Shown in pieces: positions 1-64,000 of a stretch of DNA of 64,000 bases. Every line of letters starts with the position of its first letter. Position 1 is the stretch's first letter. Location of the stretch: contig CAWDVE010000010.1 of NCBI GenBank assembly GCA_963805625.1, positions 1,952,001 to 2,016,000 on the forward strand, written 5' to 3'. The notes below the pieces were generated by a model. That model searched no databases, was not told the DNA's origin, and worked only from the letters and a program-made list of their open reading frames with translations. The translations under genes and the position numbers were made by a program. This DNA is from an uncultured Candidatus Rokubacteria bacterium. GTDB taxonomy: Bacteria > Methylomirabilota > Methylomirabilia > Rokubacteriales > DASRDR01.

Positions 1-373
1 TCGGCGCGAGGGAAGGCCGTGAGCGGTCTTCCGGCCAGATCTGAGCGAGCGCACGTGTGGTCGCAGCTCGTAAGAGCTCACGGACCTCCTTCGTTTCGGG
101 ACCATAGTGAGCCAGGATGCGGTCGAGTACTACGATCCCGGCAGACATCTGGACCAACTCGCTCTTTTGTGTGTCGTACGAGCCCTTCGCCGAGGCAACC
201 ATGAGACCGAGAACCAGCGCGGTCAACGCTCCGACCAGGCCCATCCCGACTTTCACGAGGTCCTTGGAGTCCGCACTCAAGTGATCCTCGGGAAGGAACG
301 CGCGAAGCACCATGCCGAGGAACGCGCCTCCGAGGATGCAGGCGAACGCCCAAAGACTGGCCCAGAGTGGCAT
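1..373 (-). CDS. DUF4239/bestrophin-like membrane protein, 5' part (runs off window start)
   Basis: Not in ORF track. My translation from ATG at 373 (AGGAGG RBS upstream): MPLWASLWAFACILGGAFLGMVLRAFLPEDHLSADSKDLVKVGMGLVGALTALVLGLMVASAKGSYDTQKSEL..., open to base 1. Confidence 0.75.
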   Translation of the reverse strand, partial: MPLWASLWAFACILGGAFLGMVLRAFLPEDHLSADSKDLVKVGMGLVGALTALVLGLMVASAKGSYDTQKSELVQMSAGIVVLDRILAHYGPETKEVRELLRAATTRALAQIWPEDRSRPSLAP

Positions 374-468
374 CACGTGAGGTCCTCCTTGTCCCGTTCG
401 CTCGCGTGATGAAGCGCGACTTCCATCGAACCGAGCGACTTTGAGCCCGAACTTAATTTTGCTCCCGG

Positions 469-1512
469 CTACCCGGCCACTCTTCGGCCGGGCTCGAACT
501 TAGCGACCATGTGTTGCAGGAAGAGCAGCGAGCCGTCGTTGACGCGCGGCAGCCCGGCGCCGAAGCGGCCGGCAAAACCTTGCTTGTCGTGCTCCCGCTC
601 GATCTCCTTCTGCTGCTTCCAGTCCACGCCGAAGGGCGGGTTGGTGAGGAAGTAATCGAAGGTCTCGCCCGCGAACTGGTCCTCGGTGAAGCTGTCGCCG
701 AAGCGGATGTTGTTGCCGCCTCCGTTGTGGTCGACCTGCTTCATCAGCATGTCGGACGCGGCGGTGGCGAAGGCGCGCTTGTTGTAGTCCTGGCCGTAGA
801 CGTAGAGCCGCGCGGCGCCGTGGTGGTCGCGCAGGTAGTTCTGGGCCTCGGCCAGCATGCCACCGGTACCGCAGGCCGGGTCGAGGAGCTTCCGCACGGT
901 CCCGGGCGTGGCGAGCAGCTTGTCGTCCTGGATGAAGAGAATGCTCACCATCAGCCGGATGACCTCGCGCGGCGTGAAGTGGTCGCCCGCGGTTTCGTTC
1001 GCCAGCTCGTTAAAGCGGCGGATGAGGTTCTCGAAGATGAGGCCCATGTGCTCGTTCGGCACCGCGTTCGGGTGCAGGTCGACGTCGCAGAACTTCGAGA
1101 CCACGAGGTAGAGGATGTTGGCCTCGCGCATCTTCTCGATCTCCGTCTCAAACTCGAAGTACTCGAAGATGCGGCGGACATTGGCCGAGAAGCCCTTGAT
1201 GTAGCTGACGAGGTGCTGGGCGATGTGGTCGGGGTCGCCCTTGAGCTTCTCGAAGTCGAGCGGCGAGTGGCTGTGGAATCGCTGGCCGGACGCCTTGTTG
1301 AGCCGCGCGTCCAGCGCATCGCCCTTGAACCTGTCTTTCGAGCGCTCGTACTCGGCCAACACTTTGGCCTTGGTGGAGGCGAGCACGCAGTCGAAGCGGC
1401 GGAGCACGGTCATGGGCAGCATGACGCGCTCGTACTGCGGCGGGCGGTACGGCCCGCGCAGCAGGTCGGCGATCTGCCAGATCAGGTTACCGAAGTAGCT
1501 ATGATCAGGCAT
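469..1512 (-). pseudogene. hsdM: Type I restriction-modification methyltransferase subunit M, C-terminally truncated (~347 aa)
   Basis: IWQIADLLRG N-terminus, GDHFTPREVI, DPACGTGGML (motif I), NPPFG (motif IV). Stops abruptly after FLQHMVAKFEP. No hsdS/hsdR nearby. AGGAG RBS before ATG 1512. Confidence 0.85.
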
Positions 1513-1644
1513 TATCTCCTCGCTACCCTTGTCTGCGCGGCTGGCCCGCCCTGCGCAGACTGATGATATGCCGCGGCGCGCCACTCAGGGCATACTAGTC
1601 CAAACTCGAAGATGCCCTCCGGAGGATCGACTGGACCCGCCGGA

Positions 1645-1669
1645 GTGGCAACAAGCCGTGGCAACAAGC
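1645..1669 (+). repeat. Tandem GTGGCAACAAGC x2 (13-bp period), integrase arm-type-like sites
   Basis: Copies at 1645-1656 and 1658-1669. Inverted partner GTTGCCAC x2 at 23343 and 23356 has the same period. Confidence 0.6.
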
Positions 1670-1714
1670 GGATGAGCGGAGCGGTCGATGATGCGGAAAC
1701 CCGCGTCAGAACGG

Positions 1715-1749
1715 TGGTGGCTCCAACGGGATTCGAGCGCCTTTGTACA
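1715..1749. repeat. Left att junction: tRNA-Glu 3' end with CCA (minus strand) + 12-bp attP arm
   Basis: GTGGCTCCAACGGGATTCGA (1717-1736) is identical to 23261-23280. CGCCTTTGTACA (1738-1749) is the reverse complement of TGTACAAAGGCG (23246-23257). Confidence 0.85.
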
Positions 1750-1813
1750 CTGAGCTTCCGCGGGATTCTACCGTGACCAGGGACCCCCGGATACCGTCCA
1801 CCCTCCCGGACGC

Positions 1814-1927
1814 CGGACAAACGGCCAGTTTCGTCGAACACAATCGCTCTCGGCTGGCTAGCCTATGCCTATGTAGCCTGACGGTGGTCAGACGCCGTTC
1901 TAGTCCTCCGAAGTGGCCATTTGTCCG
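1814..1927. repeat. 114-bp unit with 17-bp imperfect terminal inverted repeats (copy 1)
   Basis: CGGACAAACGGCCAGTT ... AAGTGGCCATTTGTCCG (15/17 complementary). Related copies at 4044-4157, 49261-49363, and a half copy at 8695-8711. Confidence 0.7.
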
Positions 1928-2384
1928 AGACGCGCGCGGCGCGATGCCTCCTCATTCACGCTGAGGTTCCCAGATCAGACCGATCACCGGCGGGTGGCCG
2001 CGCGCAATGACCTCGGTCGAGGACCCACTCGCGGTGCGCCAGCTCCCCTCTTCCAACGGTTAGCCCAGCCGCTCGGGCCGCCCGGTTCGCCGGGCGGTGC
2101 CGTCGCCATGGCCACCCGACCTCTCCCGACTCATCTGCAGGAGTGGACCCAGGGCTCTCGGTCTGTAGCGGTGGATGGCCAGCCGCGTCTCCTTGCCCGT
2201 CGCCTAAGGCCGTCCTCTTCCGGGGCGCGACGCGTACCTCCCGGCGGTGCCGTCCTTGACACCGCCCGCGGTGGCCATGCAGCATCGAGGTCGAGTGCGG
2301 TAGGGCTGCCTTCGTCCCCCGGCCCCCTGGGGAACGCGGTAAGGGCCATGAGACTTCCCACTTCGTGGCTGACGGAGGGAAACG

Positions 2385-3770
2385 ATGAGCGACGAAGCCA
2401 CCAAGACATTCGAGCAGAGTCTTCGCGGGCGATTGGTCCGCCCCAGCCATCCTGACTACGACGACGTACGCAAGCTCTACAACGGCATGATCGACAAGCG
2501 GCCGCGGCTGATCGCGCGGTGCGTCAACGTGGCCGATGTGATGACCGCCGTGAATTTCGGCCGCGACAACAGCCTACTCATCGCCATACGTGGTGGAGCT
2601 CATAATGGGCCGGGACTCGCGACCGTTGACGATGGTCTGGTTATCGATCTGTCGCTCATGAAGGGCGTGCGCGTGGATCCCGAGAAACGCACCGTGCGTG
2701 TGGAATCAGGTTGCACGTCAGGCGATGTCGATCACGCCACCCATCCGTTCAGGCTGGCCGTCCCCTTCGGGATTGTGTCCACGACCGGCGTGCCTGGGCT
2801 GACGCTTGGCGGCGGAACGGGCTATCTCACACGCCAACATGGGCTCACCATTGACAATCTTTTGGAAGCCGACGTTGTGCTAGCGGATGGCCGATTCGTG
2901 ACCGCAAGCCAGACCCAGAACCCCGACCTCTTTTGGGCCCTCCGCGGAGGAGGCGGCAATTTCGGCGTGGTCACGAGCTTCCTGTTCAAGGCACACCCGG
3001 TGAGCCAAGTCTATGCTGGGCCGATCTTCTGGGACGCCGCGCACGCGCGCGTGATCATGCGGGCGTATCGAGACTTCCTGCCGAACGCGCCGGAGGAGCT
3101 CGGGGCGTTTGTGGGTCTCAAGACCTTTCCGTCAACCGACCCGTTCCCGCGCGACCATTGGGGCAAGCGAGCCTGCGCCGTCATCTCCAGCTACAATGGC
3201 GCCGCGGAGGACGGTGAAAAGGCGATCTCGCCGCTCCTGAAGGCCTTGCCAGCGCCGGTGTTCAATTGGATGGGCGCGATGCCGTTCCCGGCGATCCAGC
3301 GGCTATTTGACCCGTTCTTCCCGAAAGGCCTGCAGTGGTACTGGAAGGGCGACTTCGTTAAATCGCTACCCGACGAGGCGATCGACACTCACATCGCCCA
3401 GGCTGCGAAGGCGCCGAGTGAACTGTCGCTGATGCACCTTTACCCCATCGATGGTGCAGTCCATCGCGTGGGGAAGGACGCGACGGCGTGGGGAGCACGC
3501 GACGCGACCTGGTCGATGGTGATCGCCGGGATTGACGCCGATCCGAAGAAAGCGGGAGATCTGAAGCAGTGGGCCAGGGGCTATTGGGAAGCCGTGCATC
3601 CCTACAACCTCGAAGGCGCCTACGTGAATTTCATGATGGACGACGAGGGCGACGCCCGCATCAGGGCGACGTATGGCGACAACTACAAGCGGCTCGCCGC
3701 GATCAAACGCAAATATGACCCGAAGAACGTGTTTCGCGTCAACCAGAACGTCAAGCCTGCATCCAGCTAG
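2385..3770 (+). CDS. FAD-binding oxidoreductase (FAD_binding_4 + berberine-bridge-like C-terminus)
   Basis: IRGGAHNG, GLTLGGG, DLFWALRGGGGNFGVVT, YVNF, KRKYDPKNVFRVNQN. GGAGG RBS. Confidence 0.93.
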   Translation: MSDEATKTFEQSLRGRLVRPSHPDYDDVRKLYNGMIDKRPRLIARCVNVADVMTAVNFGRDNSLLIAIRGGAHNGPGLATVDDGLVIDLSLMKGVRVDPEKRTVRVESGCTSGDVDHATHPFRLAVPFGIVSTTGVPGLTLGGGTGYLTRQHGLTIDNLLEADVVLADGRFVTASQTQNPDLFWALRGGGGNFGVVTSFLFKAHPVSQVYAGPIFWDAAHARVIMRAYRDFLPNAPEELGAFVGLKTFPSTDPFPRDHWGKRACAVISSYNGAAEDGEKAISPLLKALPAPVFNWMGAMPFPAIQRLFDPFFPKGLQWYWKGDFVKSLPDEAIDTHIAQAAKAPSELSLMHLYPIDGAVHRVGKDATAWGARDATWSMVIAGIDADPKKAGDLKQWARGYWEAVHPYNLEGAYVNFMMDDEGDARIRATYGDNYKRLAAIKRKYDPKNVFRVNQNVKPASS

Positions 3771-3944
3771 CTCATCTCCTGGGACGTGAGACTTGAACTG
3801 TCGATACTGCCATGATCGCCTTTCTGGTTTGTGGCCTAGTGACGCCTCCGGCAGAAGGCCTCGACCCGATGAACGAGAATGCCATCTCCATCTTCCCGAC
3901 AGGTCGTGGGCGTCTAGCGCCGAGCGGGCTGCGCCATCCTCGCC

Positions 3945-4165
3945 TCGCCTTCTGAGTTTCCGCGGGGTTCTATCGTACCCGAGACGGGCCGGGCCTTGCT
4001 CGCGCGCTGCCAGACCAGCCGCGTGTCCCCGGCTCGCGGACCCCGGGCAAACGGCCAGTTCCGTTGGCTACGACCGCATCTGGCTGGCTCGCCTATGCCC
4101 ATATAGTCGGGCTGTCGTCAGCCGCCGTTCCAGGCTGCCGAAGTGGTCATTGATCCGAAACGCGC
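3945..4165 (+). repeat. Diverged direct copy of the element's left-end region (1738-1935), including 114-bp IR unit copy 2 (4044-4157)
   Basis: TGAGTTTCCGCGGGGTTCTA vs TGAGCTTCCGCGGGATTCTA. Both regions share CAAACGGCCAGTT, GGCTGGCTnGCCTATGCC and CCGAAGTGG. Confidence 0.7.
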
Positions 4166-4428
4166 TGCCCGGCGGCCCGCGCTCAACTGGCCAGCCGCGA
4201 TCAACGAGCCGGCCATTTGACCAGACGTGTGTACGGTCCCGCTCGGCCCGCAGCTCCCCGCCGCCTGATTCGGCGCTGCTCCCAGGCTCCACGGCGCCGA
4301 CCGACCTCCCAATGCGGTTGCCGACCTGGACGGCCGCACGCTACCCCCGGGGGTACCGGGCCTATGGGCCACGGGGGCGGGGGAAAGGACCGAACCGGCC
4401 TTCCGTCGCAGCCTGATTGGGATTCGAC

Positions 4429-4703
4429 ATGGCTCCGACTGAACTGTATCTGGTCCGCCACGCCATCGCGGCCGAGCGCGGGGACGAGTGGCCCGACGAC
4501 ACGAAACGCCCACTGACCAAGCGGGGCATCAGCCGCTTCCGGGAATGCGTGACGGGCCTGCGCGAACTGGAAGCAGCAGCCGGGCGATGCCGTTCAAGAA
4601 GGGCGGTGTCTGCCGTGTTGACATCGAGAGCCTCAGGTCGAGGAGCGCCGGAACGTTGATCTGGTTCGTCGGACCGAAGGTACTCCGCGAGCTTGGTTCG
4701 TAG
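4429..4703 (+). pseudogene. sixA: SixA-type phosphohistidine phosphatase with internal deletion and frameshift
   Basis: N-terminal LYLVRHAIA...DDTKRPLT..G in one frame and C-terminal FKKGGVCRVD...LIWF in another. Central portion missing. Confidence 0.75.
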
Positions 4704-5231
4704 ATCGCCCGCATCTAGGAACACCAACCCTGGGACACCTAACCTTGAACGGTGAATCTTGCAGGCCCGAGAGTCATCCGAGGCCCGCTCTAGTCGCGGT
4801 GATTAGCGCACCCTCGTGGTCTGTTCCAGCCGCCCTCCGAGGGGCGTTGGTGATGGGTCACCTGGGGACGCGGGGGAAGCGTGATGACAATGGTTTCCAT
4901 GTCCATCACCGTTCTCCGAATCGCCGATTGGGGTTAGGATTCCCACACCACGACGCACTGGCTCTCCAAGAACGCCCGTGACAAATAGGCGACCTGCTCC
5001 ACCGGATGCCGGTTCGCGACCGTCCGTCGGAAGAGCTCTATCTGTACGCGCCGCCTTGCCCGTGCGCGGACCGGTCGATCCACCTCGGCCTCAATAGCAC
5101 TGACGATCGTCTCCGCGACATTTCGCCAGCCCTCCGCCGTCAGACCCCTCGCCCCGCGCTCACGCACGGATCGTCTCACTCGATGCTCAACCGTCTCCTC
5201 ATCCCCCCTCTCCTCCAGGGGTGCGCGTTCG

Positions 5232-6717
5232 TTGCCGCTCATCGTGGTCACGAACCGCGAACTTCGCGATCTGACCGAGGACGCCCTCGAAGCGGTGCGA
5301 CGCGCCAACGAGCCCCCCACCCTGTTCCAGCGGGGCGGAGCCCTGACCCGGCTCCGGCACAGTGAGCACGACGTCCCGTTCTTGGAGGTGCTGTCGGAGT
5401 CGGCGGTGCGCGGACTGATGGCGCGAACGGCGGACTGGCGCCGGATCACGGAGCAGGGCCAACTCGTCCCAGTGGCGCCACCGATGCCCGTGGTCAAGGA
5501 CGTGCTCGCGCTCCCCGAGTGGCAGGACATCCCGATCCTGCAAGGGATCGTGGAGGCGCCCACATTCAGTCGCGATGGCACGTTGCTCACGCAGCCAGGT
5601 TATGACGCCGAGGGCCGTCTCTGGTTCCACGCCGGCCCTGGGCTGACGATCCCCGCGGTGCCGGAACACCCGTCGCCGGAACACGTGGGCGCGGCACGAG
5701 GCCTGCTCCTTGACGAGCTCCTTGGCGACTTCCCCTTCGCCGATGAGGCCGCGCGCGCTCATGCCCTCGCGGCGATGCTCCTGCCCTTCGCGCGAGAGCT
5801 TTGCGGGGATCGCACACCGTTGCACTTGATCGACGCCCCCACGCCAGGCACCGGGAAGGGGCTTCTCGCGGACATGCTCACGATCCCTGCGACGGGCCGG
5901 AGCGCCGAGATCATGGCGGAGGGGCGCGATGATGAGGAGTGGCGGAAGCGCATCACGGCCATCCTGATCAGAGCACCAGGCTTCATCCTGGTCGACAATA
6001 TCCGCCGCCGCATCGACTCGTCGGCCCTCGCGGCGGTGCTGACGGCCGGACACTGGACTGACCGGCTGCTCGGTCACTCGCAGACGGTCACGCTCCCGGT
6101 TCGCGCCGTCTGGCTGGCCACCGGGAACAATGTCGGTCTCTCGAATGAGATGGCACGCCGCTCGGTGTGGATCCGACTGGATGCCCGCCGCGATACCCCG
6201 TGGACGCGGACGGACTTTCGGCATCCCCAGCTCGGCGCATGGGCACTGGAGCACCGCGGTCGGCTGATTCACGCCTGCTTGACGCTCATCCAGGCATGGC
6301 TCGCCGCGGGACGGCCCGCCGGCGCCGCCACCCTCGGGTCGTTCGAGACATGGGCCACGACCATCGGCGGCATCTTGGGCGTGGCGGGCGTGCCGGGCTT
6401 CCTCGGCAACGCGCACGCGCTCTATGCCCAGGCGGACGAAGAGGTCCAGATGTGGCGCGCGTTCGTCCTCGCCTGGTGGGACACGCATCGCCAGCAGGAG
6501 GTGGGCACCGAGGAGCTGTACAAGCTCGCCATCGAAGAGACCCTGTTGGCGGAGGTGCTCGGGGACGGAGGCGAGCGGTCGCAGCGGACGAAGCTTGGGA
6601 AGGCGCTCGGGCGGATGCGGGAACCGAATCATTGGCACCTACCGCATCGTGAGCGAACACGAGGATGGCAAGGGCCGGCGGCTCTACCGTCTGGAGCCCA
6701 CGGAGCTGCCGACGTGA
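5232..6717 (+). pseudogene. Primase-associated P-loop ATPase/helicase of mobile elements; frameshift near 6620, N-terminus probably decayed
   Basis: Walker A DAPTPGTGKG, LVDNI, WLATGNN, RRSVWIRLD. The natural C-terminus (NRIIGTYRI...RLYRLEPTELPT*) is in another frame and ends at 6717. Confidence 0.65.
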
Positions 6718-6976
6718 GGCAGACGTGCGGCAGACGTGTCGCGTCCACGTCTGCACGCAGGAAGCGCTGTCAGGACGCGGACTTACAGTCCAAAGGCAGA
6801 CGTTGCCGACGTTTTCCGGTCCTCCCCTCCCGTACAGCAGAATCCTGAGAAGCGAAAACTACAGTTTGGGCCCGGAAAACGTCTGCCCACGTCTGCTATG
6901 ACGCGGAACCTTGCGGAACATCGTGCGTATTTCCCGCCGACGTGTGTGCCGACGTGGTGCCGACGTGGCAGACGTG
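6708..6976. repeat. Iteron-like cluster, 12 copies of GC(A/C)GACGT(G/T), putative replication origin
   Basis: Forward at 6708, 6719, 6730, 6796, 6805, 6936, 6948, 6959, 6968. Reverse at 6746, 6878, 6888. Confidence 0.75.
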
Positions 6977-7043
6977 GCGCCTCGCCCACGTGCTCTTTTC
7001 CCCAGCCGGGCGCGACGGCGCCCGCAGCGAGAAGGACAGTCAC

Positions 7044-7586
7044 ATGACCTACGACGAGACGACCCAGAACCCCCAGCCGGACACGAGTTCCTCCGGTACT
7101 GCTGCCTCCCGCCGCCCGCAGGGCTCGAGGGTCTCCAGGCGGGCTACACGGGCACTCGCCACAACCCCCGGGAATGCCCCGACATGCAGCGCAGTCAACC
7201 GCCATGGAAGGGCCTGTAGCGCCACGCCGACGCTCGCCTCCGGCGGCAAGTTCTGCTGGACCCACGATCCCGCGGTGCCTCGCGACGAGAAGCTCGCCGC
7301 GGCCCTTCGCGGGGGCTACGCCGCCACGCGGCAGACAGTGCTTCCAGTTGACGCGCTCCCGGCGCCGCTCCGCACCCCTGAGGACGCCACGGCGTTGATC
7401 GAAACCACGGTGCATCAGGTGCGCACGGGGCAGATCGCCCCGACCGTGGCGAACAGTATTGGCTATCTGATCAGTGTGGCCCTCAGGAGCTTCGAGTTGG
7501 ATATCATGCGTCGCCTGGACGAGCTGGAGCGCGCCCGGGCCACTCACGCGAAGCCCGTGCGGATCGCCAGCGAGCTCCCGCGATGA
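7044..7586 (+). CDS. Mobile-element protein with C-x9-C...FCxxHDP zinc motif (DUF5763-like; possibly small-terminase-like)
   Basis: CSAVNRHGRAC...KFCWTHDP, then helical LRTPEDATALIETTVHQVRTGQIAPTVANSIGYL. AAGGA upstream of ATG 7044. Confidence 0.6.
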   Translation: MTYDETTQNPQPDTSSSGTAASRRPQGSRVSRRATRALATTPGNAPTCSAVNRHGRACSATPTLASGGKFCWTHDPAVPRDEKLAAALRGGYAATRQTVLPVDALPAPLRTPEDATALIETTVHQVRTGQIAPTVANSIGYLISVALRSFELDIMRRLDELERARATHAKPVRIASELPR

Positions 7587-7825
7587 GTCGGCACCTCCGA
7601 GCCCGCCTCGCCAAGCTGGCCCAGGATCTCGACGACGAACCGAAGGTCGTTCTGGTGTTCCAACCGTGGGCGCTTCCGCAGCCTGCGCCAACTCCCGAGA
7701 CGCCCGCGACCTCGCCAGGCCCCTCCCCGCCCGAGCCGCGGGCCGAGGAACCCGACTCGCGGTGCCCGACGTGTGGGGCTGAGCGCAATCGCTGCACCAC
7801 GTCCGAGACGAGGGAGGCCCAGTGA
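7583..7825 (+). CDS. Small hypothetical protein
   Basis: ATGA overlap with upstream gene and GTGA overlap with downstream gene. CPTC motif. Confidence 0.45.
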   Translation: MSRHLRARLAKLAQDLDDEPKVVLVFQPWALPQPAPTPETPATSPGPSPPEPRAEEPDSRCPTCGAERNRCTTSETREAQ

Positions 7826-8262
7826 CCAGTACCGACACCTTCTACCGCGTCAGCGGCACCTCTCCACCGGGCGAGGATCGCGTTGCGCTTGACAGCGGCC
7901 GTGCATCCGAGTCGCCGCCACTACCGCCTGAGTTCGTCGAAGACCTCGCCCAACTCCTCGCCGACGCGCTCATCGCCGACATCCGCCACTATCCGAAGCT
8001 CGCGGAACTCAAGGCGAAGTGTGAGTCTACGGTCGAATCCCCCTCGGGATTGAACCGTAACGTGGCGTGTCCAGCGGCAAGGACGACGATCGCAGCCCCA
8101 GGTGTCGACGACCCGGCCGCGGTTCGGACCAGAAGACCCGCGCGGGAGTCATCGCGATCGACCCCCCACCCGGCCTCGCGGAACCCCCACCCAAGAAAAA
8201 CGCGCGATTCAGGCACGCCTCGGATGGTCGTCCGCCACAGCGTCGAAAATTCAGGAGTTTAG
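7822..8262 (+). CDS. Hypothetical protein
   Basis: GGGAGG RBS, coupled to upstream ORF, helical segment EFVEDLAQLLADALIADI. Confidence 0.45.
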   Translation: MTSTDTFYRVSGTSPPGEDRVALDSGRASESPPLPPEFVEDLAQLLADALIADIRHYPKLAELKAKCESTVESPSGLNRNVACPAARTTIAAPGVDDPAAVRTRRPARESSRSTPHPASRNPHPRKTRDSGTPRMVVRHSVENSGV

Positions 8263-8271
8263 GAGACGATC

Positions 8272-8637
8272 ATGACAAGCGAACACGTCGCCGCGCGCAA
8301 GCACGTGCAAGACCTGGCCCGACCAATGCGGTTCCGCATCGCCTACGATACCGAGGGCTTCCCCGTAATTCCCGCACGCCACGGCCGTGTCGAGTGGTTC
8401 GAGGGGCGTAACCTCGCCGTCTACTGTGATCGTCCGCGCCTCTTTGCGAAGCTCTGGGCGATCCCCGGAGTCCGGCGCCACCAGACCGGTGACCAGGAGA
8501 TGCGGGCGGTCTTCCCGGCCGAGGCGCTCGATCAGGTGGCCGGGGTCATCCGGGCCCGGCGGCAACGCTGCCTGGCCCCGGAGACCGCCCGTAGGCGGTC
8601 AGGACTTGCCACAGTCAGGACGACTTCCGGCGGCTAG
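8272..8637 (+). CDS. Hypothetical protein of the mobile element
   Basis: AGGAG RBS, globular-looking sequence (DTEGFPVIPARHGRVEW...RHQTGDQEMRAVF). C-terminal remnant of a homolog at ~49190-49288. Confidence 0.65.
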   Translation: MTSEHVAARKHVQDLARPMRFRIAYDTEGFPVIPARHGRVEWFEGRNLAVYCDRPRLFAKLWAIPGVRRHQTGDQEMRAVFPAEALDQVAGVIRARRQRCLAPETARRRSGLATVRTTSGG

Positions 8638-8694
8638 GATCGCATTTCAGACTCCGGCAAGGTATCGGGGTAGGTCCTCGAAGGGCAGGCGCGA

Positions 8695-8726
8695 AAGTGG
8701 CCGGTTGTCCGTGCTACCCTGGCCGC
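8695..8726 (+). promoter_or_regulatory. Conserved 32-bp leader: IR half-site + extended -10-like TGCTACCCT
   Basis: Identical to 49347-49378. Both copies precede an M-x-CPRCQH zinc-ribbon start. Confidence 0.55.
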
Positions 8727-8750
8727 GCTCCGACACGGGAGGGCCCCGGT

Positions 8751-11700
8751 ATGCAATGTCCCCGGTGCCAGCACGACAACCCACCGCGGGCCAAGTTCTG
8801 CTTGGAGTGTGGGACACCCGCGGACGGTGTGGCCTCGTCCCATGCAGACCTGAAGGCCGAGCTCGAGGGACTGAGGAGCTCGCTCGGCGAGGCGCTGGAA
8901 CAGCAGACCGCCACCGCCGAGATCCTGCGCGTCATCTCCAGCTCTCCGACCGACGTCCAACCCGTGTTCGCGGCGGTGTTGACGAGCGCCGCCCGTCTGT
9001 GCGACGCCTCCGATGCCACGATCTTCCAGGTCGATGGCGACGAGCTCCGCATCGTCGCTCACGAGGGCCCGATCCCTCTTACTCCTGTCAGCGCGCTTCC
9101 TCTGATACGCGGAACGGCCGCGGGACGTGCGGTGCTCGACCGGCGGACAATCCACGTTCCCGATTTGCAGGCCGAGGTTGACGAATACCCTGAGAGCAGT
9201 GCCCTCGCCCGGTCCCATGGTTCCCGGACGGTGCTCAACGTGCCTTTGTTCCGCGGGGCCGAGGCCATCGGGGCGGTCTCCATCCGGCGGACCGAGGTAC
9301 GTCCGTTCACCGACCGGCAAATCGAACTCCTGCAGACCTTCGCCGCCCAGGCCGTCATCGCCATCGAGAACGTCCGGCTGTTCACGGAGCTGCAGGAGAA
9401 GAACCGCGTGGTCATAGAGGCCCACGCGCAGGTGACCGAGTCGCTGGAGCAGCAGACGGCGACCGGCGAGATCCTACGGGTCATCGCGAGCTCGCCGACC
9501 GAGCTCCAGCCCGTCCTGGATGCTGTCGTGGGGAGCGCCGTGAGGTTCTGTGCCGCAGATGACGCGGTCATCCTGCGCCTCGAGGGCGACCGCTTTTCGG
9601 TGGTCGCTCACCACGGCCTGGTTTCTGCTCCTCTCGGGTTCGTGGTTCCGGTGGCCGGGACGACTTCGGGGCGCTGCGTGCTCGAGCGGCGGCCGGTTCA
9701 CGTGGCCGATCTTCAGGCCGCCACGGAGGAGTTTCCCGAGGGGAGCGCCAGCGCCCGAGAGCTGGGCGTTCGCACGATCTTGAGCGTCCCGCTGTTCCGG
9801 GAAGATGTGACGCTGGGCGTGATCATGCTGCGGCACACGCGGGTCGAGCCCTTTTCGGACAAGCAGGTGGCGCTGCTCCAGACCTTCGCCGACCAGGCCG
9901 TGATCGCCATCCAGAACGTGCGGCTGTTCAACGAGACGAAAGAGGCGCTCGAGCAACAGACGGCCACGAGTGAGATCCTGCGAGTCATCGCGAGCTCGCC
10001 GACCGATCTCCAGCCGGTCATGGCGGCGGTTGCTGAGAACGCCGCCCGGCTCTGTGGAGCGAACGACGCGATGATCCTCCGCGTGGAAAACAACATGCTC
10101 CATCCGGCCGCCGTGTTCGGGGGAATGCCGAGCGTGTCGGTCCCACTCTCCCGCCGGTCACCGGGCGGCCGCACGGTGATCGACCAGCAGACTTTGCACA
10201 TCCATGACGTTGCAGCGGTCGCCGCAGAGTATCCCGACAGTCCGGCCGCTGCCCGTGGCGTGCGCACCCTCCTGAGCACCCCGTTGCTGAGCCAGGGCGG
10301 CTCCATCGGGGCGATCGTCATCCGCCGGATGGAGGTCAAGCCGTTCACCGACCAGCAGATCGCTCTCCTTCAGACCTTCGCCGACCAGGCGGTGATCGCG
10401 ATCGAGAACGTGCGGTTGTTCACCGAGTTGCAGGAGAAGAATCGCGCGCTCACCGCCGCCCATGCCCAGATCAGCGAGACCCTGGAGCAGCGGACCGCCA
10501 CGGCCGAGATTCTCCAAGTCATCTCGCGCTCGCCGACCGACGTGCAGCCGGTTTTCGATACCATCGTCCGGTCCGCGGTGCCCCTGTGTGCCGCAGTGCG
10601 GAGCAACGTCCAACTGTTCGATGGCGAACTGATGCATTGGGTTGCGCAGTACAACGTCCGCTCGGAGGCGATGGACTTGATTCACCGGCTCTACCCGATG
10701 CAGCCGGATCGAAGCCAGACAGCGAGCCGCGCGGTCCTGACGAGAAGCGTCGTGCACCTGCCCGACGTCCTGGACGATCACGAGTACCGCCGAGAGCTGG
10801 CTTTGAGTGGCGGCTGGCGCAGCATGCTGTCGGTACCGATGATCCGGGCGGGAGACCCCATCGGGGCGATTACGGTCGTGAGGGACGAGCCCGGGCGGTT
10901 TTCGGAGACCCAGATCGCGCTGCTCCAGACCTTCGCCGACCAGGCCGTCATCGCCATCGAGAATGTGCGGCTGTTCACGGAACTGGAAGGGAAGAACCTG
11001 GCCCTCACGAAGGCCCATGCCCAGGTCACGGAGGCGCTCGAGCAGCAGACGGCGACGGCCGAGATCCTGCGGGTCATCGCAAGCTCGCCGACCGATGTCC
11101 AGCCCGTGTTCGACGCCATCGTAGAGAGCGCGGTGCGCTTGTGTGAGGCGCGGTATGGAGCGGTGTTCAGCTTCGACGGTGAGCTCCTTCGCTTCGTCGC
11201 GCACTACAGCCTTCCCGAGGCAATTTTGGAGGCGGTTCGCAGGCAGTTTCCGGTGCATCCGAGCCGCGCAGTAATTGCGGGTCGGGCGGTCCTGAGCGCC
11301 GAGGTCGTCCAGATCCCCGACGTCTATCTAGATCCCGACATCACTCCCAACGCGGCACGGGCAGGCGTCCGAGGCCTGCTGGCAGTCCCGATCCTCCGCG
11401 CGGATGCCCCCATTGGGGCGATCGTCATCTACCGGACAGATCCAGGCTCGTTCGCCGACAACTACATTTCGCTGCTCAAGACCTTCGCCGACCAGGCGGT
11501 GATCGCCATCGAGAACGTCCGTCTGTTCAATGAGACGAAAGAGGCGCTGGAACAGCAGACGGCCACGGCTGACATCCTGCGCGTGATTGCAGGCTCACCG
11601 ACCGATCTGCAACCGGTCATGGAGGCCGTCGCCGAGAATGCCGCGCGGGTGTGTGGGGCATTAGATTCCTCGATCTTCCGTCTCGAAGGGGAGCACCTGC

Positions 11701-13370
11701 GTGTGGTGGCGCGGCATGGATCGCTGCGCCGATCCCTGGCGGTTGGCGACACCATCCCGGTCAGTCGCGGCACCATAAGTGGACAGGTTGTGGGCAACCG
11801 ACGGACGATCCACGTCGAGGACATCATGGCGGCGGAGGTGGAGTTCCCAGACAGCGTGTCCCGCCTGAGGCAGACCGGGGCCGCGGTCCGGACGGCGCTG
11901 GCGACACCGCTGCTGCGCGAGGGCACACCGCTGGGCGTCATCACCATCTCCCGGGGACCCGAGGTCCGTCCCTTCTCCGAAAAGCAGATCGCGCTCCTCG
12001 AGACGTTCGCCAACCAGGCGGTCATCGCGATCGAGAACGTCCGCCTGTTCCAGGAGCTCGAGGCTCGGACGCGAGACCTGACGCGGTCGGTGGAAGAGCT
12101 GCAGGCCCTAAGCGCGGTTAGCCGGACAGTGAGCTCCACCCTCGACCTCCCCACCGTCCTGACCACGATCGTCAGCCGCGCGGTGCAGCTTGCCGGAGCG
12201 GCGGGCGGAGTGATCTACGAGTATGACGACGCCACTCAGAAGTTCCAGCTCCGGGCGAGTCACCGGATGGAAGAGGAGCTCGTCGAGGTGCTGCGCGCGG
12301 CCCCGATCTCCCTCGGCGAGGGGGCGACGGGCCAGGCGGCCCTTCGCCGCGAGCCGGTTCAGTTGCCGGACATCGGCGACGCGGAAGCGTTCAGCGCGAT
12401 CCGCATCCGGACGGTTCTGTTGCAGCTGGGCTATCGCTCGGTCCTGGCCGTGCCCCTCCTGTCAGAACAGAGGATCCTCGGTGTGCTGACGGTCTGGCGG
12501 CAAGCTGCCGGCCTCTTTCCCGAGGAGGTCGTAAACCTCCTCCAGACCTTCGCCAGCCAGTCCGCGTTGGCCATCCAGAACGCCCGCCTTTTTCGGGAGA
12601 TCGCCGACAAGAGCCGCCAACTCGAGGCGGCCAGTCGCCACAAGTCGGAGTTCCTCGCCAACATGTCCCACGAGCTCCGGACGCCGCTGAACGCGATCCT
12701 CGGGTTCTCGGAGGTCCTGGCCGAGCGGATGTTCGGGGAGGTGAACGAGAAGCAGGCCGAGTATCTGCAGGACATCCTGTCCTCGGGTCGGCATCTACTC
12801 TCGTTGATCAACGACATCCTCGACCTGTCCAAGGTAGAGGCCGGCCGGCTCGAGCTGGAGCTCGGGCGGTTCCACCTGCCCACCGCGCTCGACAACGCGC
12901 TGACCCTGGTCCGGGAACGGGCGACCCGGCATGGGATCAGGCTCACCCAGTCCGTAGCCGAGGGGGTGGGCGACATCGTCGCGGACGAGCGGAAGGTGAA
13001 GCAGATCCTGCTGAACCTCCTCTCCAACGCCGTGAAGTTCACCCCGGAGGGAGGACGGGTGGCCCTCACCGTCACGGCGGCCGAGGGCGTCGTCACCATC
13101 ACCGTCACCGACACGGGGGTCGGAATCGCGCCTGAGGACCAGGCGGCGATCTTCGAGGAGTTCCGCCAGGTCGGGCGCGAGGACGCCCGGAAGCAGGAAG
13201 GCACGGGACTCGGGCTGACGCTGGCCAAGAAGTTCGTGGAGCTGCACGGGGGGCGGATCTGGGTCCAGAGCCAGGTGGGTCAGGGGTCCACGTTCACGTT
13301 CACGCTACCCGTTCGGCTTGACTGCGGGAGTGCGAGCGACCACGGCGAAGGGGCGTCTCTACAGCAATGA
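8751..13370 (+). CDS. Sensor histidine kinase: zinc ribbon + 7 GAF domains + HisKA + HATPase
   Basis: CPRC..CLEC, repeated QQTATxEILRVI...FADQAVIAIENVRLF units, FLANMSHELRTPLN, NLLSNAVKFT, DTGVGI, GTGLGL. Confidence 0.93.
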   Translation: MQCPRCQHDNPPRAKFCLECGTPADGVASSHADLKAELEGLRSSLGEALEQQTATAEILRVISSSPTDVQPVFAAVLTSAARLCDASDATIFQVDGDELRIVAHEGPIPLTPVSALPLIRGTAAGRAVLDRRTIHVPDLQAEVDEYPESSALARSHGSRTVLNVPLFRGAEAIGAVSIRRTEVRPFTDRQIELLQTFAAQAVIAIENVRLFTELQEKNRVVIEAHAQVTESLEQQTATGEILRVIASSPTELQPVLDAVVGSAVRFCAADDAVILRLEGDRFSVVAHHGLVSAPLGFVVPVAGTTSGRCVLERRPVHVADLQAATEEFPEGSASARELGVRTILSVPLFREDVTLGVIMLRHTRVEPFSDKQVALLQTFADQAVIAIQNVRLFNETKEALEQQTATSEILRVIASSPTDLQPVMAAVAENAARLCGANDAMILRVENNMLHPAAVFGGMPSVSVPLSRRSPGGRTVIDQQTLHIHDVAAVAAEYPDSPAAARGVRTLLSTPLLSQGGSIGAIVIRRMEVKPFTDQQIALLQTFADQAVIAIENVRLFTELQEKNRALTAAHAQISETLEQRTATAEILQVISRSPTDVQPVFDTIVRSAVPLCAAVRSNVQLFDGELMHWVAQYNVRSEAMDLIHRLYPMQPDRSQTASRAVLTRSVVHLPDVLDDHEYRRELALSGGWRSMLSVPMIRAGDPIGAITVVRDEPGRFSETQIALLQTFADQAVIAIENVRLFTELEGKNLALTKAHAQVTEALEQQTATAEILRVIASSPTDVQPVFDAIVESAVRLCEARYGAVFSFDGELLRFVAHYSLPEAILEAVRRQFPVHPSRAVIAGRAVLSAEVVQIPDVYLDPDITPNAARAGVRGLLAVPILRADAPIGAIVIYRTDPGSFADNYISLLKTFADQAVIAIENVRLFNETKEALEQQTATADILRVIAGSPTDLQPVMEAVAENAARVCGALDSSIFRLEGEHLRVVARHGSLRRSLAVGDTIPVSRGTISGQVVGNRRTIHVEDIMAAEVEFPDSVSRLRQTGAAVRTALATPLLREGTPLGVITISRGPEVRPFSEKQIALLETFANQAVIAIENVRLFQELEARTRDLTRSVEELQALSAVSRTVSSTLDLPTVLTTIVSRAVQLAGAAGGVIYEYDDATQKFQLRASHRMEEELVEVLRAAPISLGEGATGQAALRREPVQLPDIGDAEAFSAIRIRTVLLQLGYRSVLAVPLLSEQRILGVLTVWRQAAGLFPEEVVNLLQTFASQSALAIQNARLFREIADKSRQLEAASRHKSEFLANMSHELRTPLNAILGFSEVLAERMFGEVNEKQAEYLQDILSSGRHLLSLINDILDLSKVEAGRLELELGRFHLPTALDNALTLVRERATRHGIRLTQSVAEGVGDIVADERKVKQILLNLLSNAVKFTPEGGRVALTVTAAEGVVTITVTDTGVGIAPEDQAAIFEEFRQVGREDARKQEGTGLGLTLAKKFVELHGGRIWVQSQVGQGSTFTFTLPVRLDCGSASDHGEGASLQQ

Positions 13371-16300
13371 GGTGCCCCCGGTGCCAGCACGAGAACCCGT
13401 CCGAGTCGAACTTCTGCCTCGGGTGCGGAGTCCGCCTCGGTCTGCGATGCGCCTCCTGCGGCAGCGACCTCCCGACAGAGTCTCGATTCTGCAACAAATG
13501 CGGTCACGCGGTCGGTGACCAGGTTGATTCGGACCGACGCTTCTCCTCGCCTGACGCCTACACGCCCAAGCACCTGGCCGAGAAGATTCTCACCTCCAAG
13601 GCCGCCCTCGAGGGCGAGCGGAAGCAGGTCACGGTGCTCTTCGCCGATCTCAAGGGCTCGATGGAGCTGCTTGCCGATCGGGACCCCGAGGAGGCGCGGA
13701 AGCTTCTCGATCCCATCTTGGAGCGGATGATGGAGGCCGTCCACCGCTACGAGGGCACCGTCAACCAAGTCATGGGCGACGGCATCATGGCGCTGTTCGG
13801 GGCGCCGCTCGCCCACGAGGATCACGCGGTGCGGGCCTGTTACGCGGCGATCGATCTCCAGCGTGCGATGCGGCGGCTGACCGAGGCGCTCCGGCTCTCC
13901 CACGGGCTCACCGTCCAGGCCCGGGTCGGCCTCAACTCCGGCGAGGTCGTGGTGCGCACGATCGCGAGCGACCTCCACATGGACTATACGGCCGTGGGCC
14001 AGACCACCCACCTGGCCGCCCGCATGGAGCAGCTCGCCAGCCCGGGCACGACGCTCCTTACCGCCGACACCCTCCGCCTTGCGGAAGGGTACGTCGAGGT
14101 GACGCCGCTCGGCGCCATGCCGGTCAAGGGGCTGCTCACGCCGGTCGAGGCCTACGAGCTCATGGGCGCGGGACCCCGGCGCTCGCGCCTCTCCGCGGCG
14201 GCCGCGCGCGGGCTGAGTCGTTTCTTGGGCCGGGACGGGGAGCTGGACCAGCTCCGGGAGGCGCTCGGTCGTGCGGCGAGCCGGCACGGTCAGGTGGTGG
14301 CGATCGTCGGCGAGCCCGGCGTCGGGAAGTCGCGGCTCGTCTGGGAGGTGACCCACTCCCACCGGGCTCACGGCTGGCTGATCCTCCAGGCGGGCTCGGT
14401 GTCGTACGGCAAGGCCACGCCGTATCTCCCGGTGATCGACCTCCTCAAGGGCTACCTCCAGATCGCCGACCGTGACGAGCCCCGCGCCATCCGGGAGAAG
14501 GTCACGGGCAAGCTCCTCACGCTCGACCGTACCCTTGAGCCCGCGCTCCCCGCGCTCCTCGCGCTGCTCGACGTGCCGGGGGAGGACCGCCGGTGGGAAG
14601 CGCTGGACCCGCCCGCGCGGCGGCAGCGGACCATCGAGGCTTTGAGACGGCTCCTCCTGCGGGAGAGCCAGGCCCAGCCGCTCCTGGTCGTGTTCGAGGA
14701 CCTCCACTGGATCGACGCGGAGACGCAAGCCGTCCTCGATCGGCTGGTCGAGAGCCTGCCGACGGCCCGGTTCCTGCTCCTCGTCAACTACCGCCCGGAG
14801 TACCGGCACGACTGGGGTGGGAAGACCTACTATCGCCAGCTCCGGCTCGATCCGCTCGCGCCGGCCAATGCGACCGCACTGCTGGAGACCCTGCTCGGCG
14901 GCGACGCCGGTCTCGAGCCGCTAGAGCGCCTCCTCCTCGCGCGGACCGAAGGCAACCCGTTCTTCCTCGAGGAAAGCGTGCGGAGCCTCGTGGACGACGG
15001 GGTGCTCGCGGGCGAGCGCGGCGCGTATCGGCTCGTGAAGGCGGCGGACACCATCCACGTGCCGGCCACGGTGCAAACGATCCTGGCGGCGCGGATTGAC
15101 CGGCTACCGCCGGAGGACAAGACGCTCCTCCAGACCGCCTCGGTCGTCGGCACCGACGTCCCGGTCGCCGTGCTCGCGGGCGTCGCCGACACAGCCGCGG
15201 AGGCGCTGGCCGACCGCCTCGGCCGCCTCCAGGCCCGCGAGTTCCTCTACGAGACGCGCCTCTTCCCCGACGCCGAGTACACCTTCAAGCACGCGCTCAC
15301 GCATGAGGTGGCCTACGGGAGCCTGCTCCAGGATCGCCGGCGCGCACTCCACGCCCGGGCCGTCCCGGCCATCGAGGGCCTCTACCCTGAGCGGCTCGCC
15401 GAGCACGTCGAGCGCCTGGCCCACCACGCGCTCCGGGGCGAGGAGTGGGAGAAGGCTGTCTCCTACCTCCATCAGGCCGCCAGAAAGGCGTTGGCGCGCT
15501 CGGCCTACCGGGAAGCCGCGGCCAACTTCGAGCAGGCGCTCGACACGCTCCGGCACCTTCCGGAGGGTCCGGAACGGACGAAGCAGGCCATCGACCTCCA
15601 CCTCGACGCCGTCGGCGCGGTGGTAGGGGCGGGCGCGTGGGTGAAGAGCACCGAGCATATCCACGAGGCAAAACGCCTCGCCGAGGCGCTGGGGGACGAG
15701 CGCCGGCTGGGGCGGACCTTGGCGGCGCTAGCAGTCTGGGCCTGGAGCGCGGGTGATCCCGATCAGGCGCTCGAGCTGAGCCATCGGGCTCTGGCCATCG
15801 CCATTGGCCACAACGACGAGTCCCTCCAGGCATTGGTTGGCGACCGCCTCGGCGCGATCTGGCAGGAGAAGGGAGACTATCGGCAAGCTGTCGAGCACCT
15901 CAGCCGGGGCGTGGAGGCGCTTCAGGACAATCGGCAGTACAAACGGACACCGACCGGCGTCGTGGTGTCCATCTGGGCGCGGGATCGGCTCGCCGCGTGC
16001 CTCGCCGAGTTGGGTGACTTCGCCGAGGCAATGGCGCGCGCCGAGGAGGCCGGCCGGATCGCCCGCGAGATCGATCATGCCCCCAGCCAACTCTGCGCTT
16101 ACCGAAGCCTGGGGCTCGTGTCCCTCCGCCGCGGTGATCTCGTACAGGCGATTCCTCCGCTCGAGCATGCCGTCGAGCTGTGCCGAGGCATCCCGGCACC
16201 GAACTACTTCGACGGCTCGGCTGCACGCCTCGGCTACGCGTACGCGCTGTCGGGCCGCCTTCCCGAGGGCGTGGCCCTTATCGAGGAGGCGTTGGCCAAC

Positions 16301-16735
16301 CCTGCGGCGATGGGCGGCGTCGCCAACCATCCGCTGTTCCTGGCCTACCTCGGCGAGGCACACCTCCTGACCGGCCGTGCGGGCGATGCGCTCGAGGTCG
16401 CCCGGCGCGCCCTCGACCTCGCGCAGCGCCAGAAGGAGCGCGGCAACGAGGCGTGGGTGCTGCGCCTCCTTGGCGAGATCGCCGCGCACGACGACCCGCC
16501 AGACGTGAAGTCAGCCGAGGACCACTACCGCCAGGCGCTCGCGCGATCCGACGAACTCGGCATGCGCCCCCTGGTCGCCCACTGCCACCTCGGCCTCGGC
16601 AAGCTCTACCGGCGAACCGGGGACGGCGCGAAGGCCGAGCAGCACCTGACGATCGCGAGAGCCATGTATCGGGAGATGGGCATGAGTTTCTGGCTGGAGA
16701 AGGCAGACACGGAGCTGGGTGGAGTCCAGCGATGA
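13367..16735 (+). CDS. Double zinc ribbon - class III adenylate/guanylate cyclase - AAA/STAND ATPase - TPR protein
   Basis: Four CxxC, TVLFADLKGS, MGDGIMALFGAP, GEPGVGKS, VFEDLHWID, GNPFFLEE, C-terminal TPR-like helices. ATGA overlap with kinase gene. Confidence 0.92.
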   Translation: MRCPRCQHENPSESNFCLGCGVRLGLRCASCGSDLPTESRFCNKCGHAVGDQVDSDRRFSSPDAYTPKHLAEKILTSKAALEGERKQVTVLFADLKGSMELLADRDPEEARKLLDPILERMMEAVHRYEGTVNQVMGDGIMALFGAPLAHEDHAVRACYAAIDLQRAMRRLTEALRLSHGLTVQARVGLNSGEVVVRTIASDLHMDYTAVGQTTHLAARMEQLASPGTTLLTADTLRLAEGYVEVTPLGAMPVKGLLTPVEAYELMGAGPRRSRLSAAAARGLSRFLGRDGELDQLREALGRAASRHGQVVAIVGEPGVGKSRLVWEVTHSHRAHGWLILQAGSVSYGKATPYLPVIDLLKGYLQIADRDEPRAIREKVTGKLLTLDRTLEPALPALLALLDVPGEDRRWEALDPPARRQRTIEALRRLLLRESQAQPLLVVFEDLHWIDAETQAVLDRLVESLPTARFLLLVNYRPEYRHDWGGKTYYRQLRLDPLAPANATALLETLLGGDAGLEPLERLLLARTEGNPFFLEESVRSLVDDGVLAGERGAYRLVKAADTIHVPATVQTILAARIDRLPPEDKTLLQTASVVGTDVPVAVLAGVADTAAEALADRLGRLQAREFLYETRLFPDAEYTFKHALTHEVAYGSLLQDRRRALHARAVPAIEGLYPERLAEHVERLAHHALRGEEWEKAVSYLHQAARKALARSAYREAAANFEQALDTLRHLPEGPERTKQAIDLHLDAVGAVVGAGAWVKSTEHIHEAKRLAEALGDERRLGRTLAALAVWAWSAGDPDQALELSHRALAIAIGHNDESLQALVGDRLGAIWQEKGDYRQAVEHLSRGVEALQDNRQYKRTPTGVVVSIWARDRLAACLAELGDFAEAMARAEEAGRIAREIDHAPSQLCAYRSLGLVSLRRGDLVQAIPPLEHAVELCRGIPAPNYFDGSAARLGYAYALSGRLPEGVALIEEALANPAAMGGVANHPLFLAYLGEAHLLTGRAGDALEVARRALDLAQRQKERGNEAWVLRLLGEIAAHDDPPDVKSAEDHYRQALARSDELGMRPLVAHCHLGLGKLYRRTGDGAKAEQHLTIARAMYREMGMSFWLEKADTELGGVQR

Positions 16736-17706
16736 CGCGAGTCTTGTCGATCATACTGATCGTTGCGGCTCTCGCCGCGCCGCTCGCCACCGAAGCGCAA
16801 CAGCCAGCGAAGGTTCCCCGGATCGGATATCTAGAATCCGGCGCCCCTGGCACGCCCCTCGTGGAGGCATTCCGGCAAGGGCTCCGCGATCTCGGCTGGA
16901 TCGAGGGCCAGAGCATCGCCGTTGAGGTCCGGGCCGCCGACGGGAAGTATGATCGGCTGCCTGAACTCGCGGCTGAGCTTGTCCGTCTCAAGATTGACGT
17001 GATCTTCGCCTCGAGCACGCCAGCGGCCCTGGCTGCCAAGCAGGCCACCACGACGATCCCCATCGTCATCGGGCGTGTGGCCGATCCGGTTGGGAGTGGG
17101 CTGGTCACCACGCTGGCGCGGCCGGGGGGCAACATCACGGGGTGGACGCATCAGGGTCTCGAGTTGCGGGTGAAGTACCTGGATCTGCTCAAAGAGGCCA
17201 TACCGGGGGCCACGCGGATCGGTATCCTCTGGAACCCTGCCAACCCCATCCATGGTCCGTCGTTGAAGTCCATCGAAGCCACGGCCGAGGCACTCAAGGT
17301 GGAGCTTCACCCCGTGGGGGCGCGAGATCCTCAAGAGATCGAGAGCGCCTTCTCTGCGCTGGCCGAAAAACGCGTGCAGGCGCTCACGGTGTTTCAGGAT
17401 GGGATGTTCTTGGCTCAAGGACAGCGGATCATCGCCCTCGCTGCACGAGGTCGAATCCCGGCGATGTACGGTCTCACGGACCTTGTGAGGGCCGGTGGAC
17501 TCATGGGCTATGGAGTCAACTTGCCCGGCATGTACCGGCACGGGGCATCGTTCGTGGACCGCATCCTCAAGGGCGCCAAGCCGGCCGATCTCCCCATCGA
17601 ACAGCCCACCACGTTCGAGTTCGTGATCAACCTGAAGACCGCCAAGGCCCTCGGCCTCACGATCCCGCCGGCGGTGCTCGCGCGGGCGGATCAAGTGCTT
17701 CAGTGA
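16732..17706 (+). CDS. ABC-type substrate-binding protein (PF04392-like)
   Basis: Signal peptide, RIGYL, LARPGGNITG, ILKGAKPADLPIEQPTTFEFVINLKTAKALGL. Confidence 0.9.
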   Translation: MTRVLSIILIVAALAAPLATEAQQPAKVPRIGYLESGAPGTPLVEAFRQGLRDLGWIEGQSIAVEVRAADGKYDRLPELAAELVRLKIDVIFASSTPAALAAKQATTTIPIVIGRVADPVGSGLVTTLARPGGNITGWTHQGLELRVKYLDLLKEAIPGATRIGILWNPANPIHGPSLKSIEATAEALKVELHPVGARDPQEIESAFSALAEKRVQALTVFQDGMFLAQGQRIIALAARGRIPAMYGLTDLVRAGGLMGYGVNLPGMYRHGASFVDRILKGAKPADLPIEQPTTFEFVINLKTAKALGLTIPPAVLARADQVLQ

Positions 17707-18683
17707 TGGACCGACGGGGTTTTGTCGCCGGCGCGGTCAGCGTCCTCGCCGGGCCGCTCGTGGCCTGGGCGCAGCCGGTTGGGCACCTCCCAGCGCGGAT
17801 TGGCTACCTGGGGAACGGGAACTCGAACCCGAATACCTCACTGAAGGCGTTCCGGCAAGGCCTTCGTGACCTGGGTTGGATCGAGGGCCAGACGGTCGTG
17901 ATCGAGTACCGCTGGGCCGAAGGCCACCTCGAGCGCCTCCCGGCGCTGGCGGCCGAGTTGGTCCAGGTCAGGTGCGACGTCATCGTCGTGGCCGGGACTC
18001 AAGGGATCCAAGCGGCCAGGCAAGCGACCAGCCGCATTCCCATCGTCATCGGTGCCCTCCTGGTCGACCCGGTCGGCCTCGGCTTCGTAACCAGCCTGGC
18101 GCACCCGGGTGGGAACATCACCGGACTCGCCTCCGAATACGAGGCCATCGTCACGAAGCAAGTACAGCTCCTGACGGAAGCAGTCCCGAGGCTTGCCCGG
18201 CTAGTCCTGCTCCGTTACGCACCCGGTGTGCAGGGTCCAGCCGCCGCCGCGGCCGGCGCCGCCGACACGCTTGGTCTCAGGTTCCGAGTGCTTGAGGTCA
18301 AGGAGGCCGCCGAGCTCGAGGGCGCGTTCCGAACGGCCCGCGACGAGCACGCCCAGGCCATTCACGTGCTACCGAGCCCATTTTTCGACGTGCACCGGCG
18401 TCTGTTGGCCCAGCTGGCTGCCCGCTACCGCCTCCCGGCCATGTACGAGTTCAGGGAATATGTCCAGGACGGAGGCCTCATGTCGTACGGACCGAGTCTG
18501 CCTCAGATGTTCCGGCGGGCTGCCACCTATGTCGACAAGATCCTCAAAGGCGCCAAGCCCGCCGACCTCCCCATCGAGCAGCCGACGAAGTTTGAGCTCG
18601 TCATCAACCTGAAGACGGCGAAGGCCCTCGGCCTCACCATTCCGCCCTCGGTGCTGGCCCGGGCGGACGAGGTCATCCAGTGA
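17706..18683 (+). CDS. ABC-type substrate-binding protein (PF04392-like), Tat-like signal
   Basis: MDRRGFV start, TGATG overlap, same family motifs as the upstream paralog. Confidence 0.9.
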   Translation: MDRRGFVAGAVSVLAGPLVAWAQPVGHLPARIGYLGNGNSNPNTSLKAFRQGLRDLGWIEGQTVVIEYRWAEGHLERLPALAAELVQVRCDVIVVAGTQGIQAARQATSRIPIVIGALLVDPVGLGFVTSLAHPGGNITGLASEYEAIVTKQVQLLTEAVPRLARLVLLRYAPGVQGPAAAAAGAADTLGLRFRVLEVKEAAELEGAFRTARDEHAQAIHVLPSPFFDVHRRLLAQLAARYRLPAMYEFREYVQDGGLMSYGPSLPQMFRRAATYVDKILKGAKPADLPIEQPTKFELVINLKTAKALGLTIPPSVLARADEVIQ

Positions 18684-18818
18684 TCCCGAATCTGACGCCC
18701 GGGGCCGGCGCGCGGTAGGGTTCGGGCAGGATGGCCGCGCGGGGTCGCCCCGAACGGAGGACGCGGTGACGGACCGACTCCTCGCGTTCCTGTACCAGCA
18801 CGCGGTGAGGACTGCGCC

Positions 18819-19430
18819 ATGAACTGGAGGTTCGCCTATTCGATTGGCTTCCACCCCTGGGAGGACGCCGTCACCGATCCACCATTCGTCGAGAAGGCTT
18901 CGGAACTGTTCGACCGCGAGGAGCAGGGGCGCGAGCCCCCCTACGGGCTGGCACTTGATCTGGGCACGGGGAGCGGAATCTGGGGGATCCAGCTCGCGAA
19001 GCGCGGCTGGCAGGTCACGGGTATCGACTTCGTCGAGAAGGCCCTCCGGCGCGCCCGCGACCGGGTCCAGAACGCCGGCGTCGCCATGCGGCTCATCCAT
19101 GCCGACGTGACCGCTCTGCGAGCGGCGGGCGTTGGCCAAGGCTTCCGGTTGGTCCTGGACACCGGAACCTTCCACGACCTGGACATGGTCCAGCGCGAGG
19201 CAGTGGGTCGGGAAGTCAGCGCGGTCGCGGCGGCCGATGCCACCGTGTTGCTGCTCGTGTGGCCGAAGCGCTGGAGACCACTAATACGGGGCGCGAGCCG
19301 GAGCGAGGTCGAGGCGGGGTTCCCCGGATGGAAGGTGACGAACGTGGAACCCTCGCACTTTCGGCCACCCAAGGTGCTGGAGTTGCTGCTGAGGCCCGAT
19401 GAGCACTGGTATCGGCTTCGTCGAGCCTGA
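18819..19430 (+). CDS. Class I SAM-dependent methyltransferase
   Basis: ALDLGTGSG, VTGIDF, LVLDTGTFH. Confidence 0.88.
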   Translation: MNWRFAYSIGFHPWEDAVTDPPFVEKASELFDREEQGREPPYGLALDLGTGSGIWGIQLAKRGWQVTGIDFVEKALRRARDRVQNAGVAMRLIHADVTALRAAGVGQGFRLVLDTGTFHDLDMVQREAVGREVSAVAAADATVLLLVWPKRWRPLIRGASRSEVEAGFPGWKVTNVEPSHFRPPKVLELLLRPDEHWYRLRRA

Positions 19431-19474
19431 GTTGTACGCTTGTCCATAGTGGCGCGGGCAGACGTGGTGATCCA

Positions 19475-19756
19475 GTGACGCCACCGATCTGGCTCGACGC
19501 CGCTGGCCGGCCCCGTCTGACGCGCGCCTGCTGGACCTGTGGCCGGGAGGTGGCGCCCATGCGGTTCCGGGCTGAGGACCTTCGCCCGCACGGGTGGCGA
19601 CCGCCCCAGACCCTCCAGATCCCTGACTGGTGTGGCTGCTCGACGGAATACCTTCCGGTCCCCACGGGTGATGGCTGGTGGCAGCTGGTGCCGATCTGGG
19701 ACCCTGGGCAGACCACCAATCCACTACGGCGCTATGAGACGCCCGAGCCCCGGTGA
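19475..19756 (+). CDS. Small Cys/Trp-rich hypothetical protein
   Basis: CWTC and WCGC motifs. Same strand as neighbours, 3 bp from next ORF. Confidence 0.5.
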   Translation: MTPPIWLDAAGRPRLTRACWTCGREVAPMRFRAEDLRPHGWRPPQTLQIPDWCGCSTEYLPVPTGDGWWQLVPIWDPGQTTNPLRRYETPEPR

Positions 19757-19759
19757 GCG

Positions 19760-20044
19760 ATGGCGATCCGGCGGATCCGGCGCCCACCCCATCCGATCGC
19801 CCTGACCACGAAGGCCCAGGCGCTCTACGAGGTCGCGCTCAGTGCGGTGCCCTCGCGGGCCTGGCGCGCCGCCTTCCTCCGGCCGCCGCCCGCGCTGACG
19901 CCCGCGCGGTACACGCCGGAGCTCGGCCGTCTGGGCCTCGAGGGTGCCCGGGTCAGCTTCCGGACCAGCCCGCCCCATCTCCACCGGTGGCTCCGCCGGA
20001 TCGACCGCTGGATCGAGTACGCCAACTCGATAGTGGAGGAGTGA
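19760..20044 (+). CDS. Hypothetical protein
   Basis: Globular-looking sequence ending WLRRIDRWIEYANSIVEE. Confidence 0.55.
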   Translation: MAIRRIRRPPHPIALTTKAQALYEVALSAVPSRAWRAAFLRPPPALTPARYTPELGRLGLEGARVSFRTSPPHLHRWLRRIDRWIEYANSIVEE

Positions 20045-20118
20045 TCCCGTCTGGCGCCTAGGAACGGGGGAGCTCCAGCCTCAGACGAGGCTTGACCGAA
20101 TGTCACTTATAGAGGACA

Positions 20119-20322
20119 ATGGCACCTATCAAACGAGTGTCGAAGCGTCTGAAGCGACTACGCACGGAGCGAGGGATGAGTCAGCAGACCCTGGCCACGA
20201 AAGCGAAGATCAGCCGCGGATACTTAGCGCGCCTCGAAGCGGCCGCGCAGGATCCCACGCTCGGCGTGCTCGAGCGCCTTGCCAAAGCGCTCGGCGTGCC
20301 GGTGACGGCGCTGCTGGAGTGA
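20119..20322 (+). CDS. XRE-family helix-turn-helix regulator
   Basis: LKRLRTERGMSQQTLA..AKISRGYLARLE...PTLGVLERLAKALGV. GAGG RBS. Confidence 0.88.
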   Translation: MAPIKRVSKRLKRLRTERGMSQQTLATKAKISRGYLARLEAAAQDPTLGVLERLAKALGVPVTALLE

Positions 20323-20339
20323 AAGGAAAGGAGACTCCC

Positions 20340-20639
20340 ATGACCAGGGACGAGGGACGAGCCTTCATTCGAGCGCGCCTCGACTCTCAGTTCGGCAAGA
20401 CCCACAACATTAGCGACGAGGGGTCCAGCCGGACCCAACTGGTCAGCTTCGTGTTGAGTCCGGTCGCCTCCGGCGCCACGTACTACGTGCTGGAGATCCA
20501 CGAGGATCTGCTCGCCAGCGAAGAACTGGAGACGCAACTCGCGGAGGCGCACGTCATCGATCAGTTTCGGAACAAGGGCGTCAGGAGACTTCGCATCCCG
20601 CCGAACGGACCCGCGGAGGTACTCGATCGATACGAATAA
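20340..20639 (+). CDS. Hypothetical protein
   Basis: AGGAG RBS, MTRDEGRAFIRARL... Confidence 0.55.
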   Translation: MTRDEGRAFIRARLDSQFGKTHNISDEGSSRTQLVSFVLSPVASGATYYVLEIHEDLLASEELETQLAEAHVIDQFRNKGVRRLRIPPNGPAEVLDRYE

Positions 20640-20773
20640 GGCGCACGTCGGCCCGGCAGGTCCTTGGCGCCCCCCCCGAGCCGGACACGGGCGCGTGCGG
20701 CGACCTCACGCACATCTCGACGCCACGCCGGACGGCCACGGGCGCCGCGGCTGCTCGAGGAGGGAGGGAACTG

Positions 20774-21058
20774 ATGCAACAGATTCGGATCGTGGACGAC
20801 ACGACTCGCGCCCAGGACGCGACGCGAATCCAAGACACCGAGAACATGCGCCTCACGCTCTCCGATGAACCGGACCAAACGTGGATCGCCCGGCTGCGCC
20901 AACTCGCCGCCGCGATGGATCCCGAGTTGGCTCTCAAGCTGCACGTGGAGGGCCGCACGCTCGTGTTTGCGTGCGCGGATCGAGCGACTCTCTTGGCGCG
21001 CCGGCAGCTCATCGGGCAGCTGGTCGAACAGACGAACACGACCGAGGGTTCAACATGA
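20774..21058 (+). CDS. Hypothetical protein
   Basis: GGAGG RBS, protein-like composition. Confidence 0.55.
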   Translation: MQQIRIVDDTTRAQDATRIQDTENMRLTLSDEPDQTWIARLRQLAAAMDPELALKLHVEGRTLVFACADRATLLARRQLIGQLVEQTNTTEGST

Positions 21059-21129
21059 TCGGCCGTCTCCGCGCGCAAGTCGACCCCGCGGATGGCGGCG
21101 CTGGAGCTGTGAGCGCCGAGGAGTCACGT

Positions 21130-21549
21130 ATGTTCAAGCACATCCTGGTCCCAATCGATCTCAGCCATCGGAATGAGCGTACGTTGCGCATCGCGGTCGG
21201 GCTCGCGCGGATCACGCAGAGCCGGGTGACGCTGTTGCACGTCATTCAAGGTATCGCCGGGGTGTCGACGCGGGAACTGCGCACCTTCTACAAGACACTC
21301 GAGCAGCGCTCGCTGCGCACGCTCGCACGGGCGGCCAAGCGATTCGTCGACGCCGAGGTGGCCGTCCGCGCCATCGTGGTCATCGGGCATCCCGCCCACG
21401 AGATCATCAAGGCAGCGAGGGCTCGGAAGGTGACCCTGATTGTGATGGGCTCCCACCGCGTGATGCCGGGACGCCCTGGCCGAGGCTTGGGCGCCACCAG
21501 CTACAAGGTCGGGATCGGCTGTCCGTGTCCGATTCTCCTGGTGAAGTGA
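21130..21549 (+). CDS. Universal stress protein (UspA family)
   Basis: MFKHILVPIDLS, TLLHV, LIVMGSH, CPCPILLVK. AGGAG RBS. Confidence 0.9.
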   Translation: MFKHILVPIDLSHRNERTLRIAVGLARITQSRVTLLHVIQGIAGVSTRELRTFYKTLEQRSLRTLARAAKRFVDAEVAVRAIVVIGHPAHEIIKAARARKVTLIVMGSHRVMPGRPGRGLGATSYKVGIGCPCPILLVK

Positions 21550-21598
21550 ACCGAGGTCGACGGACTCCGGGGCCGCACGCCGTGAGTCGGAGGATTCC

Positions 21599-23299
21599 AT
21601 GATCGCCGCGATCTACGCCCGCAAGTCCACTGAGCAGAACGGCATCAGCGATGAGGAGAAGTCCGTCACTCGCCAGATCGAGCACGCGAAGGCTTACGCG
21701 ACGAAGAAGGGCTGGGCGGTCGCCGAGGACTACGTCTACGTCGACGACGGCATCAGCGGCGCCGAGTTCGTGAAGCGTCCGGGGTTCCTGCGACTCATGA
21801 ACGCGCTCAAGCCGACGCCATCGTTTGGCGTACTCATCATGTCGGAGGAGTCTCGCCTGGGACGCGAGCAGATCGAGACCGCCTACGCGCTGAAGCAGAT
21901 CATCACGGCTGGCGTGCGCGTCTTCTACTACCTCGAGGACCGGGAGCGCACTTTGGAGAGCCCGACCGACAAACTCCTGCTCTCGGTCACGGCCTTCGCC
22001 GATGAGATGGAGCGCGAGAAGGCGCGCCAGCGGACCCACGATGCCCTCGTACGGAAGGCGCGAGCGGGGTACGTCGCGGGCGGCTCCGTCTACGGCTACG
22101 ACAACATCGAGGTCACGGTGCCCGACACCGTGACCGGGAAACCGAAACGGCTCCATGTCGAGCGGCGAATCAACGAGACGGAGGCCGTAGTCATTCGCGA
22201 GATCTTCGAGAAGGCGGCGGCAGGCTGGGGTACCCGCCGGATCGCCCACGACCTGAACGCCCGTGGAGTTCCGGCTCCCCCACCCCGCAGGGCGGGGCGA
22301 CCGCGGGCGTGGGCGCCCTCAACCATCTACGCCATGCTGACTCGATCCCTGTACCGAGGCGAGGTCGTCTGGAACCGCAGCCGCAAGCGGAACGCCTGGG
22401 GCATCAAGCGTCAGACCGGGCGGGCCGAGGCGGAATGGGTTCAGCTCGAAGTGCCGGGCTTGCGCATCGTCCCGGAGCCCCTGTGGCAGGCGGTCCGCGA
22501 GCGATTCCGGGACACGCGCGCGTCGTACCTCCGGGCCACCAACGGCCAGCTCTGGGGCCGTCCAGCCAACGGCATCGAGTCGCGATACCTCCTGACCGGC
22601 TTGGCCCAGTGCGGGCTCTGCGGGGGGAGCCTCGTCCTCCACAGCCGGGCTTCCGCAGGCCGACGGACCCCCGCCTACCTCTGCAGCTACCATCATCTGC
22701 GCGGGAGCACGGTCTGTCCCGGCGGGCTGGTCCTCCCGATGGACCTGACCAACGAGGCGGTCCTGAAGACCATCGAGCAGGAGGTCCTGCACCCCGAGGT
22801 GGTGCAGCGCGCGCTGCGCCGGGTCCTGGGCGAATTGAACGCGCCCACCGACACCGTGGTGCCCCACCGGACCGCCCTCCAAGCGGAACTCGCCGTCTTG
22901 GAGCAGGAGCTCGCTCGGCTCGCCGCTGGCGTGGCTCAGGGTGGCGACCTCAAGGTGCTGCTGGAGGGCATCCGAGCCCGGGAGCAGCGTCGACGCCCCC
23001 TCCAGGAGGAATTGGCCGGGCTGGAAGGTCTCCGGCCCGTCAGCGCCCGGGACCTGCAGGTCATCCAGCGAGAGGTGGAGGTACGACTGACCGACTGGCG
23101 GGGTCTCCTGCGGCGCCAGGTCGTGCAGAGCCGCCAGATCCTCAGAAAGCTTCTGGTGGGACGGATCGTCTTCCGACGACGGGGGGATGGGGTCTACAAG
23201 TTCAGCGGCCAGGCCTCGCTGGGCCGGCTCCTGGCCGGAATCGTCTGTACAAAGGCGGGCGTGGCTCCAACGGGATTCGAACCCGTGTTTCAGCCTTGA
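21599..23299 (+). CDS. Large serine recombinase (resolvase + recombinase + zinc-ribbon/coiled-coil domains)
   Basis: AAIYARKST (catalytic Ser), DDGISGA, SRLGR, YGY, YLLTGLAQCGLCG, YLC...C. 3' end runs through the att core. Confidence 0.95.
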   Translation: MIAAIYARKSTEQNGISDEEKSVTRQIEHAKAYATKKGWAVAEDYVYVDDGISGAEFVKRPGFLRLMNALKPTPSFGVLIMSEESRLGREQIETAYALKQIITAGVRVFYYLEDRERTLESPTDKLLLSVTAFADEMEREKARQRTHDALVRKARAGYVAGGSVYGYDNIEVTVPDTVTGKPKRLHVERRINETEAVVIREIFEKAAAGWGTRRIAHDLNARGVPAPPPRRAGRPRAWAPSTIYAMLTRSLYRGEVVWNRSRKRNAWGIKRQTGRAEAEWVQLEVPGLRIVPEPLWQAVRERFRDTRASYLRATNGQLWGRPANGIESRYLLTGLAQCGLCGGSLVLHSRASAGRRTPAYLCSYHHLRGSTVCPGGLVLPMDLTNEAVLKTIEQEVLHPEVVQRALRRVLGELNAPTDTVVPHRTALQAELAVLEQELARLAAGVAQGGDLKVLLEGIRAREQRRRPLQEELAGLEGLRPVSARDLQVIQREVEVRLTDWRGLLRRQVVQSRQILRKLLVGRIVFRRRGDGVYKFSGQASLGRLLAGIVCTKAGVAPTGFEPVFQP

Positions 23300-23309
23300 G
23301 AGGGCGGTG
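23246..23309 (-). tRNA. Right att junction: tRNA-Glu(CTC) 3'-half fragment, not an intact tRNA
   Basis: Minus strand CACCGCCCTCTCAAGGCTGAAACACGGGTTCGAATCCCGTTGGAGCCAC gives anticodon loop, T-arm and acceptor 3' strand. No matching 5' acceptor strand or D-arm. Confidence 0.75.
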
Positions 23310-23342
23310 ACGAGGACTGCTAGGGCGAGGACTTACGGGGCG

Positions 23343-23363
23343 GTTGCCACTCGCCGTTGCCAC
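23343..23363 (-). repeat. GTTGCCAC x2 (13-bp period), inverted partner of the 1645-1669 repeats
   Basis: Copies at 23343-23350 and 23356-23363. Confidence 0.55.
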
Positions 23364-23443
23364 GGCGCCTTCGACTTGGAAGGGTCGCAACCTGCGATCT
23401 AGGCGTGCTGGGGCCAGCCGGCGCCCGGGGGGTGCGGCGGCGC

Positions 23444-26400
23444 TCAGGACCGAGAGGGATCGGGTCGCAGGCCCGGCGGGGCGCTCGCCGCTGGGGTCAC
23501 GCGGTCCAGCGCCACCCGAGCCAGCCAGAACTGCATGTCCAAGGCCCTGAACAGCCCCACCGCGTGATCGAGGTGGAACGCGGCCGTCTTTGTCTCGCCG
23601 AGACGACGCTCGAGCCGCCCGAGAGAAAGGTGACATCGGGCCATCAGCGGCCGCATGCCCAGCCGCTCGGCCAGTGCCAGGGCCTCGACGAGAAACCGGC
23701 GCGCCGCCTCCTCGTGCGGGGGAGTGTCCTCGCCGAGGACCACGCCCAGCAGGCGGAGCGCATAGACCTGGTTGCCGCGCTCGTTCCGCTCTCGAGCCAG
23801 ATCCAGCGCCCGCTCGGCGTGGCGGCGAGCCGCCTCGAGCCGGCCGCCGAACAGGTGGATCTCGCCCAGGTGGGTCACGATCAGCGACAGGCGGCCGATC
23901 CGACCCATGCGCTCGCCTTCCGCCACCGCGCGCTCACCGAGTTCGCGCGCGGCGTCCGGGCGTCCCGACAACGCGTAGACGACACCAAGGTCCGCCGCCA
24001 ACGGGGGCGCGAGGAAGGGCACGTCGTGCGTCAGCTCCAGGCCGCGCTCGAGGACGCCCATGGCCTCGCCCAAACGCCCTTGGCGGACCAGCGTCCCGCC
24101 GAGGCCCACGTGGGCGTGAGCCAACCCGTAGGCGCTCCCCGCGGCCTGCGCGAGCCGGATGGCTTCCTCGGCGTGCGTGACCGCGTCCGCGAACTCGCCG
24201 AGCTCGGCCAGGCACCACGCCAGCTGGCCGCGCGCGAGGATCGCGGTCGGAGCCGGCATGCCGCTGGCGACCGTGACCGCTCCGGTCGGGTTCGCGATGC
24301 TCCGGCGCAGGCAGGCGGCGGCGCGGCGATAATCTCCGGCCGCGCGCGCCATCGCCCCGAGGGCGTGGTTGGCGAGACCCTGGAGGTCGCGGTCTTCCAG
24401 CTGGTCGGCAACGGCGGCCGCCCGCTCGGCCGCGGCGAAGGCCTCGGCGGAGTGCCCAAGCTCAGTGTGCGCCGCGCAGATGAGGGAGAGCGTCGTCGCC
24501 AGCCGGCGTCGGTCGCCCAGCTCCGCCGCGAGCGCCTCGGCCTGGGTCAGGACGTCGAGGATCCGCGCGTGCTGGCCCAGCGGGGCCAGCACGCGGGAGA
24601 AGTCATGACGCACGTCGACGGCGAGTGCCCGGTAGTCAGGCCGGTCCCTCAAATGCTCGAGCGCGGTCAACGCCCGTTCGCCAAAACCGGCGCGCTCGCG
24701 AGCGCCCACCGACCCGCCGGCCTCTCCGGCCGCGAGACGCAGGTATCGCACCGCCGGCTCCCACGCCTCGGACTGGAACGCGTGATGGGCGAGCTCAGCC
24801 ACGGACACGCCCCGGCCCGCGTCGCGCTGCCTCTCGAGGGCGTCGAGGACCCGCTCGTGCAGCCGACGCCGAAGCTCGTGGAGCAGGCTGCTGTATGCCA
24901 CGTCGTGGATCAGCGTGTGCCGGAAGGCGAAGCACGGCTCCGGGAAGACGGTCCGCTCGTCGAGGAAGGCCGCCGCTCGCAGTCGAGCGGCCACGGCCAG
25001 CACCCTCTCGCCAGGCAGGCCGGCCACAGCCTCCAGGAGGCCGCGGGACACCTGCTCCCCAATCACGGCGGCGCACTGGAGGAGCCGCTTCTCCTCGGCG
25101 TCGAGCCGATCGATACGGGCCTCGATGACCGATCGCACCGTCATCGAGGCCTGAATGTGCGCCGCCACCGGCCCCGGACGGTACCGCCCAGGCTCGCCGA
25201 CCAGCGCCCCGGTCTGGGCCAGGTCGCGAACCGTCTCCTCCAGGAAGAGCGGGTTGCCGCCCGCCGCGGTGCCGAGCTGCTGCCTCAGCGGCGCCAGCGC
25301 CTCTACCGGACCGAGGAGAGCCTCCGCGAGCTCGGAGGTCGCCTCGGCTGACAGCGGGCCGAGGGCAAGGCGCGGCACGCTCGGCGGCAACCAACTGTCA
25401 TCGTAATCGGGCCGCGAGGTGACCACCACGAGGCATCCCTTCGGCAGGGACTCGGCCATCCGCGCGACGGACTGCCGCGCGTCCGAGTCCATCCACTGGA
25501 GATTCTCGAGCACGATGACGACCGGGCGCCGCCGAGCCTCCATGCGCATCAGGTCGAAGTAGGCGGCGAGCGCCCGCTGGCGTCGAACGGTCGGCTCCAG
25601 CTTCCCGAACGGGCTGTGGTCGGGCAAGGCGCCGAGCTCCCAGAGGATCGCGGGCGTGACGTCGTCCAGCAGTGCCTCCATGGACGCCATTCGCTCCGCC
25701 ACCCGCTGGCGAACCTCCGAGGGAGGATCGCCGGCGTCCACCCCGAAGTAGGCGCGCACCACGTCCATGCCGACGCGGTGTCCGATGGCCCGCGTGTGCG
25801 GGCGCGCGGCCGCCATGAACGGGGCGCAGCCCTGGGCCGCACACTGCCGGACGAACTCGTACACCAGACGGGTTTTGCCAATCCCCGGCTCCCCCACGAT
25901 GGCGAAGAGGACCCCCGGCCCCTCCTGCGCGCGGCGGAGCGCATCCCCCAGGCGCTCCATCTCGGCCGACCGGCCAACCAGTCGGGCGCACGCCCACGGG
26001 CGGGGGGCGCCGGGATCGACCGACTGTCCGGCGCCGGTGACCTCGCAAACCTCCATGGCCTCCGGCACACCCTTGACGAGCACCGGCCCCAGCGACCTGA
26101 ATCGCACCCCCGCCCCCGCGAGCGACACCGTCGCGACGGTCGTGAGAATCGTTCCGGGTTTGGCCAGCTGCTCCATCCGCGAAGCGAGGTGCACGGTCGG
26201 GCCGACGATCGACACCACCTCGGTCGACCCTCCCCCGGGCGGCGGCCGGAGCACGACCTCTCCTGCGTGAAGTCCGACACGGATGAGCACCGCGAGACCC
26301 TGCGTCCGGCGCACTTCGTCCCCGAAGGCGGTGACGCGCTCTTGCATGCGGAGCGCGGCGTAGCAGGCGCGCGTCGCATGGTCCTCCTGCGAGACCGGAA

Positions 26401-26767
26401 CGCCGAACAAGGCCATGATGCCGTCGCCCAGGGTCTGGTGGACCGTGCCCTCGAAGCGGTGGACCGCCTCGATCATGAGAGTCAGCACCTGGTCGAAGAG
26501 GCGCGCCGCCTCCTCGGCGTCCTGCCGGACGAGCATGGTCATGGACGCCGCCGTATCGGCGAACAGCACGGTGGCCTGCTTGCGCTCGCCAGTGAGGGGA
26601 GCGGCGCTCGCGGGAGGCCGCGGTGAGGGGTCAGGGACACGAGGGTTTCCGGCCACGGCGACGGGAGCGGTGAGCGAGGCGCCGCACAGGTTGCAGAACC
26701 GGCTGCCGCCCGGATTCAGGTGGCCGCAACTCCCACAGCCGAAGCGACCGGCACCAGCCCCCAGCAC
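23444..26767 (-). CDS. Zinc ribbon - class III cyclase - AAA/STAND ATPase - TPR protein
   Basis: CGSC..CNLC, TVLFADT, LGDGIMALFG, GEPGIGKT, GNPLFLEE, TPR-like tail. Start uncertain. Confidence 0.88.
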   Translation of the reverse strand: MLGAGAGRFGCGSCGHLNPGGSRFCNLCGASLTAPVAVAGNPRVPDPSPRPPASAAPLTGERKQATVLFADTAASMTMLVRQDAEEAARLFDQVLTLMIEAVHRFEGTVHQTLGDGIMALFGVPVSQEDHATRACYAALRMQERVTAFGDEVRRTQGLAVLIRVGLHAGEVVLRPPPGGGSTEVVSIVGPTVHLASRMEQLAKPGTILTTVATVSLAGAGVRFRSLGPVLVKGVPEAMEVCEVTGAGQSVDPGAPRPWACARLVGRSAEMERLGDALRRAQEGPGVLFAIVGEPGIGKTRLVYEFVRQCAAQGCAPFMAAARPHTRAIGHRVGMDVVRAYFGVDAGDPPSEVRQRVAERMASMEALLDDVTPAILWELGALPDHSPFGKLEPTVRRQRALAAYFDLMRMEARRRPVVIVLENLQWMDSDARQSVARMAESLPKGCLVVVTSRPDYDDSWLPPSVPRLALGPLSAEATSELAEALLGPVEALAPLRQQLGTAAGGNPLFLEETVRDLAQTGALVGEPGRYRPGPVAAHIQASMTVRSVIEARIDRLDAEEKRLLQCAAVIGEQVSRGLLEAVAGLPGERVLAVAARLRAAAFLDERTVFPEPCFAFRHTLIHDVAYSSLLHELRRRLHERVLDALERQRDAGRGVSVAELAHHAFQSEAWEPAVRYLRLAAGEAGGSVGARERAGFGERALTALEHLRDRPDYRALAVDVRHDFSRVLAPLGQHARILDVLTQAEALAAELGDRRRLATTLSLICAAHTELGHSAEAFAAAERAAAVADQLEDRDLQGLANHALGAMARAAGDYRRAAACLRRSIANPTGAVTVASGMPAPTAILARGQLAWCLAELGEFADAVTHAEEAIRLAQAAGSAYGLAHAHVGLGGTLVRQGRLGEAMGVLERGLELTHDVPFLAPPLAADLGVVYALSGRPDAARELGERAVAEGERMGRIGRLSLIVTHLGEIHLFGGRLEAARRHAERALDLARERNERGNQVYALRLLGVVLGEDTPPHEEAARRFLVEALALAERLGMRPLMARCHLSLGRLERRLGETKTAAFHLDHAVGLFRALDMQFWLARVALDRVTPAASAPPGLRPDPSRS

Positions 26768-26964
26768 GCGTTCACGCTACCACGGAGGGCAGGCCTTATC
26801 ACCGGCGTCGTGCGGAGACGATCTGATCCGGGCGGACCGCGCCGGTGGCGACACCGGGCGGCGGGCGGCGTGTTGGTCTGGCCAGGCCGCCAGCCAACGG
26901 TCCGGGAACGGGGCCTCATATCATGGCGCAGGTCCAGGCCGCCGACCGGCGATGCGCCAGGAGC

Positions 26965-27120
26965 CGCCGGACGCGGCGGTGGAGTCGCGTGAGCAGCGCC
27001 GCGATGTCGGGATCGGTGGGCGGTGGCACGCGGTAGAAGACCGGGCGCGCCCGGGCGTGGGCGCATGTAGACACCCTCGAGGATCAGTGAGTGGAAGTCC
27101 ACGTTGAGATTCGCGGCGCC
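26965..27120 (-). pseudogene. IS91-family (HUH) transposase internal fragment, frameshifted
   Basis: ANLNVDFHSLILEGVY (decayed NLNVHFH motif), then in another frame PVFYRVPPPTDPDIAALLTRLHRRVRRLL. Confidence 0.65.
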
Positions 27121-27198
27121 GCACGGCGGGGCAATCTGGCGGTACCACGACGAAGGGGCCGACCAGAAGCCGGGAACGTGCTTTGCGGTTCCGAGGTT

Positions 27199-27591
27199 CT
27201 AGGGTCTCTGAGCTGCGATCGCCCCGAGCCGTCGATACCCCGCAAGCTCCTCGTTGAGTCGGCGAATGCGCGATGACATCAGCCCAAGGATCCGGTACGC
27301 GAGGGACGGATCCTCGTGGACCTGCCGCATGAAGGCGCGCTTGTCCAAGGTCAGCACCCGAACCCTGCCCTCGGCGCGGACAGTCGCCGAGCGAGGCTGC
27401 CGGTCGATGAGCGCCATCTCGCCGAAGATGTCCCCGCTCTTCATCTCCCCGATGACAACCTCGCCGATGCCGTCCTCGCGCCAGACCGTCACGCGGCCGG
27501 CCTGAATCACGTACATCTGATCGCCCCGTTCTCCCTGACGGCAGATGACCTCACCGTCGGCGTACTCCCTGCCCAGCACACCCTCATCCAT
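27199..27591 (-). CDS. Stand-alone cyclic nucleotide-binding domain protein
   Basis: ICRQGERGDQMYVIQAGRV, FGEMALID..PRSATVRA. Confidence 0.9.
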   Translation of the reverse strand: MDEGVLGREYADGEVICRQGERGDQMYVIQAGRVTVWREDGIGEVVIGEMKSGDIFGEMALIDRQPRSATVRAEGRVRVLTLDKRAFMRQVHEDPSLAYRILGLMSSRIRRLNEELAGYRRLGAIAAQRP

Positions 27592-28936
27592 AGACGCTTG
27601 CCCTCCTACCGCGCCGGATCCACCGCGCGCCAGCCGACAGCGTGCTTTCCCACATGAAGCGCCCCAGGAAGCGGGGGTCCAGGGTTCGGACGAGAATCTC
27701 GCGGTATGGAGCGCTCCCGGTGAACATGTCCCAGAGGACGATGCTCATCCGCTTGGGGCGGCCGGAGCCTCCTTGTTCCCTCGCCGACATCCTCATGACG
27801 CCTCGGAGCAACGGCTCGACCGACTTGATCACGTGGACAACCGCGAAGATCAGCAGGCCGCAGCGGTTGTCACGCGCGATCGAGCGGTAGAGAGGCCGGT
27901 AGTGTCTCCGGAAGTCCTCGGCGGACACGCCGCTGAAGACCGCGGTTCGCGCGGCGGCCTTGGCCATGCGATAGGCGGCCCCGATGCCGTCCTTGTACAA
28001 GCGGGTCGCGCCGCAATCACCCAGCAGGACGACGCGGTCCATGAAGGGCTGGCTCGCTTCGCGAATGTTGATCTTCGGAGAGCAGTGGCAGGCCCCCTCG
28101 GCCCCGTCCCAGGCGTCCGAGAAGCAGCGCTTCACCGCGGGGCTGCCGAGGAACGCGCCAACCAGATCTTTGTCGATGTCCTGGCCGAGGAGACAGACCG
28201 TGAGAAAGTCTCCCTTGGGGATGATCGCCGCGAAGTCCAGGCGAGGAAGGTTCACCAGGAACATGTGCATCGAGTTCCCGAAGTGCCGAGCGACCGCCTC
28301 GCTGCCGAGGCGGATCTCCGTGACGTAGGCCTTGGTGGTCTGGTAGCGCTTGGACGGCAGTCCCAGCTTCTCAAATAGCTGCCAGCCGGTCGAATTGACA
28401 CCGGTAGCCCCCACGAGGAGATCATAGGTCTGGCTCGTATCCGGGAGGCGGACCTGAGGTCGCCCGGCGTCCCAGGCCACGTCGCCGACGCGGGCCGGCA
28501 CGACGTTGGCTCCAAGGCTCCGCGCAAGGGTTAGCAGGTAGCCGTCCAGACCGCCCCCCCTGACCTCTTGGATATCCCTCGGCCCTCCGCCCCGGTGGAG
28601 CGCGGCAATCCGCCTCTCGTGCAGAGGCGTGTCGATCCGGACACTCTGGCGGTCCGTATGGAGGACGTACGAGTCGATCCCCCGCTGGACGACCGTGGAC
28701 GGGAGGTCAATGCCCTCGATGGTGAGCGCTTGGACGAGGGTTTCGGAGACGATGCCACCGCACATGTTGCAGCCGGCTGGGCCGGGCTTGGTGAAGTCCC
28801 GTGGCTCATAGATATCGACGGCCAGGTTCAGATCGATGCGACTGGCGAAGCTGAGGAGGAAGTAGGCGAACAGCGACCCGGCAGGGCCACCGCCGATAAC
28901 GCCGACCCGCGAGCCGTCCTCAAGCAAGATGCTCAT
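27584..28936 (-). CDS. NAD(P)/FAD-dependent oxidoreductase (geranylgeranyl-reductase-like)
   Basis: VIGGGPAGS, GCNMCGG, LLGD...YKDGIGAA. Overlaps the cNMP gene. Confidence 0.85.
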   Translation of the reverse strand: MSILLEDGSRVGVIGGGPAGSLFAYFLLSFASRIDLNLAVDIYEPRDFTKPGPAGCNMCGGIVSETLVQALTIEGIDLPSTVVQRGIDSYVLHTDRQSVRIDTPLHERRIAALHRGGGPRDIQEVRGGGLDGYLLTLARSLGANVVPARVGDVAWDAGRPQVRLPDTSQTYDLLVGATGVNSTGWQLFEKLGLPSKRYQTTKAYVTEIRLGSEAVARHFGNSMHMFLVNLPRLDFAAIIPKGDFLTVCLLGQDIDKDLVGAFLGSPAVKRCFSDAWDGAEGACHCSPKINIREASQPFMDRVVLLGDCGATRLYKDGIGAAYRMAKAAARTAVFSGVSAEDFRRHYRPLYRSIARDNRCGLLIFAVVHVIKSVEPLLRGVMRMSAREQGGSGRPKRMSIVLWDMFTGSAPYREILVRTLDPRFLGRFMWESTLSAGARWIRRGRRASVYG

Positions 28937-29846
28937 GTGCTGGCCCCGGCTCTGCCCCTCACAGGGGTGCGCGGAGGGCAGCGGTCGTCGCCTGTCGGCG
29001 CGGCCTCGACGCCCCGCGGGTGAACGCGTTCAGGGATCGCCACCAGGCGACCCACACTTAGCGAATGGTTCGTGGTACTGCAATCCGCCAGAGACACCAT
29101 CTGTCTGATGTGATCGCCTCACGGTCACGCCAGTCCGCGCGAGTTAGGGCCCTAATGGGGATCGAACGCCTCGACTACGCCCGCCCAGGCTCGGGCTGAG
29201 GGCTGGCGGGCTGCGGCGTGATCTCGTGTCTTTGCTGGCTAGTACAGTGTGCCGAGAGGGCGCCGCGCTTTCTGAGGTGTGGCGGCCACTCTGAATCCAC
29301 TAATTTCGTTGAAATACCGAAATCTTGCGGTGGTGGCAATACGCCCAGGGCGATCCTCCGGAAACGCTCGCCGACGCTCGAACCTCTGCCGCGAACCCAC
29401 GCGGGTCGACCTCGATGACTTTGGTCCGCGCAGAGGTACCCCGTCTTCCGTGACCTCGGAGCACCCGAGAAACCCCATCCACAGACAAGCGCCAAGCGTT
29501 GCCTGTCGCCTACCGCACCCTCGGCGTAGAACGCCCAGCATCCAACCCGCTCACCGGAGAATTCTCGTGAAGCAATTGATCTCGTAAAATGATGCAAACG
29601 GAGGATTCTCTCAAAGGCTGAGCGGCGCTATGTGGAAGGCAGCCGAGGTGCGGAGGCGGAGGGAATAATCGGCAGGAGGAGACCGGGCCTCAGACGGTGC
29701 CCGGCCCGCCATGCAGGAAGCCTGAAGTCCACACACTAGCACCCGCGTAGCTGTCGGTGTGCCAGTCAGCCCGGACCTCATCCGCAGGTAGCGGTCGCCT
29801 CCGTCGCGGTACGGGCCTAGCACTCAGAGGCCCTACCCATCAGAGA

Positions 29847-29875
29847 TGTATCTCTCCGAGCGCGGGGCCCGTCTA
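29847..29875 (+). promoter_or_regulatory. Putative ECF promoter TGTATC-N17-CGTCTA (copy 1)
   Basis: Same hexamers and spacing as 30148-30176. Lies upstream of the ECF remnant. Confidence 0.6.
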
Positions 29876-29929
29876 CGAGTTTGAGAGACGACCTAGGAAC
29901 CAGAAGATAGGGCTGGCCGTTGAAACATC

Positions 29930-30166
29930 CACGAGGAGCTCCCGCCCCAGTACCAATCGACTGTGATCCTTAGCGAGGACGCTGGACTCACCAACCAGCA
30001 GATCGCCGAGGTATTGGGAAGCACCCTCGACACGATCAACATCAGACTGCATCGTGCGCGGGGGCGGCTCAAGAAGACCCTCGGCACTGGCTGCGCATTC
30101 TATCGGGACGAGCGCAACGAACTCGCATGCGAGCCCAAGATCGCGAGTGTATCTCCGAGCGACTGA
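29930..30166 (+). pseudogene. ECF sigma factor remnant (region 4 + Cys-containing tail; region 2 missing)
   Basis: ELPPQYQSTVILSEDAGLTNQQIAEVLGSTLDTINIRLHRARGRLK...CAFYRDERNELACEPK. Confidence 0.75.
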
Positions 30167-30176
30167 CCTTCGTCTA
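30148..30176 (+). promoter_or_regulatory. Putative ECF promoter TGTATC-N17-CGTCTA (copy 2)
   Basis: Ends 27 bp upstream of the CMD gene start. Confidence 0.6.
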
Positions 30177-30203
30177 TACGGTCGGAGAAAGGGGGGCAGG
30201 GCC

Positions 30204-30455
30204 ATGAAGCTGGACAATCGGATCATCGAGTTGGTGGCCATTGGGGCGTCGGTCACCGCGAACTGCCTCTCGTGCCTGGAGTACCACGTCGGGAAGGCAA
30301 CGGAGAGCGGCATCGATGCCGAGGAGATCGCCCACGCGATCGAAGTCGGGAAGATGGTCCGTAAGGGGGCGGCGGGCAAGATGGATAAGCTCGTAGAGAA
30401 CCTTCGCAGGGCTTCTCCGTCGCCAGCGGGTGCCTCGACCGCATGCTGTGGGTGA
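30204..30455 (+). CDS. Carboxymuconolactone decarboxylase/AhpD-like protein
   Basis: ELVAIGASVTANCLSCLEYH, C-terminal CCG. Confidence 0.82.
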   Translation: MKLDNRIIELVAIGASVTANCLSCLEYHVGKATESGIDAEEIAHAIEVGKMVRKGAAGKMDKLVENLRRASPSPAGASTACCG

Positions 30456-30485
30456 GGCGCTTCCCTCACCAGACAGGAGGACTCG

Positions 30486-30728
30486 ATGATGATGTGGGGA
30501 CCAGGACCGTGGGGAGCGCCGATGTGGGGCGGGTGGTGGATCTTCCCGCTCCTCGGGTTGCTGTTCATCGTCACCATGATGGTGTTCTGCGCCCGCATGA
30601 TACGGGGGATGATGGGCGGCACCGGGATGTGTGGCCATGGCGGGCACCGCGTGAGTGAAGCGGACGACCTTCGCCGCGAAGTGCGTGAGCTCCGCGAGGA
30701 GATCCAGAAGCTCCGCGCCGGTAGCTGA
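30486..30728 (+). CDS. Small Met/Gly-rich membrane protein with coiled-coil tail
   Basis: AGGAGG RBS, one TM helix WWIFPLLGLLFIV. Confidence 0.65.
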   Translation: MMMWGPGPWGAPMWGGWWIFPLLGLLFIVTMMVFCARMIRGMMGGTGMCGHGGHRVSEADDLRREVRELREEIQKLRAGS

Positions 30729-30917
30729 GCAGGGGGCCATGGCGGGTACGCCAGGGCTCTTCGTGCGGTCCGTTGTCGGCGGTCGTGGCGGACACCGAGT
30801 TGACGGACATCGCCGAAGGGTACCTCTCGAATGAGCTGAGAGTGTGCGGTGACGATAGTCGGGCACTCAGGAGGTGACTCCAATGTGCTTCTTCGTCACG
30901 AGAGGAGGAACATCGGC

Positions 30918-31049
30918 ATGAATGAACACATGATCGAAAAGATGAAGGTAGGCATGGGGATGTGTCCGATGTGCCGGGAGATGAACTGCCAAGAGATGAT
31001 GGAGAAGATTAAAGCGGGCGGAGTGCTACCCTTCCGTCGCCGGCAATAG
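30918..31049 (+). CDS. Tiny Met/Cys-rich peptide (possible remnant)
   Basis: AGGAGG upstream, MNEHMIEKMKVGMGMCPMCREMNCQEMMEK. Confidence 0.35.
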   Translation: MNEHMIEKMKVGMGMCPMCREMNCQEMMEKIKAGGVLPFRRRQ

Positions 31050-31279
31050 CTCCTCCACCATGTCGGGCGGGGGCGGCGGCGTGGCGCATCCTCGATCGAC
31101 GAGCGCGCATCACCTGCACGACACGCGTCTCAGTGATCTGGGAATGCCCTCAGCCGCCCCCCAACCGTTCCGACCACCATCTCCGATCGGGAACCTCAGC
31201 GTCTGGATCGGGCATGAGCTCTCCGGCCAGGCTCCTCGGCTGTCAAGCTTGGGAGCGGCAGCATGCCCCATTTCCTCTC

Positions 31280-31645
31280 TCAATGGATCGGCCAGAACTC
31301 CCCGGTGTGTCGTGCGGCCGGACGACGGCGCGTAGCGTCCTTGCAGCCGCGCCGACACGCGACCGCAACCGCGGGCTCGAAGGCGCTGCACTCCATGACG
31401 CGGAGGGTCTGCCGAAAGCCCGGGGGCCCCCCCTCCTCGAATAAGACTTCGACGTCCCGGCGGGCCGCCGGGCACCAGAAGCGGCGGGGCCGCACGGTGC
31501 GGCACGACGCTCCCACCACGCTTCCGAGCGCGATCGCCAGGACGCCCAGCCCCGCCGTCCAGGCCAGCAGGGCAGCGAACGCGCGCATTAACGCCTCCCA
31601 CTCCTGCGCCACCTGCGAAGCCATGATCTCCACCTGCCAGTCCAT
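31280..31645 (-). CDS. Hypothetical membrane-anchored Cys-rich protein
   Basis: AGGAGGTG RBS, TM helix, FWCP...CSAF...CRRGC. Confidence 0.6.
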   Translation of the reverse strand: MDWQVEIMASQVAQEWEALMRAFAALLAWTAGLGVLAIALGSVVGASCRTVRPRRFWCPAARRDVEVLFEEGGPPGFRQTLRVMECSAFEPAVAVACRRGCKDATRRRPAARHTGEFWPIH

Positions 31646-32059
31646 GCCTCACCTCCTGCCGGAGCTCTCGGCGGATCCCCCCACAACTGGGTGCAAGACG
31701 GCGGCCGATGGGCGCTGGATGGTCACCGTCGTGTAAGTGCGCGCCCTGACAGGCGGTACTCCCCGACCTCCCTGTCAGGGCTCAGGGGTAGGCTGGGGCT
31801 CGTACGACCCGACTGGGGCGACCGCGCCCGGGGGATCATCGCGAGTCGTGATCGCCTTCCCGTTGCTCCGCGGTGAGGAATCGAGCGCGCGGCGCTCAAA
31901 CGGCGGCTCGACGAGCTGGCCGCGGCCCGTCCGCCAGACGGAAAGATGGACGGCCCCCTGAAGGCCGGCGCGCTCACCCCCACGCCCAGCACCGGCTCCG
32001 CGCCGCGTAGTCCGCGCAGTACCAGCCGACGGGCCGTCTGCTCGCCGACGTGACGGTCG

Positions 32060-33289
32060 CTACGCGCGGCCCTTGACTAAGGCGATGAGCCGGCCGAGCA
32101 CCCGCTCCCCGTCGGCGCGCAGACCATTGTGCTCGTACTCGTTCGTGATCCACGGACGCATGCCCCGGATCAGGGCTGCGGTCTCCATGGCGAAGTCGCG
32201 CTCGACGTACAGGTCGTCGACGTAGATCGTCGCCGCCACGGGGACGTCGTTGTGGCGGAGACGGTCCGCGTCGTACAGCTTGGGCCACGGATGCTCGGCG
32301 AGAAGCTCGGCGGCAGGCCGGTGCGGCCGCAGGCGGCCGCAGTCCTCCCACATCCACGGGAAGACGTGCTCGGCCGTGAAGTAGCCGTGCTCCTCCACCT
32401 CGGCGGGGAGGACGCGGGCTGCTGACCACCGCGTCGGGTAGCCGTCGGCATAGCTCGACTCGTGGAGAGTCGCGTAGATCGGGTTCCTTCCCCACAGGTT
32501 GCCAGCCTCGGTGTCATAGAGGAACGCCGGCGAGCCGAACGGCAGCTCGATGACGTGGTGGAGCAGCTCCCAGCCCGCACTGTCGCCGAGCCAGTTCCCC
32601 AGCTGGCGGAACCGGCGAGCGGTGAGCCGATCCCCCGACGGGAGGCGAACGTCCTCGGCCTCGAGCCGCGTGAGGATCTCCCTGACCCTGGCCCGATCGT
32701 CGGGATAGCGCTCGAGGTACGCGCGGTTCTTCTCGATGAGCCGGACCGACGTCGCGCTGTACACGTCGTCGGGCGGGCGCCCGACCGGCGACAGGCCGCC
32801 CGTGATCAGCGCTTCGCGCAGCCCCTCGGGCGCGAATGACAGATAGGTCATCGACGTGAAGCCCCCGAAGCTCTGACCGAGGACGCTCCAGCGATCGACT
32901 CCGAGCTCCCGGCGAATGTGCTCCGCGTCGCGGACAATGGAGTCGGCCCGGAAGTGCGTCAGGTAGTTGGCCTGTTCCTGCGGAGTTCGGCCGGGGATCT
33001 CAGGGCCGACCGGCGTCGATCGACCCGTCCCGCGCTGATCGAGGAGCAGGACCCGGTAGTCCTCGATGGCCCGTTTCATCCAGCCGGACGGCGGGCTCGT
33101 CGGTCGCGTCGCTTCGATGCCGGGGCCGCCCTGAAAGAAGACGAGATACGGGCGTGCTCCACCGTCCGGCGCGGCGACCTCGCGCGTGAAGACGGTGATC
33201 TTCGGCCCCTCCGGTCGCCCGTGATCGAGCGGGACCGAGTGCTCGCGCTCGGTCAGGATTGCGCCGGGGACGCGGTAAGTCGTGGTCAT
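32060..33289 (-). CDS. pip: Proline iminopeptidase (alpha/beta hydrolase, S33)
   Basis: FFQGGPG, LDQRGTGRS, FRADSIVRD, GQSFGG nucleophile, NEYEHNGL. Confidence 0.9.
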   Translation of the reverse strand: MTTTYRVPGAILTEREHSVPLDHGRPEGPKITVFTREVAAPDGGARPYLVFFQGGPGIEATRPTSPPSGWMKRAIEDYRVLLLDQRGTGRSTPVGPEIPGRTPQEQANYLTHFRADSIVRDAEHIRRELGVDRWSVLGQSFGGFTSMTYLSFAPEGLREALITGGLSPVGRPPDDVYSATSVRLIEKNRAYLERYPDDRARVREILTRLEAEDVRLPSGDRLTARRFRQLGNWLGDSAGWELLHHVIELPFGSPAFLYDTEAGNLWGRNPIYATLHESSYADGYPTRWSAARVLPAEVEEHGYFTAEHVFPWMWEDCGRLRPHRPAAELLAEHPWPKLYDADRLRHNDVPVAATIYVDDLYVERDFAMETAALIRGMRPWITNEYEHNGLRADGERVLGRLIALVKGRA

Positions 33290-33445
33290 CGATTCGCATC
33301 CGCGTGTGGACTCGCTGCGACGATCCGCAGTTCCACACTGCCGATACATCCGGGCCTGGTCACGATGGGATCCCCCCGTCATCGGCCGATCTTACCCGGA
33401 CTGCAAACGGGTCAGGGCCCGGCCGAGTTTTCGGACACTACGGCC

Positions 33446-34324
33446 TCAGCCCGGGGCTGGTGAGCCGATCGACATCCAACGCCGGAACAGCAGGGCCTCC
33501 TGCAAGGTCGCCTGGGCCTGCTCGGCACCGGGTAGGGGTGGCATCGGGGCCCGGCCCTCCGCGTGAGCCTTGAGATCCTCGAGGGCAACGTCGAGGCACC
33601 GCACGACGCGCGGCAGCAGGAGGCCCGGGAGAACGACCTGCCGGAATCCCATCACGGCGAGCTCGGCCGGCGGGAGCCAGGTCGGGCGCCCCTCGAACAC
33701 GGCGATCATCAGGTGCACACCGGCGAAGCGCCGGCCGACCTCGCGCAGGCCGGCCACGGTCGGCACGCCGGGAATGAAGATCCCGTGCGCCCCCGCACGC
33801 AGGTACCGGTCCGCCCGGCGCATCGCCGCCTCCAGCCCTTCCAGTTGGCAGGCGTCGCACCGGGCGATGATCTGGATCTCGGTGCCGCGCGTGGCCGTCA
33901 CGGCGACCTCGAGCTTTTGCACCATCTCGTCGATGGAGACCACGCCAACGGCGCCGGCATCGCCCGGCTGCTTGGCCGCTCTCACCTGGTCCTCGAGCAC
34001 GATTCCGCCGACACCCAGCCGCGCGTAGACCTCGACCATGCGGACGACGCTGCGGACGTCACCGTACCCGTCGTCCCCGTCCACCATGACCGGCAGGTCC
34101 GTCGCGGCGACGATGTCCTGGATCCCCGCCGCCATCTCCCCGAGCGCGGCGAGGCCCATGTCGGGGAGGCCGTAGCGGGCAGCGAGCAGGGCTGAGCCGC
34201 CGACAGCGATCGCGCGGAACCCGGCCCGAGCAATGAGCCGGGCGGTCAGGGCGTCGTGCGCCAGCGGCGTGACGAGCGGCCTCTCTTCCGCGACGAGGCG
34301 TCGGAGCGAGATTCGCTCGGCCAC
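33446..34324 (-). CDS. Isocitrate lyase/PEP mutase family enzyme
   Basis: HDALTARL, GLPDMG, VDGDDGYG, LEDQ, IIARCDA. Confidence 0.88.
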   Translation of the reverse strand: MAERISLRRLVAEERPLVTPLAHDALTARLIARAGFRAIAVGGSALLAARYGLPDMGLAALGEMAAGIQDIVAATDLPVMVDGDDGYGDVRSVVRMVEVYARLGVGGIVLEDQVRAAKQPGDAGAVGVVSIDEMVQKLEVAVTATRGTEIQIIARCDACQLEGLEAAMRRADRYLRAGAHGIFIPGVPTVAGLREVGRRFAGVHLMIAVFEGRPTWLPPAELAVMGFRQVVLPGLLLPRVVRCLDVALEDLKAHAEGRAPMPPLPGAEQAQATLQEALLFRRWMSIGSPAPG

Positions 34325-34332
34325 ACGACCCC

Positions 34333-34962
34333 CTATCGGATCCGCCGCGCAGCCGGGCGGTGGATCCATGGCCGCCGGGACCGGTCGGCCGCCTGGAACC
34401 GGTCGATCTCCGCCGTCCGGGCCAGCGTCAGGTCCACCTCGTCCAGGCCCAGCAGCAGGGCGCGGCGGCGGCTGTCCTGGATCGCGAACGGCAGGCGGGT
34501 GCCGCCCGGCGCGCCGACGGCGCACGCCTCGAGGTCGACGGTGAGGACCGGGGGGTGCTGGGCGGCGCTCTCCCGCGCGAGCGCGGCCACGTCGTCCGGC
34601 CCCAGCACGACGGGCAGGAGACCGTTCTTGAAGGAGTTCTCGAAGAAGATGTCGCCGAAGCTGGGGGCGATCACGCAGCGGATGCCGAAGCCCAGCAGCG
34701 CCCAGACCGCCTCCTCCCGTGAGCTACCGCAGCCGAAGTTCCGACCCGCTAGCAGGATGCAGGCCTCCCGGTAGGGCGCCTGGTTCAGGATGAAGGCGGG
34801 GTTCTCTGCGCCGTCCAGGGTGTAGCGCCAGCCGCCGAACAGCCCCTTGCCGAGATCCCGCCCGAAGTTGACGATCCACGGGACCGGGATGACCGCGTCC
34901 GTGTTGATGTTCTCCAGCAGCAGGGGCACTGCGATCCCGGTGAGCCTCTCGAACTTCTGCAT
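34333..34962 (-). CDS. leuD: 3-isopropylmalate dehydratase small subunit-like
   Basis: NINTDAVIP, NFGCGSSREEA, APSFGDIFFEN. Confidence 0.85.
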   Translation of the reverse strand: MQKFERLTGIAVPLLLENINTDAVIPVPWIVNFGRDLGKGLFGGWRYTLDGAENPAFILNQAPYREACILLAGRNFGCGSSREEAVWALLGFGIRCVIAPSFGDIFFENSFKNGLLPVVLGPDDVAALARESAAQHPPVLTVDLEACAVGAPGGTRLPFAIQDSRRRALLLGLDEVDLTLARTAEIDRFQAADRSRRPWIHRPAARRIR

Positions 34963-34985
34963 GTCCCCTCGCTCCGGAGCCGTCG

Positions 34986-36413
34986 CTAGCCGGTCAGGGT
35001 CCGCACGTCGACGATCGCGCCGCTCACCGCCGCGGCCGCCACGCTGGCCGGGCTGCCCAGGTGGGTCCGACTGCCCGGGCCCTGGCGGCCCTCGAAGTTC
35101 CGGTTGGACGTCGAGATGCACCGCTTGCCCGCCGGCACGACGTCGCCATTCCCGGCCACGCACATCGAGCAGCCCGCGGTCCGCCACTCGAAGCCGGCCT
35201 CCCGGAAAATCCGGTCCAGCCCCGCCTGCTCGGCCGCCCGCTTGACCTGCGTCGAGCCCGGCACCACCAGCGCGTGCACCCCCCGAGCAACTTTGCGGCC
35301 CCGCACGACCTCGGCCGCCGCGACCAGGTCGGAGTAGCGGCTGTTGGTGCAGGAGCCGATGAAGGCGTAGTCGATCGCGGTGCCCGCCAGCGGGGCCCCG
35401 GGAACCAGCCCCATGTAGGCGAGCGCCTGCTCGAGGGATCGACGTCGGACCGGATCCGCCTCCGCGGCCGGGTCGGGGACGTGCCCGTCCACCGCGATCA
35501 CGTCCTGCGGGCTCGTGCCCCAGGTCACCTGCGGCGTGACCCGGGCGCAGTCGAACACGCTTTCCACGTCGAACCTCGCGCCGTCGTCGGACCGAAGCAC
35601 GCGCCAGGAGGCCACGGCCTCGTCCCACTCGCGTCCCCTCGGCGCGAACTCACGCCCCGCGAGGTAGTCGAACGTCCGGTCGTCGGGGGCGACCAGGCCA
35701 GCCCGCGCGCCCAGCTCGATCGACATGTTGCAGATCGTCAGCCGCTCCTCGATGGAGAGCTGCGCGATCGCAGGACCGGCATACTCCACGGTGTGGCCCC
35801 GGCCGGCTGCGGTGCCGAGCTGGCCGATCACGTACAGGATGAGGTCCTTCGCGAAGACACCGGGGCCGCGACGGCCGTCGAACCACAGCCGCATCGCCTT
35901 CGGCCTGCGCTGGACGATCGTCTGCGTGGCCAGGACGTGCTCGACCTCGGACGCCCCGATGCCCCACGCCAGCGCGCCGAGGCCGCCGTTGCTGGAGGTA
36001 TGGCTGTCGCCGCAGACGAGCGTGCATCCGGGCAGGGCGATCCCCAGCTCGGGGCCGATCACGTGGACGATCCCTTGTCGGACGTCGTCGATGTCGAAGT
36101 GGGTGACCCCGAACTCCTCGCAGTTCCGGCGCCACATGCGGATGAACGGGAGGCCGGCCGGATTGGTGTCGTCCGCGCGGTCCGGGCTGGTGGCGACGAT
36201 GTGGTCGACCACCGCGAACGTCAGCTCCGGGCTCCGGACGGGGATCCGCCGCCGGCGCAGCCCGTCGAACGCGCGGTAGCTCGTCACCTCGTGCACGAGG
36301 TGCCGGTCCACATGGAGCAGGAAGGCTCCGTTCCCCAGGTCGGCGACGACGTGCTCGTCCCAGATCTTGTCGAGGAGCGTGCGGGGAGAGCCGGCGGCGG
36401 GCGTGTCAGTCAT
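34986..36413 (-). CDS. leuC: 3-isopropylmalate dehydratase large subunit-like
   Basis: HEVTS, CGDSHT, IGSCTN, AGCSMC, STSNRNFEGRQG. Confidence 0.9.
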   Translation of the reverse strand: MTDTPAAGSPRTLLDKIWDEHVVADLGNGAFLLHVDRHLVHEVTSYRAFDGLRRRRIPVRSPELTFAVVDHIVATSPDRADDTNPAGLPFIRMWRRNCEEFGVTHFDIDDVRQGIVHVIGPELGIALPGCTLVCGDSHTSSNGGLGALAWGIGASEVEHVLATQTIVQRRPKAMRLWFDGRRGPGVFAKDLILYVIGQLGTAAGRGHTVEYAGPAIAQLSIEERLTICNMSIELGARAGLVAPDDRTFDYLAGREFAPRGREWDEAVASWRVLRSDDGARFDVESVFDCARVTPQVTWGTSPQDVIAVDGHVPDPAAEADPVRRRSLEQALAYMGLVPGAPLAGTAIDYAFIGSCTNSRYSDLVAAAEVVRGRKVARGVHALVVPGSTQVKRAAEQAGLDRIFREAGFEWRTAGCSMCVAGNGDVVPAGKRCISTSNRNFEGRQGPGSRTHLGSPASVAAAAVSGAIVDVRTLTG

Positions 36414-36487
36414 CGATGGTCACGGTTCCTCCCGCGCCTCCCCCGGCCAGCTCGAGCCTCCGAGGGGCCGCACTGGGGCGCCAGGCC

Positions 36488-37369
36488 TCAGTGGCCCGTC
36501 CACGATTCGGCGCCGCGCCGCCAGTGCAGCATCCGCCGCTCCAGTAGCGCGAGCGCCCCGTTGAAGATCATGGCCAGGATCATCAGGATCGCCAGGGCCG
36601 TGATGGACCCCGCGATGTCATAGACCCCGCTCGTGTGCATGACGTACCAGCCGAGCCCCCGGGCGGAGCCGACCATCTCGCCCACCACCGCACCGATCAG
36701 CGCCATACCGATTCCGATCCGGACGGCGGCGAGCAGCCAGGGCACGAGAGACGGCACGACGACGTAGCGCACCATGGCGCCGCGCGAGGCGTTCATGCTC
36801 CGGAACGCGTCGACCACCTCCCGGTCGATCCCCCGCACGCCCTCGCGCACGTTGAACAGCACGACGAACAGCACGATCGACGCCACCAGGGCGACCTTCG
36901 CGAACAGGCCGATCCCGAGCCAGATGATGAACAGCGGCGCCAGCGAGACGCGGGGCAGGCTGTAGAAGCCCATGATGACCGGATCCACCGCGTCCGACAG
37001 CCGCCGCCAGCTCCCCAGCACCACGCCGCCGACCACGCCGACGGCCACCCCGGCGACCAGCCCCACGAGCGCTTCCTTCAGGGTCTCCCAGGTGTGCAGC
37101 CAGAGCGAGCCATCGCCCGCCATCGACCACACGCGGCCCGCCACCTCCACGGGGCTGCTGATCCACTTCCCCCCGCTCCACCCCATGGCCAGCACCTGCC
37201 ACGCGACGAGCGGGATGAGGACCGCGACGGCGCGATCGACGGTCAGCCGCCGCCGCACATGGCGGGCGAGGGCCGCGCGCCGCGCCTCGAACGCGTCGCC
37301 GGCCTCCGGGAGGGCGCCCACCGGCGCCCGGGCGCCGCCCGCACCCGGCTCAGGCGTGGCCGTCGTCAC
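36488..37369 (-). CDS. ABC transporter permease (TauC/SsuC type)
   Basis: YSLPRVSLAPLFIIWLGIG, AVVGEM...GLG. Confidence 0.9.
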   Translation of the reverse strand: MTTATPEPGAGGARAPVGALPEAGDAFEARRAALARHVRRRLTVDRAVAVLIPLVAWQVLAMGWSGGKWISSPVEVAGRVWSMAGDGSLWLHTWETLKEALVGLVAGVAVGVVGGVVLGSWRRLSDAVDPVIMGFYSLPRVSLAPLFIIWLGIGLFAKVALVASIVLFVVLFNVREGVRGIDREVVDAFRSMNASRGAMVRYVVVPSLVPWLLAAVRIGIGMALIGAVVGEMVGSARGLGWYVMHTSGVYDIAGSITALAILMILAMIFNGALALLERRMLHWRRGAESWTGH

Positions 37370-38186
37370 CGAGCACTCCCTGCATCTCCCGTCGCAGGAT
37401 CTCCCAGATGCGCCCCTGGAGATCACGGAACCGGGGCTCGAAGCGGGACCCGTAGTAGTCGCGCGGCCGCGGCAGGTCGATCACGAAGTTGGCCGCGATC
37501 CGGCCGGGAGACGCCGTCATGACCAGCACGCGGTCCGCCATGGCGATGGCCTCGTCGATGTCGTGCGTCACGATCAGCACCGTCTGGCCGAGCGTCTCCA
37601 GGACCCGGAGGAAGCGGTTCCCCACGTAGATGCGCGTCTGGGCGTCGAGCGCCGAGAAGGGCTCGTCGAGCAGGAACACGGTCGGCTCGTACGCCATCGT
37701 TCGTGCCAAGGCAACCCGCTTGCGCATGCCGCCTGACAGCTCCGCCGGATACTTGTGGAGCGCCTGCCCCAGGCCGATGTCGACGAGGAGGGCCTCCGCG
37801 CGCCGTCCCGCCTCGCCCGGGGCCTTCCCCGCGAGGATCGCGCCGATCGCCACGTTCTCCCTGGCGGTCTTCCACGGCAGCAGCGCGTCAGACTGGAACA
37901 GGAACCCGATGCCCGGCGGCACCCGGGTAACAACCCGGTCGTCGATCCGCACCGTGCCCTGCGTGGCCGCGAGCAGGCCGCACACCACCCGCAGCAGCGT
38001 GCTCTTCCCACAGCCGCTCGGGCCGAGGATGGCAACGAACTCGCCGGGCGCCACCCGGACCGACACCCCGGAGAGGGCCAGGTTCGAGCGCTGCTGCTGG
38101 GTGGACGCCGCGAAGCGGACTGAAATGCCGTCGACGTCGATCTTCGCGACGCCCGCCGTCGTCTCGGTCCCCCGCGCCGGGGTCAC
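37350..38186 (-). CDS. ABC transporter ATP-binding protein (TauB/SsuB type)
   Basis: GPSGCGKS, LSGGM, LLDEPF, VTHD. Confidence 0.93.
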   Translation of the reverse strand: MTPARGTETTAGVAKIDVDGISVRFAASTQQQRSNLALSGVSVRVAPGEFVAILGPSGCGKSTLLRVVCGLLAATQGTVRIDDRVVTRVPPGIGFLFQSDALLPWKTARENVAIGAILAGKAPGEAGRRAEALLVDIGLGQALHKYPAELSGGMRKRVALARTMAYEPTVFLLDEPFSALDAQTRIYVGNRFLRVLETLGQTVLIVTHDIDEAIAMADRVLVMTASPGRIAANFVIDLPRPRDYYGSRFEPRFRDLQGRIWEILRREMQGVLGDDGHA

Positions 38187-38232
38187 CGGGCCGTGGCTCG
38201 TGCTGATGGTGCAACCGCCCCGCGCGGCGGTC

Positions 38233-39210
38233 CTACTTGACCGGGAGACGCACGACCAGCGTGTCGAAGGCAGGCATCTCCGCCTTGCTGACCCGTCCTG
38301 AGCCCACCAGGATGTCCACCGCCTGGTCGTAAAGCTCCCGGGTCATGTCGCCGTCGCCCTTCCAGTACACCTTGGCCGCGAAGTCCAGCTGCTGCGACAG
38401 CTCCTGGGGCGAGATGGTGGGGTAGGACTGCCTCGCCATCTTCATCGCGAACTCGCGGTCGGTCTTGAACCGGTGGATCACCGCCTTCATCGCCGACTGG
38501 AACCGGATGAACTTCTCCGGATTCTCTTCCAGGTCCTTGGTGCGCGCGATCGAGACGAGGTTCGGGAACTGCATGGCCTCCCAGTCCCCCACGACCCGCG
38601 CCATGCCGGAGTCGATCGCCTTGGTCAGGAACGGCCGCACCAGTACGGCGGCGTCGACCCGAGCGTTCTCTAGGCCGGCATAGAGGTTCGCGGGCGACCC
38701 GAGCGCGATCAGCGTGACGTCCCGGTCGGGATTGAGACCCGCCTTGTTCAACGCCCAGCGCATCAGCATGTCCGAGGAGGAGCCGGGACCGGAGATCCCG
38801 ACGGTCTTTCCCCGGAGATCGGCCACGGTCTTGATGTCGGACTTGGCCGACGCCACCAGCGACCAGTTCATCGAATGCAGGATCACGCCGAACGTCTTGG
38901 CATCGACCAGCTTCTTCGCCGCGAACCCGACCGGCTTGTCAAAACCGGACGTCATGATGTCCCCGTGGCCGCCCGCGAAGATCTGGCCGGCCTCGCCCCC
39001 GCCCTGGATCTGCAGCGTCTCGACCTGGAGACCGTACTCGGCGCCGAGCGTCTTCAGCGCGGTGACGGGCAGACTGTGGAACGCCGGCGTGGCCTCGATG
39101 ATGGAGATCTTGATCGGCTTAGCCGGCTGCGCGTCCGCCCACGGCGCCGTCACCATCGCCAGCGCCGTCACGGCCAGGGTAGCTAGAATCCTTACGGGGT
39201 GCGCTCGCAT
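38233..39210 (-). CDS. ABC transporter substrate-binding protein (NMT1/SsuA-like)
   Basis: Signal peptide, DLRGKTVGISGPGSSS. Confidence 0.88.
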   Translation of the reverse strand: MRAHPVRILATLAVTALAMVTAPWADAQPAKPIKISIIEATPAFHSLPVTALKTLGAEYGLQVETLQIQGGGEAGQIFAGGHGDIMTSGFDKPVGFAAKKLVDAKTFGVILHSMNWSLVASAKSDIKTVADLRGKTVGISGPGSSSDMLMRWALNKAGLNPDRDVTLIALGSPANLYAGLENARVDAAVLVRPFLTKAIDSGMARVVGDWEAMQFPNLVSIARTKDLEENPEKFIRFQSAMKAVIHRFKTDREFAMKMARQSYPTISPQELSQQLDFAAKVYWKGDGDMTRELYDQAVDILVGSGRVSKAEMPAFDTLVVRLPVK

Positions 39211-39402
39211 CGTCCCCTCCACGGTCTCTCCGGCTTCGGCTGTCACGTCGCTCTCACTCCATCGTACAGGTCCCGCACGCCCGTCGAGGTAGATGACGTC
39301 AGCGGCACCGGCGCGAGCACGATAGCAACGGCTGCGAGAGGGGTCAAGGCAACCGCCCGCGCCGGGCTTCCGTCCGGGCCCGCGGTGGGCCCCGGGGACG
39401 AC

Positions 39403-40767
39403 CTACGTCAGGAGCGCGAGGGGCTCGTCGACCAACTCGGCGAGGGCCGCGAGGAACTGGGCGCCCCGGGCGCCATCCAGCGCGCGGTGGTCGCAGGACA
39501 GGGTCAGCACCATCATCGGCTGGACGGCCGGCTGGTTGTTGACGGGCACGACCCGGTCGACGATGCGGCCGACGGCGAGGATGGCGGCCTGTGGCGGGTT
39601 CACGATGGCGGTGAACCCGTCGACGCCGTACATCCCGAGGTTGCTGATCGTGAAACTGCCGCCCTGAATATCAGCCGGGCGCAGCCGGCCGGCCTGGGCG
39701 CGGCCCACCAGGGCTTCCCGCTGGGCCACCAGCTCGGTGAGGCCGAGCGTGTCGGCGCGGTGGATGACGGGCACCACGAGGCCGTCGTCCGTGGCCACCG
39801 CCAGGCCGATGTTGATCTCAGCGTGCCGCACGATGGCGCCGTCCCGCCACGACGCGTTCACGCCCGGGTGCCGCGCGATGGCGGCGGCGACGAGCTTCAC
39901 GAGCAGGTCCGTGTAGGTGACCCGGACCCCGGTCTGCTTGACTGCCCGCTCGCGCCACGCGACCAGGCGGCTCGCATTGACCTCGCGGACGAGGTGGAAC
40001 TGGGGGGCCGTCGTCCAGCTGGCCGTCATGCGCTCGACCATGACCCGCCAGATGGTGCCGACGCGTGGCGCGTCGGCGGCGGGCACGGACGCCGCCGCGG
40101 CAGCGACGTCGACGGCCGGCGCCCGGGGACGCTCGGCGGCCAGGACGTCGGCCACGAGAACGGCGCCCCCGGGGCCCGAGCCATTGAGGTCCGCGACGTC
40201 GAGGCCGCGCTCGGCGGCGAGCCGCCGGGCCTTGGGCGAGGCCGGCAGGAGCCGGAGCGCCGGCCCACCAGTCGTCCCCGGCGCGGCCCGGCGCTCGACG
40301 TAGGCGAGGACGTCCGCCTTCTCGATTCGCCCGCTGCTCGACGTCACCTGCGCGAGATCCACGCCGTGCTGCTCCGCGACCTTCCGGGCCAGCGGCGACA
40401 CCCGCACGCTCGCGGCCGGGGCGGCGGGGCGGGCAGCCGCCGCGGCGGGCGGCGCGGACGGGCTGGCGACGGTCGGCGGCACCGGTCTCGCCGCCGGGCC
40501 GGTCCCGGGGCCGGCCGCCCCGGTCTCGTCGGCTCCGAAAATCAACGCGATCGTCCGGCCGACGGGGATCACGTCGCCCTCCCGCGCGGTCACGTCGCGG
40601 AGCACGCCGGAAGCCGGCGCCTCGATCTCGACGGTGGCCTTGTCGGTCTCGATCTCCACGATCGGCTCGCCCTTCCGCACCGTGTCGCCGGGAGCCTTCA
40701 GCCAGTGCAGGACCTTGCCGGAGTCCTGCGCCAGCTCGAGCGCCGGCATGATGACGCTGGCCGGCAT
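39403..40767 (-). CDS. 2-oxoacid dehydrogenase E2 (dihydrolipoamide acyltransferase)
   Basis: Lipoyl domain ETDKAT, two E3-binding motifs (SPLARK, SPKARR), DHRALDGA. Confidence 0.92.
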   Translation of the reverse strand: MPASVIMPALELAQDSGKVLHWLKAPGDTVRKGEPIVEIETDKATVEIEAPASGVLRDVTAREGDVIPVGRTIALIFGADETGAAGPGTGPAARPVPPTVASPSAPPAAAAARPAAPAASVRVSPLARKVAEQHGVDLAQVTSSSGRIEKADVLAYVERRAAPGTTGGPALRLLPASPKARRLAAERGLDVADLNGSGPGGAVLVADVLAAERPRAPAVDVAAAAASVPAADAPRVGTIWRVMVERMTASWTTAPQFHLVREVNASRLVAWRERAVKQTGVRVTYTDLLVKLVAAAIARHPGVNASWRDGAIVRHAEINIGLAVATDDGLVVPVIHRADTLGLTELVAQREALVGRAQAGRLRPADIQGGSFTISNLGMYGVDGFTAIVNPPQAAILAVGRIVDRVVPVNNQPAVQPMMVLTLSCDHRALDGARGAQFLAALAELVDEPLALLT

Positions 40768-41768
40768 CAGATGTTCCGGCAGAGGGCCACGGCCGTCTCG
40801 AAGACCGTCTTCTCCGTCGGCACCGTGAGGTCCTCGAGGACCGGCGAGAACGGCACCGGCACGTCCATGGCGCCCATGCGCTTGACTGGCGCGTCGAGGT
40901 AGTAGAAGGCGCCATCGGCGATCACCGACGCGATCTCGGCGGTAACGCCGTAACGCTCGTAGCCCTCGTCGACGACGAGGGCCCGCGAGGTTTTTTTCGC
41001 GGAGGCGATCAGCGTCTCCTTGTCGAGGGGCGCGGTCGTCCGCGGATCGATCACCTCGGCGCTGATTCCGGTGTCCTCGAGGAGCTTGGCGGCGCCCAGC
41101 GCCACCTGCACCATGCTGCTGGTGGCGACGATGGTGATGTCGCGCCCGGCACGCTTGACGTCGGCCACCCCGAACGGGATCGTGAAGTCGCCCTCGGCCA
41201 CCGGGCCCTTCATGCGGTACATCATCTTGTCCTCGAAGATGACGACCGGGCTGTCGTCGCGGATCGCCGCCTTCATCAGGCCCTTGGCGTCGTGGGGCGT
41301 CGACGGCAGCGCCACCTTGAGCCCGGGGACGTGGCTGACCCACGCCTGAAGGGACTGCGAGTGCTGGGCGGCCGAGCGGCGAGTGGCGCCCAGCGTCGTC
41401 CGGAAGACGATGGGCACCTTGATCTTGCCGCCCGACATGTAGTGCGCCTTGGCGGCTTGGTTCACCATCTGGTCCATCGTCAGCGTGATGAAGTCGCCGA
41501 ACATGATGTCGACGATGGGGCGCATGCCGGTCATGGCCGCGCCTACGCCGATCCCGGCATAGCCGGGCTCGGAGATCGGCGTGTCGATGATCCGATCGGT
41601 TCCGAACTCCTGCACCAGCCCGAGCAGCACCTTGAAGGGATGGCCGGCCTCGGCGACGTCCTCGCCGATCACGAACACGCGCGTGTCCCGGCGCATCTCC
41701 TCGGCGATCGCCTCGCGGACCGCCTCGCCGTACGTCAGCTCTCGCACCCCGGCTTCAGGCGTAGACAT
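40767..41768 (-). CDS. Pyruvate/acetoin dehydrogenase E1 beta subunit
   Basis: GEDV, DTPISE, AQHSQS, EVIDPRT. Confidence 0.92.
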   Translation of the reverse strand: MSTPEAGVRELTYGEAVREAIAEEMRRDTRVFVIGEDVAEAGHPFKVLLGLVQEFGTDRIIDTPISEPGYAGIGVGAAMTGMRPIVDIMFGDFITLTMDQMVNQAAKAHYMSGGKIKVPIVFRTTLGATRRSAAQHSQSLQAWVSHVPGLKVALPSTPHDAKGLMKAAIRDDSPVVIFEDKMMYRMKGPVAEGDFTIPFGVADVKRAGRDITIVATSSMVQVALGAAKLLEDTGISAEVIDPRTTAPLDKETLIASAKKTSRALVVDEGYERYGVTAEIASVIADGAFYYLDAPVKRMGAMDVPVPFSPVLEDLTVPTEKTVFETAVALCRNI

Positions 41769-42738
41769 CCTGGGTGACCTCGCTCGGCTCGGGATAGGCG
41801 GCAGCCAGCGCGTACTGCACGGCGCTGTCGATCTCGGTCTTCACGTCGCCGAGGATGCGCTCGAACACGCCCGCCTCGGAGAGCCCCTGGCCGATGAGCC
41901 GCTCCGACAGGGTCTCCAGCGGGTCGTGCTTCGTCATCCACTCGCGCTCCTCGTCGCGTGACCGGTACTCCCGGTTCACGTCGCCGACGTGGTGCCCGTA
42001 GTACCGGTACGTCTTGCACTCGAGGAACGCCGGCCCCTCGCCGCGGCGCGCCCGCTCGACCAGCCGCCGCATCGCTCGGTTGACCGCCTGGACGTCCTGG
42101 CCGTCGACGCTCTCGGCGTGCACCCCGAAGGCGCGCGGGCGGGCGAGGATCTCGCCGGCCACCGTCTCGCTGCACGAGGTGTACTCGCCGTAGAGGTTGT
42201 TCTCGCAGACGTAGATGACGGGCAGCTTCCACAGAGAGGCCATGTTCATGACCTCGTAGAGGAGACCCTGACCGAGCGCGCCGTCGCCGAAGAAGCACGC
42301 CACGACCTGCCCGGTTCCGCGCATCTTGGCCGACAGCGCCGCACCCGTGGCGATCCCGGCGGAGCCGCCCACGATTGCGTTGGCGCCCAGGTTTCCCGTC
42401 TCGGGATCAGCGATGTGCATCGAGCCACCCTTGCCCCGGCAGTAGCCGGGCCCCTTACCGAGCAGCTCGGCAAACATCCGGTCGACCGCGGCGCCCTTGG
42501 CCAGGCAGTGGCCGTGCCCCCGATGGGTGCTCGTGATGAAGTCGTCCCTCCGCAGGGCCTCGCAGACGCCGACGGCGACGGCTTCCTGGCCGACGTAAAG
42601 GTGCGCCAGGCCCGGCATCTTCGCGCCCTTGTACAGCTCCTGCACCTGCTCCTCGAAGGCGCGGATCTTCGCCATCTGGCGGTACATGTGGAGGTGCTGC
42701 TCGAGCTCCATCCTGGGTTCGATCGTATGCGTCGTCAT
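41755..42738 (-). CDS. Pyruvate/acetoin dehydrogenase E1 alpha subunit (TPP-dependent)
   Basis: HLYVGQEA, THRGHGH, GKGGSMH, GDGA...ENN, TYRYYGH. Confidence 0.92.
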   Translation of the reverse strand: MTTHTIEPRMELEQHLHMYRQMAKIRAFEEQVQELYKGAKMPGLAHLYVGQEAVAVGVCEALRRDDFITSTHRGHGHCLAKGAAVDRMFAELLGKGPGYCRGKGGSMHIADPETGNLGANAIVGGSAGIATGAALSAKMRGTGQVVACFFGDGALGQGLLYEVMNMASLWKLPVIYVCENNLYGEYTSCSETVAGEILARPRAFGVHAESVDGQDVQAVNRAMRRLVERARRGEGPAFLECKTYRYYGHHVGDVNREYRSRDEEREWMTKHDPLETLSERLIGQGLSEAGVFERILGDVKTEIDSAVQYALAAAYPEPSEVTQDVYA

Positions 42739-42917
42739 CGACACGTCCCTTCGAGTAGTCGGGATCCCGGCGCGCCCTTGCGATCCGCCGGCTCCCGCTG
42801 ATGCTCCACCGAGGGTGGGGCGGAGTCAAGTAGCGGCGGTGGTTGTCCTTCCCGGCGCGCCTGGCCGCCATGCGGGCGAACGCGCGGCCCCGAGGGACCA
42901 GGTCGGCGCCCTCGCTG

Positions 42918-43412
42918 TCAGTCCGGGTGGTACTTCAGCATCATCGCGCGCAGGTCCTGACGTAGCTCTTCGAGGGTGGGGCGGCCGACGAACCAGCCAC
43001 CGTCGTAGATCTTGTGGATGGCGAGATCTGGCCCCACCGAGAAGCTGTAGGGGATCGCGATGCGAGGGTGCGCTCGGTCGGTCTCATCCACGATGTCCAG
43101 CCCCATGATGGCCCGACGCTCGTGATCACTCAGGAACGCGAACGTCGCGCCCAGCCCGGCACGCAGGGCCCCGCACACCTCCGGGGGATCCGTGCTGATC
43201 ACCGCGAGGTGGCAGTAGTTCACGTCGAGCTCGCGCTGGAAATCGGTCAAGTGCCGCAACTGGCACTGGCACTTCGGTCACCAGTAGCCGCGGTAGAAGC
43301 TGACGATCAGCGGGTACCCGGCGGCCAGCTCGGAAAGCCTCACCGGCACCCGGCGATGATCGGGGAGTTCAAGGTCGGGAAGGTGGCTACCTATCACCAG
43401 ATCAGCGCGCAT
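42918..43412 (-). CDS. Peroxiredoxin-like (AhpC/TSA) protein with in-frame TGA, probable selenoprotein (UxxC)
   Basis: GGGAGG RBS, ATG 43412, MRADLVIGSHLPDLELPDH...VSFYRGYW-TGA(43280-43278)-PKCQ, in frame with the 113-aa downstream ORF. Hairpin follows the TGA. Confidence 0.85.
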
Positions 43413-44074
43413 GCCGGCCTCCCATGACGTCAGGGGTCATCGGTCGCCTCTCCGTTGCTTCTCGTACCCGGCAGATTTGAACCAAAGCCTGTCCTGCCCC
43501 TTCGCCAAGCCTACCGGTAAGTCAGTTTGGCGCGTTCCCAGCGTGGCCGGAGTCTAGCGCGCCGCGGGCCGCCTCGGACAGGCCCGGGGCGATCATCCCG
43601 GTTCCGGGCGGTACACGGATCTCACTGGGGCGGTGCGTGCATCGAGGGAGACGGAGCGTCGCATTGTCACACTCCCAGTGCGCTGGGGTGGTCGCGGTGC
43701 CTCGCGGGTGCGACGATGGCACCGCCGCGCAGACCGGAGCAAGGGTGCGGGATAGCCGTGTGATGCATAGAGATCATTTGCGATGCAGGATCCCCCCCAC
43801 GACGCGATTCCTCCTGGTGATCTACCGCCGCGTGGCCCGGTCGCGAGTGGCGCCGGCGCCTAATCCGGCGCCGGCCGCCTCGTAGAACCTCGAAATCGCT
43901 CGCGAGGCGCGGCGGAGCCCTCCACACGCGCTGTCCGCCGCCGCCCGGGCGGGTTCCGTCAAGAGGACGGACGGATCCCCGGCCGTGCCCCCCAGTCTTA
44001 GGTGTCGCGCACGAACGCGAGCACCCCGCGAGCCACGAACATACGCCCCCCGGGAGCCAGAGGACGTACCGCGC

Positions 44075-44398
44075 CTACGGTGTCGGGGCTTGAGGCGGCA
44101 AGCCCGGCGGCAGGGGGGGCGGTTGCCCCGGGGGAGTTGACCCCGGCGGAGGCAGCGCCCGCGCCGAGGGGGCCCAGTATGCGGGACGCCAGACCCACGC
44201 CGCCCCACCCCAGACCCACTGGGCCGGGACGTACACGTATCCCGGAGGAGCTCCAACGGGGGCCGGGGTGACATAGGGCGGTGGCGCGGGCCCCACGTAG
44301 TAACACCCGGCGAGGATCAGGCCGATGCCGAGCAGCAGCGCGACCACGACCACGCTCTCGCTACCGAGGAGCCTGGGACCCGGGGCGCGCCACCCCAT
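44075..44398 (-). CDS. Pro-rich lipoprotein with YxWGxW-like motif
   Basis: LILAGC lipobox, YVYVPAQWVWGGAAWVWRPAYW. Start uncertain. Confidence 0.6.
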   Translation of the reverse strand: MGWRAPGPRLLGSESVVVVALLLGIGLILAGCYYVGPAPPPYVTPAPVGAPPGYVYVPAQWVWGGAAWVWRPAYWAPSARALPPPGSTPPGQPPPLPPGLPPQAPTP

Positions 44399-44400
44399 GG

Positions 44401-44943
44401 CTACTGGCAGATTTGCTGACTGTAGGCGGGAATCCAGGCCGTGACGCGCTGCCCGTTCTGGAGCGTCCGGGTCTCATAGTGCCCTTGGACAGTCACCGTC
44501 TCACAGGCCTGGCCGCCGCTCGGAGCCGAGCCCTGGGCGGACGCCTGCGGAGGATTCTCCGGCGGACTGCCATAGTTCAAGCTAGCTGACGGATCCGCCT
44601 GGCCCCCTGCCCCTGGGACTGGCGGCGGGGCATAGACCGGAGGTGAGTAGGTCGGATAGCTGTAGGCCGGATACGGGTAGGTCGGGTACGCGTAGGCCGG
44701 GTACGGGTAGGCCGGGTAGGCGTACGGGTATGCGGGATACGCATAAGCTGGGGGATACCAGTAGGGGGACGTAGCAAGGGCGCCGATCCCCAATCCGAGG
44801 GCGAAGCCCCCCCAGCCGTACCCACCCCCATGCCATCCACCATGCCCGCGCCAGCCCCCGCCGCGAACCCACGCTTGAGCGGGTCCCGCCAGGAGCGGCA
44901 CGAAGAGCACGGCTACGAGCACGATCGCTGTCAGCTTCCTCAT
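44401..44943 (-). CDS. Secreted Gly/Tyr/Pro-rich repeat protein
   Basis: Signal peptide ending AQA, GGW repeats, YPAYPY-type repeats, C-terminal Cys pair. Confidence 0.7.
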   Translation of the reverse strand: MRKLTAIVLVAVLFVPLLAGPAQAWVRGGGWRGHGGWHGGGYGWGGFALGLGIGALATSPYWYPPAYAYPAYPYAYPAYPYPAYAYPTYPYPAYSYPTYSPPVYAPPPVPGAGGQADPSASLNYGSPPENPPQASAQGSAPSGGQACETVTVQGHYETRTLQNGQRVTAWIPAYSQQICQ

Positions 44944-45115
44944 GTTCCGCCTTCCTCTACAGGGTTCGACGACTGTAACGCGCCTCCGATTCTCCTCCGA
45001 GGCGGGTCCCTCGGGGCGCGCATAGTCCAATGGATCATGTCATGCCGGGATCGGGGATGACCGCCGCTTGACGTGCCGCTCGTGGCCGCATAGAGTCGGG
45101 CTAGCCGGGTCCGTG

Positions 45116-46699
45116 ATGGAGGCGCTCCCGAGCCGCCCGCAGGCCGCCCTCGCTCTCTTCCTCGAGGTGAGCCGGTCGTTCCACGCGCTGGTCGAGCCGG
45201 GGGAGCTCCTTTCTCTGATCACCGAGCGCGTTCGAACGCTGCTCGACGCCGAAGCGTGCTCCGTGATCCTGTACGATCCGGACCGTGGCGACCTCTACAT
45301 TCCGGTGTCCAGCGATGCGCGGATCGAGTCGCCCGACCGGCTCCGCGAAGTGCGCTTTCGCGTGTCGGAGGGCATTGCCGGGTGGGTGTTCCGCGAGGGT
45401 CGCTCTGTCTTGGTGCCGGACGTCGCCAGCGATCCTCGCTTCTACGATGCGGTCGACCGTGAGACGGGCACCGCCAGCCACTCCCTGCTATGCGCCCCTC
45501 TCCTGACGCGGTCGGGGACCATCGGTGTTACCCAGGTCATCAACAAGAGGTCCGGGATCTTCACGCAAGACGACCTCGATCTCCTCGATGCCATTGCTGG
45601 GACCATTGCAGTGGCCCTCGAGAACGCCCGGCTCCACGAAGCCTTAAGACGCGAGACGGAGCGGATCCAGGGGGAGAACCTCGAGCTGCGGCGGGCCGTC
45701 GGCGAGCACTTCCGCGGGATCCTCGGGACGAGCTCGACGCTCCGGCGAGTCCTCGAACAGGCGGCTCAGGCGGCCCCGACGCGCGCCACCATCACGCTGC
45801 TGGGCGAGACCGGCACGGGCAAGGAGCTATTCGCGCGTTCCATCCACGCGGCCAGCGATCGCGCAGCAGGGCCATTCGTGGTGGTGAACTGCGCTGCGAT
45901 CCCTACCACCCTGCTGGAGGCGGAGCTGTTCGGTTTCGAGCGCGGCGCGTTCACCGGAGCGGTGGCGTCGCGCCGAGGGCGCTTCGAGGTAGCGCACGGA
46001 GGTACGCTTTTCCTTGACGAGATCGGGGAGCTCGAGCCAGCCCTGCAGGCGAAGCTCCTCCGTGTATTGGAGTCTGGCGAGGTACAGCCGCTCGGCAGTG
46101 AGCGAGCGCATCGCGTAGACGTTCGAATCGTCACGGCCACCAACCGCGACCTGCAGAAGCTTCTCGCCGCCGGGAGCTTTCGCGAGGACCTCTACTGGCG
46201 GATCAACGTCATCACGCTCGAGCTACCGCCTCTCCGCGAGCGGCGCGAGGACCTGCCGCTCTTGATCCATCACATCCTGGGCCGGCTCGACGCCGAGCTG
46301 GGGCGCGGCCACCGCGTGCGCACAGATGCCGAGGCGGTGCTCTTGGCGTACGACTATCCGGGTAACGTGCGCGAGCTGGAGAACATCCTCCGTCGCGCGG
46401 CCACCCTCGCCACGGGCCCGGAGATCACTCCGGAGGATCTCCCGCCCCACGTGACGGCGCGGGACGAGTACGTGACCCCAGCGACGAACGTCGAGCTGAA
46501 GGCCGCGAAGGCCGCGGCCGCGGCGGCGGCGGCCCAGGCGGTCGAGCGGCGCTTCCTCACTCAGCTTCTGCGGGACACAGCCGGGAACGTGTCAGAAGCC
46601 GCGCGGCGGGTGGGCATGAACCGGACCTGGCTCCACCAACTCCTCTCGCGGCACCGGATCGACGCCAAAGGATTCCAGCCCCCCGCCTCCGCCGGATAG
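45116..46699 (+). CDS. GAF-domain sigma54-dependent transcriptional activator (NifA-like, Fis HTH)
   Basis: GAF domain, GETGTGKE, GAFTGA, LFLDEIG, YPGNVRELEN, GNVSEAAR. Confidence 0.92.
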   Translation: MEALPSRPQAALALFLEVSRSFHALVEPGELLSLITERVRTLLDAEACSVILYDPDRGDLYIPVSSDARIESPDRLREVRFRVSEGIAGWVFREGRSVLVPDVASDPRFYDAVDRETGTASHSLLCAPLLTRSGTIGVTQVINKRSGIFTQDDLDLLDAIAGTIAVALENARLHEALRRETERIQGENLELRRAVGEHFRGILGTSSTLRRVLEQAAQAAPTRATITLLGETGTGKELFARSIHAASDRAAGPFVVVNCAAIPTTLLEAELFGFERGAFTGAVASRRGRFEVAHGGTLFLDEIGELEPALQAKLLRVLESGEVQPLGSERAHRVDVRIVTATNRDLQKLLAAGSFREDLYWRINVITLELPPLRERREDLPLLIHHILGRLDAELGRGHRVRTDAEAVLLAYDYPGNVRELENILRRAATLATGPEITPEDLPPHVTARDEYVTPATNVELKAAKAAAAAAAAQAVERRFLTQLLRDTAGNVSEAARRVGMNRTWLHQLLSRHRIDAKGFQPPASAG

Positions 46700-46909
46700 C
46701 GGCCGCGCCCGGAGCCGCCCAGGCTGTCGTCTGATCCCCAGATACTGTCGCCGTCGAACAGACAGCCTGTAACCAGCTATTGTCGCTGGTCAATCAGCTC
46801 CTCTGGACCGTCATGGGCTTCCGAGGTGACGGGCGCGGACGAACAGGCCCGCGCTCCGGGCGATCGCCTAAGTCAGCGTCATTTCTAGCCTGTCGAATCG
46901 TCGGCCTCT

Positions 46910-46925
46910 TGGCAGGCCACTTGCT
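46910..46925 (+). promoter_or_regulatory. Sigma54 -24/-12 promoter
   Basis: TGGCAGGCCACTTGCT (GG-N10-GC with TTGC), between the activator and the 46982 gene. Confidence 0.7.
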
Positions 46926-46981
46926 CCCTTCGACCAGTTGTTCGGATCGACCCTGACCTCTTCGGGGAAGGGGGAAGTTCC

Positions 46982-47509
46982 ATGAAGGTGTCCTTGGCAC
47001 TCGCACCTGCCTTAGTTGGTGTCCTGATCGGCGGCGCCACGACACCCACCGTGACGCCCGAGAGTGGCGTGCCTACAGCCCGTTCCCTGCAGGTGTCCGT
47101 GGAGGCCGCCCTCGAGCATGGGGATTTCTTGACGGCCCTGCGTACGACCAAGGCCGCGCATCGCCGGGCCACCCGCGATCGTCGGTGGGAGTCCTTGATC
47201 GAGGTCGGCGACGCATACTACCGCATCGCCAGCCGAACGGCAGCACCTGAAGCGGCAAGCCTGAGGGCACATGATGCCTACCAGGCCGCCCTTCGCAGCG
47301 CGCGTCATGCGGAATCTCTCGACGGGGTGCTCCGTGCGGCCGAGGCCTTCGCTCAGCTCGGTAACATGGACGACGTGGAATTGAGCCTTCTCGTCGCACG
47401 CGACCTGGCCGGTTCCGATGCCGAAGCGGTAGACGATGTGAAGGCGACGGCCGGGCGGCTCAGCGATCTGCTCGCCCACGCGGCGACGATTGACCGACCG
47501 AGGAGGTAG
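46982..47509 (+). CDS. Secreted helical (TPR-like) hypothetical protein
   Basis: Signal-like N-terminus, WESLIEVGDAY...GVLRAAEAFAQLG. Confidence 0.65.
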   Translation: MKVSLALAPALVGVLIGGATTPTVTPESGVPTARSLQVSVEAALEHGDFLTALRTTKAAHRRATRDRRWESLIEVGDAYYRIASRTAAPEAASLRAHDAYQAALRSARHAESLDGVLRAAEAFAQLGNMDDVELSLLVARDLAGSDAEAVDDVKATAGRLSDLLAHAATIDRPRR

Positions 47510-47511
47510 CC

Positions 47512-47766
47512 ATGACCACACGGCTGTTCAGAGTGATCGACACGGTGAGGGCGGTTCGACAAGAAACACGGGTGTGGGTCCATCACCTCACGGGCGAGGG
47601 CCCAACCACGGTCCGACGGCAGCGGGCGGCCGTCGGGCAGGCGCTTCTCGCTGCCCCGCTGGCTCCTTTGGCTCGTCGCGCATCGGCATACGAGAGGTTC
47701 GGCCGCCCCGAGGCGCCAACCGTGGGTGCCACCCCCGGGCGGCGAGCCGCCTTCACCACCCGCTGA
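47512..47766 (+). CDS. Small hypothetical protein
   Basis: AGGAGG RBS, 2 bp after the upstream stop. Confidence 0.45.
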   Translation: MTTRLFRVIDTVRAVRQETRVWVHHLTGEGPTTVRRQRAAVGQALLAAPLAPLARRASAYERFGRPEAPTVGATPGRRAAFTTR

Positions 47767-47904
47767 CCGGTCCGGCGCAGAGGGGGCGAGCTTTTCGGGG
47801 ACTCCCGGCCCGCGATCGCCGGCGCTCCCGGCTCCCGGGATCCCGACCTCGACGCACTTCGGCGTGAGGGCATCACTTGAAGGTTCGCTGAAAGGAGACT
47901 CGCC

Positions 47905-49023
47905 ATGGGGCGCACGTACAACATCATCGACGCCGATGGACACGTGCTCGAGCCCGTGGACATGTTTGACAAGTACATCGATCCGGCATACCGCGATCGC
48001 GCGCCGCGGATGATCGTGGACACCGATGGCAAGGAACGCCTCCTGATCGAGGGTCGGGTGCTGGGCAGCCCAAAGGGCCTCGGTCTGCTCGGGGGGATCG
48101 GCGCTCGGCAGGGCGCGATAGACGACGTCACCATGAAGTATGTCGAGGGCCGGAAGGGCGGCTTCGACCCGCATGCCCGGATCCCCGACATGGACCTCGA
48201 CGGTATCGACGCGGCATTCCTCTATCCGAGCATCGGTCTCTTCACCGGCGCGATCCAGGATCCTCAGCTCGCAGCGGCCACGTGCCGCGCCTACAACCGC
48301 TGGCTGGCCGAGTACTGCCGCCCCTATCCCGACCGCCTCTTCGGCGTGGCCATGCTACCCATGCAGTCGATCGACGCCGCAATCGAGGAGATGCGTTACG
48401 CGCGAAAGGAGCTCGGCATGCGCGCAGGGTTTCTCCGACCCAACCCGTACAACGGTCGCATGCTGCACCACCCGGACTACGCGCCGTTCTGGACGGAGGT
48501 GCAGGAGCTCGACTTCGCCATCGGCCTGCACGAGGGCGCCGGCGGCGGCATGCCGCAAGTCGGTGTCGACCGGTTCACGACGCGGGGGGCGCGGCACATC
48601 ATCTCGCACACGATGGAGATGATGCTGGCCGCCCTGAGCGTGATCTGGGGCGGCGTATGCGATCGCCATCCCGGCGTGCGCATCGCGTTCCTCGAGTCGG
48701 GGGGTGGGTGGATCGCGCCCTGGCTTGACCGGATGGACCGGCACTTCGACGACAAGGGGTTCAACGACTCCGGCCTCACCATGCGCCCGAGTGAGCTCTT
48801 TCGGCGGAACTGTTGGATCTCCTTCGAGCCCGTGGAGGGGAGCCTCTCCGCGCTCGCCGAGTACATCGGCCCGCACAAGATCCTCTGGGCCACCGACTAC
48901 CCTCATCCCGACGGCTTCTTCCCTGGCGCGCCCAAGTTGATCGCCGACCGGCCGGAGCTCTCGGCCCAGACCAAACGCGAGATTCTGGGCGGCGGCGCCA
49001 AGCGGTTCTACCGGCTCAACTAG
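47905..49023 (+). CDS. Amidohydrolase family protein (Amidohydro_2)
   Basis: IIDADGH, DMDLDGID, AYNRWLAE, FLESGGGW, WATDYPH. Confidence 0.92.
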   Translation: MGRTYNIIDADGHVLEPVDMFDKYIDPAYRDRAPRMIVDTDGKERLLIEGRVLGSPKGLGLLGGIGARQGAIDDVTMKYVEGRKGGFDPHARIPDMDLDGIDAAFLYPSIGLFTGAIQDPQLAAATCRAYNRWLAEYCRPYPDRLFGVAMLPMQSIDAAIEEMRYARKELGMRAGFLRPNPYNGRMLHHPDYAPFWTEVQELDFAIGLHEGAGGGMPQVGVDRFTTRGARHIISHTMEMMLAALSVIWGGVCDRHPGVRIAFLESGGGWIAPWLDRMDRHFDDKGFNDSGLTMRPSELFRRNCWISFEPVEGSLSALAEYIGPHKILWATDYPHPDGFFPGAPKLIADRPELSAQTKREILGGGAKRFYRLN

Positions 49024-49189
49024 CGTCAGGCGGTATCCGCTCCGTCCTCGCCTGAATGGCGAGCCTGTTCGGGGCCATCGTGTCACCGACGGGGGTGGCG
49101 CGGTGCGCGCTGGAACCCGAGTGGTTTCCCGCGGTCGAACCGCGGCGGAAGGGGTGTTCGTCCAGCTTCGCACGGCGGCCATGAAGAGC

Positions 49190-49575
49190 GCCGCCGTGAT
49201 CCGGGCGAAACGGTGGGGCGGGCCGGGTCGAGGGCGCCTCGAGAACCTGGTCCCGGGCCCCGGACAACCGGGTACTTCTCGCCGCTAGGATCGAGTCGAA
49301 ATGGCGGGCCAGGGTGTCGGGTCAACCCAGGGTAGGAGGGCCGGCCAAGTGGCCGGTTGTCCGTGCTACCCTGGCCGCACTCCGGCAAGGGAGGCGCCTG
49401 GCATGGAGTGTCCCCGGTGCCAGCACGAGAACGCCCCGACGATGAAGTTCTGCAAGGAGTGCGGCCCCCCCCACGGCCAATCCGAGCGGCCAGCCAGCGC
49501 TGTCATACGCGGAGATCACGAGCGCTCTGAGTGAGGCGCTGGACCAACAGAGCGCCACGGCCGAGATCCTGAGGC
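49190..49575 (+). pseudogene. Decayed copy of the 8540-8930 junction: hypothetical C-terminus, IR unit (49261-49363), leader, zinc-ribbon/GAF gene start
   Basis: AVIRAKR...TSRR* resembles GVIRARR...TSGG*. 32-bp identical leader. MECPRCQHEN..KFCKECG followed by out-of-frame LSEALDQQSATAEIL. Confidence 0.7.
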
Positions 49576-49579
49576 TCTC

Positions 49580-50071
49580 CCGCTCGAGGAGGCGTCGTTC
49601 GACGCCACAATTGCGAGCATGGTCATCCACTTTTGTTGCAGCCCCGAGCGGGCCCTGCAGGAGCTCAAGCGGGTCTTGGTCCCCGCCGGACGCATCGCGG
49701 TCTCGGCACCGGCACGCCCGGATCTCGACCTGGCGATCGCATTCCAGGTCGCCGCCGAGCTGTGTCCAGACGAGGCGGATGACATCCGGCGCATGTGGTT
49801 GTTCGCCCCTGCCGGCAAGTTGGTGGGCGTTCTCGAGGCCGCGGGGTTCCGGGAGGTTGCGGAAGAGTCGGTCGACCTGACGATCGGGCCGATGTCGTTC
49901 GAGGAGGCCTGGGCGCTGCAGAAATGCTCGGCTCCGCTGCGCACGGCGGTGGAGCGCGTCGGCGAGGAGCGCTTTCTCGGCGCCTACCGCCCGCGCATTC
50001 GCCACTGCGTGGCATCTGGCGATATCGTCACCCTGTCTTTTGCGTGTCGCATCGCGTCGGCGCGGCGTTGA
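49580..50071 (+). pseudogene. SAM methyltransferase C-terminal fragment
   Basis: EASFDATIASMVIHF...RALQELKRVLVPAGRIAV. Motif I absent. Confidence 0.6.
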
Positions 50072-50228
50072 TTCCGAAGTGTCATCAGCCGTCGTTCAGC
50101 GTTCGCCGGTGATCCACGAGAAAGTCGGCGCCGCAACCGCCCACCGGGCCCCACGGGGCGGGGCCGGCGTCGGGGGAGGTCAGACCTGCCGGCGGACGCA
50201 TGCCTGCCGCCCGGACATCCGGATCACA

Positions 50229-50317
50229 CGTCCGGTTCGTGAGTACGGGGACCCATTCGTGGTCCCGTACGAACCGGACGGACAGGTTCTTTCCTATAGG
50301 GTGTCCGCTTGTCCGCT
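50229..50317. repeat. Long hairpin followed by CGGACA/TGTCCG repeats around CCTATAGG
   Basis: CGTCCGGTTCGT (50229-50240) pairs with ACGAACCGGACG (50269-50280), plus inner stem GTACGGG(G)ACC/GGTCCCGTAC. Confidence 0.55.
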
Positions 50318-50429
50318 TCGAACGGTAGCGCGGCGCGTCAACTCTCGACCGGAGGTTCTGTCCATCCGGCGCCGCAACGCGCGCCGATCCGAGCCTCTCG
50401 CTCTACGCCGCGCTCGCCTCGTCGGCTAG

Positions 50430-50453
50430 CGGGATTCGAACCCCGTGTTTCAG
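50430..50453. repeat. Third, partial copy of the tRNA-Glu att sequence
   Basis: CGGGATTCGAACCCCGTGTTTCAG vs CGGGATTCGAACCCGTGTTTCAG at 23271-23293 (one extra C). Confidence 0.65.
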
Positions 50454-50900
50454 TCACGATCGCCTCTTGGCCCATCGATTCGCGCGGTTAGAACACACGT
50501 GGCCCGCCAGAAAGGACGGGAATCGAACCTCACGAGTTCGATCCCCCGACGGGATTTGGCCATTCGGGGCCACCTTCGTGGTGGAGGGCCGCGCCGCGGC
50601 GTAAGGTCGCGGTTAGCCTGAGCGGCATCCCACCCGCCGACCGGCGTCGCCGTCTCCGTCTGTTCGCACGCTCGGCCCTCGCCGCCACCGCCTGGCCGCT
50701 CTTGTCGACCTGATAGTCGCACGCTATGGTACCTGCGGCGCCCGAGGGGGCCTCCACCTGCGGCAGGCCGGTGACGAGGGGCACGGACGCGGACCGAGAA
50801 ACCTACCTGGCACTTCAGGTTCTTTCGTTGGTGGCAGGCTTGGCCTGGCACGGTCGTCCGATGCGCTTTTTGTGGACCCGCGTCGGTCCAGGAGGAGACG

Positions 50901-51854
50901 ATGACCAAGTCGCCGGGCGTGTTTGTGGCAGCCGCGATCGCACTGGCCGCATCGAGCCTCGCATTCGCCGAAGCAAAGACCCTCTTCCCCGAGATTGCCG
51001 ACACTTCGCACGCCTCACCGCAGGCGCGCCAGTTCTTCCACTCGTTCTTCACCGCCAAGAGCCGCCACAACCCGACGGAGACGATGAAACATTTCTCGCC
51101 GAAGCAGATCACTTACATCGATGCGACGCTCGGCTGGCCGTTCTACGATTTCAAGTCGCTGAGCGGCGTGTTCGAGCAGTTCATGCCGAAATGGCCCGAG
51201 AGCGGGAAATCCTACCCGACGCGCATCCTCGGCGACACCAAGAGCGCGCTTGTCGCGTTCACCGACACACCGGAATTGTTCGGCGGCGAGATCCGCATCC
51301 TTGCCGCGATCGATTTCAGGGACGGCAAAGTCATCCGCTGGATCGACTATTGGGACGGTCGGCACTTCGGCGCCGCTACGGCTGCGAAGATCCGCACGCC
51401 CGAGGACAAGTTCCCGAAGGAGTTCAGCGAGAAGGCCGTGGGCGAACACGCCTCCGCTAAGATGCGCACCGTGGCCGAGAAGCTCGCCAAGGCGCTCGCC
51501 GGCGGCGATGCCGACGCGGCTTCTGCCCTCTTCACCTACGATGCGGTCTATGAGGATATGACGCTGCGCGCGCAAGTCCTCGGGCGCATGGCGATCAAGG
51601 ACTACCTCGCCCGCGCTGTGGCGAAGCTCCCCTATGGCCAGAGCGCCGAGCTCGTCCACGTCGTCGGCAGCGACCAGGGCGGCGGTTACGAGTGGCGGGC
51701 CACGCCCGCCTATGCCGCCAACGTCAAGCGCGGCGTCACCGCGCTCGAGCTCGACCGTGACGGCCAGATCTCGCGCTTCATCACGGTCTGGGACGGCTCC
51801 GTGGTGAGCGATGCCGACATCTTGGGGCTCGCAGCGCTGTCGATCGAGAAGTAG
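50901..51854 (+). CDS. Secreted tandem SnoaL/NTF2-like domain protein
   Basis: AGGAG RBS, signal peptide ending AFA, YIDATLGW..RWIDYWD, LFTYDAVYED. Confidence 0.75.
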   Translation: MTKSPGVFVAAAIALAASSLAFAEAKTLFPEIADTSHASPQARQFFHSFFTAKSRHNPTETMKHFSPKQITYIDATLGWPFYDFKSLSGVFEQFMPKWPESGKSYPTRILGDTKSALVAFTDTPELFGGEIRILAAIDFRDGKVIRWIDYWDGRHFGAATAAKIRTPEDKFPKEFSEKAVGEHASAKMRTVAEKLAKALAGGDADAASALFTYDAVYEDMTLRAQVLGRMAIKDYLARAVAKLPYGQSAELVHVVGSDQGGGYEWRATPAYAANVKRGVTALELDRDGQISRFITVWDGSVVSDADILGLAALSIEK

Positions 51855-51898
51855 CGCGCATTCAAGGGGACTGCGGGGCACAGCGCCGACGTCCATGG

Positions 51899-52771
51899 CT
51901 ACGCCCATCGCGGGACGAACGTGTCGCCCTTGGCATCGACGTGGCAGACGAACGGCGCACCGAAGTGCGTCGGCATGAGCAAGGCTCCCGATCCGGCACA
52001 TTTCTCGAGGACGAGGCGCCGGCTCCCGCGGGCGTTGACCTGATCCTGGCACCCGAGGCTGTTCCACTCCGGGTGGAAGATCTGGATCGCCTGGTGGAGG
52101 ATGTCACCGCAGAACACCGCGCGTGCTCCGTGCGACGCGAGCGTGATGAACATCGTACCAGGTGTGTGACCGGGTGCCGGCTCGAGCGTCAGATGCTGGT
52201 CGACGGTGTGCAGGCCCGACACGAGATCGGCGAGTCCGGCCTCGGCGATCGGCGCCACGCTGTCCTTGTACGCGGCCGCGCCGGCCGGCGACTTCTGGGG
52301 ATCGATCGTCTTGAAGTGCTCAAAGTCCGCGCGGCTGAACAGGTAACGCGCGTTCGGAAACGTCGGCACCCATCGCCCGTTGGTCAGGCGCGTGTTCCAG
52401 CCGACGTGATCGCTGTGGAGATGCGTGCACATCACGAGGTTCACGTCCTCCGGCTTGGGGCCGGCCTGCGCGAGCCGATCGAGGTACGGCGTCTTCAACC
52501 GGTGCCACAGAGGAAAGAACGGACGGTCCTTGTCGTTGCCGACGCACGTATCGATGAGGATGTTGCGGCCGCCGACTTGCACGAACCAGCTGTGCACGCT
52601 GAGCTTGAGCTTGCCGCTGGCCGGATCGTAGTGGTTCGGCAGCATCCAGTCGCGATGACGCTCCACGACGTCCGGCTGCCAGTCGGGAAAGAACCACTTC
52701 GCGTCGAAGTTCGGCTCGTACGTCTCTTCGATCCGGGTGATCTTCGCGGCGCCAATCGTGAACGTGCTCAC
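51899..52771 (-). CDS. MBL-fold metallo-hydrolase
   Basis: THLHSDHVGWN, PGHTPG, GDILH, THF. GAGGAGG RBS before GTG 52771. Confidence 0.9.
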   Translation of the reverse strand: MSTFTIGAAKITRIEETYEPNFDAKWFFPDWQPDVVERHRDWMLPNHYDPASGKLKLSVHSWFVQVGGRNILIDTCVGNDKDRPFFPLWHRLKTPYLDRLAQAGPKPEDVNLVMCTHLHSDHVGWNTRLTNGRWVPTFPNARYLFSRADFEHFKTIDPQKSPAGAAAYKDSVAPIAEAGLADLVSGLHTVDQHLTLEPAPGHTPGTMFITLASHGARAVFCGDILHQAIQIFHPEWNSLGCQDQVNARGSRRLVLEKCAGSGALLMPTHFGAPFVCHVDAKGDTFVPRWA

Positions 52772-53089
52772 GGCATCCTCCTCAGCGAGAATTTTGCGTC
52801 GATCCGAGCGGCCACGGCGTTCACCTACGTCGGCGGCCCTCTCGCCACGTCCACCGGCACACTGTCCACGGGGAACGTTCAGGGCTACGTCGACATCGAG
52901 CGCACGGCAACGAAGCTTCCGTCTTTGCGCTACTACCGCCACTTCTACGTGAAAATGGTCGACGGCCGCGTATTCCATGCCGGGCCGATTAAGGATCTCG
53001 AGTACGAGCGTCACCGCGAGCAGAGGCCGGGATGGTTCGTTTCCTACTTTACGAGATCGACGTCCACGAGTTGATGTCCAACCTCACGC

Positions 53090-54305
53090 TAAGGACCCGG
53101 TGCGAAATAAATGGACCAGATGCTATCGCTTTGCCGACTGGGTGGGAAGGATCGTGTAGTTCCAGTCCCCGTGAAACGGATCGGGCCGCAGGCGGACGGC
53201 CTCCAGGGTGGCGCGACTGACCTTGAGGCCCGAGGGATACCGGGTCGTGTCCAGCCGCGCCCGCACGCGGAGGCCCGTGGTGGTCGTGGTGGCCGCGATC
53301 AGATTCACAATGACCGCGTGACTGAGCAGGGGCTGGCCGCGCCAGTTCTGAGTGATGAAGGAGAACAGGCGGTGTTCGATCTTGTTCCACTTGCTCGTGC
53401 CGGGCGGGAAATGACACACCGTGATGGGCAGGTGGAGGCGGTCCGCCAGTTTCTGCAGCTCGACCTTCCACAACCGCCGGCGGGCGCCGTTGCTCCCGCC
53501 GGCGTCGGCCGTGATCAGCAGCCGCCGGGCGTGAGGATAGGCCCGGCGCCCCATGGCCTGCCACCAGTGGCGAATGCTCGCGACGGCAAACGCCGCCGTG
53601 TCGTGGTCGATGCCGACACTGACCCAGCCGGTGTTGGCGCCCAGATCGTAGACCCCGTAGGGAATGGCGCGCCCCAGCTCCGGCTGCACGAAGTCGTGGA
53701 CCCGCACCGGCCAGCCCGTGGGCCCGCCATTCGCGACCGGCATTCTTGAACGGCCCCACGAGCTCCTTCTTCTTGGTATCGACAGAGATCGCCGGCTGGC
53801 CCTGGCGCAGCGTGGCCTGGACGCGGGCGGCGATGTGCTCGAACTGGGCATTGCGATCGGGGTGCCGGGTGCCCTCGATCGTCTTCCGATTGGCCTGCAG
53901 GCTGTACCCCAACTGCTGGAGCAACGCGGCGACCATCCGATGGCTCGTGCGATGCCCTTGGCGGGTCAGCTCGGCGGCCAGGCGCCGGACGCTCTTGCAG
54001 GTCCACCGCAGCGGGGACTGCGGATCCCCGCGCGTCGTGGGTTCGATCAGCGTTTCCAAGTCCGTCACCAACGTCGGATCCTGGTCGACCGTGCGCTTGC
54101 GCCCGCCTCCGGGACGCCGGATCCGCCCCGGGGCCAGGGCCGCTGCGCCACGGGCCTTCAGCTCCGTGACCCCAGCGCGAATGGCGCGCCGGGACACTCC
54201 GGTGGCCCGGGCCACCGCCGACACGCTGTCCGCGGCCGCGACTTCCGCCGCGGCCACCAGCCGGCGCAGCCGCTCGTCCAGGTGCGGCTCGATCAGCCGG
54301 AGCAT
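53090..54305 (-). mobile_element. ISAzo13-family IS, transposase frameshifted near 53720 and 5'-degraded
   Basis: LDERLRRL, RIRRPGGGRK, PLRWTCKS, ISVDTKKKELVG; second frame VHDF..AIPYGVYD, TADAGGSN, PPGTSKWNKIEHRLFS, FHGDWNYTI. Terminus-like TAAGGACCCGGTGCGAAATAA at 53090-53110. Confidence 0.85.
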
Positions 54306-54401
54306 TCACTCGACGCCGGTCAGCCCGTGGGGTCTCCACTGATCGCTTGCGTCGGCAAGGTGCGGCCGCACGAGTGAGCGACCTGGCTAATCGGCCGAAC
54401 C

Positions 54402-54790
54402 ATGAAGAGGAAGCAGAAGCGACGCCCCTCGGCGAGGAGCCGCGCGCTCAGCGCCGCCACGCACGCGGTCGCGTAGCCGCGGCCCCGGTGCTCCGGCGGC
54501 GTGTAGACCCCGTTGACCCGGATCCCGTTCGGCGTGGGCCCTGTGGCCGACGCCATCGACACGGGGCCGCCGTGATCCCACACGAAGAGCCAGCCGGCCC
54601 CGAAGTTGTGGCGGGCGACCTTCATGCCCGTCTGGCCCGCCAGGCCTCCGCCAGCCTCCGTCCATAACGCCTCGAACCACGTGGCCAACTGTTCGAGTTC
54701 GGCCTCCTGGGCCTGGCGGAACTGGCCTGGGGTGCTCGGCACGGCTATCACGCGGGTCAGTTCATGGATTCGGAGCGTCTTGGTCAGCCG
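54402..54790 (-). pseudogene. GNAT acetyltransferase fragment
   Basis: PVSMA..TGPTPNGIRVNGVYTPPEHRGRGYATACVAALS..FCFLF. Both ends broken. Confidence 0.75.
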
Positions 54791-54863
54791 ACTGTATCCG
54801 GCACGGGGCCCGTAGGCGGCATCGTCGGCATATGAGCGGATCCGAAGCCCTCTCGGCCGAGGG

Positions 54864-54897
54864 GAATCTACCACGAATCCACAACTGAATCCGCAAC
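54864..54897 (+). repeat. Three imperfect direct repeats GAATCYRCMAC
   Basis: GAATCTACCAC (54864), GAATCCACAAC (54875), GAATCCGCAAC (54887). Confidence 0.45.
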
Positions 54898-55046
54898 ACC
54901 GACGTCCGACGCGTTGGACCACACGTTTCCACAGCGAGCCGGCCGGAGCTGTTCTTCCCATCAATTCGCCCGGTTCTACGGGGGCTCGGGCACGGCCTTT
55001 CGCCTGGCCTAGCCCTTGCCTCCTCACGCCACGCTAGGACGAGTGG

Positions 55047-56420
55047 ATGAGTTTCGAGGACGACCAGCGCTCAACGCTCTCGGTGGCCGTGGGGAGCCCC
55101 CGCGCCCGGCTGGATCCGCGCTGGCCGCGGCTCGCTCCGGAGGCGTTCCATGGCCTCGCCGGGCGTCTCGTCGAGACAATCGATCCTTACACCGAAGCCG
55201 ACCCCGTCGCGACGCTCGCCCATATCCTGGCCGCTGTCGGGAACCTCATCGGCCCCGGCCCGCACGCGCGGGTCCAGCACGACCGGCATCCGTGCCGGCT
55301 CAACGTCGCGTTCGTGGGTCGCACCGGCAAGGGCCGGAAAGGCACCGCGTGGAGCACGCCGCGCCACCTGCTCGCGCAGGTCGACCCGGTATGGGCTGCG
55401 CGCCGGGTGACGACGGGCCTCTCGAGCGGCGAGGGCCTCGTTTACCACGTCCGCGACGCTCGGCAGGAGTCGTTGCCGGTCCGAGAGCGCGGCCGGGTGG
55501 TCGGGCACGAAGCGGTCGAGGTGGACGCCGGCGAGCCGGACAAGCGCCTCCTGGTGATCGAGCCCGAGCTCGCCGTCGTGCTGCGGGTCATCGCCCGCGA
55601 GGCGAACATCCTCTCGGGCCTGATTCGCCAGGCGTGGGACGCCGGCGACCTCGGGACCCTCACGAAACACAGCCCCCTCCGGGCCACCGGCGCCCACGTG
55701 AGCCTCATCGGCCACATCACCGAGGAGGAGGTGCGGCGCTACCTCACCGAAACCGAGCGGGCCAACGGCTTCGCCAACCGGTTCCTCTGGCTCCTCGTCC
55801 GGCGATCCAAGGCCCTCCCCGACGGCGCGCCGGTCCCTGATGCGGTCCTGGCCCCGATTCTCGACGCGCTCCGCCAGGTCGTGGCGTTCTCGGAGACCGT
55901 GGGCGAGCTCGGCCGCGACGGGGAAGCGCGCGCGCTGTGGCGCGAGGTCTACCCGACGCTCAGCGAGGGCGAGCCCGGGATGGTCGGGGCCATCCTCAAC
56001 CGGGCCGAGGCCCAGGTCCTCCGGCTCTCGACGCTCTACGCCGTTCTGGATCGCTCCGCCGAGATCGGCGTCGCCCACCTCCGCGCCGCGCTCGCGGTCT
56101 GGGACTACGCCGAGAGCAGCGCGCGCCGGATCTTCGGCCGGCGCCTCGGCGTGCCCCTCGCGGACGTCCTCCTCGAGGCGCTCCGAGCGCGGGGGCCGCT
56201 CACCGCGACCGCCATCTCCGGGCTCTTCGGCCGCCACCGGTCCGCGGAAGAGCTCCACCAGGCGCTTGACCTTCTCTGCGACCTCAGACTGGTGGTGCGA
56301 CGAACCGATCAGACCGGGGGTCGACCGGTCACCCTGTGGGTGGCTGTGCTGAATGCGAAACAAGCGAAACAAGCGGATAAAGGTGCACGCCACGCCGCTT
56401 GTTTCGCTTCCTTCGCTTGA
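55047..56420 (+). CDS. DUF3987/YfjI-like replication-associated P-loop protein
   Basis: PYTEADP, VGRTGKGRKG, GLSSGEGL, DKRLLVIEPE, IRQAWD, HVSLIGHIT, NGFANRFL. Confidence 0.75.
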   Translation: MSFEDDQRSTLSVAVGSPRARLDPRWPRLAPEAFHGLAGRLVETIDPYTEADPVATLAHILAAVGNLIGPGPHARVQHDRHPCRLNVAFVGRTGKGRKGTAWSTPRHLLAQVDPVWAARRVTTGLSSGEGLVYHVRDARQESLPVRERGRVVGHEAVEVDAGEPDKRLLVIEPELAVVLRVIAREANILSGLIRQAWDAGDLGTLTKHSPLRATGAHVSLIGHITEEEVRRYLTETERANGFANRFLWLLVRRSKALPDGAPVPDAVLAPILDALRQVVAFSETVGELGRDGEARALWREVYPTLSEGEPGMVGAILNRAEAQVLRLSTLYAVLDRSAEIGVAHLRAALAVWDYAESSARRIFGRRLGVPLADVLLEALRARGPLTATAISGLFGRHRSAEELHQALDLLCDLRLVVRRTDQTGGRPVTLWVAVLNAKQAKQADKGARHAACFASFA

Positions 56421-56425
56421 TTCGC
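56355..56425. repeat. Iteron-like 9-bp repeats (GCGAAACAA), three forward then three inverted
   Basis: GCGAAACAAGCG (56364-56375) is the exact reverse complement of CGCTTGTTTCGC (56396-56407). Confidence 0.7.
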
Positions 56426-56645
56426 TGGGCTCAGCGGACGCGCTGATATGAAATCGGACGACGACCTGTCGGCGTCGCCGTCTCTCTCGCTTCCATCGCG
56501 CCCGCGTGCCCCGCTCCCCTGGCGCGCGGCCCAGCCTGGCATGGTCGGCGAGCGCGGCGGCACCGCCCTTGACGGGTGGGTGGTGCCTCCCCATACTGCC
56601 GCCGGGCAAAGAGGTGATCGTGGCTCGGGTAGGAGGACCGAGACC

Positions 56646-57464
56646 ATGACACAACCGCTCGTCGAACTCGTCGAGCAGTTCTGCATCTATCAACGCAAGC
56701 AGCGCGGCCGATCGGACGGAGGGGTGAGGACCTACCGGTGGATCCTGGAGCAGTTCCTCCGGTTCGTGCGGACGCGCCAGGGCCGCGTGGCCCGAGCCTC
56801 GGACCTGACCGGCGCCATGATCCAGGGCTGGATGGACCATATGGCGGCGGCAGACCTGGGGCTCAACACCCTGCGCTGTCGGCTCGCGACCCTGTCGAGT
56901 CTCTGCACCTGGCTCGTCAAGCGCGGCAACCTCAGCGCGAACCCCGTCGCTCGGATCGATCGCCCACCCCGCCAGCACGAGACTCCGGCGGTCGCGGGGC
57001 CCGCCATCATGGACGCGCTGATCGACGCGGCCAGGCACCGGGGCCGGCCGCGGGATCTCGCGATCTTCCTGTTGCTCCGGTTCACGGGGATGCGCCGCGG
57101 CTCGGTGGCGGGCCTCCGCGTGAGACACCTCGACGACACCTGGGGTCTTCGCGACGTCCGGCAGAAGGGCGGAAAGAAGCAAGACATCCCGTTGCCGGCC
57201 GCGGTGGTGCGGTTCCTGCGTGTCTACGTGGACCGCGCGCTCTCGCCCGAGTGCGAAGCGCTCACGCCAGACACGCCACTCTTCTGGTCCACCTGGGGCA
57301 AGCGCACCGTCGGAAGGACGCGCGCGCCCATGACGCCGAAGAACATCTGGCGCCTCTGCAAGACGTACGGAAAGCTGATCGGCTACCCGGAGCTCAAGCC
57401 TCACGACCTGCGCCACGGCGTCGCGGTCGAGGTGCTCGAGCAGCGACACGACCCAATCCTGTGA
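56646..57464 (+). pseudogene. Tyrosine recombinase/integrase truncated before the catalytic Tyr
   Basis: SAM-like N-domain, RDLAIFLLLRFTGMRR, KGGK, PHDLRH. Ends EQRHDPIL* with no LGH...TxxY box. Confidence 0.85.
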
Positions 57465-57650
57465 GGACCCGTCACGGTACGGCGTGTGTTCTGTGCACAG
57501 GCCATGCCCCGCGTCTGCGCAACCACGGCGACCGATCAGTCCCGCCAGCCCGTGGACCCCGTGCTCTCCCGGGCCGTGAAGGCCCACCTGAAGACCTTTC
57601 TCGTTCACACGGCCTGGGATGCCGAGCACGGCGACGCCGGGATGAGTTGC
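57455..57650 (+). pseudogene. Possible IS91-like element end and transposase N-terminal remnant
   Basis: RQPVDPVLSRAVKAHLKTFL resembles the RRPExTxLYxxVxxHLETFL start of IS91-like transposases, and begins where the integrase breaks. Confidence 0.4.
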
Positions 57651-57974
57651 ACAGTTTTGTGCGCACCACTGCCCTCTTTTCTTGACATGGCCATGACGCA
57701 GTGCGCCCTCGCGTGGAACGGCGGCGCAACCGCCGTTGCGCCGCGGACTTCCGTGACGCCTGGCACCCGGACGCAGCGTCCGGACGGTGCCCCGGACCGA
57801 ATGCATTGCACAGGAAACTGTGCAGTCGTCCTCGGCGCGATTCCCTCGATGCGCGCCAACTCTCGATGAACACGACCAGGACCCTCGTGGTCTCGTTCTT
57901 GCGTCGGCCTGGCCCGACGTGAGTGCGAAGCGTCTCCGGTTCGATTCACCATCCGTCGACGAAAGGATTCGCCG

Positions 57975-59267
57975 ATGACACGCCGTCGCCGGCCCTCGTT
58001 GATCACCTGTGTGCTCCTGGTGGTGGCCCTCGCGGAGGTCCAGCGCACCGCCGCACCGGCGGCGGCCCAGCCGGGTCCGCCGACCGTGGTCTATCGCTCC
58101 GAAAGCTTCGAGCGGACCACGGGCCAGCCGAACGCGTTCCAGGCCACGTTCCCTGCGTGCGACCCGACCAGCGTCCATCGGCTTCTGGTCGAGAACGGGC
58201 CGCAGGGCGCTCGCCGGGTCTCGAGCGGGACGGTCATCCTCAACGGTACCGTGGTGATCGATGCGAGCGACCTCAACCCGCAAAACGGCGAAATCGTCCG
58301 GTCGATCTCGCTGCTTCCCGAGAACACGCTGGCGCTGCGCCTTGGCGGGGGGCCGGCCGGCCAGGTGCGCATCACCGTGGACGGCTATCCGCGGTGCGGG
58401 CTCCAAGTGCGGATCACGGCGCCGCCATCCGGCGCGACGCTCCAGCACCCGGCAACGCTCGTCCAGGGGGAGCTGGAATCGGCAGCGCCGGCCACGCTCC
58501 GACTCCTCGTGACCGTTCCCTTCAACGGGACGACCCTCGAATCGGCCGTGCCCGTGGAGGTCCACCGCGGGCGGTTCGCGGCCTGGGTGCCGCTCACCGG
58601 CGGCATCGTCCAGGTGAAGGCCGTCGCGACGGATGACGTGGGGCGCACTGCCGAGGACCTGATCCAGCTCGCGGTCGACGCGTCACCGCACGTCCGGGTG
58701 AGCCGCCCGGAGATCACGCCGACCGTGGGGTTCGCCCCGCTCACGGTCACGATCGAGGGCCGGCCCGCCTCCGACCCCGACATCGACCTCTTCGACGTCG
58801 ACCTCGACGGGGATGGCCAGCCGGACCTGCGGAAGGCCGACTTCGCGGCCGCGCCTCATCAGAGAACGCATACGTTCCCGACCGAGGGGCTCTACATTGT
58901 CACCGTGACGATGCGCCACGGCACGACCGGGGAGACGCTAAGCAGTCAGGTCCCCATCAGCGTGATCCCGCGCCCCGACGTGGCCGCGATCTGGGACTCC
59001 TTCCGGGCGGCCCTGGGCCGTGGCGACATCGACGGCGCCCTGCGCTTCGTCGCCGACGGGGCGCGCGAGCGCTACCGCCGCGCGCTGCTGGACCTCGCCC
59101 CCGACCTCCCGGCCGTCGCGGCGTCCTTCCGGGACGTGACCGTGCAGGTCGTGGAGGCCGAGTACGCGATGGCGTCGACGCTTCGGACGGTGGACGGCAT
59201 GACCGATGGATTCATCATCTCGTTCCTCCGCGACCGCGACGGAGTCTGGCGGATCGCCAGCATGTAG
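57975..59267 (+). CDS. Secreted beta-sandwich/Ig-like + PKD domain protein with NTF2-like C-terminus
   Basis: Signal peptide, RVSSGTVILNG beta domain, VRITAPPSGAT, GFAPLTVT..DLDGDGQPD..THTF..EGLYIVTVT, WDSFRAAL..GDIDGAL...FLRDRDGVWRI. Confidence 0.75.
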   Translation: MTRRRRPSLITCVLLVVALAEVQRTAAPAAAQPGPPTVVYRSESFERTTGQPNAFQATFPACDPTSVHRLLVENGPQGARRVSSGTVILNGTVVIDASDLNPQNGEIVRSISLLPENTLALRLGGGPAGQVRITVDGYPRCGLQVRITAPPSGATLQHPATLVQGELESAAPATLRLLVTVPFNGTTLESAVPVEVHRGRFAAWVPLTGGIVQVKAVATDDVGRTAEDLIQLAVDASPHVRVSRPEITPTVGFAPLTVTIEGRPASDPDIDLFDVDLDGDGQPDLRKADFAAAPHQRTHTFPTEGLYIVTVTMRHGTTGETLSSQVPISVIPRPDVAAIWDSFRAALGRGDIDGALRFVADGARERYRRALLDLAPDLPAVAASFRDVTVQVVEAEYAMASTLRTVDGMTDGFIISFLRDRDGVWRIASM

Positions 59268-59278
59268 GGAGGGGCCCG

Positions 59279-59968
59279 ATGCGAGGCGTCATCCCCCACC
59301 GGCCGCGACCACTCATGCTGGGTCTGATCGCGGCGCTCGCGATGGCTCCCGCCGTCGCCCTCGCCACGGCCCCCGACACCTACTCGGCGGCCCCCATCCA
59401 CGGCAGGGTGGTCGACGCCGAGACGAAAGAGCCTCTGGAGGGCGTGCACGTGGTGGCGCAGTGGATCCTCCAGACCGGCCTCCTCCACGGCCAACACACG
59501 ACCCGGCTCCACATCATGGAGACCGTGACCGACCCGAGAGGCGCGTACCATTTCCCCGGTTGGGGGCCGAAGCCACGGCCGTTCCTGTCGTCGCTGGACG
59601 TATTCGATCCGATGCTGACCTTCTTCAAGCCCGGCCACGTGCCGCTCGACCGGACGAACTTCCATCCACCACAGACAGGCACGCTTCGAACTTCCGTCTG
59701 GGACGGGAAGACGATCGAGCTGCAGCCGTTCCGAGGCACCCCACGGGAGTGGCTGCGCTACCTCCGCCACATGCAGGGCCGTCTCGCCTGGGGCCAAGTC
59801 GTTGGGGAGGTGCCGCAGCAGGTCAATGACTACTGGAAGCACTTTCCCCGAGCGATCCTGGCTGTCTTGAAGGAACGCGAGCGGATAGCCCCCGATCTTC
59901 GCCCCTACGTATCCGATCTGACTTCATGGCATGTGACCGAAGAACAGCTACGAGCCCTGATCGAGTAG
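59279..59968 (+). CDS. Exported carboxypeptidase-regulatory-like (transthyretin-fold) domain protein
   Basis: Signal peptide, IHGRVVDAETKEPLEGVHVVAQW, ETVTD..GAYHF, FFKPGH. Confidence 0.72.
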   Translation: MRGVIPHRPRPLMLGLIAALAMAPAVALATAPDTYSAAPIHGRVVDAETKEPLEGVHVVAQWILQTGLLHGQHTTRLHIMETVTDPRGAYHFPGWGPKPRPFLSSLDVFDPMLTFFKPGHVPLDRTNFHPPQTGTLRTSVWDGKTIELQPFRGTPREWLRYLRHMQGRLAWGQVVGEVPQQVNDYWKHFPRAILAVLKERERIAPDLRPYVSDLTSWHVTEEQLRALIE

Positions 59969-59982
59969 AAAGGGTCCGATCG

Positions 59983-61920
59983 ATGACAAGATCTCACCCT
60001 GCGCTCCTTGCGCTCACTCTCGCAGCTTTCAGTGCCTTGACCAGCACAATGGCGTACGAACGAGAGACGCATCGCGCATTGTCTGCCGAGGCGCTCACCG
60101 AAGCAAAGCTATCCGCCGCCCTCGCCCGTCTGGGTATCGGCCCCAATGATACGTTCAAGGCGAAGGCGTTCAGCATGGCCAAGGGCCCGCACACCGCAGC
60201 CGACTGGATCACGGAGGGCGGTGCGGACGAGGACGCGCCGCCTTGGCGAGTCGTCAATCACTTCTATGACCCCATCAACCAGACCGGCATGGTCTTCGGT
60301 GTGCCCTCGCTGGAATGGGCCTTCGAACTGAGAGGCGACGAGCCAAGTCAGAGCCACTCCTACCCGGACGCGCGACGAGCGCTCTATCGCGGGCTGACGG
60401 CGGCGGATCCGAGCGAGCGGAACCGCGAACTGGGCCACGCCTTCTACGCACTCGGTCACGTGATCCACCTCATTCAGGACCTGGCTCAGCCTCAGCACAC
60501 GCGCAACGATGCCCACCTGCCGCTCGGCTGGGACCAGAGTCTGCACGAGACGTATGTCGAGGCGATCATCGCCCAACTGCCGCTTCACGGCGGAGCGCTG
60601 CCACGGCTCCCATCTCAGGTTCCAACCGCCATGGGGCTATGGACGGGTCCCCTCGGATTCTCGGAGTTCAGCAACAGCAACTTTGTATCGGAGGACACGA
60701 ACTTCACCGATCTGGCCCAGGGCGCCACCGGCGGCGGCTACCCCAAGCCAATCCTCGACCTCGCATTCACGAGCAGCCTCCCGCCAGGCGTCTCCTGCCG
60801 GAACGGTGTCGGTGTACCCACCCCCATGACATTCCACGGAAACCGATTCATCGATCCGGTCACCAGCGGTCTCGTCGAGAACCCGCGAATGACCACGTAC
60901 TCCATCTTCGACCAGCACCTCATCAAGAACGGAAGCCAGCCGCTCTTCGCCTTGAACTGCCTCAACATCGAGGCCGCCGCGGACATCCTGCTGCCCCGCG
61001 CGGTTGCGTACTCCGCGGCGCTCCTCCAGTACTTCTTCCGCGGCCAGCTCGAGGCGCGGGTCGAGCTCGACTACTCGATCACGCCCCCCGTCCACCGGCT
61101 CCGGGTGACGAACCGCACCGGCGGCGAGGCCATGACGGGTGACTTCACCCTGCACTACGACGCCACCGACGGCACCCGGAAGATCCTCCAGCAGTGGGGC
61201 CCCCTCACGCTCGCCCCCGACCAGACGAGCGATCCGCTCCCGCTGCCAACGCCGGCCGATCAGGCCGATCCCGGTCGCTACCTCGTCGTGTTCCGCGGCC
61301 AGCTCGGCGACGAGCCCGATGCCGTGGTCGGCCACTGGCTGGGCGCCGGCGTCTATCGCGTGAGCCTCTGGTACGACACGTTCTATCCGCTCGAGGACGG
61401 AGCCGTCGACTTCGTGCCCGCGCCCCTGCCCACCGTGTGGGACCACACGGTCTACGTGTCCGCCCGTGCCTCTCAGACGCGATGGGCCTTCTATGAGGGG
61501 GCGAGCGGCGAGTCCCGCGCCGAAGACGTGGTCTACGTCTACCGACCGCTCGAGGCCCTTCCGGGAAATGCGGCCGCCCTGCGGTTCCGTGGCCACTGCT
61601 ATTGGACGGAACCCGTCATGGCGGAGCTCGTCGAGCTCGAGCCGCCGCCCGATCTCGGCACCCTGCAAGCCTACACGTGGTCCACACGGCCCGTGGTCCA
61701 ACGCGTGCTCCACCCCTTCAACGTCCTCGCCGGGACCTGGGCCGACGCGGCCACGGCCACGGTCGATCTCGACGGTGCGAAGTTCCTCGGGCTCCGCCTG
61801 CTCGGCGCGCCGGCGGCCCCCGCGCCCTCGCCGCCGGGCCCGTTCCCCCCGTTGAGCACGAGTTATGCCGAGTGCGTCGCCGAGATGCAGGTGCGCATCC
61901 CGCCGCCCCCGGAGCCTTGA
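59983..61920 (+). CDS. Secreted Zn-dependent phospholipase C/P1-nuclease-like protein with beta-rich C-terminal extension
   Basis: Signal then mature YERETH, GADED, NHFYDP, LGHVIHLIQDLAQPQHTRNDAH, SLHE. Confidence 0.72.
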   Translation: MTRSHPALLALTLAAFSALTSTMAYERETHRALSAEALTEAKLSAALARLGIGPNDTFKAKAFSMAKGPHTAADWITEGGADEDAPPWRVVNHFYDPINQTGMVFGVPSLEWAFELRGDEPSQSHSYPDARRALYRGLTAADPSERNRELGHAFYALGHVIHLIQDLAQPQHTRNDAHLPLGWDQSLHETYVEAIIAQLPLHGGALPRLPSQVPTAMGLWTGPLGFSEFSNSNFVSEDTNFTDLAQGATGGGYPKPILDLAFTSSLPPGVSCRNGVGVPTPMTFHGNRFIDPVTSGLVENPRMTTYSIFDQHLIKNGSQPLFALNCLNIEAAADILLPRAVAYSAALLQYFFRGQLEARVELDYSITPPVHRLRVTNRTGGEAMTGDFTLHYDATDGTRKILQQWGPLTLAPDQTSDPLPLPTPADQADPGRYLVVFRGQLGDEPDAVVGHWLGAGVYRVSLWYDTFYPLEDGAVDFVPAPLPTVWDHTVYVSARASQTRWAFYEGASGESRAEDVVYVYRPLEALPGNAAALRFRGHCYWTEPVMAELVELEPPPDLGTLQAYTWSTRPVVQRVLHPFNVLAGTWADAATATVDLDGAKFLGLRLLGAPAAPAPSPPGPFPPLSTSYAECVAEMQVRIPPPPEP

Positions 61921-62424
61921 CGCTGGGGACGCGACGCCGAGGAAGAACGTGACCGCGGCCGCCGCGGCGACCACGCCGCCGATCGTGCTCCCGAAGGAGC
62001 AGCGGGCGATGGCCTGGGCCGGGGGGCGCCGCCCAGCTAGCCCGGATCATGCCCGGACGCCGCAATGAGCGCGGCCCGAGTACTGCCCGCGCTAAGTGCG
62101 CAAATGGGGCGGAGCGCCTTCAGCCCGATCGCGTTCACTACAAGGGCATCGGTCTTGGCGAGAAGGCCGGTGGCTCGCGCAAAGTCACGGATCTGCGGGG
62201 ATTGACGACCAGGCGGGGAGGCCGGCGCTGGCCAGGGTGGCGCCCGTGGTCTCCAGGACGACGAGCGCAGGAGTCAGAGTTCGCAGGTGGAAGGGCTGGG
62301 GCATGTCTCCGGCTCGGACGGAAAGCGGTGGCCCGCCTTCCACCCGGCCTCCCCGCTCCAGCCGGACCCACGAGAACGCGGTGGCATGGCTCCGCAGGGC
62401 CAGCGGGTAGCCGGACCCAGGCGG

Positions 62425-62796
62425 CTACATCGGCGTCGTCGAAGAGCCGGCGCCCGAATAGTGCACGGCGAGCCACACCGTCGGCTCGCGCGAATCGGTC
62501 CATTCCACCCGGTGCCGTCGGTGCGCCGGGATCACGAGATGATCCCCGGCGTGCATCACGTGCGCCTCCGCCTCTCCCTCGAACCGCACGCCCGCGCTGC
62601 CGCGGAGCACGACCACCCACTCGTCACGATCCTGGTCGTGCCACGCTCCGGGCGGTGTCGCGTGTCCGGTCGAGATGATCCGCTCCAGCCTCAGGGCTGC
62701 TCCGTCCACGAGCACATCGATGCGCTCGGCGGCGAGCCGACCCGCGACATCGTCGAAGAGGTTGCGGATCAGAGGCCCCTGCTCGTGGCCGGACAT
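62425..62796 (-). CDS. Cupin domain protein
   Basis: LERIISTGHATP..WHDQDRDEWV, GDHLVIPAHRRHRVEWT. Confidence 0.85.
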   Translation of the reverse strand: MSGHEQGPLIRNLFDDVAGRLAAERIDVLVDGAALRLERIISTGHATPPGAWHDQDRDEWVVVLRGSAGVRFEGEAEAHVMHAGDHLVIPAHRRHRVEWTDSREPTVWLAVHYSGAGSSTTPM

Positions 62797-62825
62797 GCCG
62801 GCGTCGTAGCCACTGTCCAGCCGTC

Positions 62826-64000
62826 TCAGGAAGCGTTGAGCTTCCGCGCCAGCTCGACGAAGAACCCGAGGGACTCGGGGTTCGCCATCGCGTCGGCGCT
62901 CACGACTTTCTCGATGGGATGGCCGAGCAGCAGCTTGCGGACCGGCAGCTCCAGCCGCTTGCCGGAAAGCGTGCGCGGAATATCGCTCACGGCGAAGACG
63001 TCGTTGGGGACGTAGCGTGTCGATAGGTGCTCCCGAACGCTCGACTTGATCCGGGCCACCAGCGCGTCGTCGAGCGTCACGCCGGGTCGCAGCACGACGA
63101 AGAGCGGCATGTAGGACTCACGTCCGAGGTACTCGAGATCGACGACGAGGCTGTCGAGCACCTCGGGGACGTGCTCGACGGCGCGGTAGATGTCGCTCGT
63201 GCCCATCCGGATGCCGAAGCGGTTGATGGTCGTGTCCGAGCGGCCGAAGATCACTGAGCGGCCGTCGGGCGTGACGCGGATCCAGTCCCCGTGGCGCCAC
63301 GTGCCCGGGAACATCTCGAAGTAGCTGTCCCGGTAGCGGGCGCCGCCCGGATCGTTCCAGAAGTAGAGCGGCATGGACGGGAATGGCTCGGTGATGACTA
63401 GCTCACCGACCTGGTCGGTGACCGGCTCACCGTCGTCGCTGAACGCCTGCACGGACAAGCCGAGCATGCGGCACTGGATCTCGCCGGCCGTCACCGGCAG
63501 CAGCGGACAGCCGCCGACGAACCCCGTGGCGGGATCCGTGCCGCCGCTGACCGAGGCGACCCAGACGTCGCTCTTGACCGCCTCGTAGAGCCACGCGAAG
63601 TTCTCCACGGTGAGTGGCGACCCGGTGGAGCCGATCTGCTCGAGCGCGGAGAAGTCGAGCGTCTTGCCCGGTTCGAGGCCCGCCTTCATGCCCGAGTTGA
63701 AGAAGGCGGCGCCGGCCCCGAAGCATCGCGTGCGCGTCTCGGCGACCGCGCGCCACAGGGTGGTCGCCTCGGGGTAGGCAGGGCTTCCGTCGAAGAGGAC
63801 GCACGTGGCGCCGACGAGCAGTCCACCCACGAGCAGGTTCCACACGATCCATCCCGTGGTCGTCATCCAGCAGAACCGGTCGCCCGGCCGAAGGTCCAGG
63901 TGAAGCGCCAGGAGCTTGAGATGCTCGATGACGATGCCGCCATGGCCGTGCACGATGGCCTTCGGCAAGCCGGTCGTGCCCGACGAGTAGACGATCCACA
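62826..64000 (-). CDS. Acetoacetate-CoA ligase, 3' part (start outside window)
   Basis: YSSGTTGLPKAIVHGHGG, STGSPL, SGGTD, WRHGDW, GRSDTTINRFGIRMGT, IPRTLSGK. Confidence 0.9.
   Translation of the reverse strand, partial: WIVYSSGTTGLPKAIVHGHGGIVIEHLKLLALHLDLRPGDRFCWMTTTGWIVWNLLVGGLLVGATCVLFDGSPAYPEATTLWRAVAETRTRCFGAGAAFFNSGMKAGLEPGKTLDFSALEQIGSTGSPLTVENFAWLYEAVKSDVWVASVSGGTDPATGFVGGCPLLPVTAGEIQCRMLGLSVQAFSDDGEPVTDQVGELVITEPFPSMPLYFWNDPGGARYRDSYFEMFPGTWRHGDWIRVTPDGRSVIFGRSDTTINRFGIRMGTSDIYRAVEHVPEVLDSLVVDLEYLGRESYMPLFVVLRPGVTLDDALVARIKSSVREHLSTRYVPNDVFAVSDIPRTLSGKRLELPVRKLLLGHPIEKVVSADAMANPESLGFFVELARKLNAS

Follow-up and report, generated by a model that had tools for sequence, protein, structure and literature searches.

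Serine integrases recombine attP with attB in one direction only, and excision requires an RDF. The closest described systems to the one analysed here are the ssrA islands of Dehalococcoides, where DsiB, a CcrB-like serine integrase of ~540 aa, targets the tmRNA (McMurdie et al. 2011, PMC3146451). The DsiB gene overlaps the att site and has no stop codon of its own, an overlap to which its authors suggest a regulatory relevance (PMC3146451). Similarly, the serine integrases of streptococcal ICEs targeting rumA carry att inside the integrase gene and have their C-terminus swapped (Ambroset et al. 2016, PMC4701971). The tyrosine integrase of myxophage Mx8 is cited there as having an integrated form that lacks 112 residues and is reported to be less active. 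In mycobacteriophage BPs, a C-terminal ClpXP tag whose coding sequence spans attP is lost on integration (PMC3694055), and among the tRNA-site elements of Prochlorococcus known as tycheposons 27 of 937 carry a large serine recombinase (LSR) (bioRxiv 10.1101/2020.12.28.424599).

The window, the whole 64,000-nucleotide stretch of DNA analysed, comes from an uncultured Candidatus Rokubacteria bacterium and holds a 21,544-bp segment between two hybrid sites that was very likely inserted by its own LSR into the 3′ end of a tRNA-Glu(CTC) gene. The features of the locus are as follows.

1645..1669, plus strand: paired GTGGCAAC repeats outside the element, marking where a neighbouring element type ends
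1702..1749, plus strand: left junction, attL-type, with B arm 1702-1725, P′ arm 1726-1749 and outer arm 1738-1749
1726..1776, plus strand: alternative C-terminal frame TGFERLCTLSFRGILP followed by a stop, predicted integrase end in the excised circle, 12 residues for 5
1814..1927, no strand assigned: conserved imperfect inverted repeat of ~115 bp just inside the left end
2385..3770, plus strand: FAD-linked oxidase (BBE-like), cargo
3945..4165, plus strand: degenerate second left end that has lost the att core and keeps part of the P′ tail plus the conserved inverted repeat
5232..6848, plus strand: primase/helicase-like ORF, apparently 5′-truncated (phrog_19930, phrog_10537)
8272..8637, plus strand: unnamed 121-aa protein, backbone gene, lying 5′ of the LSR in three close relatives
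8697..18683, plus strand: cargo comprising a multi-GAF histidine kinase, an adenylate/guanylate cyclase-AAA-TPR protein and two ABC substrate-binding proteins
18819..21549, plus strand: cargo comprising a methyltransferase, small unnamed ORFs and a universal stress protein
21599..23299, plus strand: large serine recombinase, integrated form, 566 aa (Pfam, catalytic motif, predicted fold)
23246..23293, plus strand: right junction, attR-type, with P arm 23246-23269, B′ arm 23270-23293 and outer arm 23246-23257
23258..23305, minus strand: tRNA-Glu(CTC) 3′ half from anticodon stem to acceptor end, not intact (48 bp identical)
23343..23363, minus strand: inverted paired GTGGCAAC repeats, end of a likely later insertion, outside the element

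Both ends of the element carry the 20-bp direct repeat GTGGCTCCAACGGGATTCGA, present in exactly two copies in the window (1717-1736 and 23261-23280) with no further match there at ≤3 mismatches; the chance expectation is 0.02 and two matches arose in 0 of 100 shuffles. In the right-end arm the 12 outermost bp (23246-23257) are the exact reverse complement of 1738-1749, a 12/12 symmetry centred on the AA at 1725/1726 on the left and 23269/23270 on the right. These dinucleotides are the predicted crossover points, and their centres lie 21,544 bp apart (an element of ~21.5 kb). Among 400,000 random position pairs on contig C10 a 12/12 arm match was never obtained, and 59 pairs reached at least 10/12. 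A sequence-only reading of the window had already proposed the repeat, the perfect 12-bp outer inverted arms around a central AA, a ~48-bp attP of LSR geometry and the resulting boundaries. The repeat search with its shuffles and the random pairs confirm the first two, the register shared with three other elements supports the geometry, and the repeat, the arms and a natural empty site in the related genome G021 support the boundaries.

On the left the crossover is bounded because host and element arms differ close to the centre at off-target junctions, at position −2 in G043:C75 and at −3 in L074 and L083. The right-hand bound combines symmetry with one distant junction (L005). The left junction contains the displaced tRNA-Glu 3′ end with its encoded CCA on the minus strand, and its P′ arm recurs at 13 other loci behind differing left flanks. 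A 429-bp assembled contig from run X1 spans this junction with 0 differences, X1 being possibly the source sample and hence not independent. No circular junction was present among the listed joints and loose ends of seven runs (assembled contigs, mostly of other strains; 20 runs listed), a result that speaks neither for nor against excision.

The natural empty site (L137, on G021:C6) lies in an intact tRNA-Glu(CTC) beside a tRNA-Gln and is identical over 70 bp, 34 to the left and 36 to the right of the predicted centre, its left flank being that of the window. The empty attB postulated from the window thus exists in nature, within an intact tRNA-Glu of a relative. In the genome under study the only intact tRNA-Glu(CTC) sits on contig C11, and the 3′ half occurs in 9 copies at ≤4 mismatches, namely the one described here, the intact gene and seven more. 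The window itself contains no intact tRNA gene by ARAGORN and no known RNA family by Rfam. The proposed tRNA-Glu targeting therefore stands as a specificity but not as a description of the present neighbour, which is a displaced 3′ half, and for this reason no tRNA gene would be regained by excision at this locus. Both the intact C11 gene and the seven further 3′-half copies would confound any PCR directed at the empty attB. Target use by related LSRs is of the same kind, with an intact tRNA ending 16 of 30 loci (Glu 8, Arg-CCT 6, Leu 1, Met 1) and five of seven loci in a second set that includes Nitrospira, two of the five being also in the 30-locus set.

The flanks harbour traces of other insertions. 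In G021 a GTGGCAAC-type end directly adjoins the 3′ end of the intact tRNA-Glu, and in the window the insertion ending at 23343..23363 likely displaced the tRNA 5′ half. The integrase of the GTGGCAAC-type ends was not found, neither the tyrosine-integrase nor the LSR profile matching any of 10 regions; a profile derived from 13 tyrosine-integrase matches in the genome hit three loci, none with paired GTGGCAAC repeats. That the 20-bp repeat was itself made by a tyrosine integrase, with the LSR as a passenger, is highly improbable. The paired GTGGCAAC repeats beside both ends do resemble arm-type sites, but they lie outside the repeat-bounded segment and are paired with a longer tRNA duplication (~48 bp). 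The scatter of tRNA-Glu halves through the genome would also suit a tyrosine enzyme, as would the literature, which gives tRNA targets as typical for that family; a PF00589 search nevertheless found 0 tyrosine integrases inside the element, the symmetric arms co-vary between elements round one centre, and the LSR gene crosses the junction. The remark in the sequence-only reading that tRNA targets are more typical of tyrosine integrases is correct in that they are uncommon for serine integrases, but published cases exist (DsiB, and LSR elements in Prochlorococcus).

A different target has also to be weighed, namely that the element inserted into a circular GTGGCAAC-type element, at the latter's tRNA-derived attP, and never stood at a chromosomal tRNA. 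The rejoined flanks carry repeat pairs that face inward on either side of a tRNA half, which is attP-like, and the window is without an intact tRNA. The adjacency of C10 and C11 is unproven, comparison with five relatives having yielded patchy matches only. We consider this unlikely, since in G021 the identical left flank is joined to an intact chromosomal tRNA-Glu, close homologues end at an intact tRNA, and the tRNA halves along C10 and C11, all in the same orientation, fit tandem accretion. Insertion at the chromosomal tRNA-Glu is thus the preferred reading.

The ORF at 21599-23299 is intact, as first read, and encodes 566 aa with all LSR domains. Its Resolvase, Recombinase and Zn-ribbon domains exceed the Pfam cut-offs, and their order, Resolvase, Recombinase and Zn-ribbon/coiled-coil with a catalytic Ser, is that of a large serine recombinase. 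The protein carries a YARKS catalytic motif and four Zn-ribbon cysteines, the gene is preceded by a GGAGG ribosome site, and the predicted fold resembles solved serine integrases at 16-18% identity in structure alignments. Against the NCBIfam models for CcrB and CcrC (SCCmec) it scores 97 and 48 bits, below the cut-off of 900, and annotated phages provide only distant LSRs, 0 records reaching 80% coverage of the query.

The integrase gene crosses the right junction, its last five residues and stop being read from the antisense strand of tRNA-Glu and the stop codon corresponding to the antisense of the anticodon loop. The attP site lies inside the integrase gene, so that the 566-aa protein is the integrated form, and the incoming circle would encode one of 573 aa, made up of residues 1-561 and the frame at 1738-1776. 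With attP so placed, excision would exchange the five tRNA-antisense residues for a conserved 12-residue tail. All 13 related left ends keep the alternative frame open, and beyond the arm the second codon position varies least. Accordingly, the earlier description of a ready-to-test integrase/att pair holds for the intact LSR and the att sites; 21599-23299 is the integrated form only, and the second form had been missed. Two homologues, P0040 and P0046, are identical at 557 of 559 positions, yet each has one of the two alternative tails, and IMG/VR contigs display unintegrated-type symmetric sites inside LSR genes, two of them centred 51 nt before the stop-codon end, as here.

The tail of P0046 ends in -AA, as do the natural tails of L151 and L152, so that P0040 and P0046, at 99% identity, offer a natural comparison of an enzyme bearing -AA with one lacking it. 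Across the family, 25 of 72 non-tRNA tails and 0 of 124 tRNA-derived tails end in -AA, counts which suggest that a degradation tag may be removed on integration. Ala-Ala is absent from the tail of this element and of 12 sister left ends; because the predicted excised tail ends in ILP, a degron was rejected for this element. We tentatively place this integrase in a large clade, so far uncharacterised, of serine integrases that target tRNAs (Rokubacteria, Nitrospira, Acidobacteriota and viral contigs), in which the C-terminus would act as a recombination-operated switch. An Ala-Ala ClpXP-type tag on the circular form would limit the integrase of the free element, and integration would swap the tag for antisense-tRNA residues, stabilising the enzyme. 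A later element entering the rebuilt tRNA end would pass its own tail to the resident integrase, re-tagging it, and the subclade of the window would have retained the coded tail and lost the tag.

Three other elements have different arm sequences and the same centre: G140:C10 (arms 12/12, 8,132 bp, LSR 38% identical), G043:C75 (10/12, 13,717 bp, at a non-tRNA site with centre T|C) and G140:C22 (10/12, 30,900 bp). They are the ones with a matching left end among 21 other LSR ends whose centre could be defined, each followed over 5-60 kb; two of the remainder have non-matching left arms, one only a tRNA half and 15 no left end, and five further LSR stretches without a definable centre stand outside this count. 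The comparison of homologous flanks proposed in the sequence-only reading gives the same register at 3 of the 21 ends. For the three homologues nearest in sequence (84-89%), 10-60 kb contained no left end that matched. Across 251 genomes, class-wide, the P arm is exact in three and the P′ arm in four genomes besides this one, all of one genus. Two-mismatch P-arm matches in three distant genomes were treated as chance, as were the metagenome P′-arm matches L079, L081 and L084, dropped for want of core and tail; L076 was left out of use.

The arm is common to the whole subclade and a degenerate left end lies inside the element (3945-4165), so both ends could derive from two related copies. On such a composite origin, the ends would belong to two related tandem LSR elements, partly deleted, and the 21.5 kb would never have been one unit, att and enzyme still being cognate. 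Hybrid junctions and orphan ends are frequent in relatives, between which the cargo is patchy, and the possibility deserves some weight. It is nonetheless doubtful, as the outer ends match at 12/12 and the rejoined site equals the natural G021 site, flank included; it would moreover affect the history only, leaving the integrase/att pairing unchanged. We retain insertion as a single unit.

Of the 22 ORFs scanned, 19 lie inside the element, and among these neither virion nor conjugation genes (Pfam, PHROGs), nor any directionality factor, transfer gene or capsid, was identified. The primase/helicase-like ORF aligns only to the C-terminal part of its profiles, and the ORF at 8272-8637 has 364 homologues and no family name. 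The inverted repeat at 1814-1927 displays weak covariation (4 of 34 pairs), for which reason a structured RNA is not claimed, and a search of the left end for promoter or terminator consensus found none. With no transfer genes found and an apparently truncated primase, the element is probably either helper-dependent or in decay.

By the known mechanism of serine integrases, dimers would bind the 48-bp attP and the tRNA attB, make a 2-bp staggered cut at the central AA, then rotate and religate. On the tRNA strand the cut would fall at TT, at the junction of T-stem and acceptor stem. The acceptor 3′ strand and discriminator would come from attP and the CCA would not, so that the tRNA would be rebuilt on insertion. 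Integration would carry the 12-residue tail to the far end, the antisense tRNA supplying the integrase with five residues and a stop. Another element's end would already have stood left of the target, and the tRNA 5′ half would have been split off by an insertion that came later, at the anticodon arm, leaving this copy in an island array beside a tRNA fragment. Excision would likely require a directionality factor.

The locus thus provides an integrase together with its precisely mapped attP and attB. The natural target, a conserved tRNA end, is rebuilt on insertion, the host comes from an uncultured lineage without genetic tools, and relatives offer further tRNA specificities (Arg, Leu, Met) and other central dinucleotides. 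With the phage integrases Bxb1, phiC31, Listeria LI and TP901-1 the element shares domain order, fold and an attP of ~48 bp whose outer arms are symmetric, whereas phage large serine integrases usually target protein genes with short cores and the target here is a tRNA 3′ end. Tycheposons have in common with it a terminal integrase, a primase/helicase gene, cargo, a tRNA target and tandem arrays with partial tRNAs, but belong mainly to a tyrosine-integrase clade with an inward-facing integrase, in contrast to the LSR facing outward across att. In BPs it is the repressor gene that contains attP, and the tyrosine integrase retains its tag, whereas in the present element the tail exchanged belongs to the integrase itself and is without Ala-Ala. 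The rumA ICEs and Mx8 resemble the element in having att within the integrase gene and a C-terminus changed by integration; rumA, however, is a protein gene and its elements are conjugative, and the Mx8 tyrosine enzyme loses 112 residues where here 12 are traded for 5. The layout of a serine integrase gene over its own att site at a tRNA-like 3′ end is already published for DsiB, with which the element shares tandem islands, a 20-bp direct repeat drawn from a tRNA-like 3′ end and an integrase 3′ end over att, a likeness of layout. It differs in targeting a true tRNA (Glu; Arg, Leu and Met in relatives) and not a tmRNA, which in this genome lies on C12, and in a cut predicted at the T-stem/acceptor junction and not in mid T-loop. 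Nor does any of the 22 scanned ORFs correspond to the six-gene Dehalococcoides module as described (DsiA, RecF-like, ParB, Mom and an embedded tRNA-like locus), the window being likewise without a tRNA call. With two forms differing by 5 versus 12 terminal residues, the locus makes directly testable the suggestion left open by the DsiB authors, that an att overlap regulates a serine integrase.

The 20-bp direct repeat, the 12-bp outer arms and the recombinase frame by which the sequence-only reading had delimited the element are all recovered at the first three of the following positions.

1717–1736 and 23261–23280: the 20-bp repeat, with no further copy in the window at up to three mismatches
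23246–23257 and 1738–1749: perfect 12-bp arms, read outward from the central AA
21599–23299 (+): intact large serine recombinase (LSR) with Resolvase, Recombinase and Zn-ribbon domains
1738–1776: frame predicted to supply the LSR tail in the circular form

The arm match reaches a level attained by 0 of 400,000 random pairs. The predicted LSR model (mean pLDDT 82.8) finds solved serine integrases as its structural matches. The best genome matches of the protein, at 84–89% identity, are Rokubacteria/Methylomirabilota records. The serine-integrase element is very probably genuine, with well-defined boundaries. Integrase and att sites form a testable set, with two caveats: the protein has two forms, and the site present here is a fragment of a tRNA.

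Equivalent flanks in homologues, a check proposed by the sequence-only reading, are present at three loci. The comparison covered 27 stretches ending in an LSR, one of them the window, and the centre is definable in 21 of the others. Three of these 21 have cognate left ends; two others have a left end with a non-matching arm, interpreted as tandem hybrids; one shows just a tRNA half, and in the remaining 15 the DNA fetched holds nothing. G017:C8 and G033:C11, both close homologues, are among the 16 stretches with no left end or just a tRNA half. The arms of the three cognate ends differ in sequence from those of the window and share its centre of symmetry.

Cognate left ends in relatives (genome:contig, matching arm positions)
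G140:C10, 12/12
G043:C75, 10/12, non-tRNA site, centre T|C
G140:C22, 10/12

The P′ (left-junction) arm of the window's subclade occurs in left-type junctions at 14 loci including the window. At five of these 14 the match to the tRNA breaks off a few bases short of the AA on its left side, in two cases at −3; in G043:C75 identity is lost at −2. The right crossover bound comes from symmetry and the single locus L005, whose sequence leaves the tRNA at +2. At L046/L061 (G017:C8:3006457) and at the G140:C22 left end, the T-arm of tRNA-Glu is fused to its own inverse; these palindromic junctions suggest recombination between oppositely oriented sites.

Because the LSR gene continues over the right junction, the last residues of the integrated protein, PVFQP, are encoded by the antisense strand of the tRNA; residues 551–566 are modelled with low confidence and the tail thus probably lies outside the folded core. 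In the circular form the 1738–1776 frame would supply a 12-residue tail, giving 573 aa in total. This frame is stop-free over its first 13 codons in the 13 left ends of scorable length, against 8/13 and 1/13 for the other frames. Downstream of the 24-bp arm the left ends show 128/60/189 pairwise differences at codon positions 1/2/3, compared with 279/330/297 after the stop. The rows are kin, and the pattern favours protein-level constraint on the swapped tail without proving it.

Across the family, 196 near full-length homologues (of 268 retrieved) were divided by a motif rule into 124 with tRNA-antisense tails and 72 with other tails. An Ala-Ala terminus is found in 25/72 of the latter and 0/124 of the former (internal AA, 0.75%); a first, narrower rule, counting AA/VA/IA termini, gave 27/97 versus 0/101. 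AA-type and tRNA-type proteins are intermingled, and 21/27 of the AA-type have a tRNA-type nearest neighbour. Some clustering remains, since the tree has 20 label changes where shuffled labels give 25 on average (minimum 20). Proteins P0040 and P0046 are identical at 557/559 positions and have alternative tails. Among 15 viral LSR loci examined (16 returned, one weak partial match excluded), three tails are cut by the contig end, three are tRNA tails and nine are others, ending in AA (seven) and VA or AV (two). A symmetric site scoring 12/14 lies inside the LSR gene at 3/15 viral loci, versus 1/300 random windows at 12 or more; two of these sites have the 51-nt spacing to the stop seen in the window. 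The host tmRNA tag ends in LAA, and LAA-like protein ends are ClpXP signals. A degron in this element is counted against by its own tail and 12 sister left ends, all without terminal AA. A putative degron switch is proposed tentatively, as a property of the family and not of this copy.

Targeting of tRNA-Glu is supported. Over 48 bp the right junction matches the 3′ half of tRNA-Glu(CTC) exactly, but the window holds no intact tRNA; the sole intact tRNA-Glu(CTC) of the genome (G000) lies at C11:59807–59882, and a 29-mer from its 3′ half has nine genomic copies at up to four mismatches. The empty site, proposed as a check, is found unoccupied in the same genus (G021:C6, L137) with intact tRNA-Glu and tRNA-Gln, identical over 34 bp to the left flank in the window and over 36 bp to the right one. 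The att centre falls at what we take, by standard tRNA numbering, to be the T-stem/acceptor-stem junction. The P (right-junction) arm rebuilds the acceptor strand together with the discriminator, without supplying CCA; ARAGORN still detects a complete tRNA at this junction in close homologues. In the window the tRNA match ends past the anticodon arm, where paired GTGGCAAC repeats begin; a similar pair lies left of the left junction. We infer that the element entered a tRNA whose left side already carried another element's end, and that a later anticodon-arm insertion displaced the tRNA half along with the element. Comparison with relatives did not find contiguity of C10, the window's contig, with C11.

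Several neighbouring elements were observed.

1645–1669 and 23343–23363: paired GTGGCAAC repeats, a common element end beside tRNA-Glu halves
469–1584 (−): type I restriction-modification HsdM, 371 aa, seemingly 3′-truncated, at the end of the adjacent island on the left
53049–57464: ISAzo13-family transposase, primase-like ORF and tyrosine recombinase (56448–57464), with a degenerate tRNA-Glu fragment at ~50430; possibly another island remnant

Ends of the GTGGCAAC type recur in G000 (C10:1942437, C14:19779, C14:32995, C16:580052, C19:5227) and at loci L038, L040, L044, L062, L064, L065, L082 and L137. The repeat pairs resemble tyrosine-integrase arm sites; no integrase was found adjoining them at the loci searched. 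A loose end in sequencing run X7 has a different sequence directly after 1725, reading YLKAL... in the LSR frame, a tail also C-terminal in two LSR genes (P0035 and P0076); it probably marks where another element ends, one that cuts at nearly the same position but lacks the second A. The true tRNA-Glu locus has two ends, 90% identical and 37 kb apart (G000 C11:22.3–23.0 kb and 59.2–59.9 kb), with ORFs terminase-subunit-like by eye and a junction similar to the LSR P arm. At tRNA-Glu(TTC), G000 C14:19591–42150 holds a second intact LSR (39% identical), whose upstream left end has a non-matching arm and a tail ending IRIA.

The cargo comprises signalling and metabolic genes typical of the lineage. 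Backbone remnants are a primase/helicase-like ORF, an unnamed 121-aa gene common to three relatives, an inverted repeat conserved within the left end, and a second left end that has degenerated. The ~115-bp imperfect inverted repeat (1814–1927 and 4033–4165), conserved inside related left ends, has a DNA fold z of −2.6 with 4/34 pairs co-varying, and may serve as an origin or a binding site for protein. Among the ORFs scanned there is no gene for virion, relaxase or secretion functions, and the contig-level runs showed no excised circle. Short non-coding stretches at 2014–2046 and 2245–2297 are covered by many soil-metagenome contigs; neither has an Rfam match.

LSR homologues (E ≤ 1e-30) occur in 43/151 genomes of the order, a tally that takes in the unpublished G083, on which no other result relies. 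An intact antisense tRNA adjoins the LSR end at 16 of 30 loci returned (Glu 8, Arg(CCT) 6, Leu 1, Met 1). The protein search gave 2,777 matches with 7,990 candidates scored, and the representative search 1,796 clusters at E ≤ 1e-30, more distant LSRs counted in.

The literature consulted included 10.1101/2020.12.28.424599, PMC3694055, PMC9303363, PMC10654092, PMC13626063 and PMC12884075. In the passages and search listings covered, neither the tRNA-Glu/Arg-targeting clade nor serine integrases with an -AA tail were seen described; clade members may be listed in the tables of TIGER/Islander and Durrant. The main text of PMC10083194 has zero occurrences of 'tRNA' or 'transfer RNA'. The Dehalococcoides serine integrase DsiB already has the same layout, at tmRNA (PMC3146451), and tail exchange on integration occurs in rumA ICEs and Mx8 (PMC4701971). 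The element is a new variation on an already published layout.
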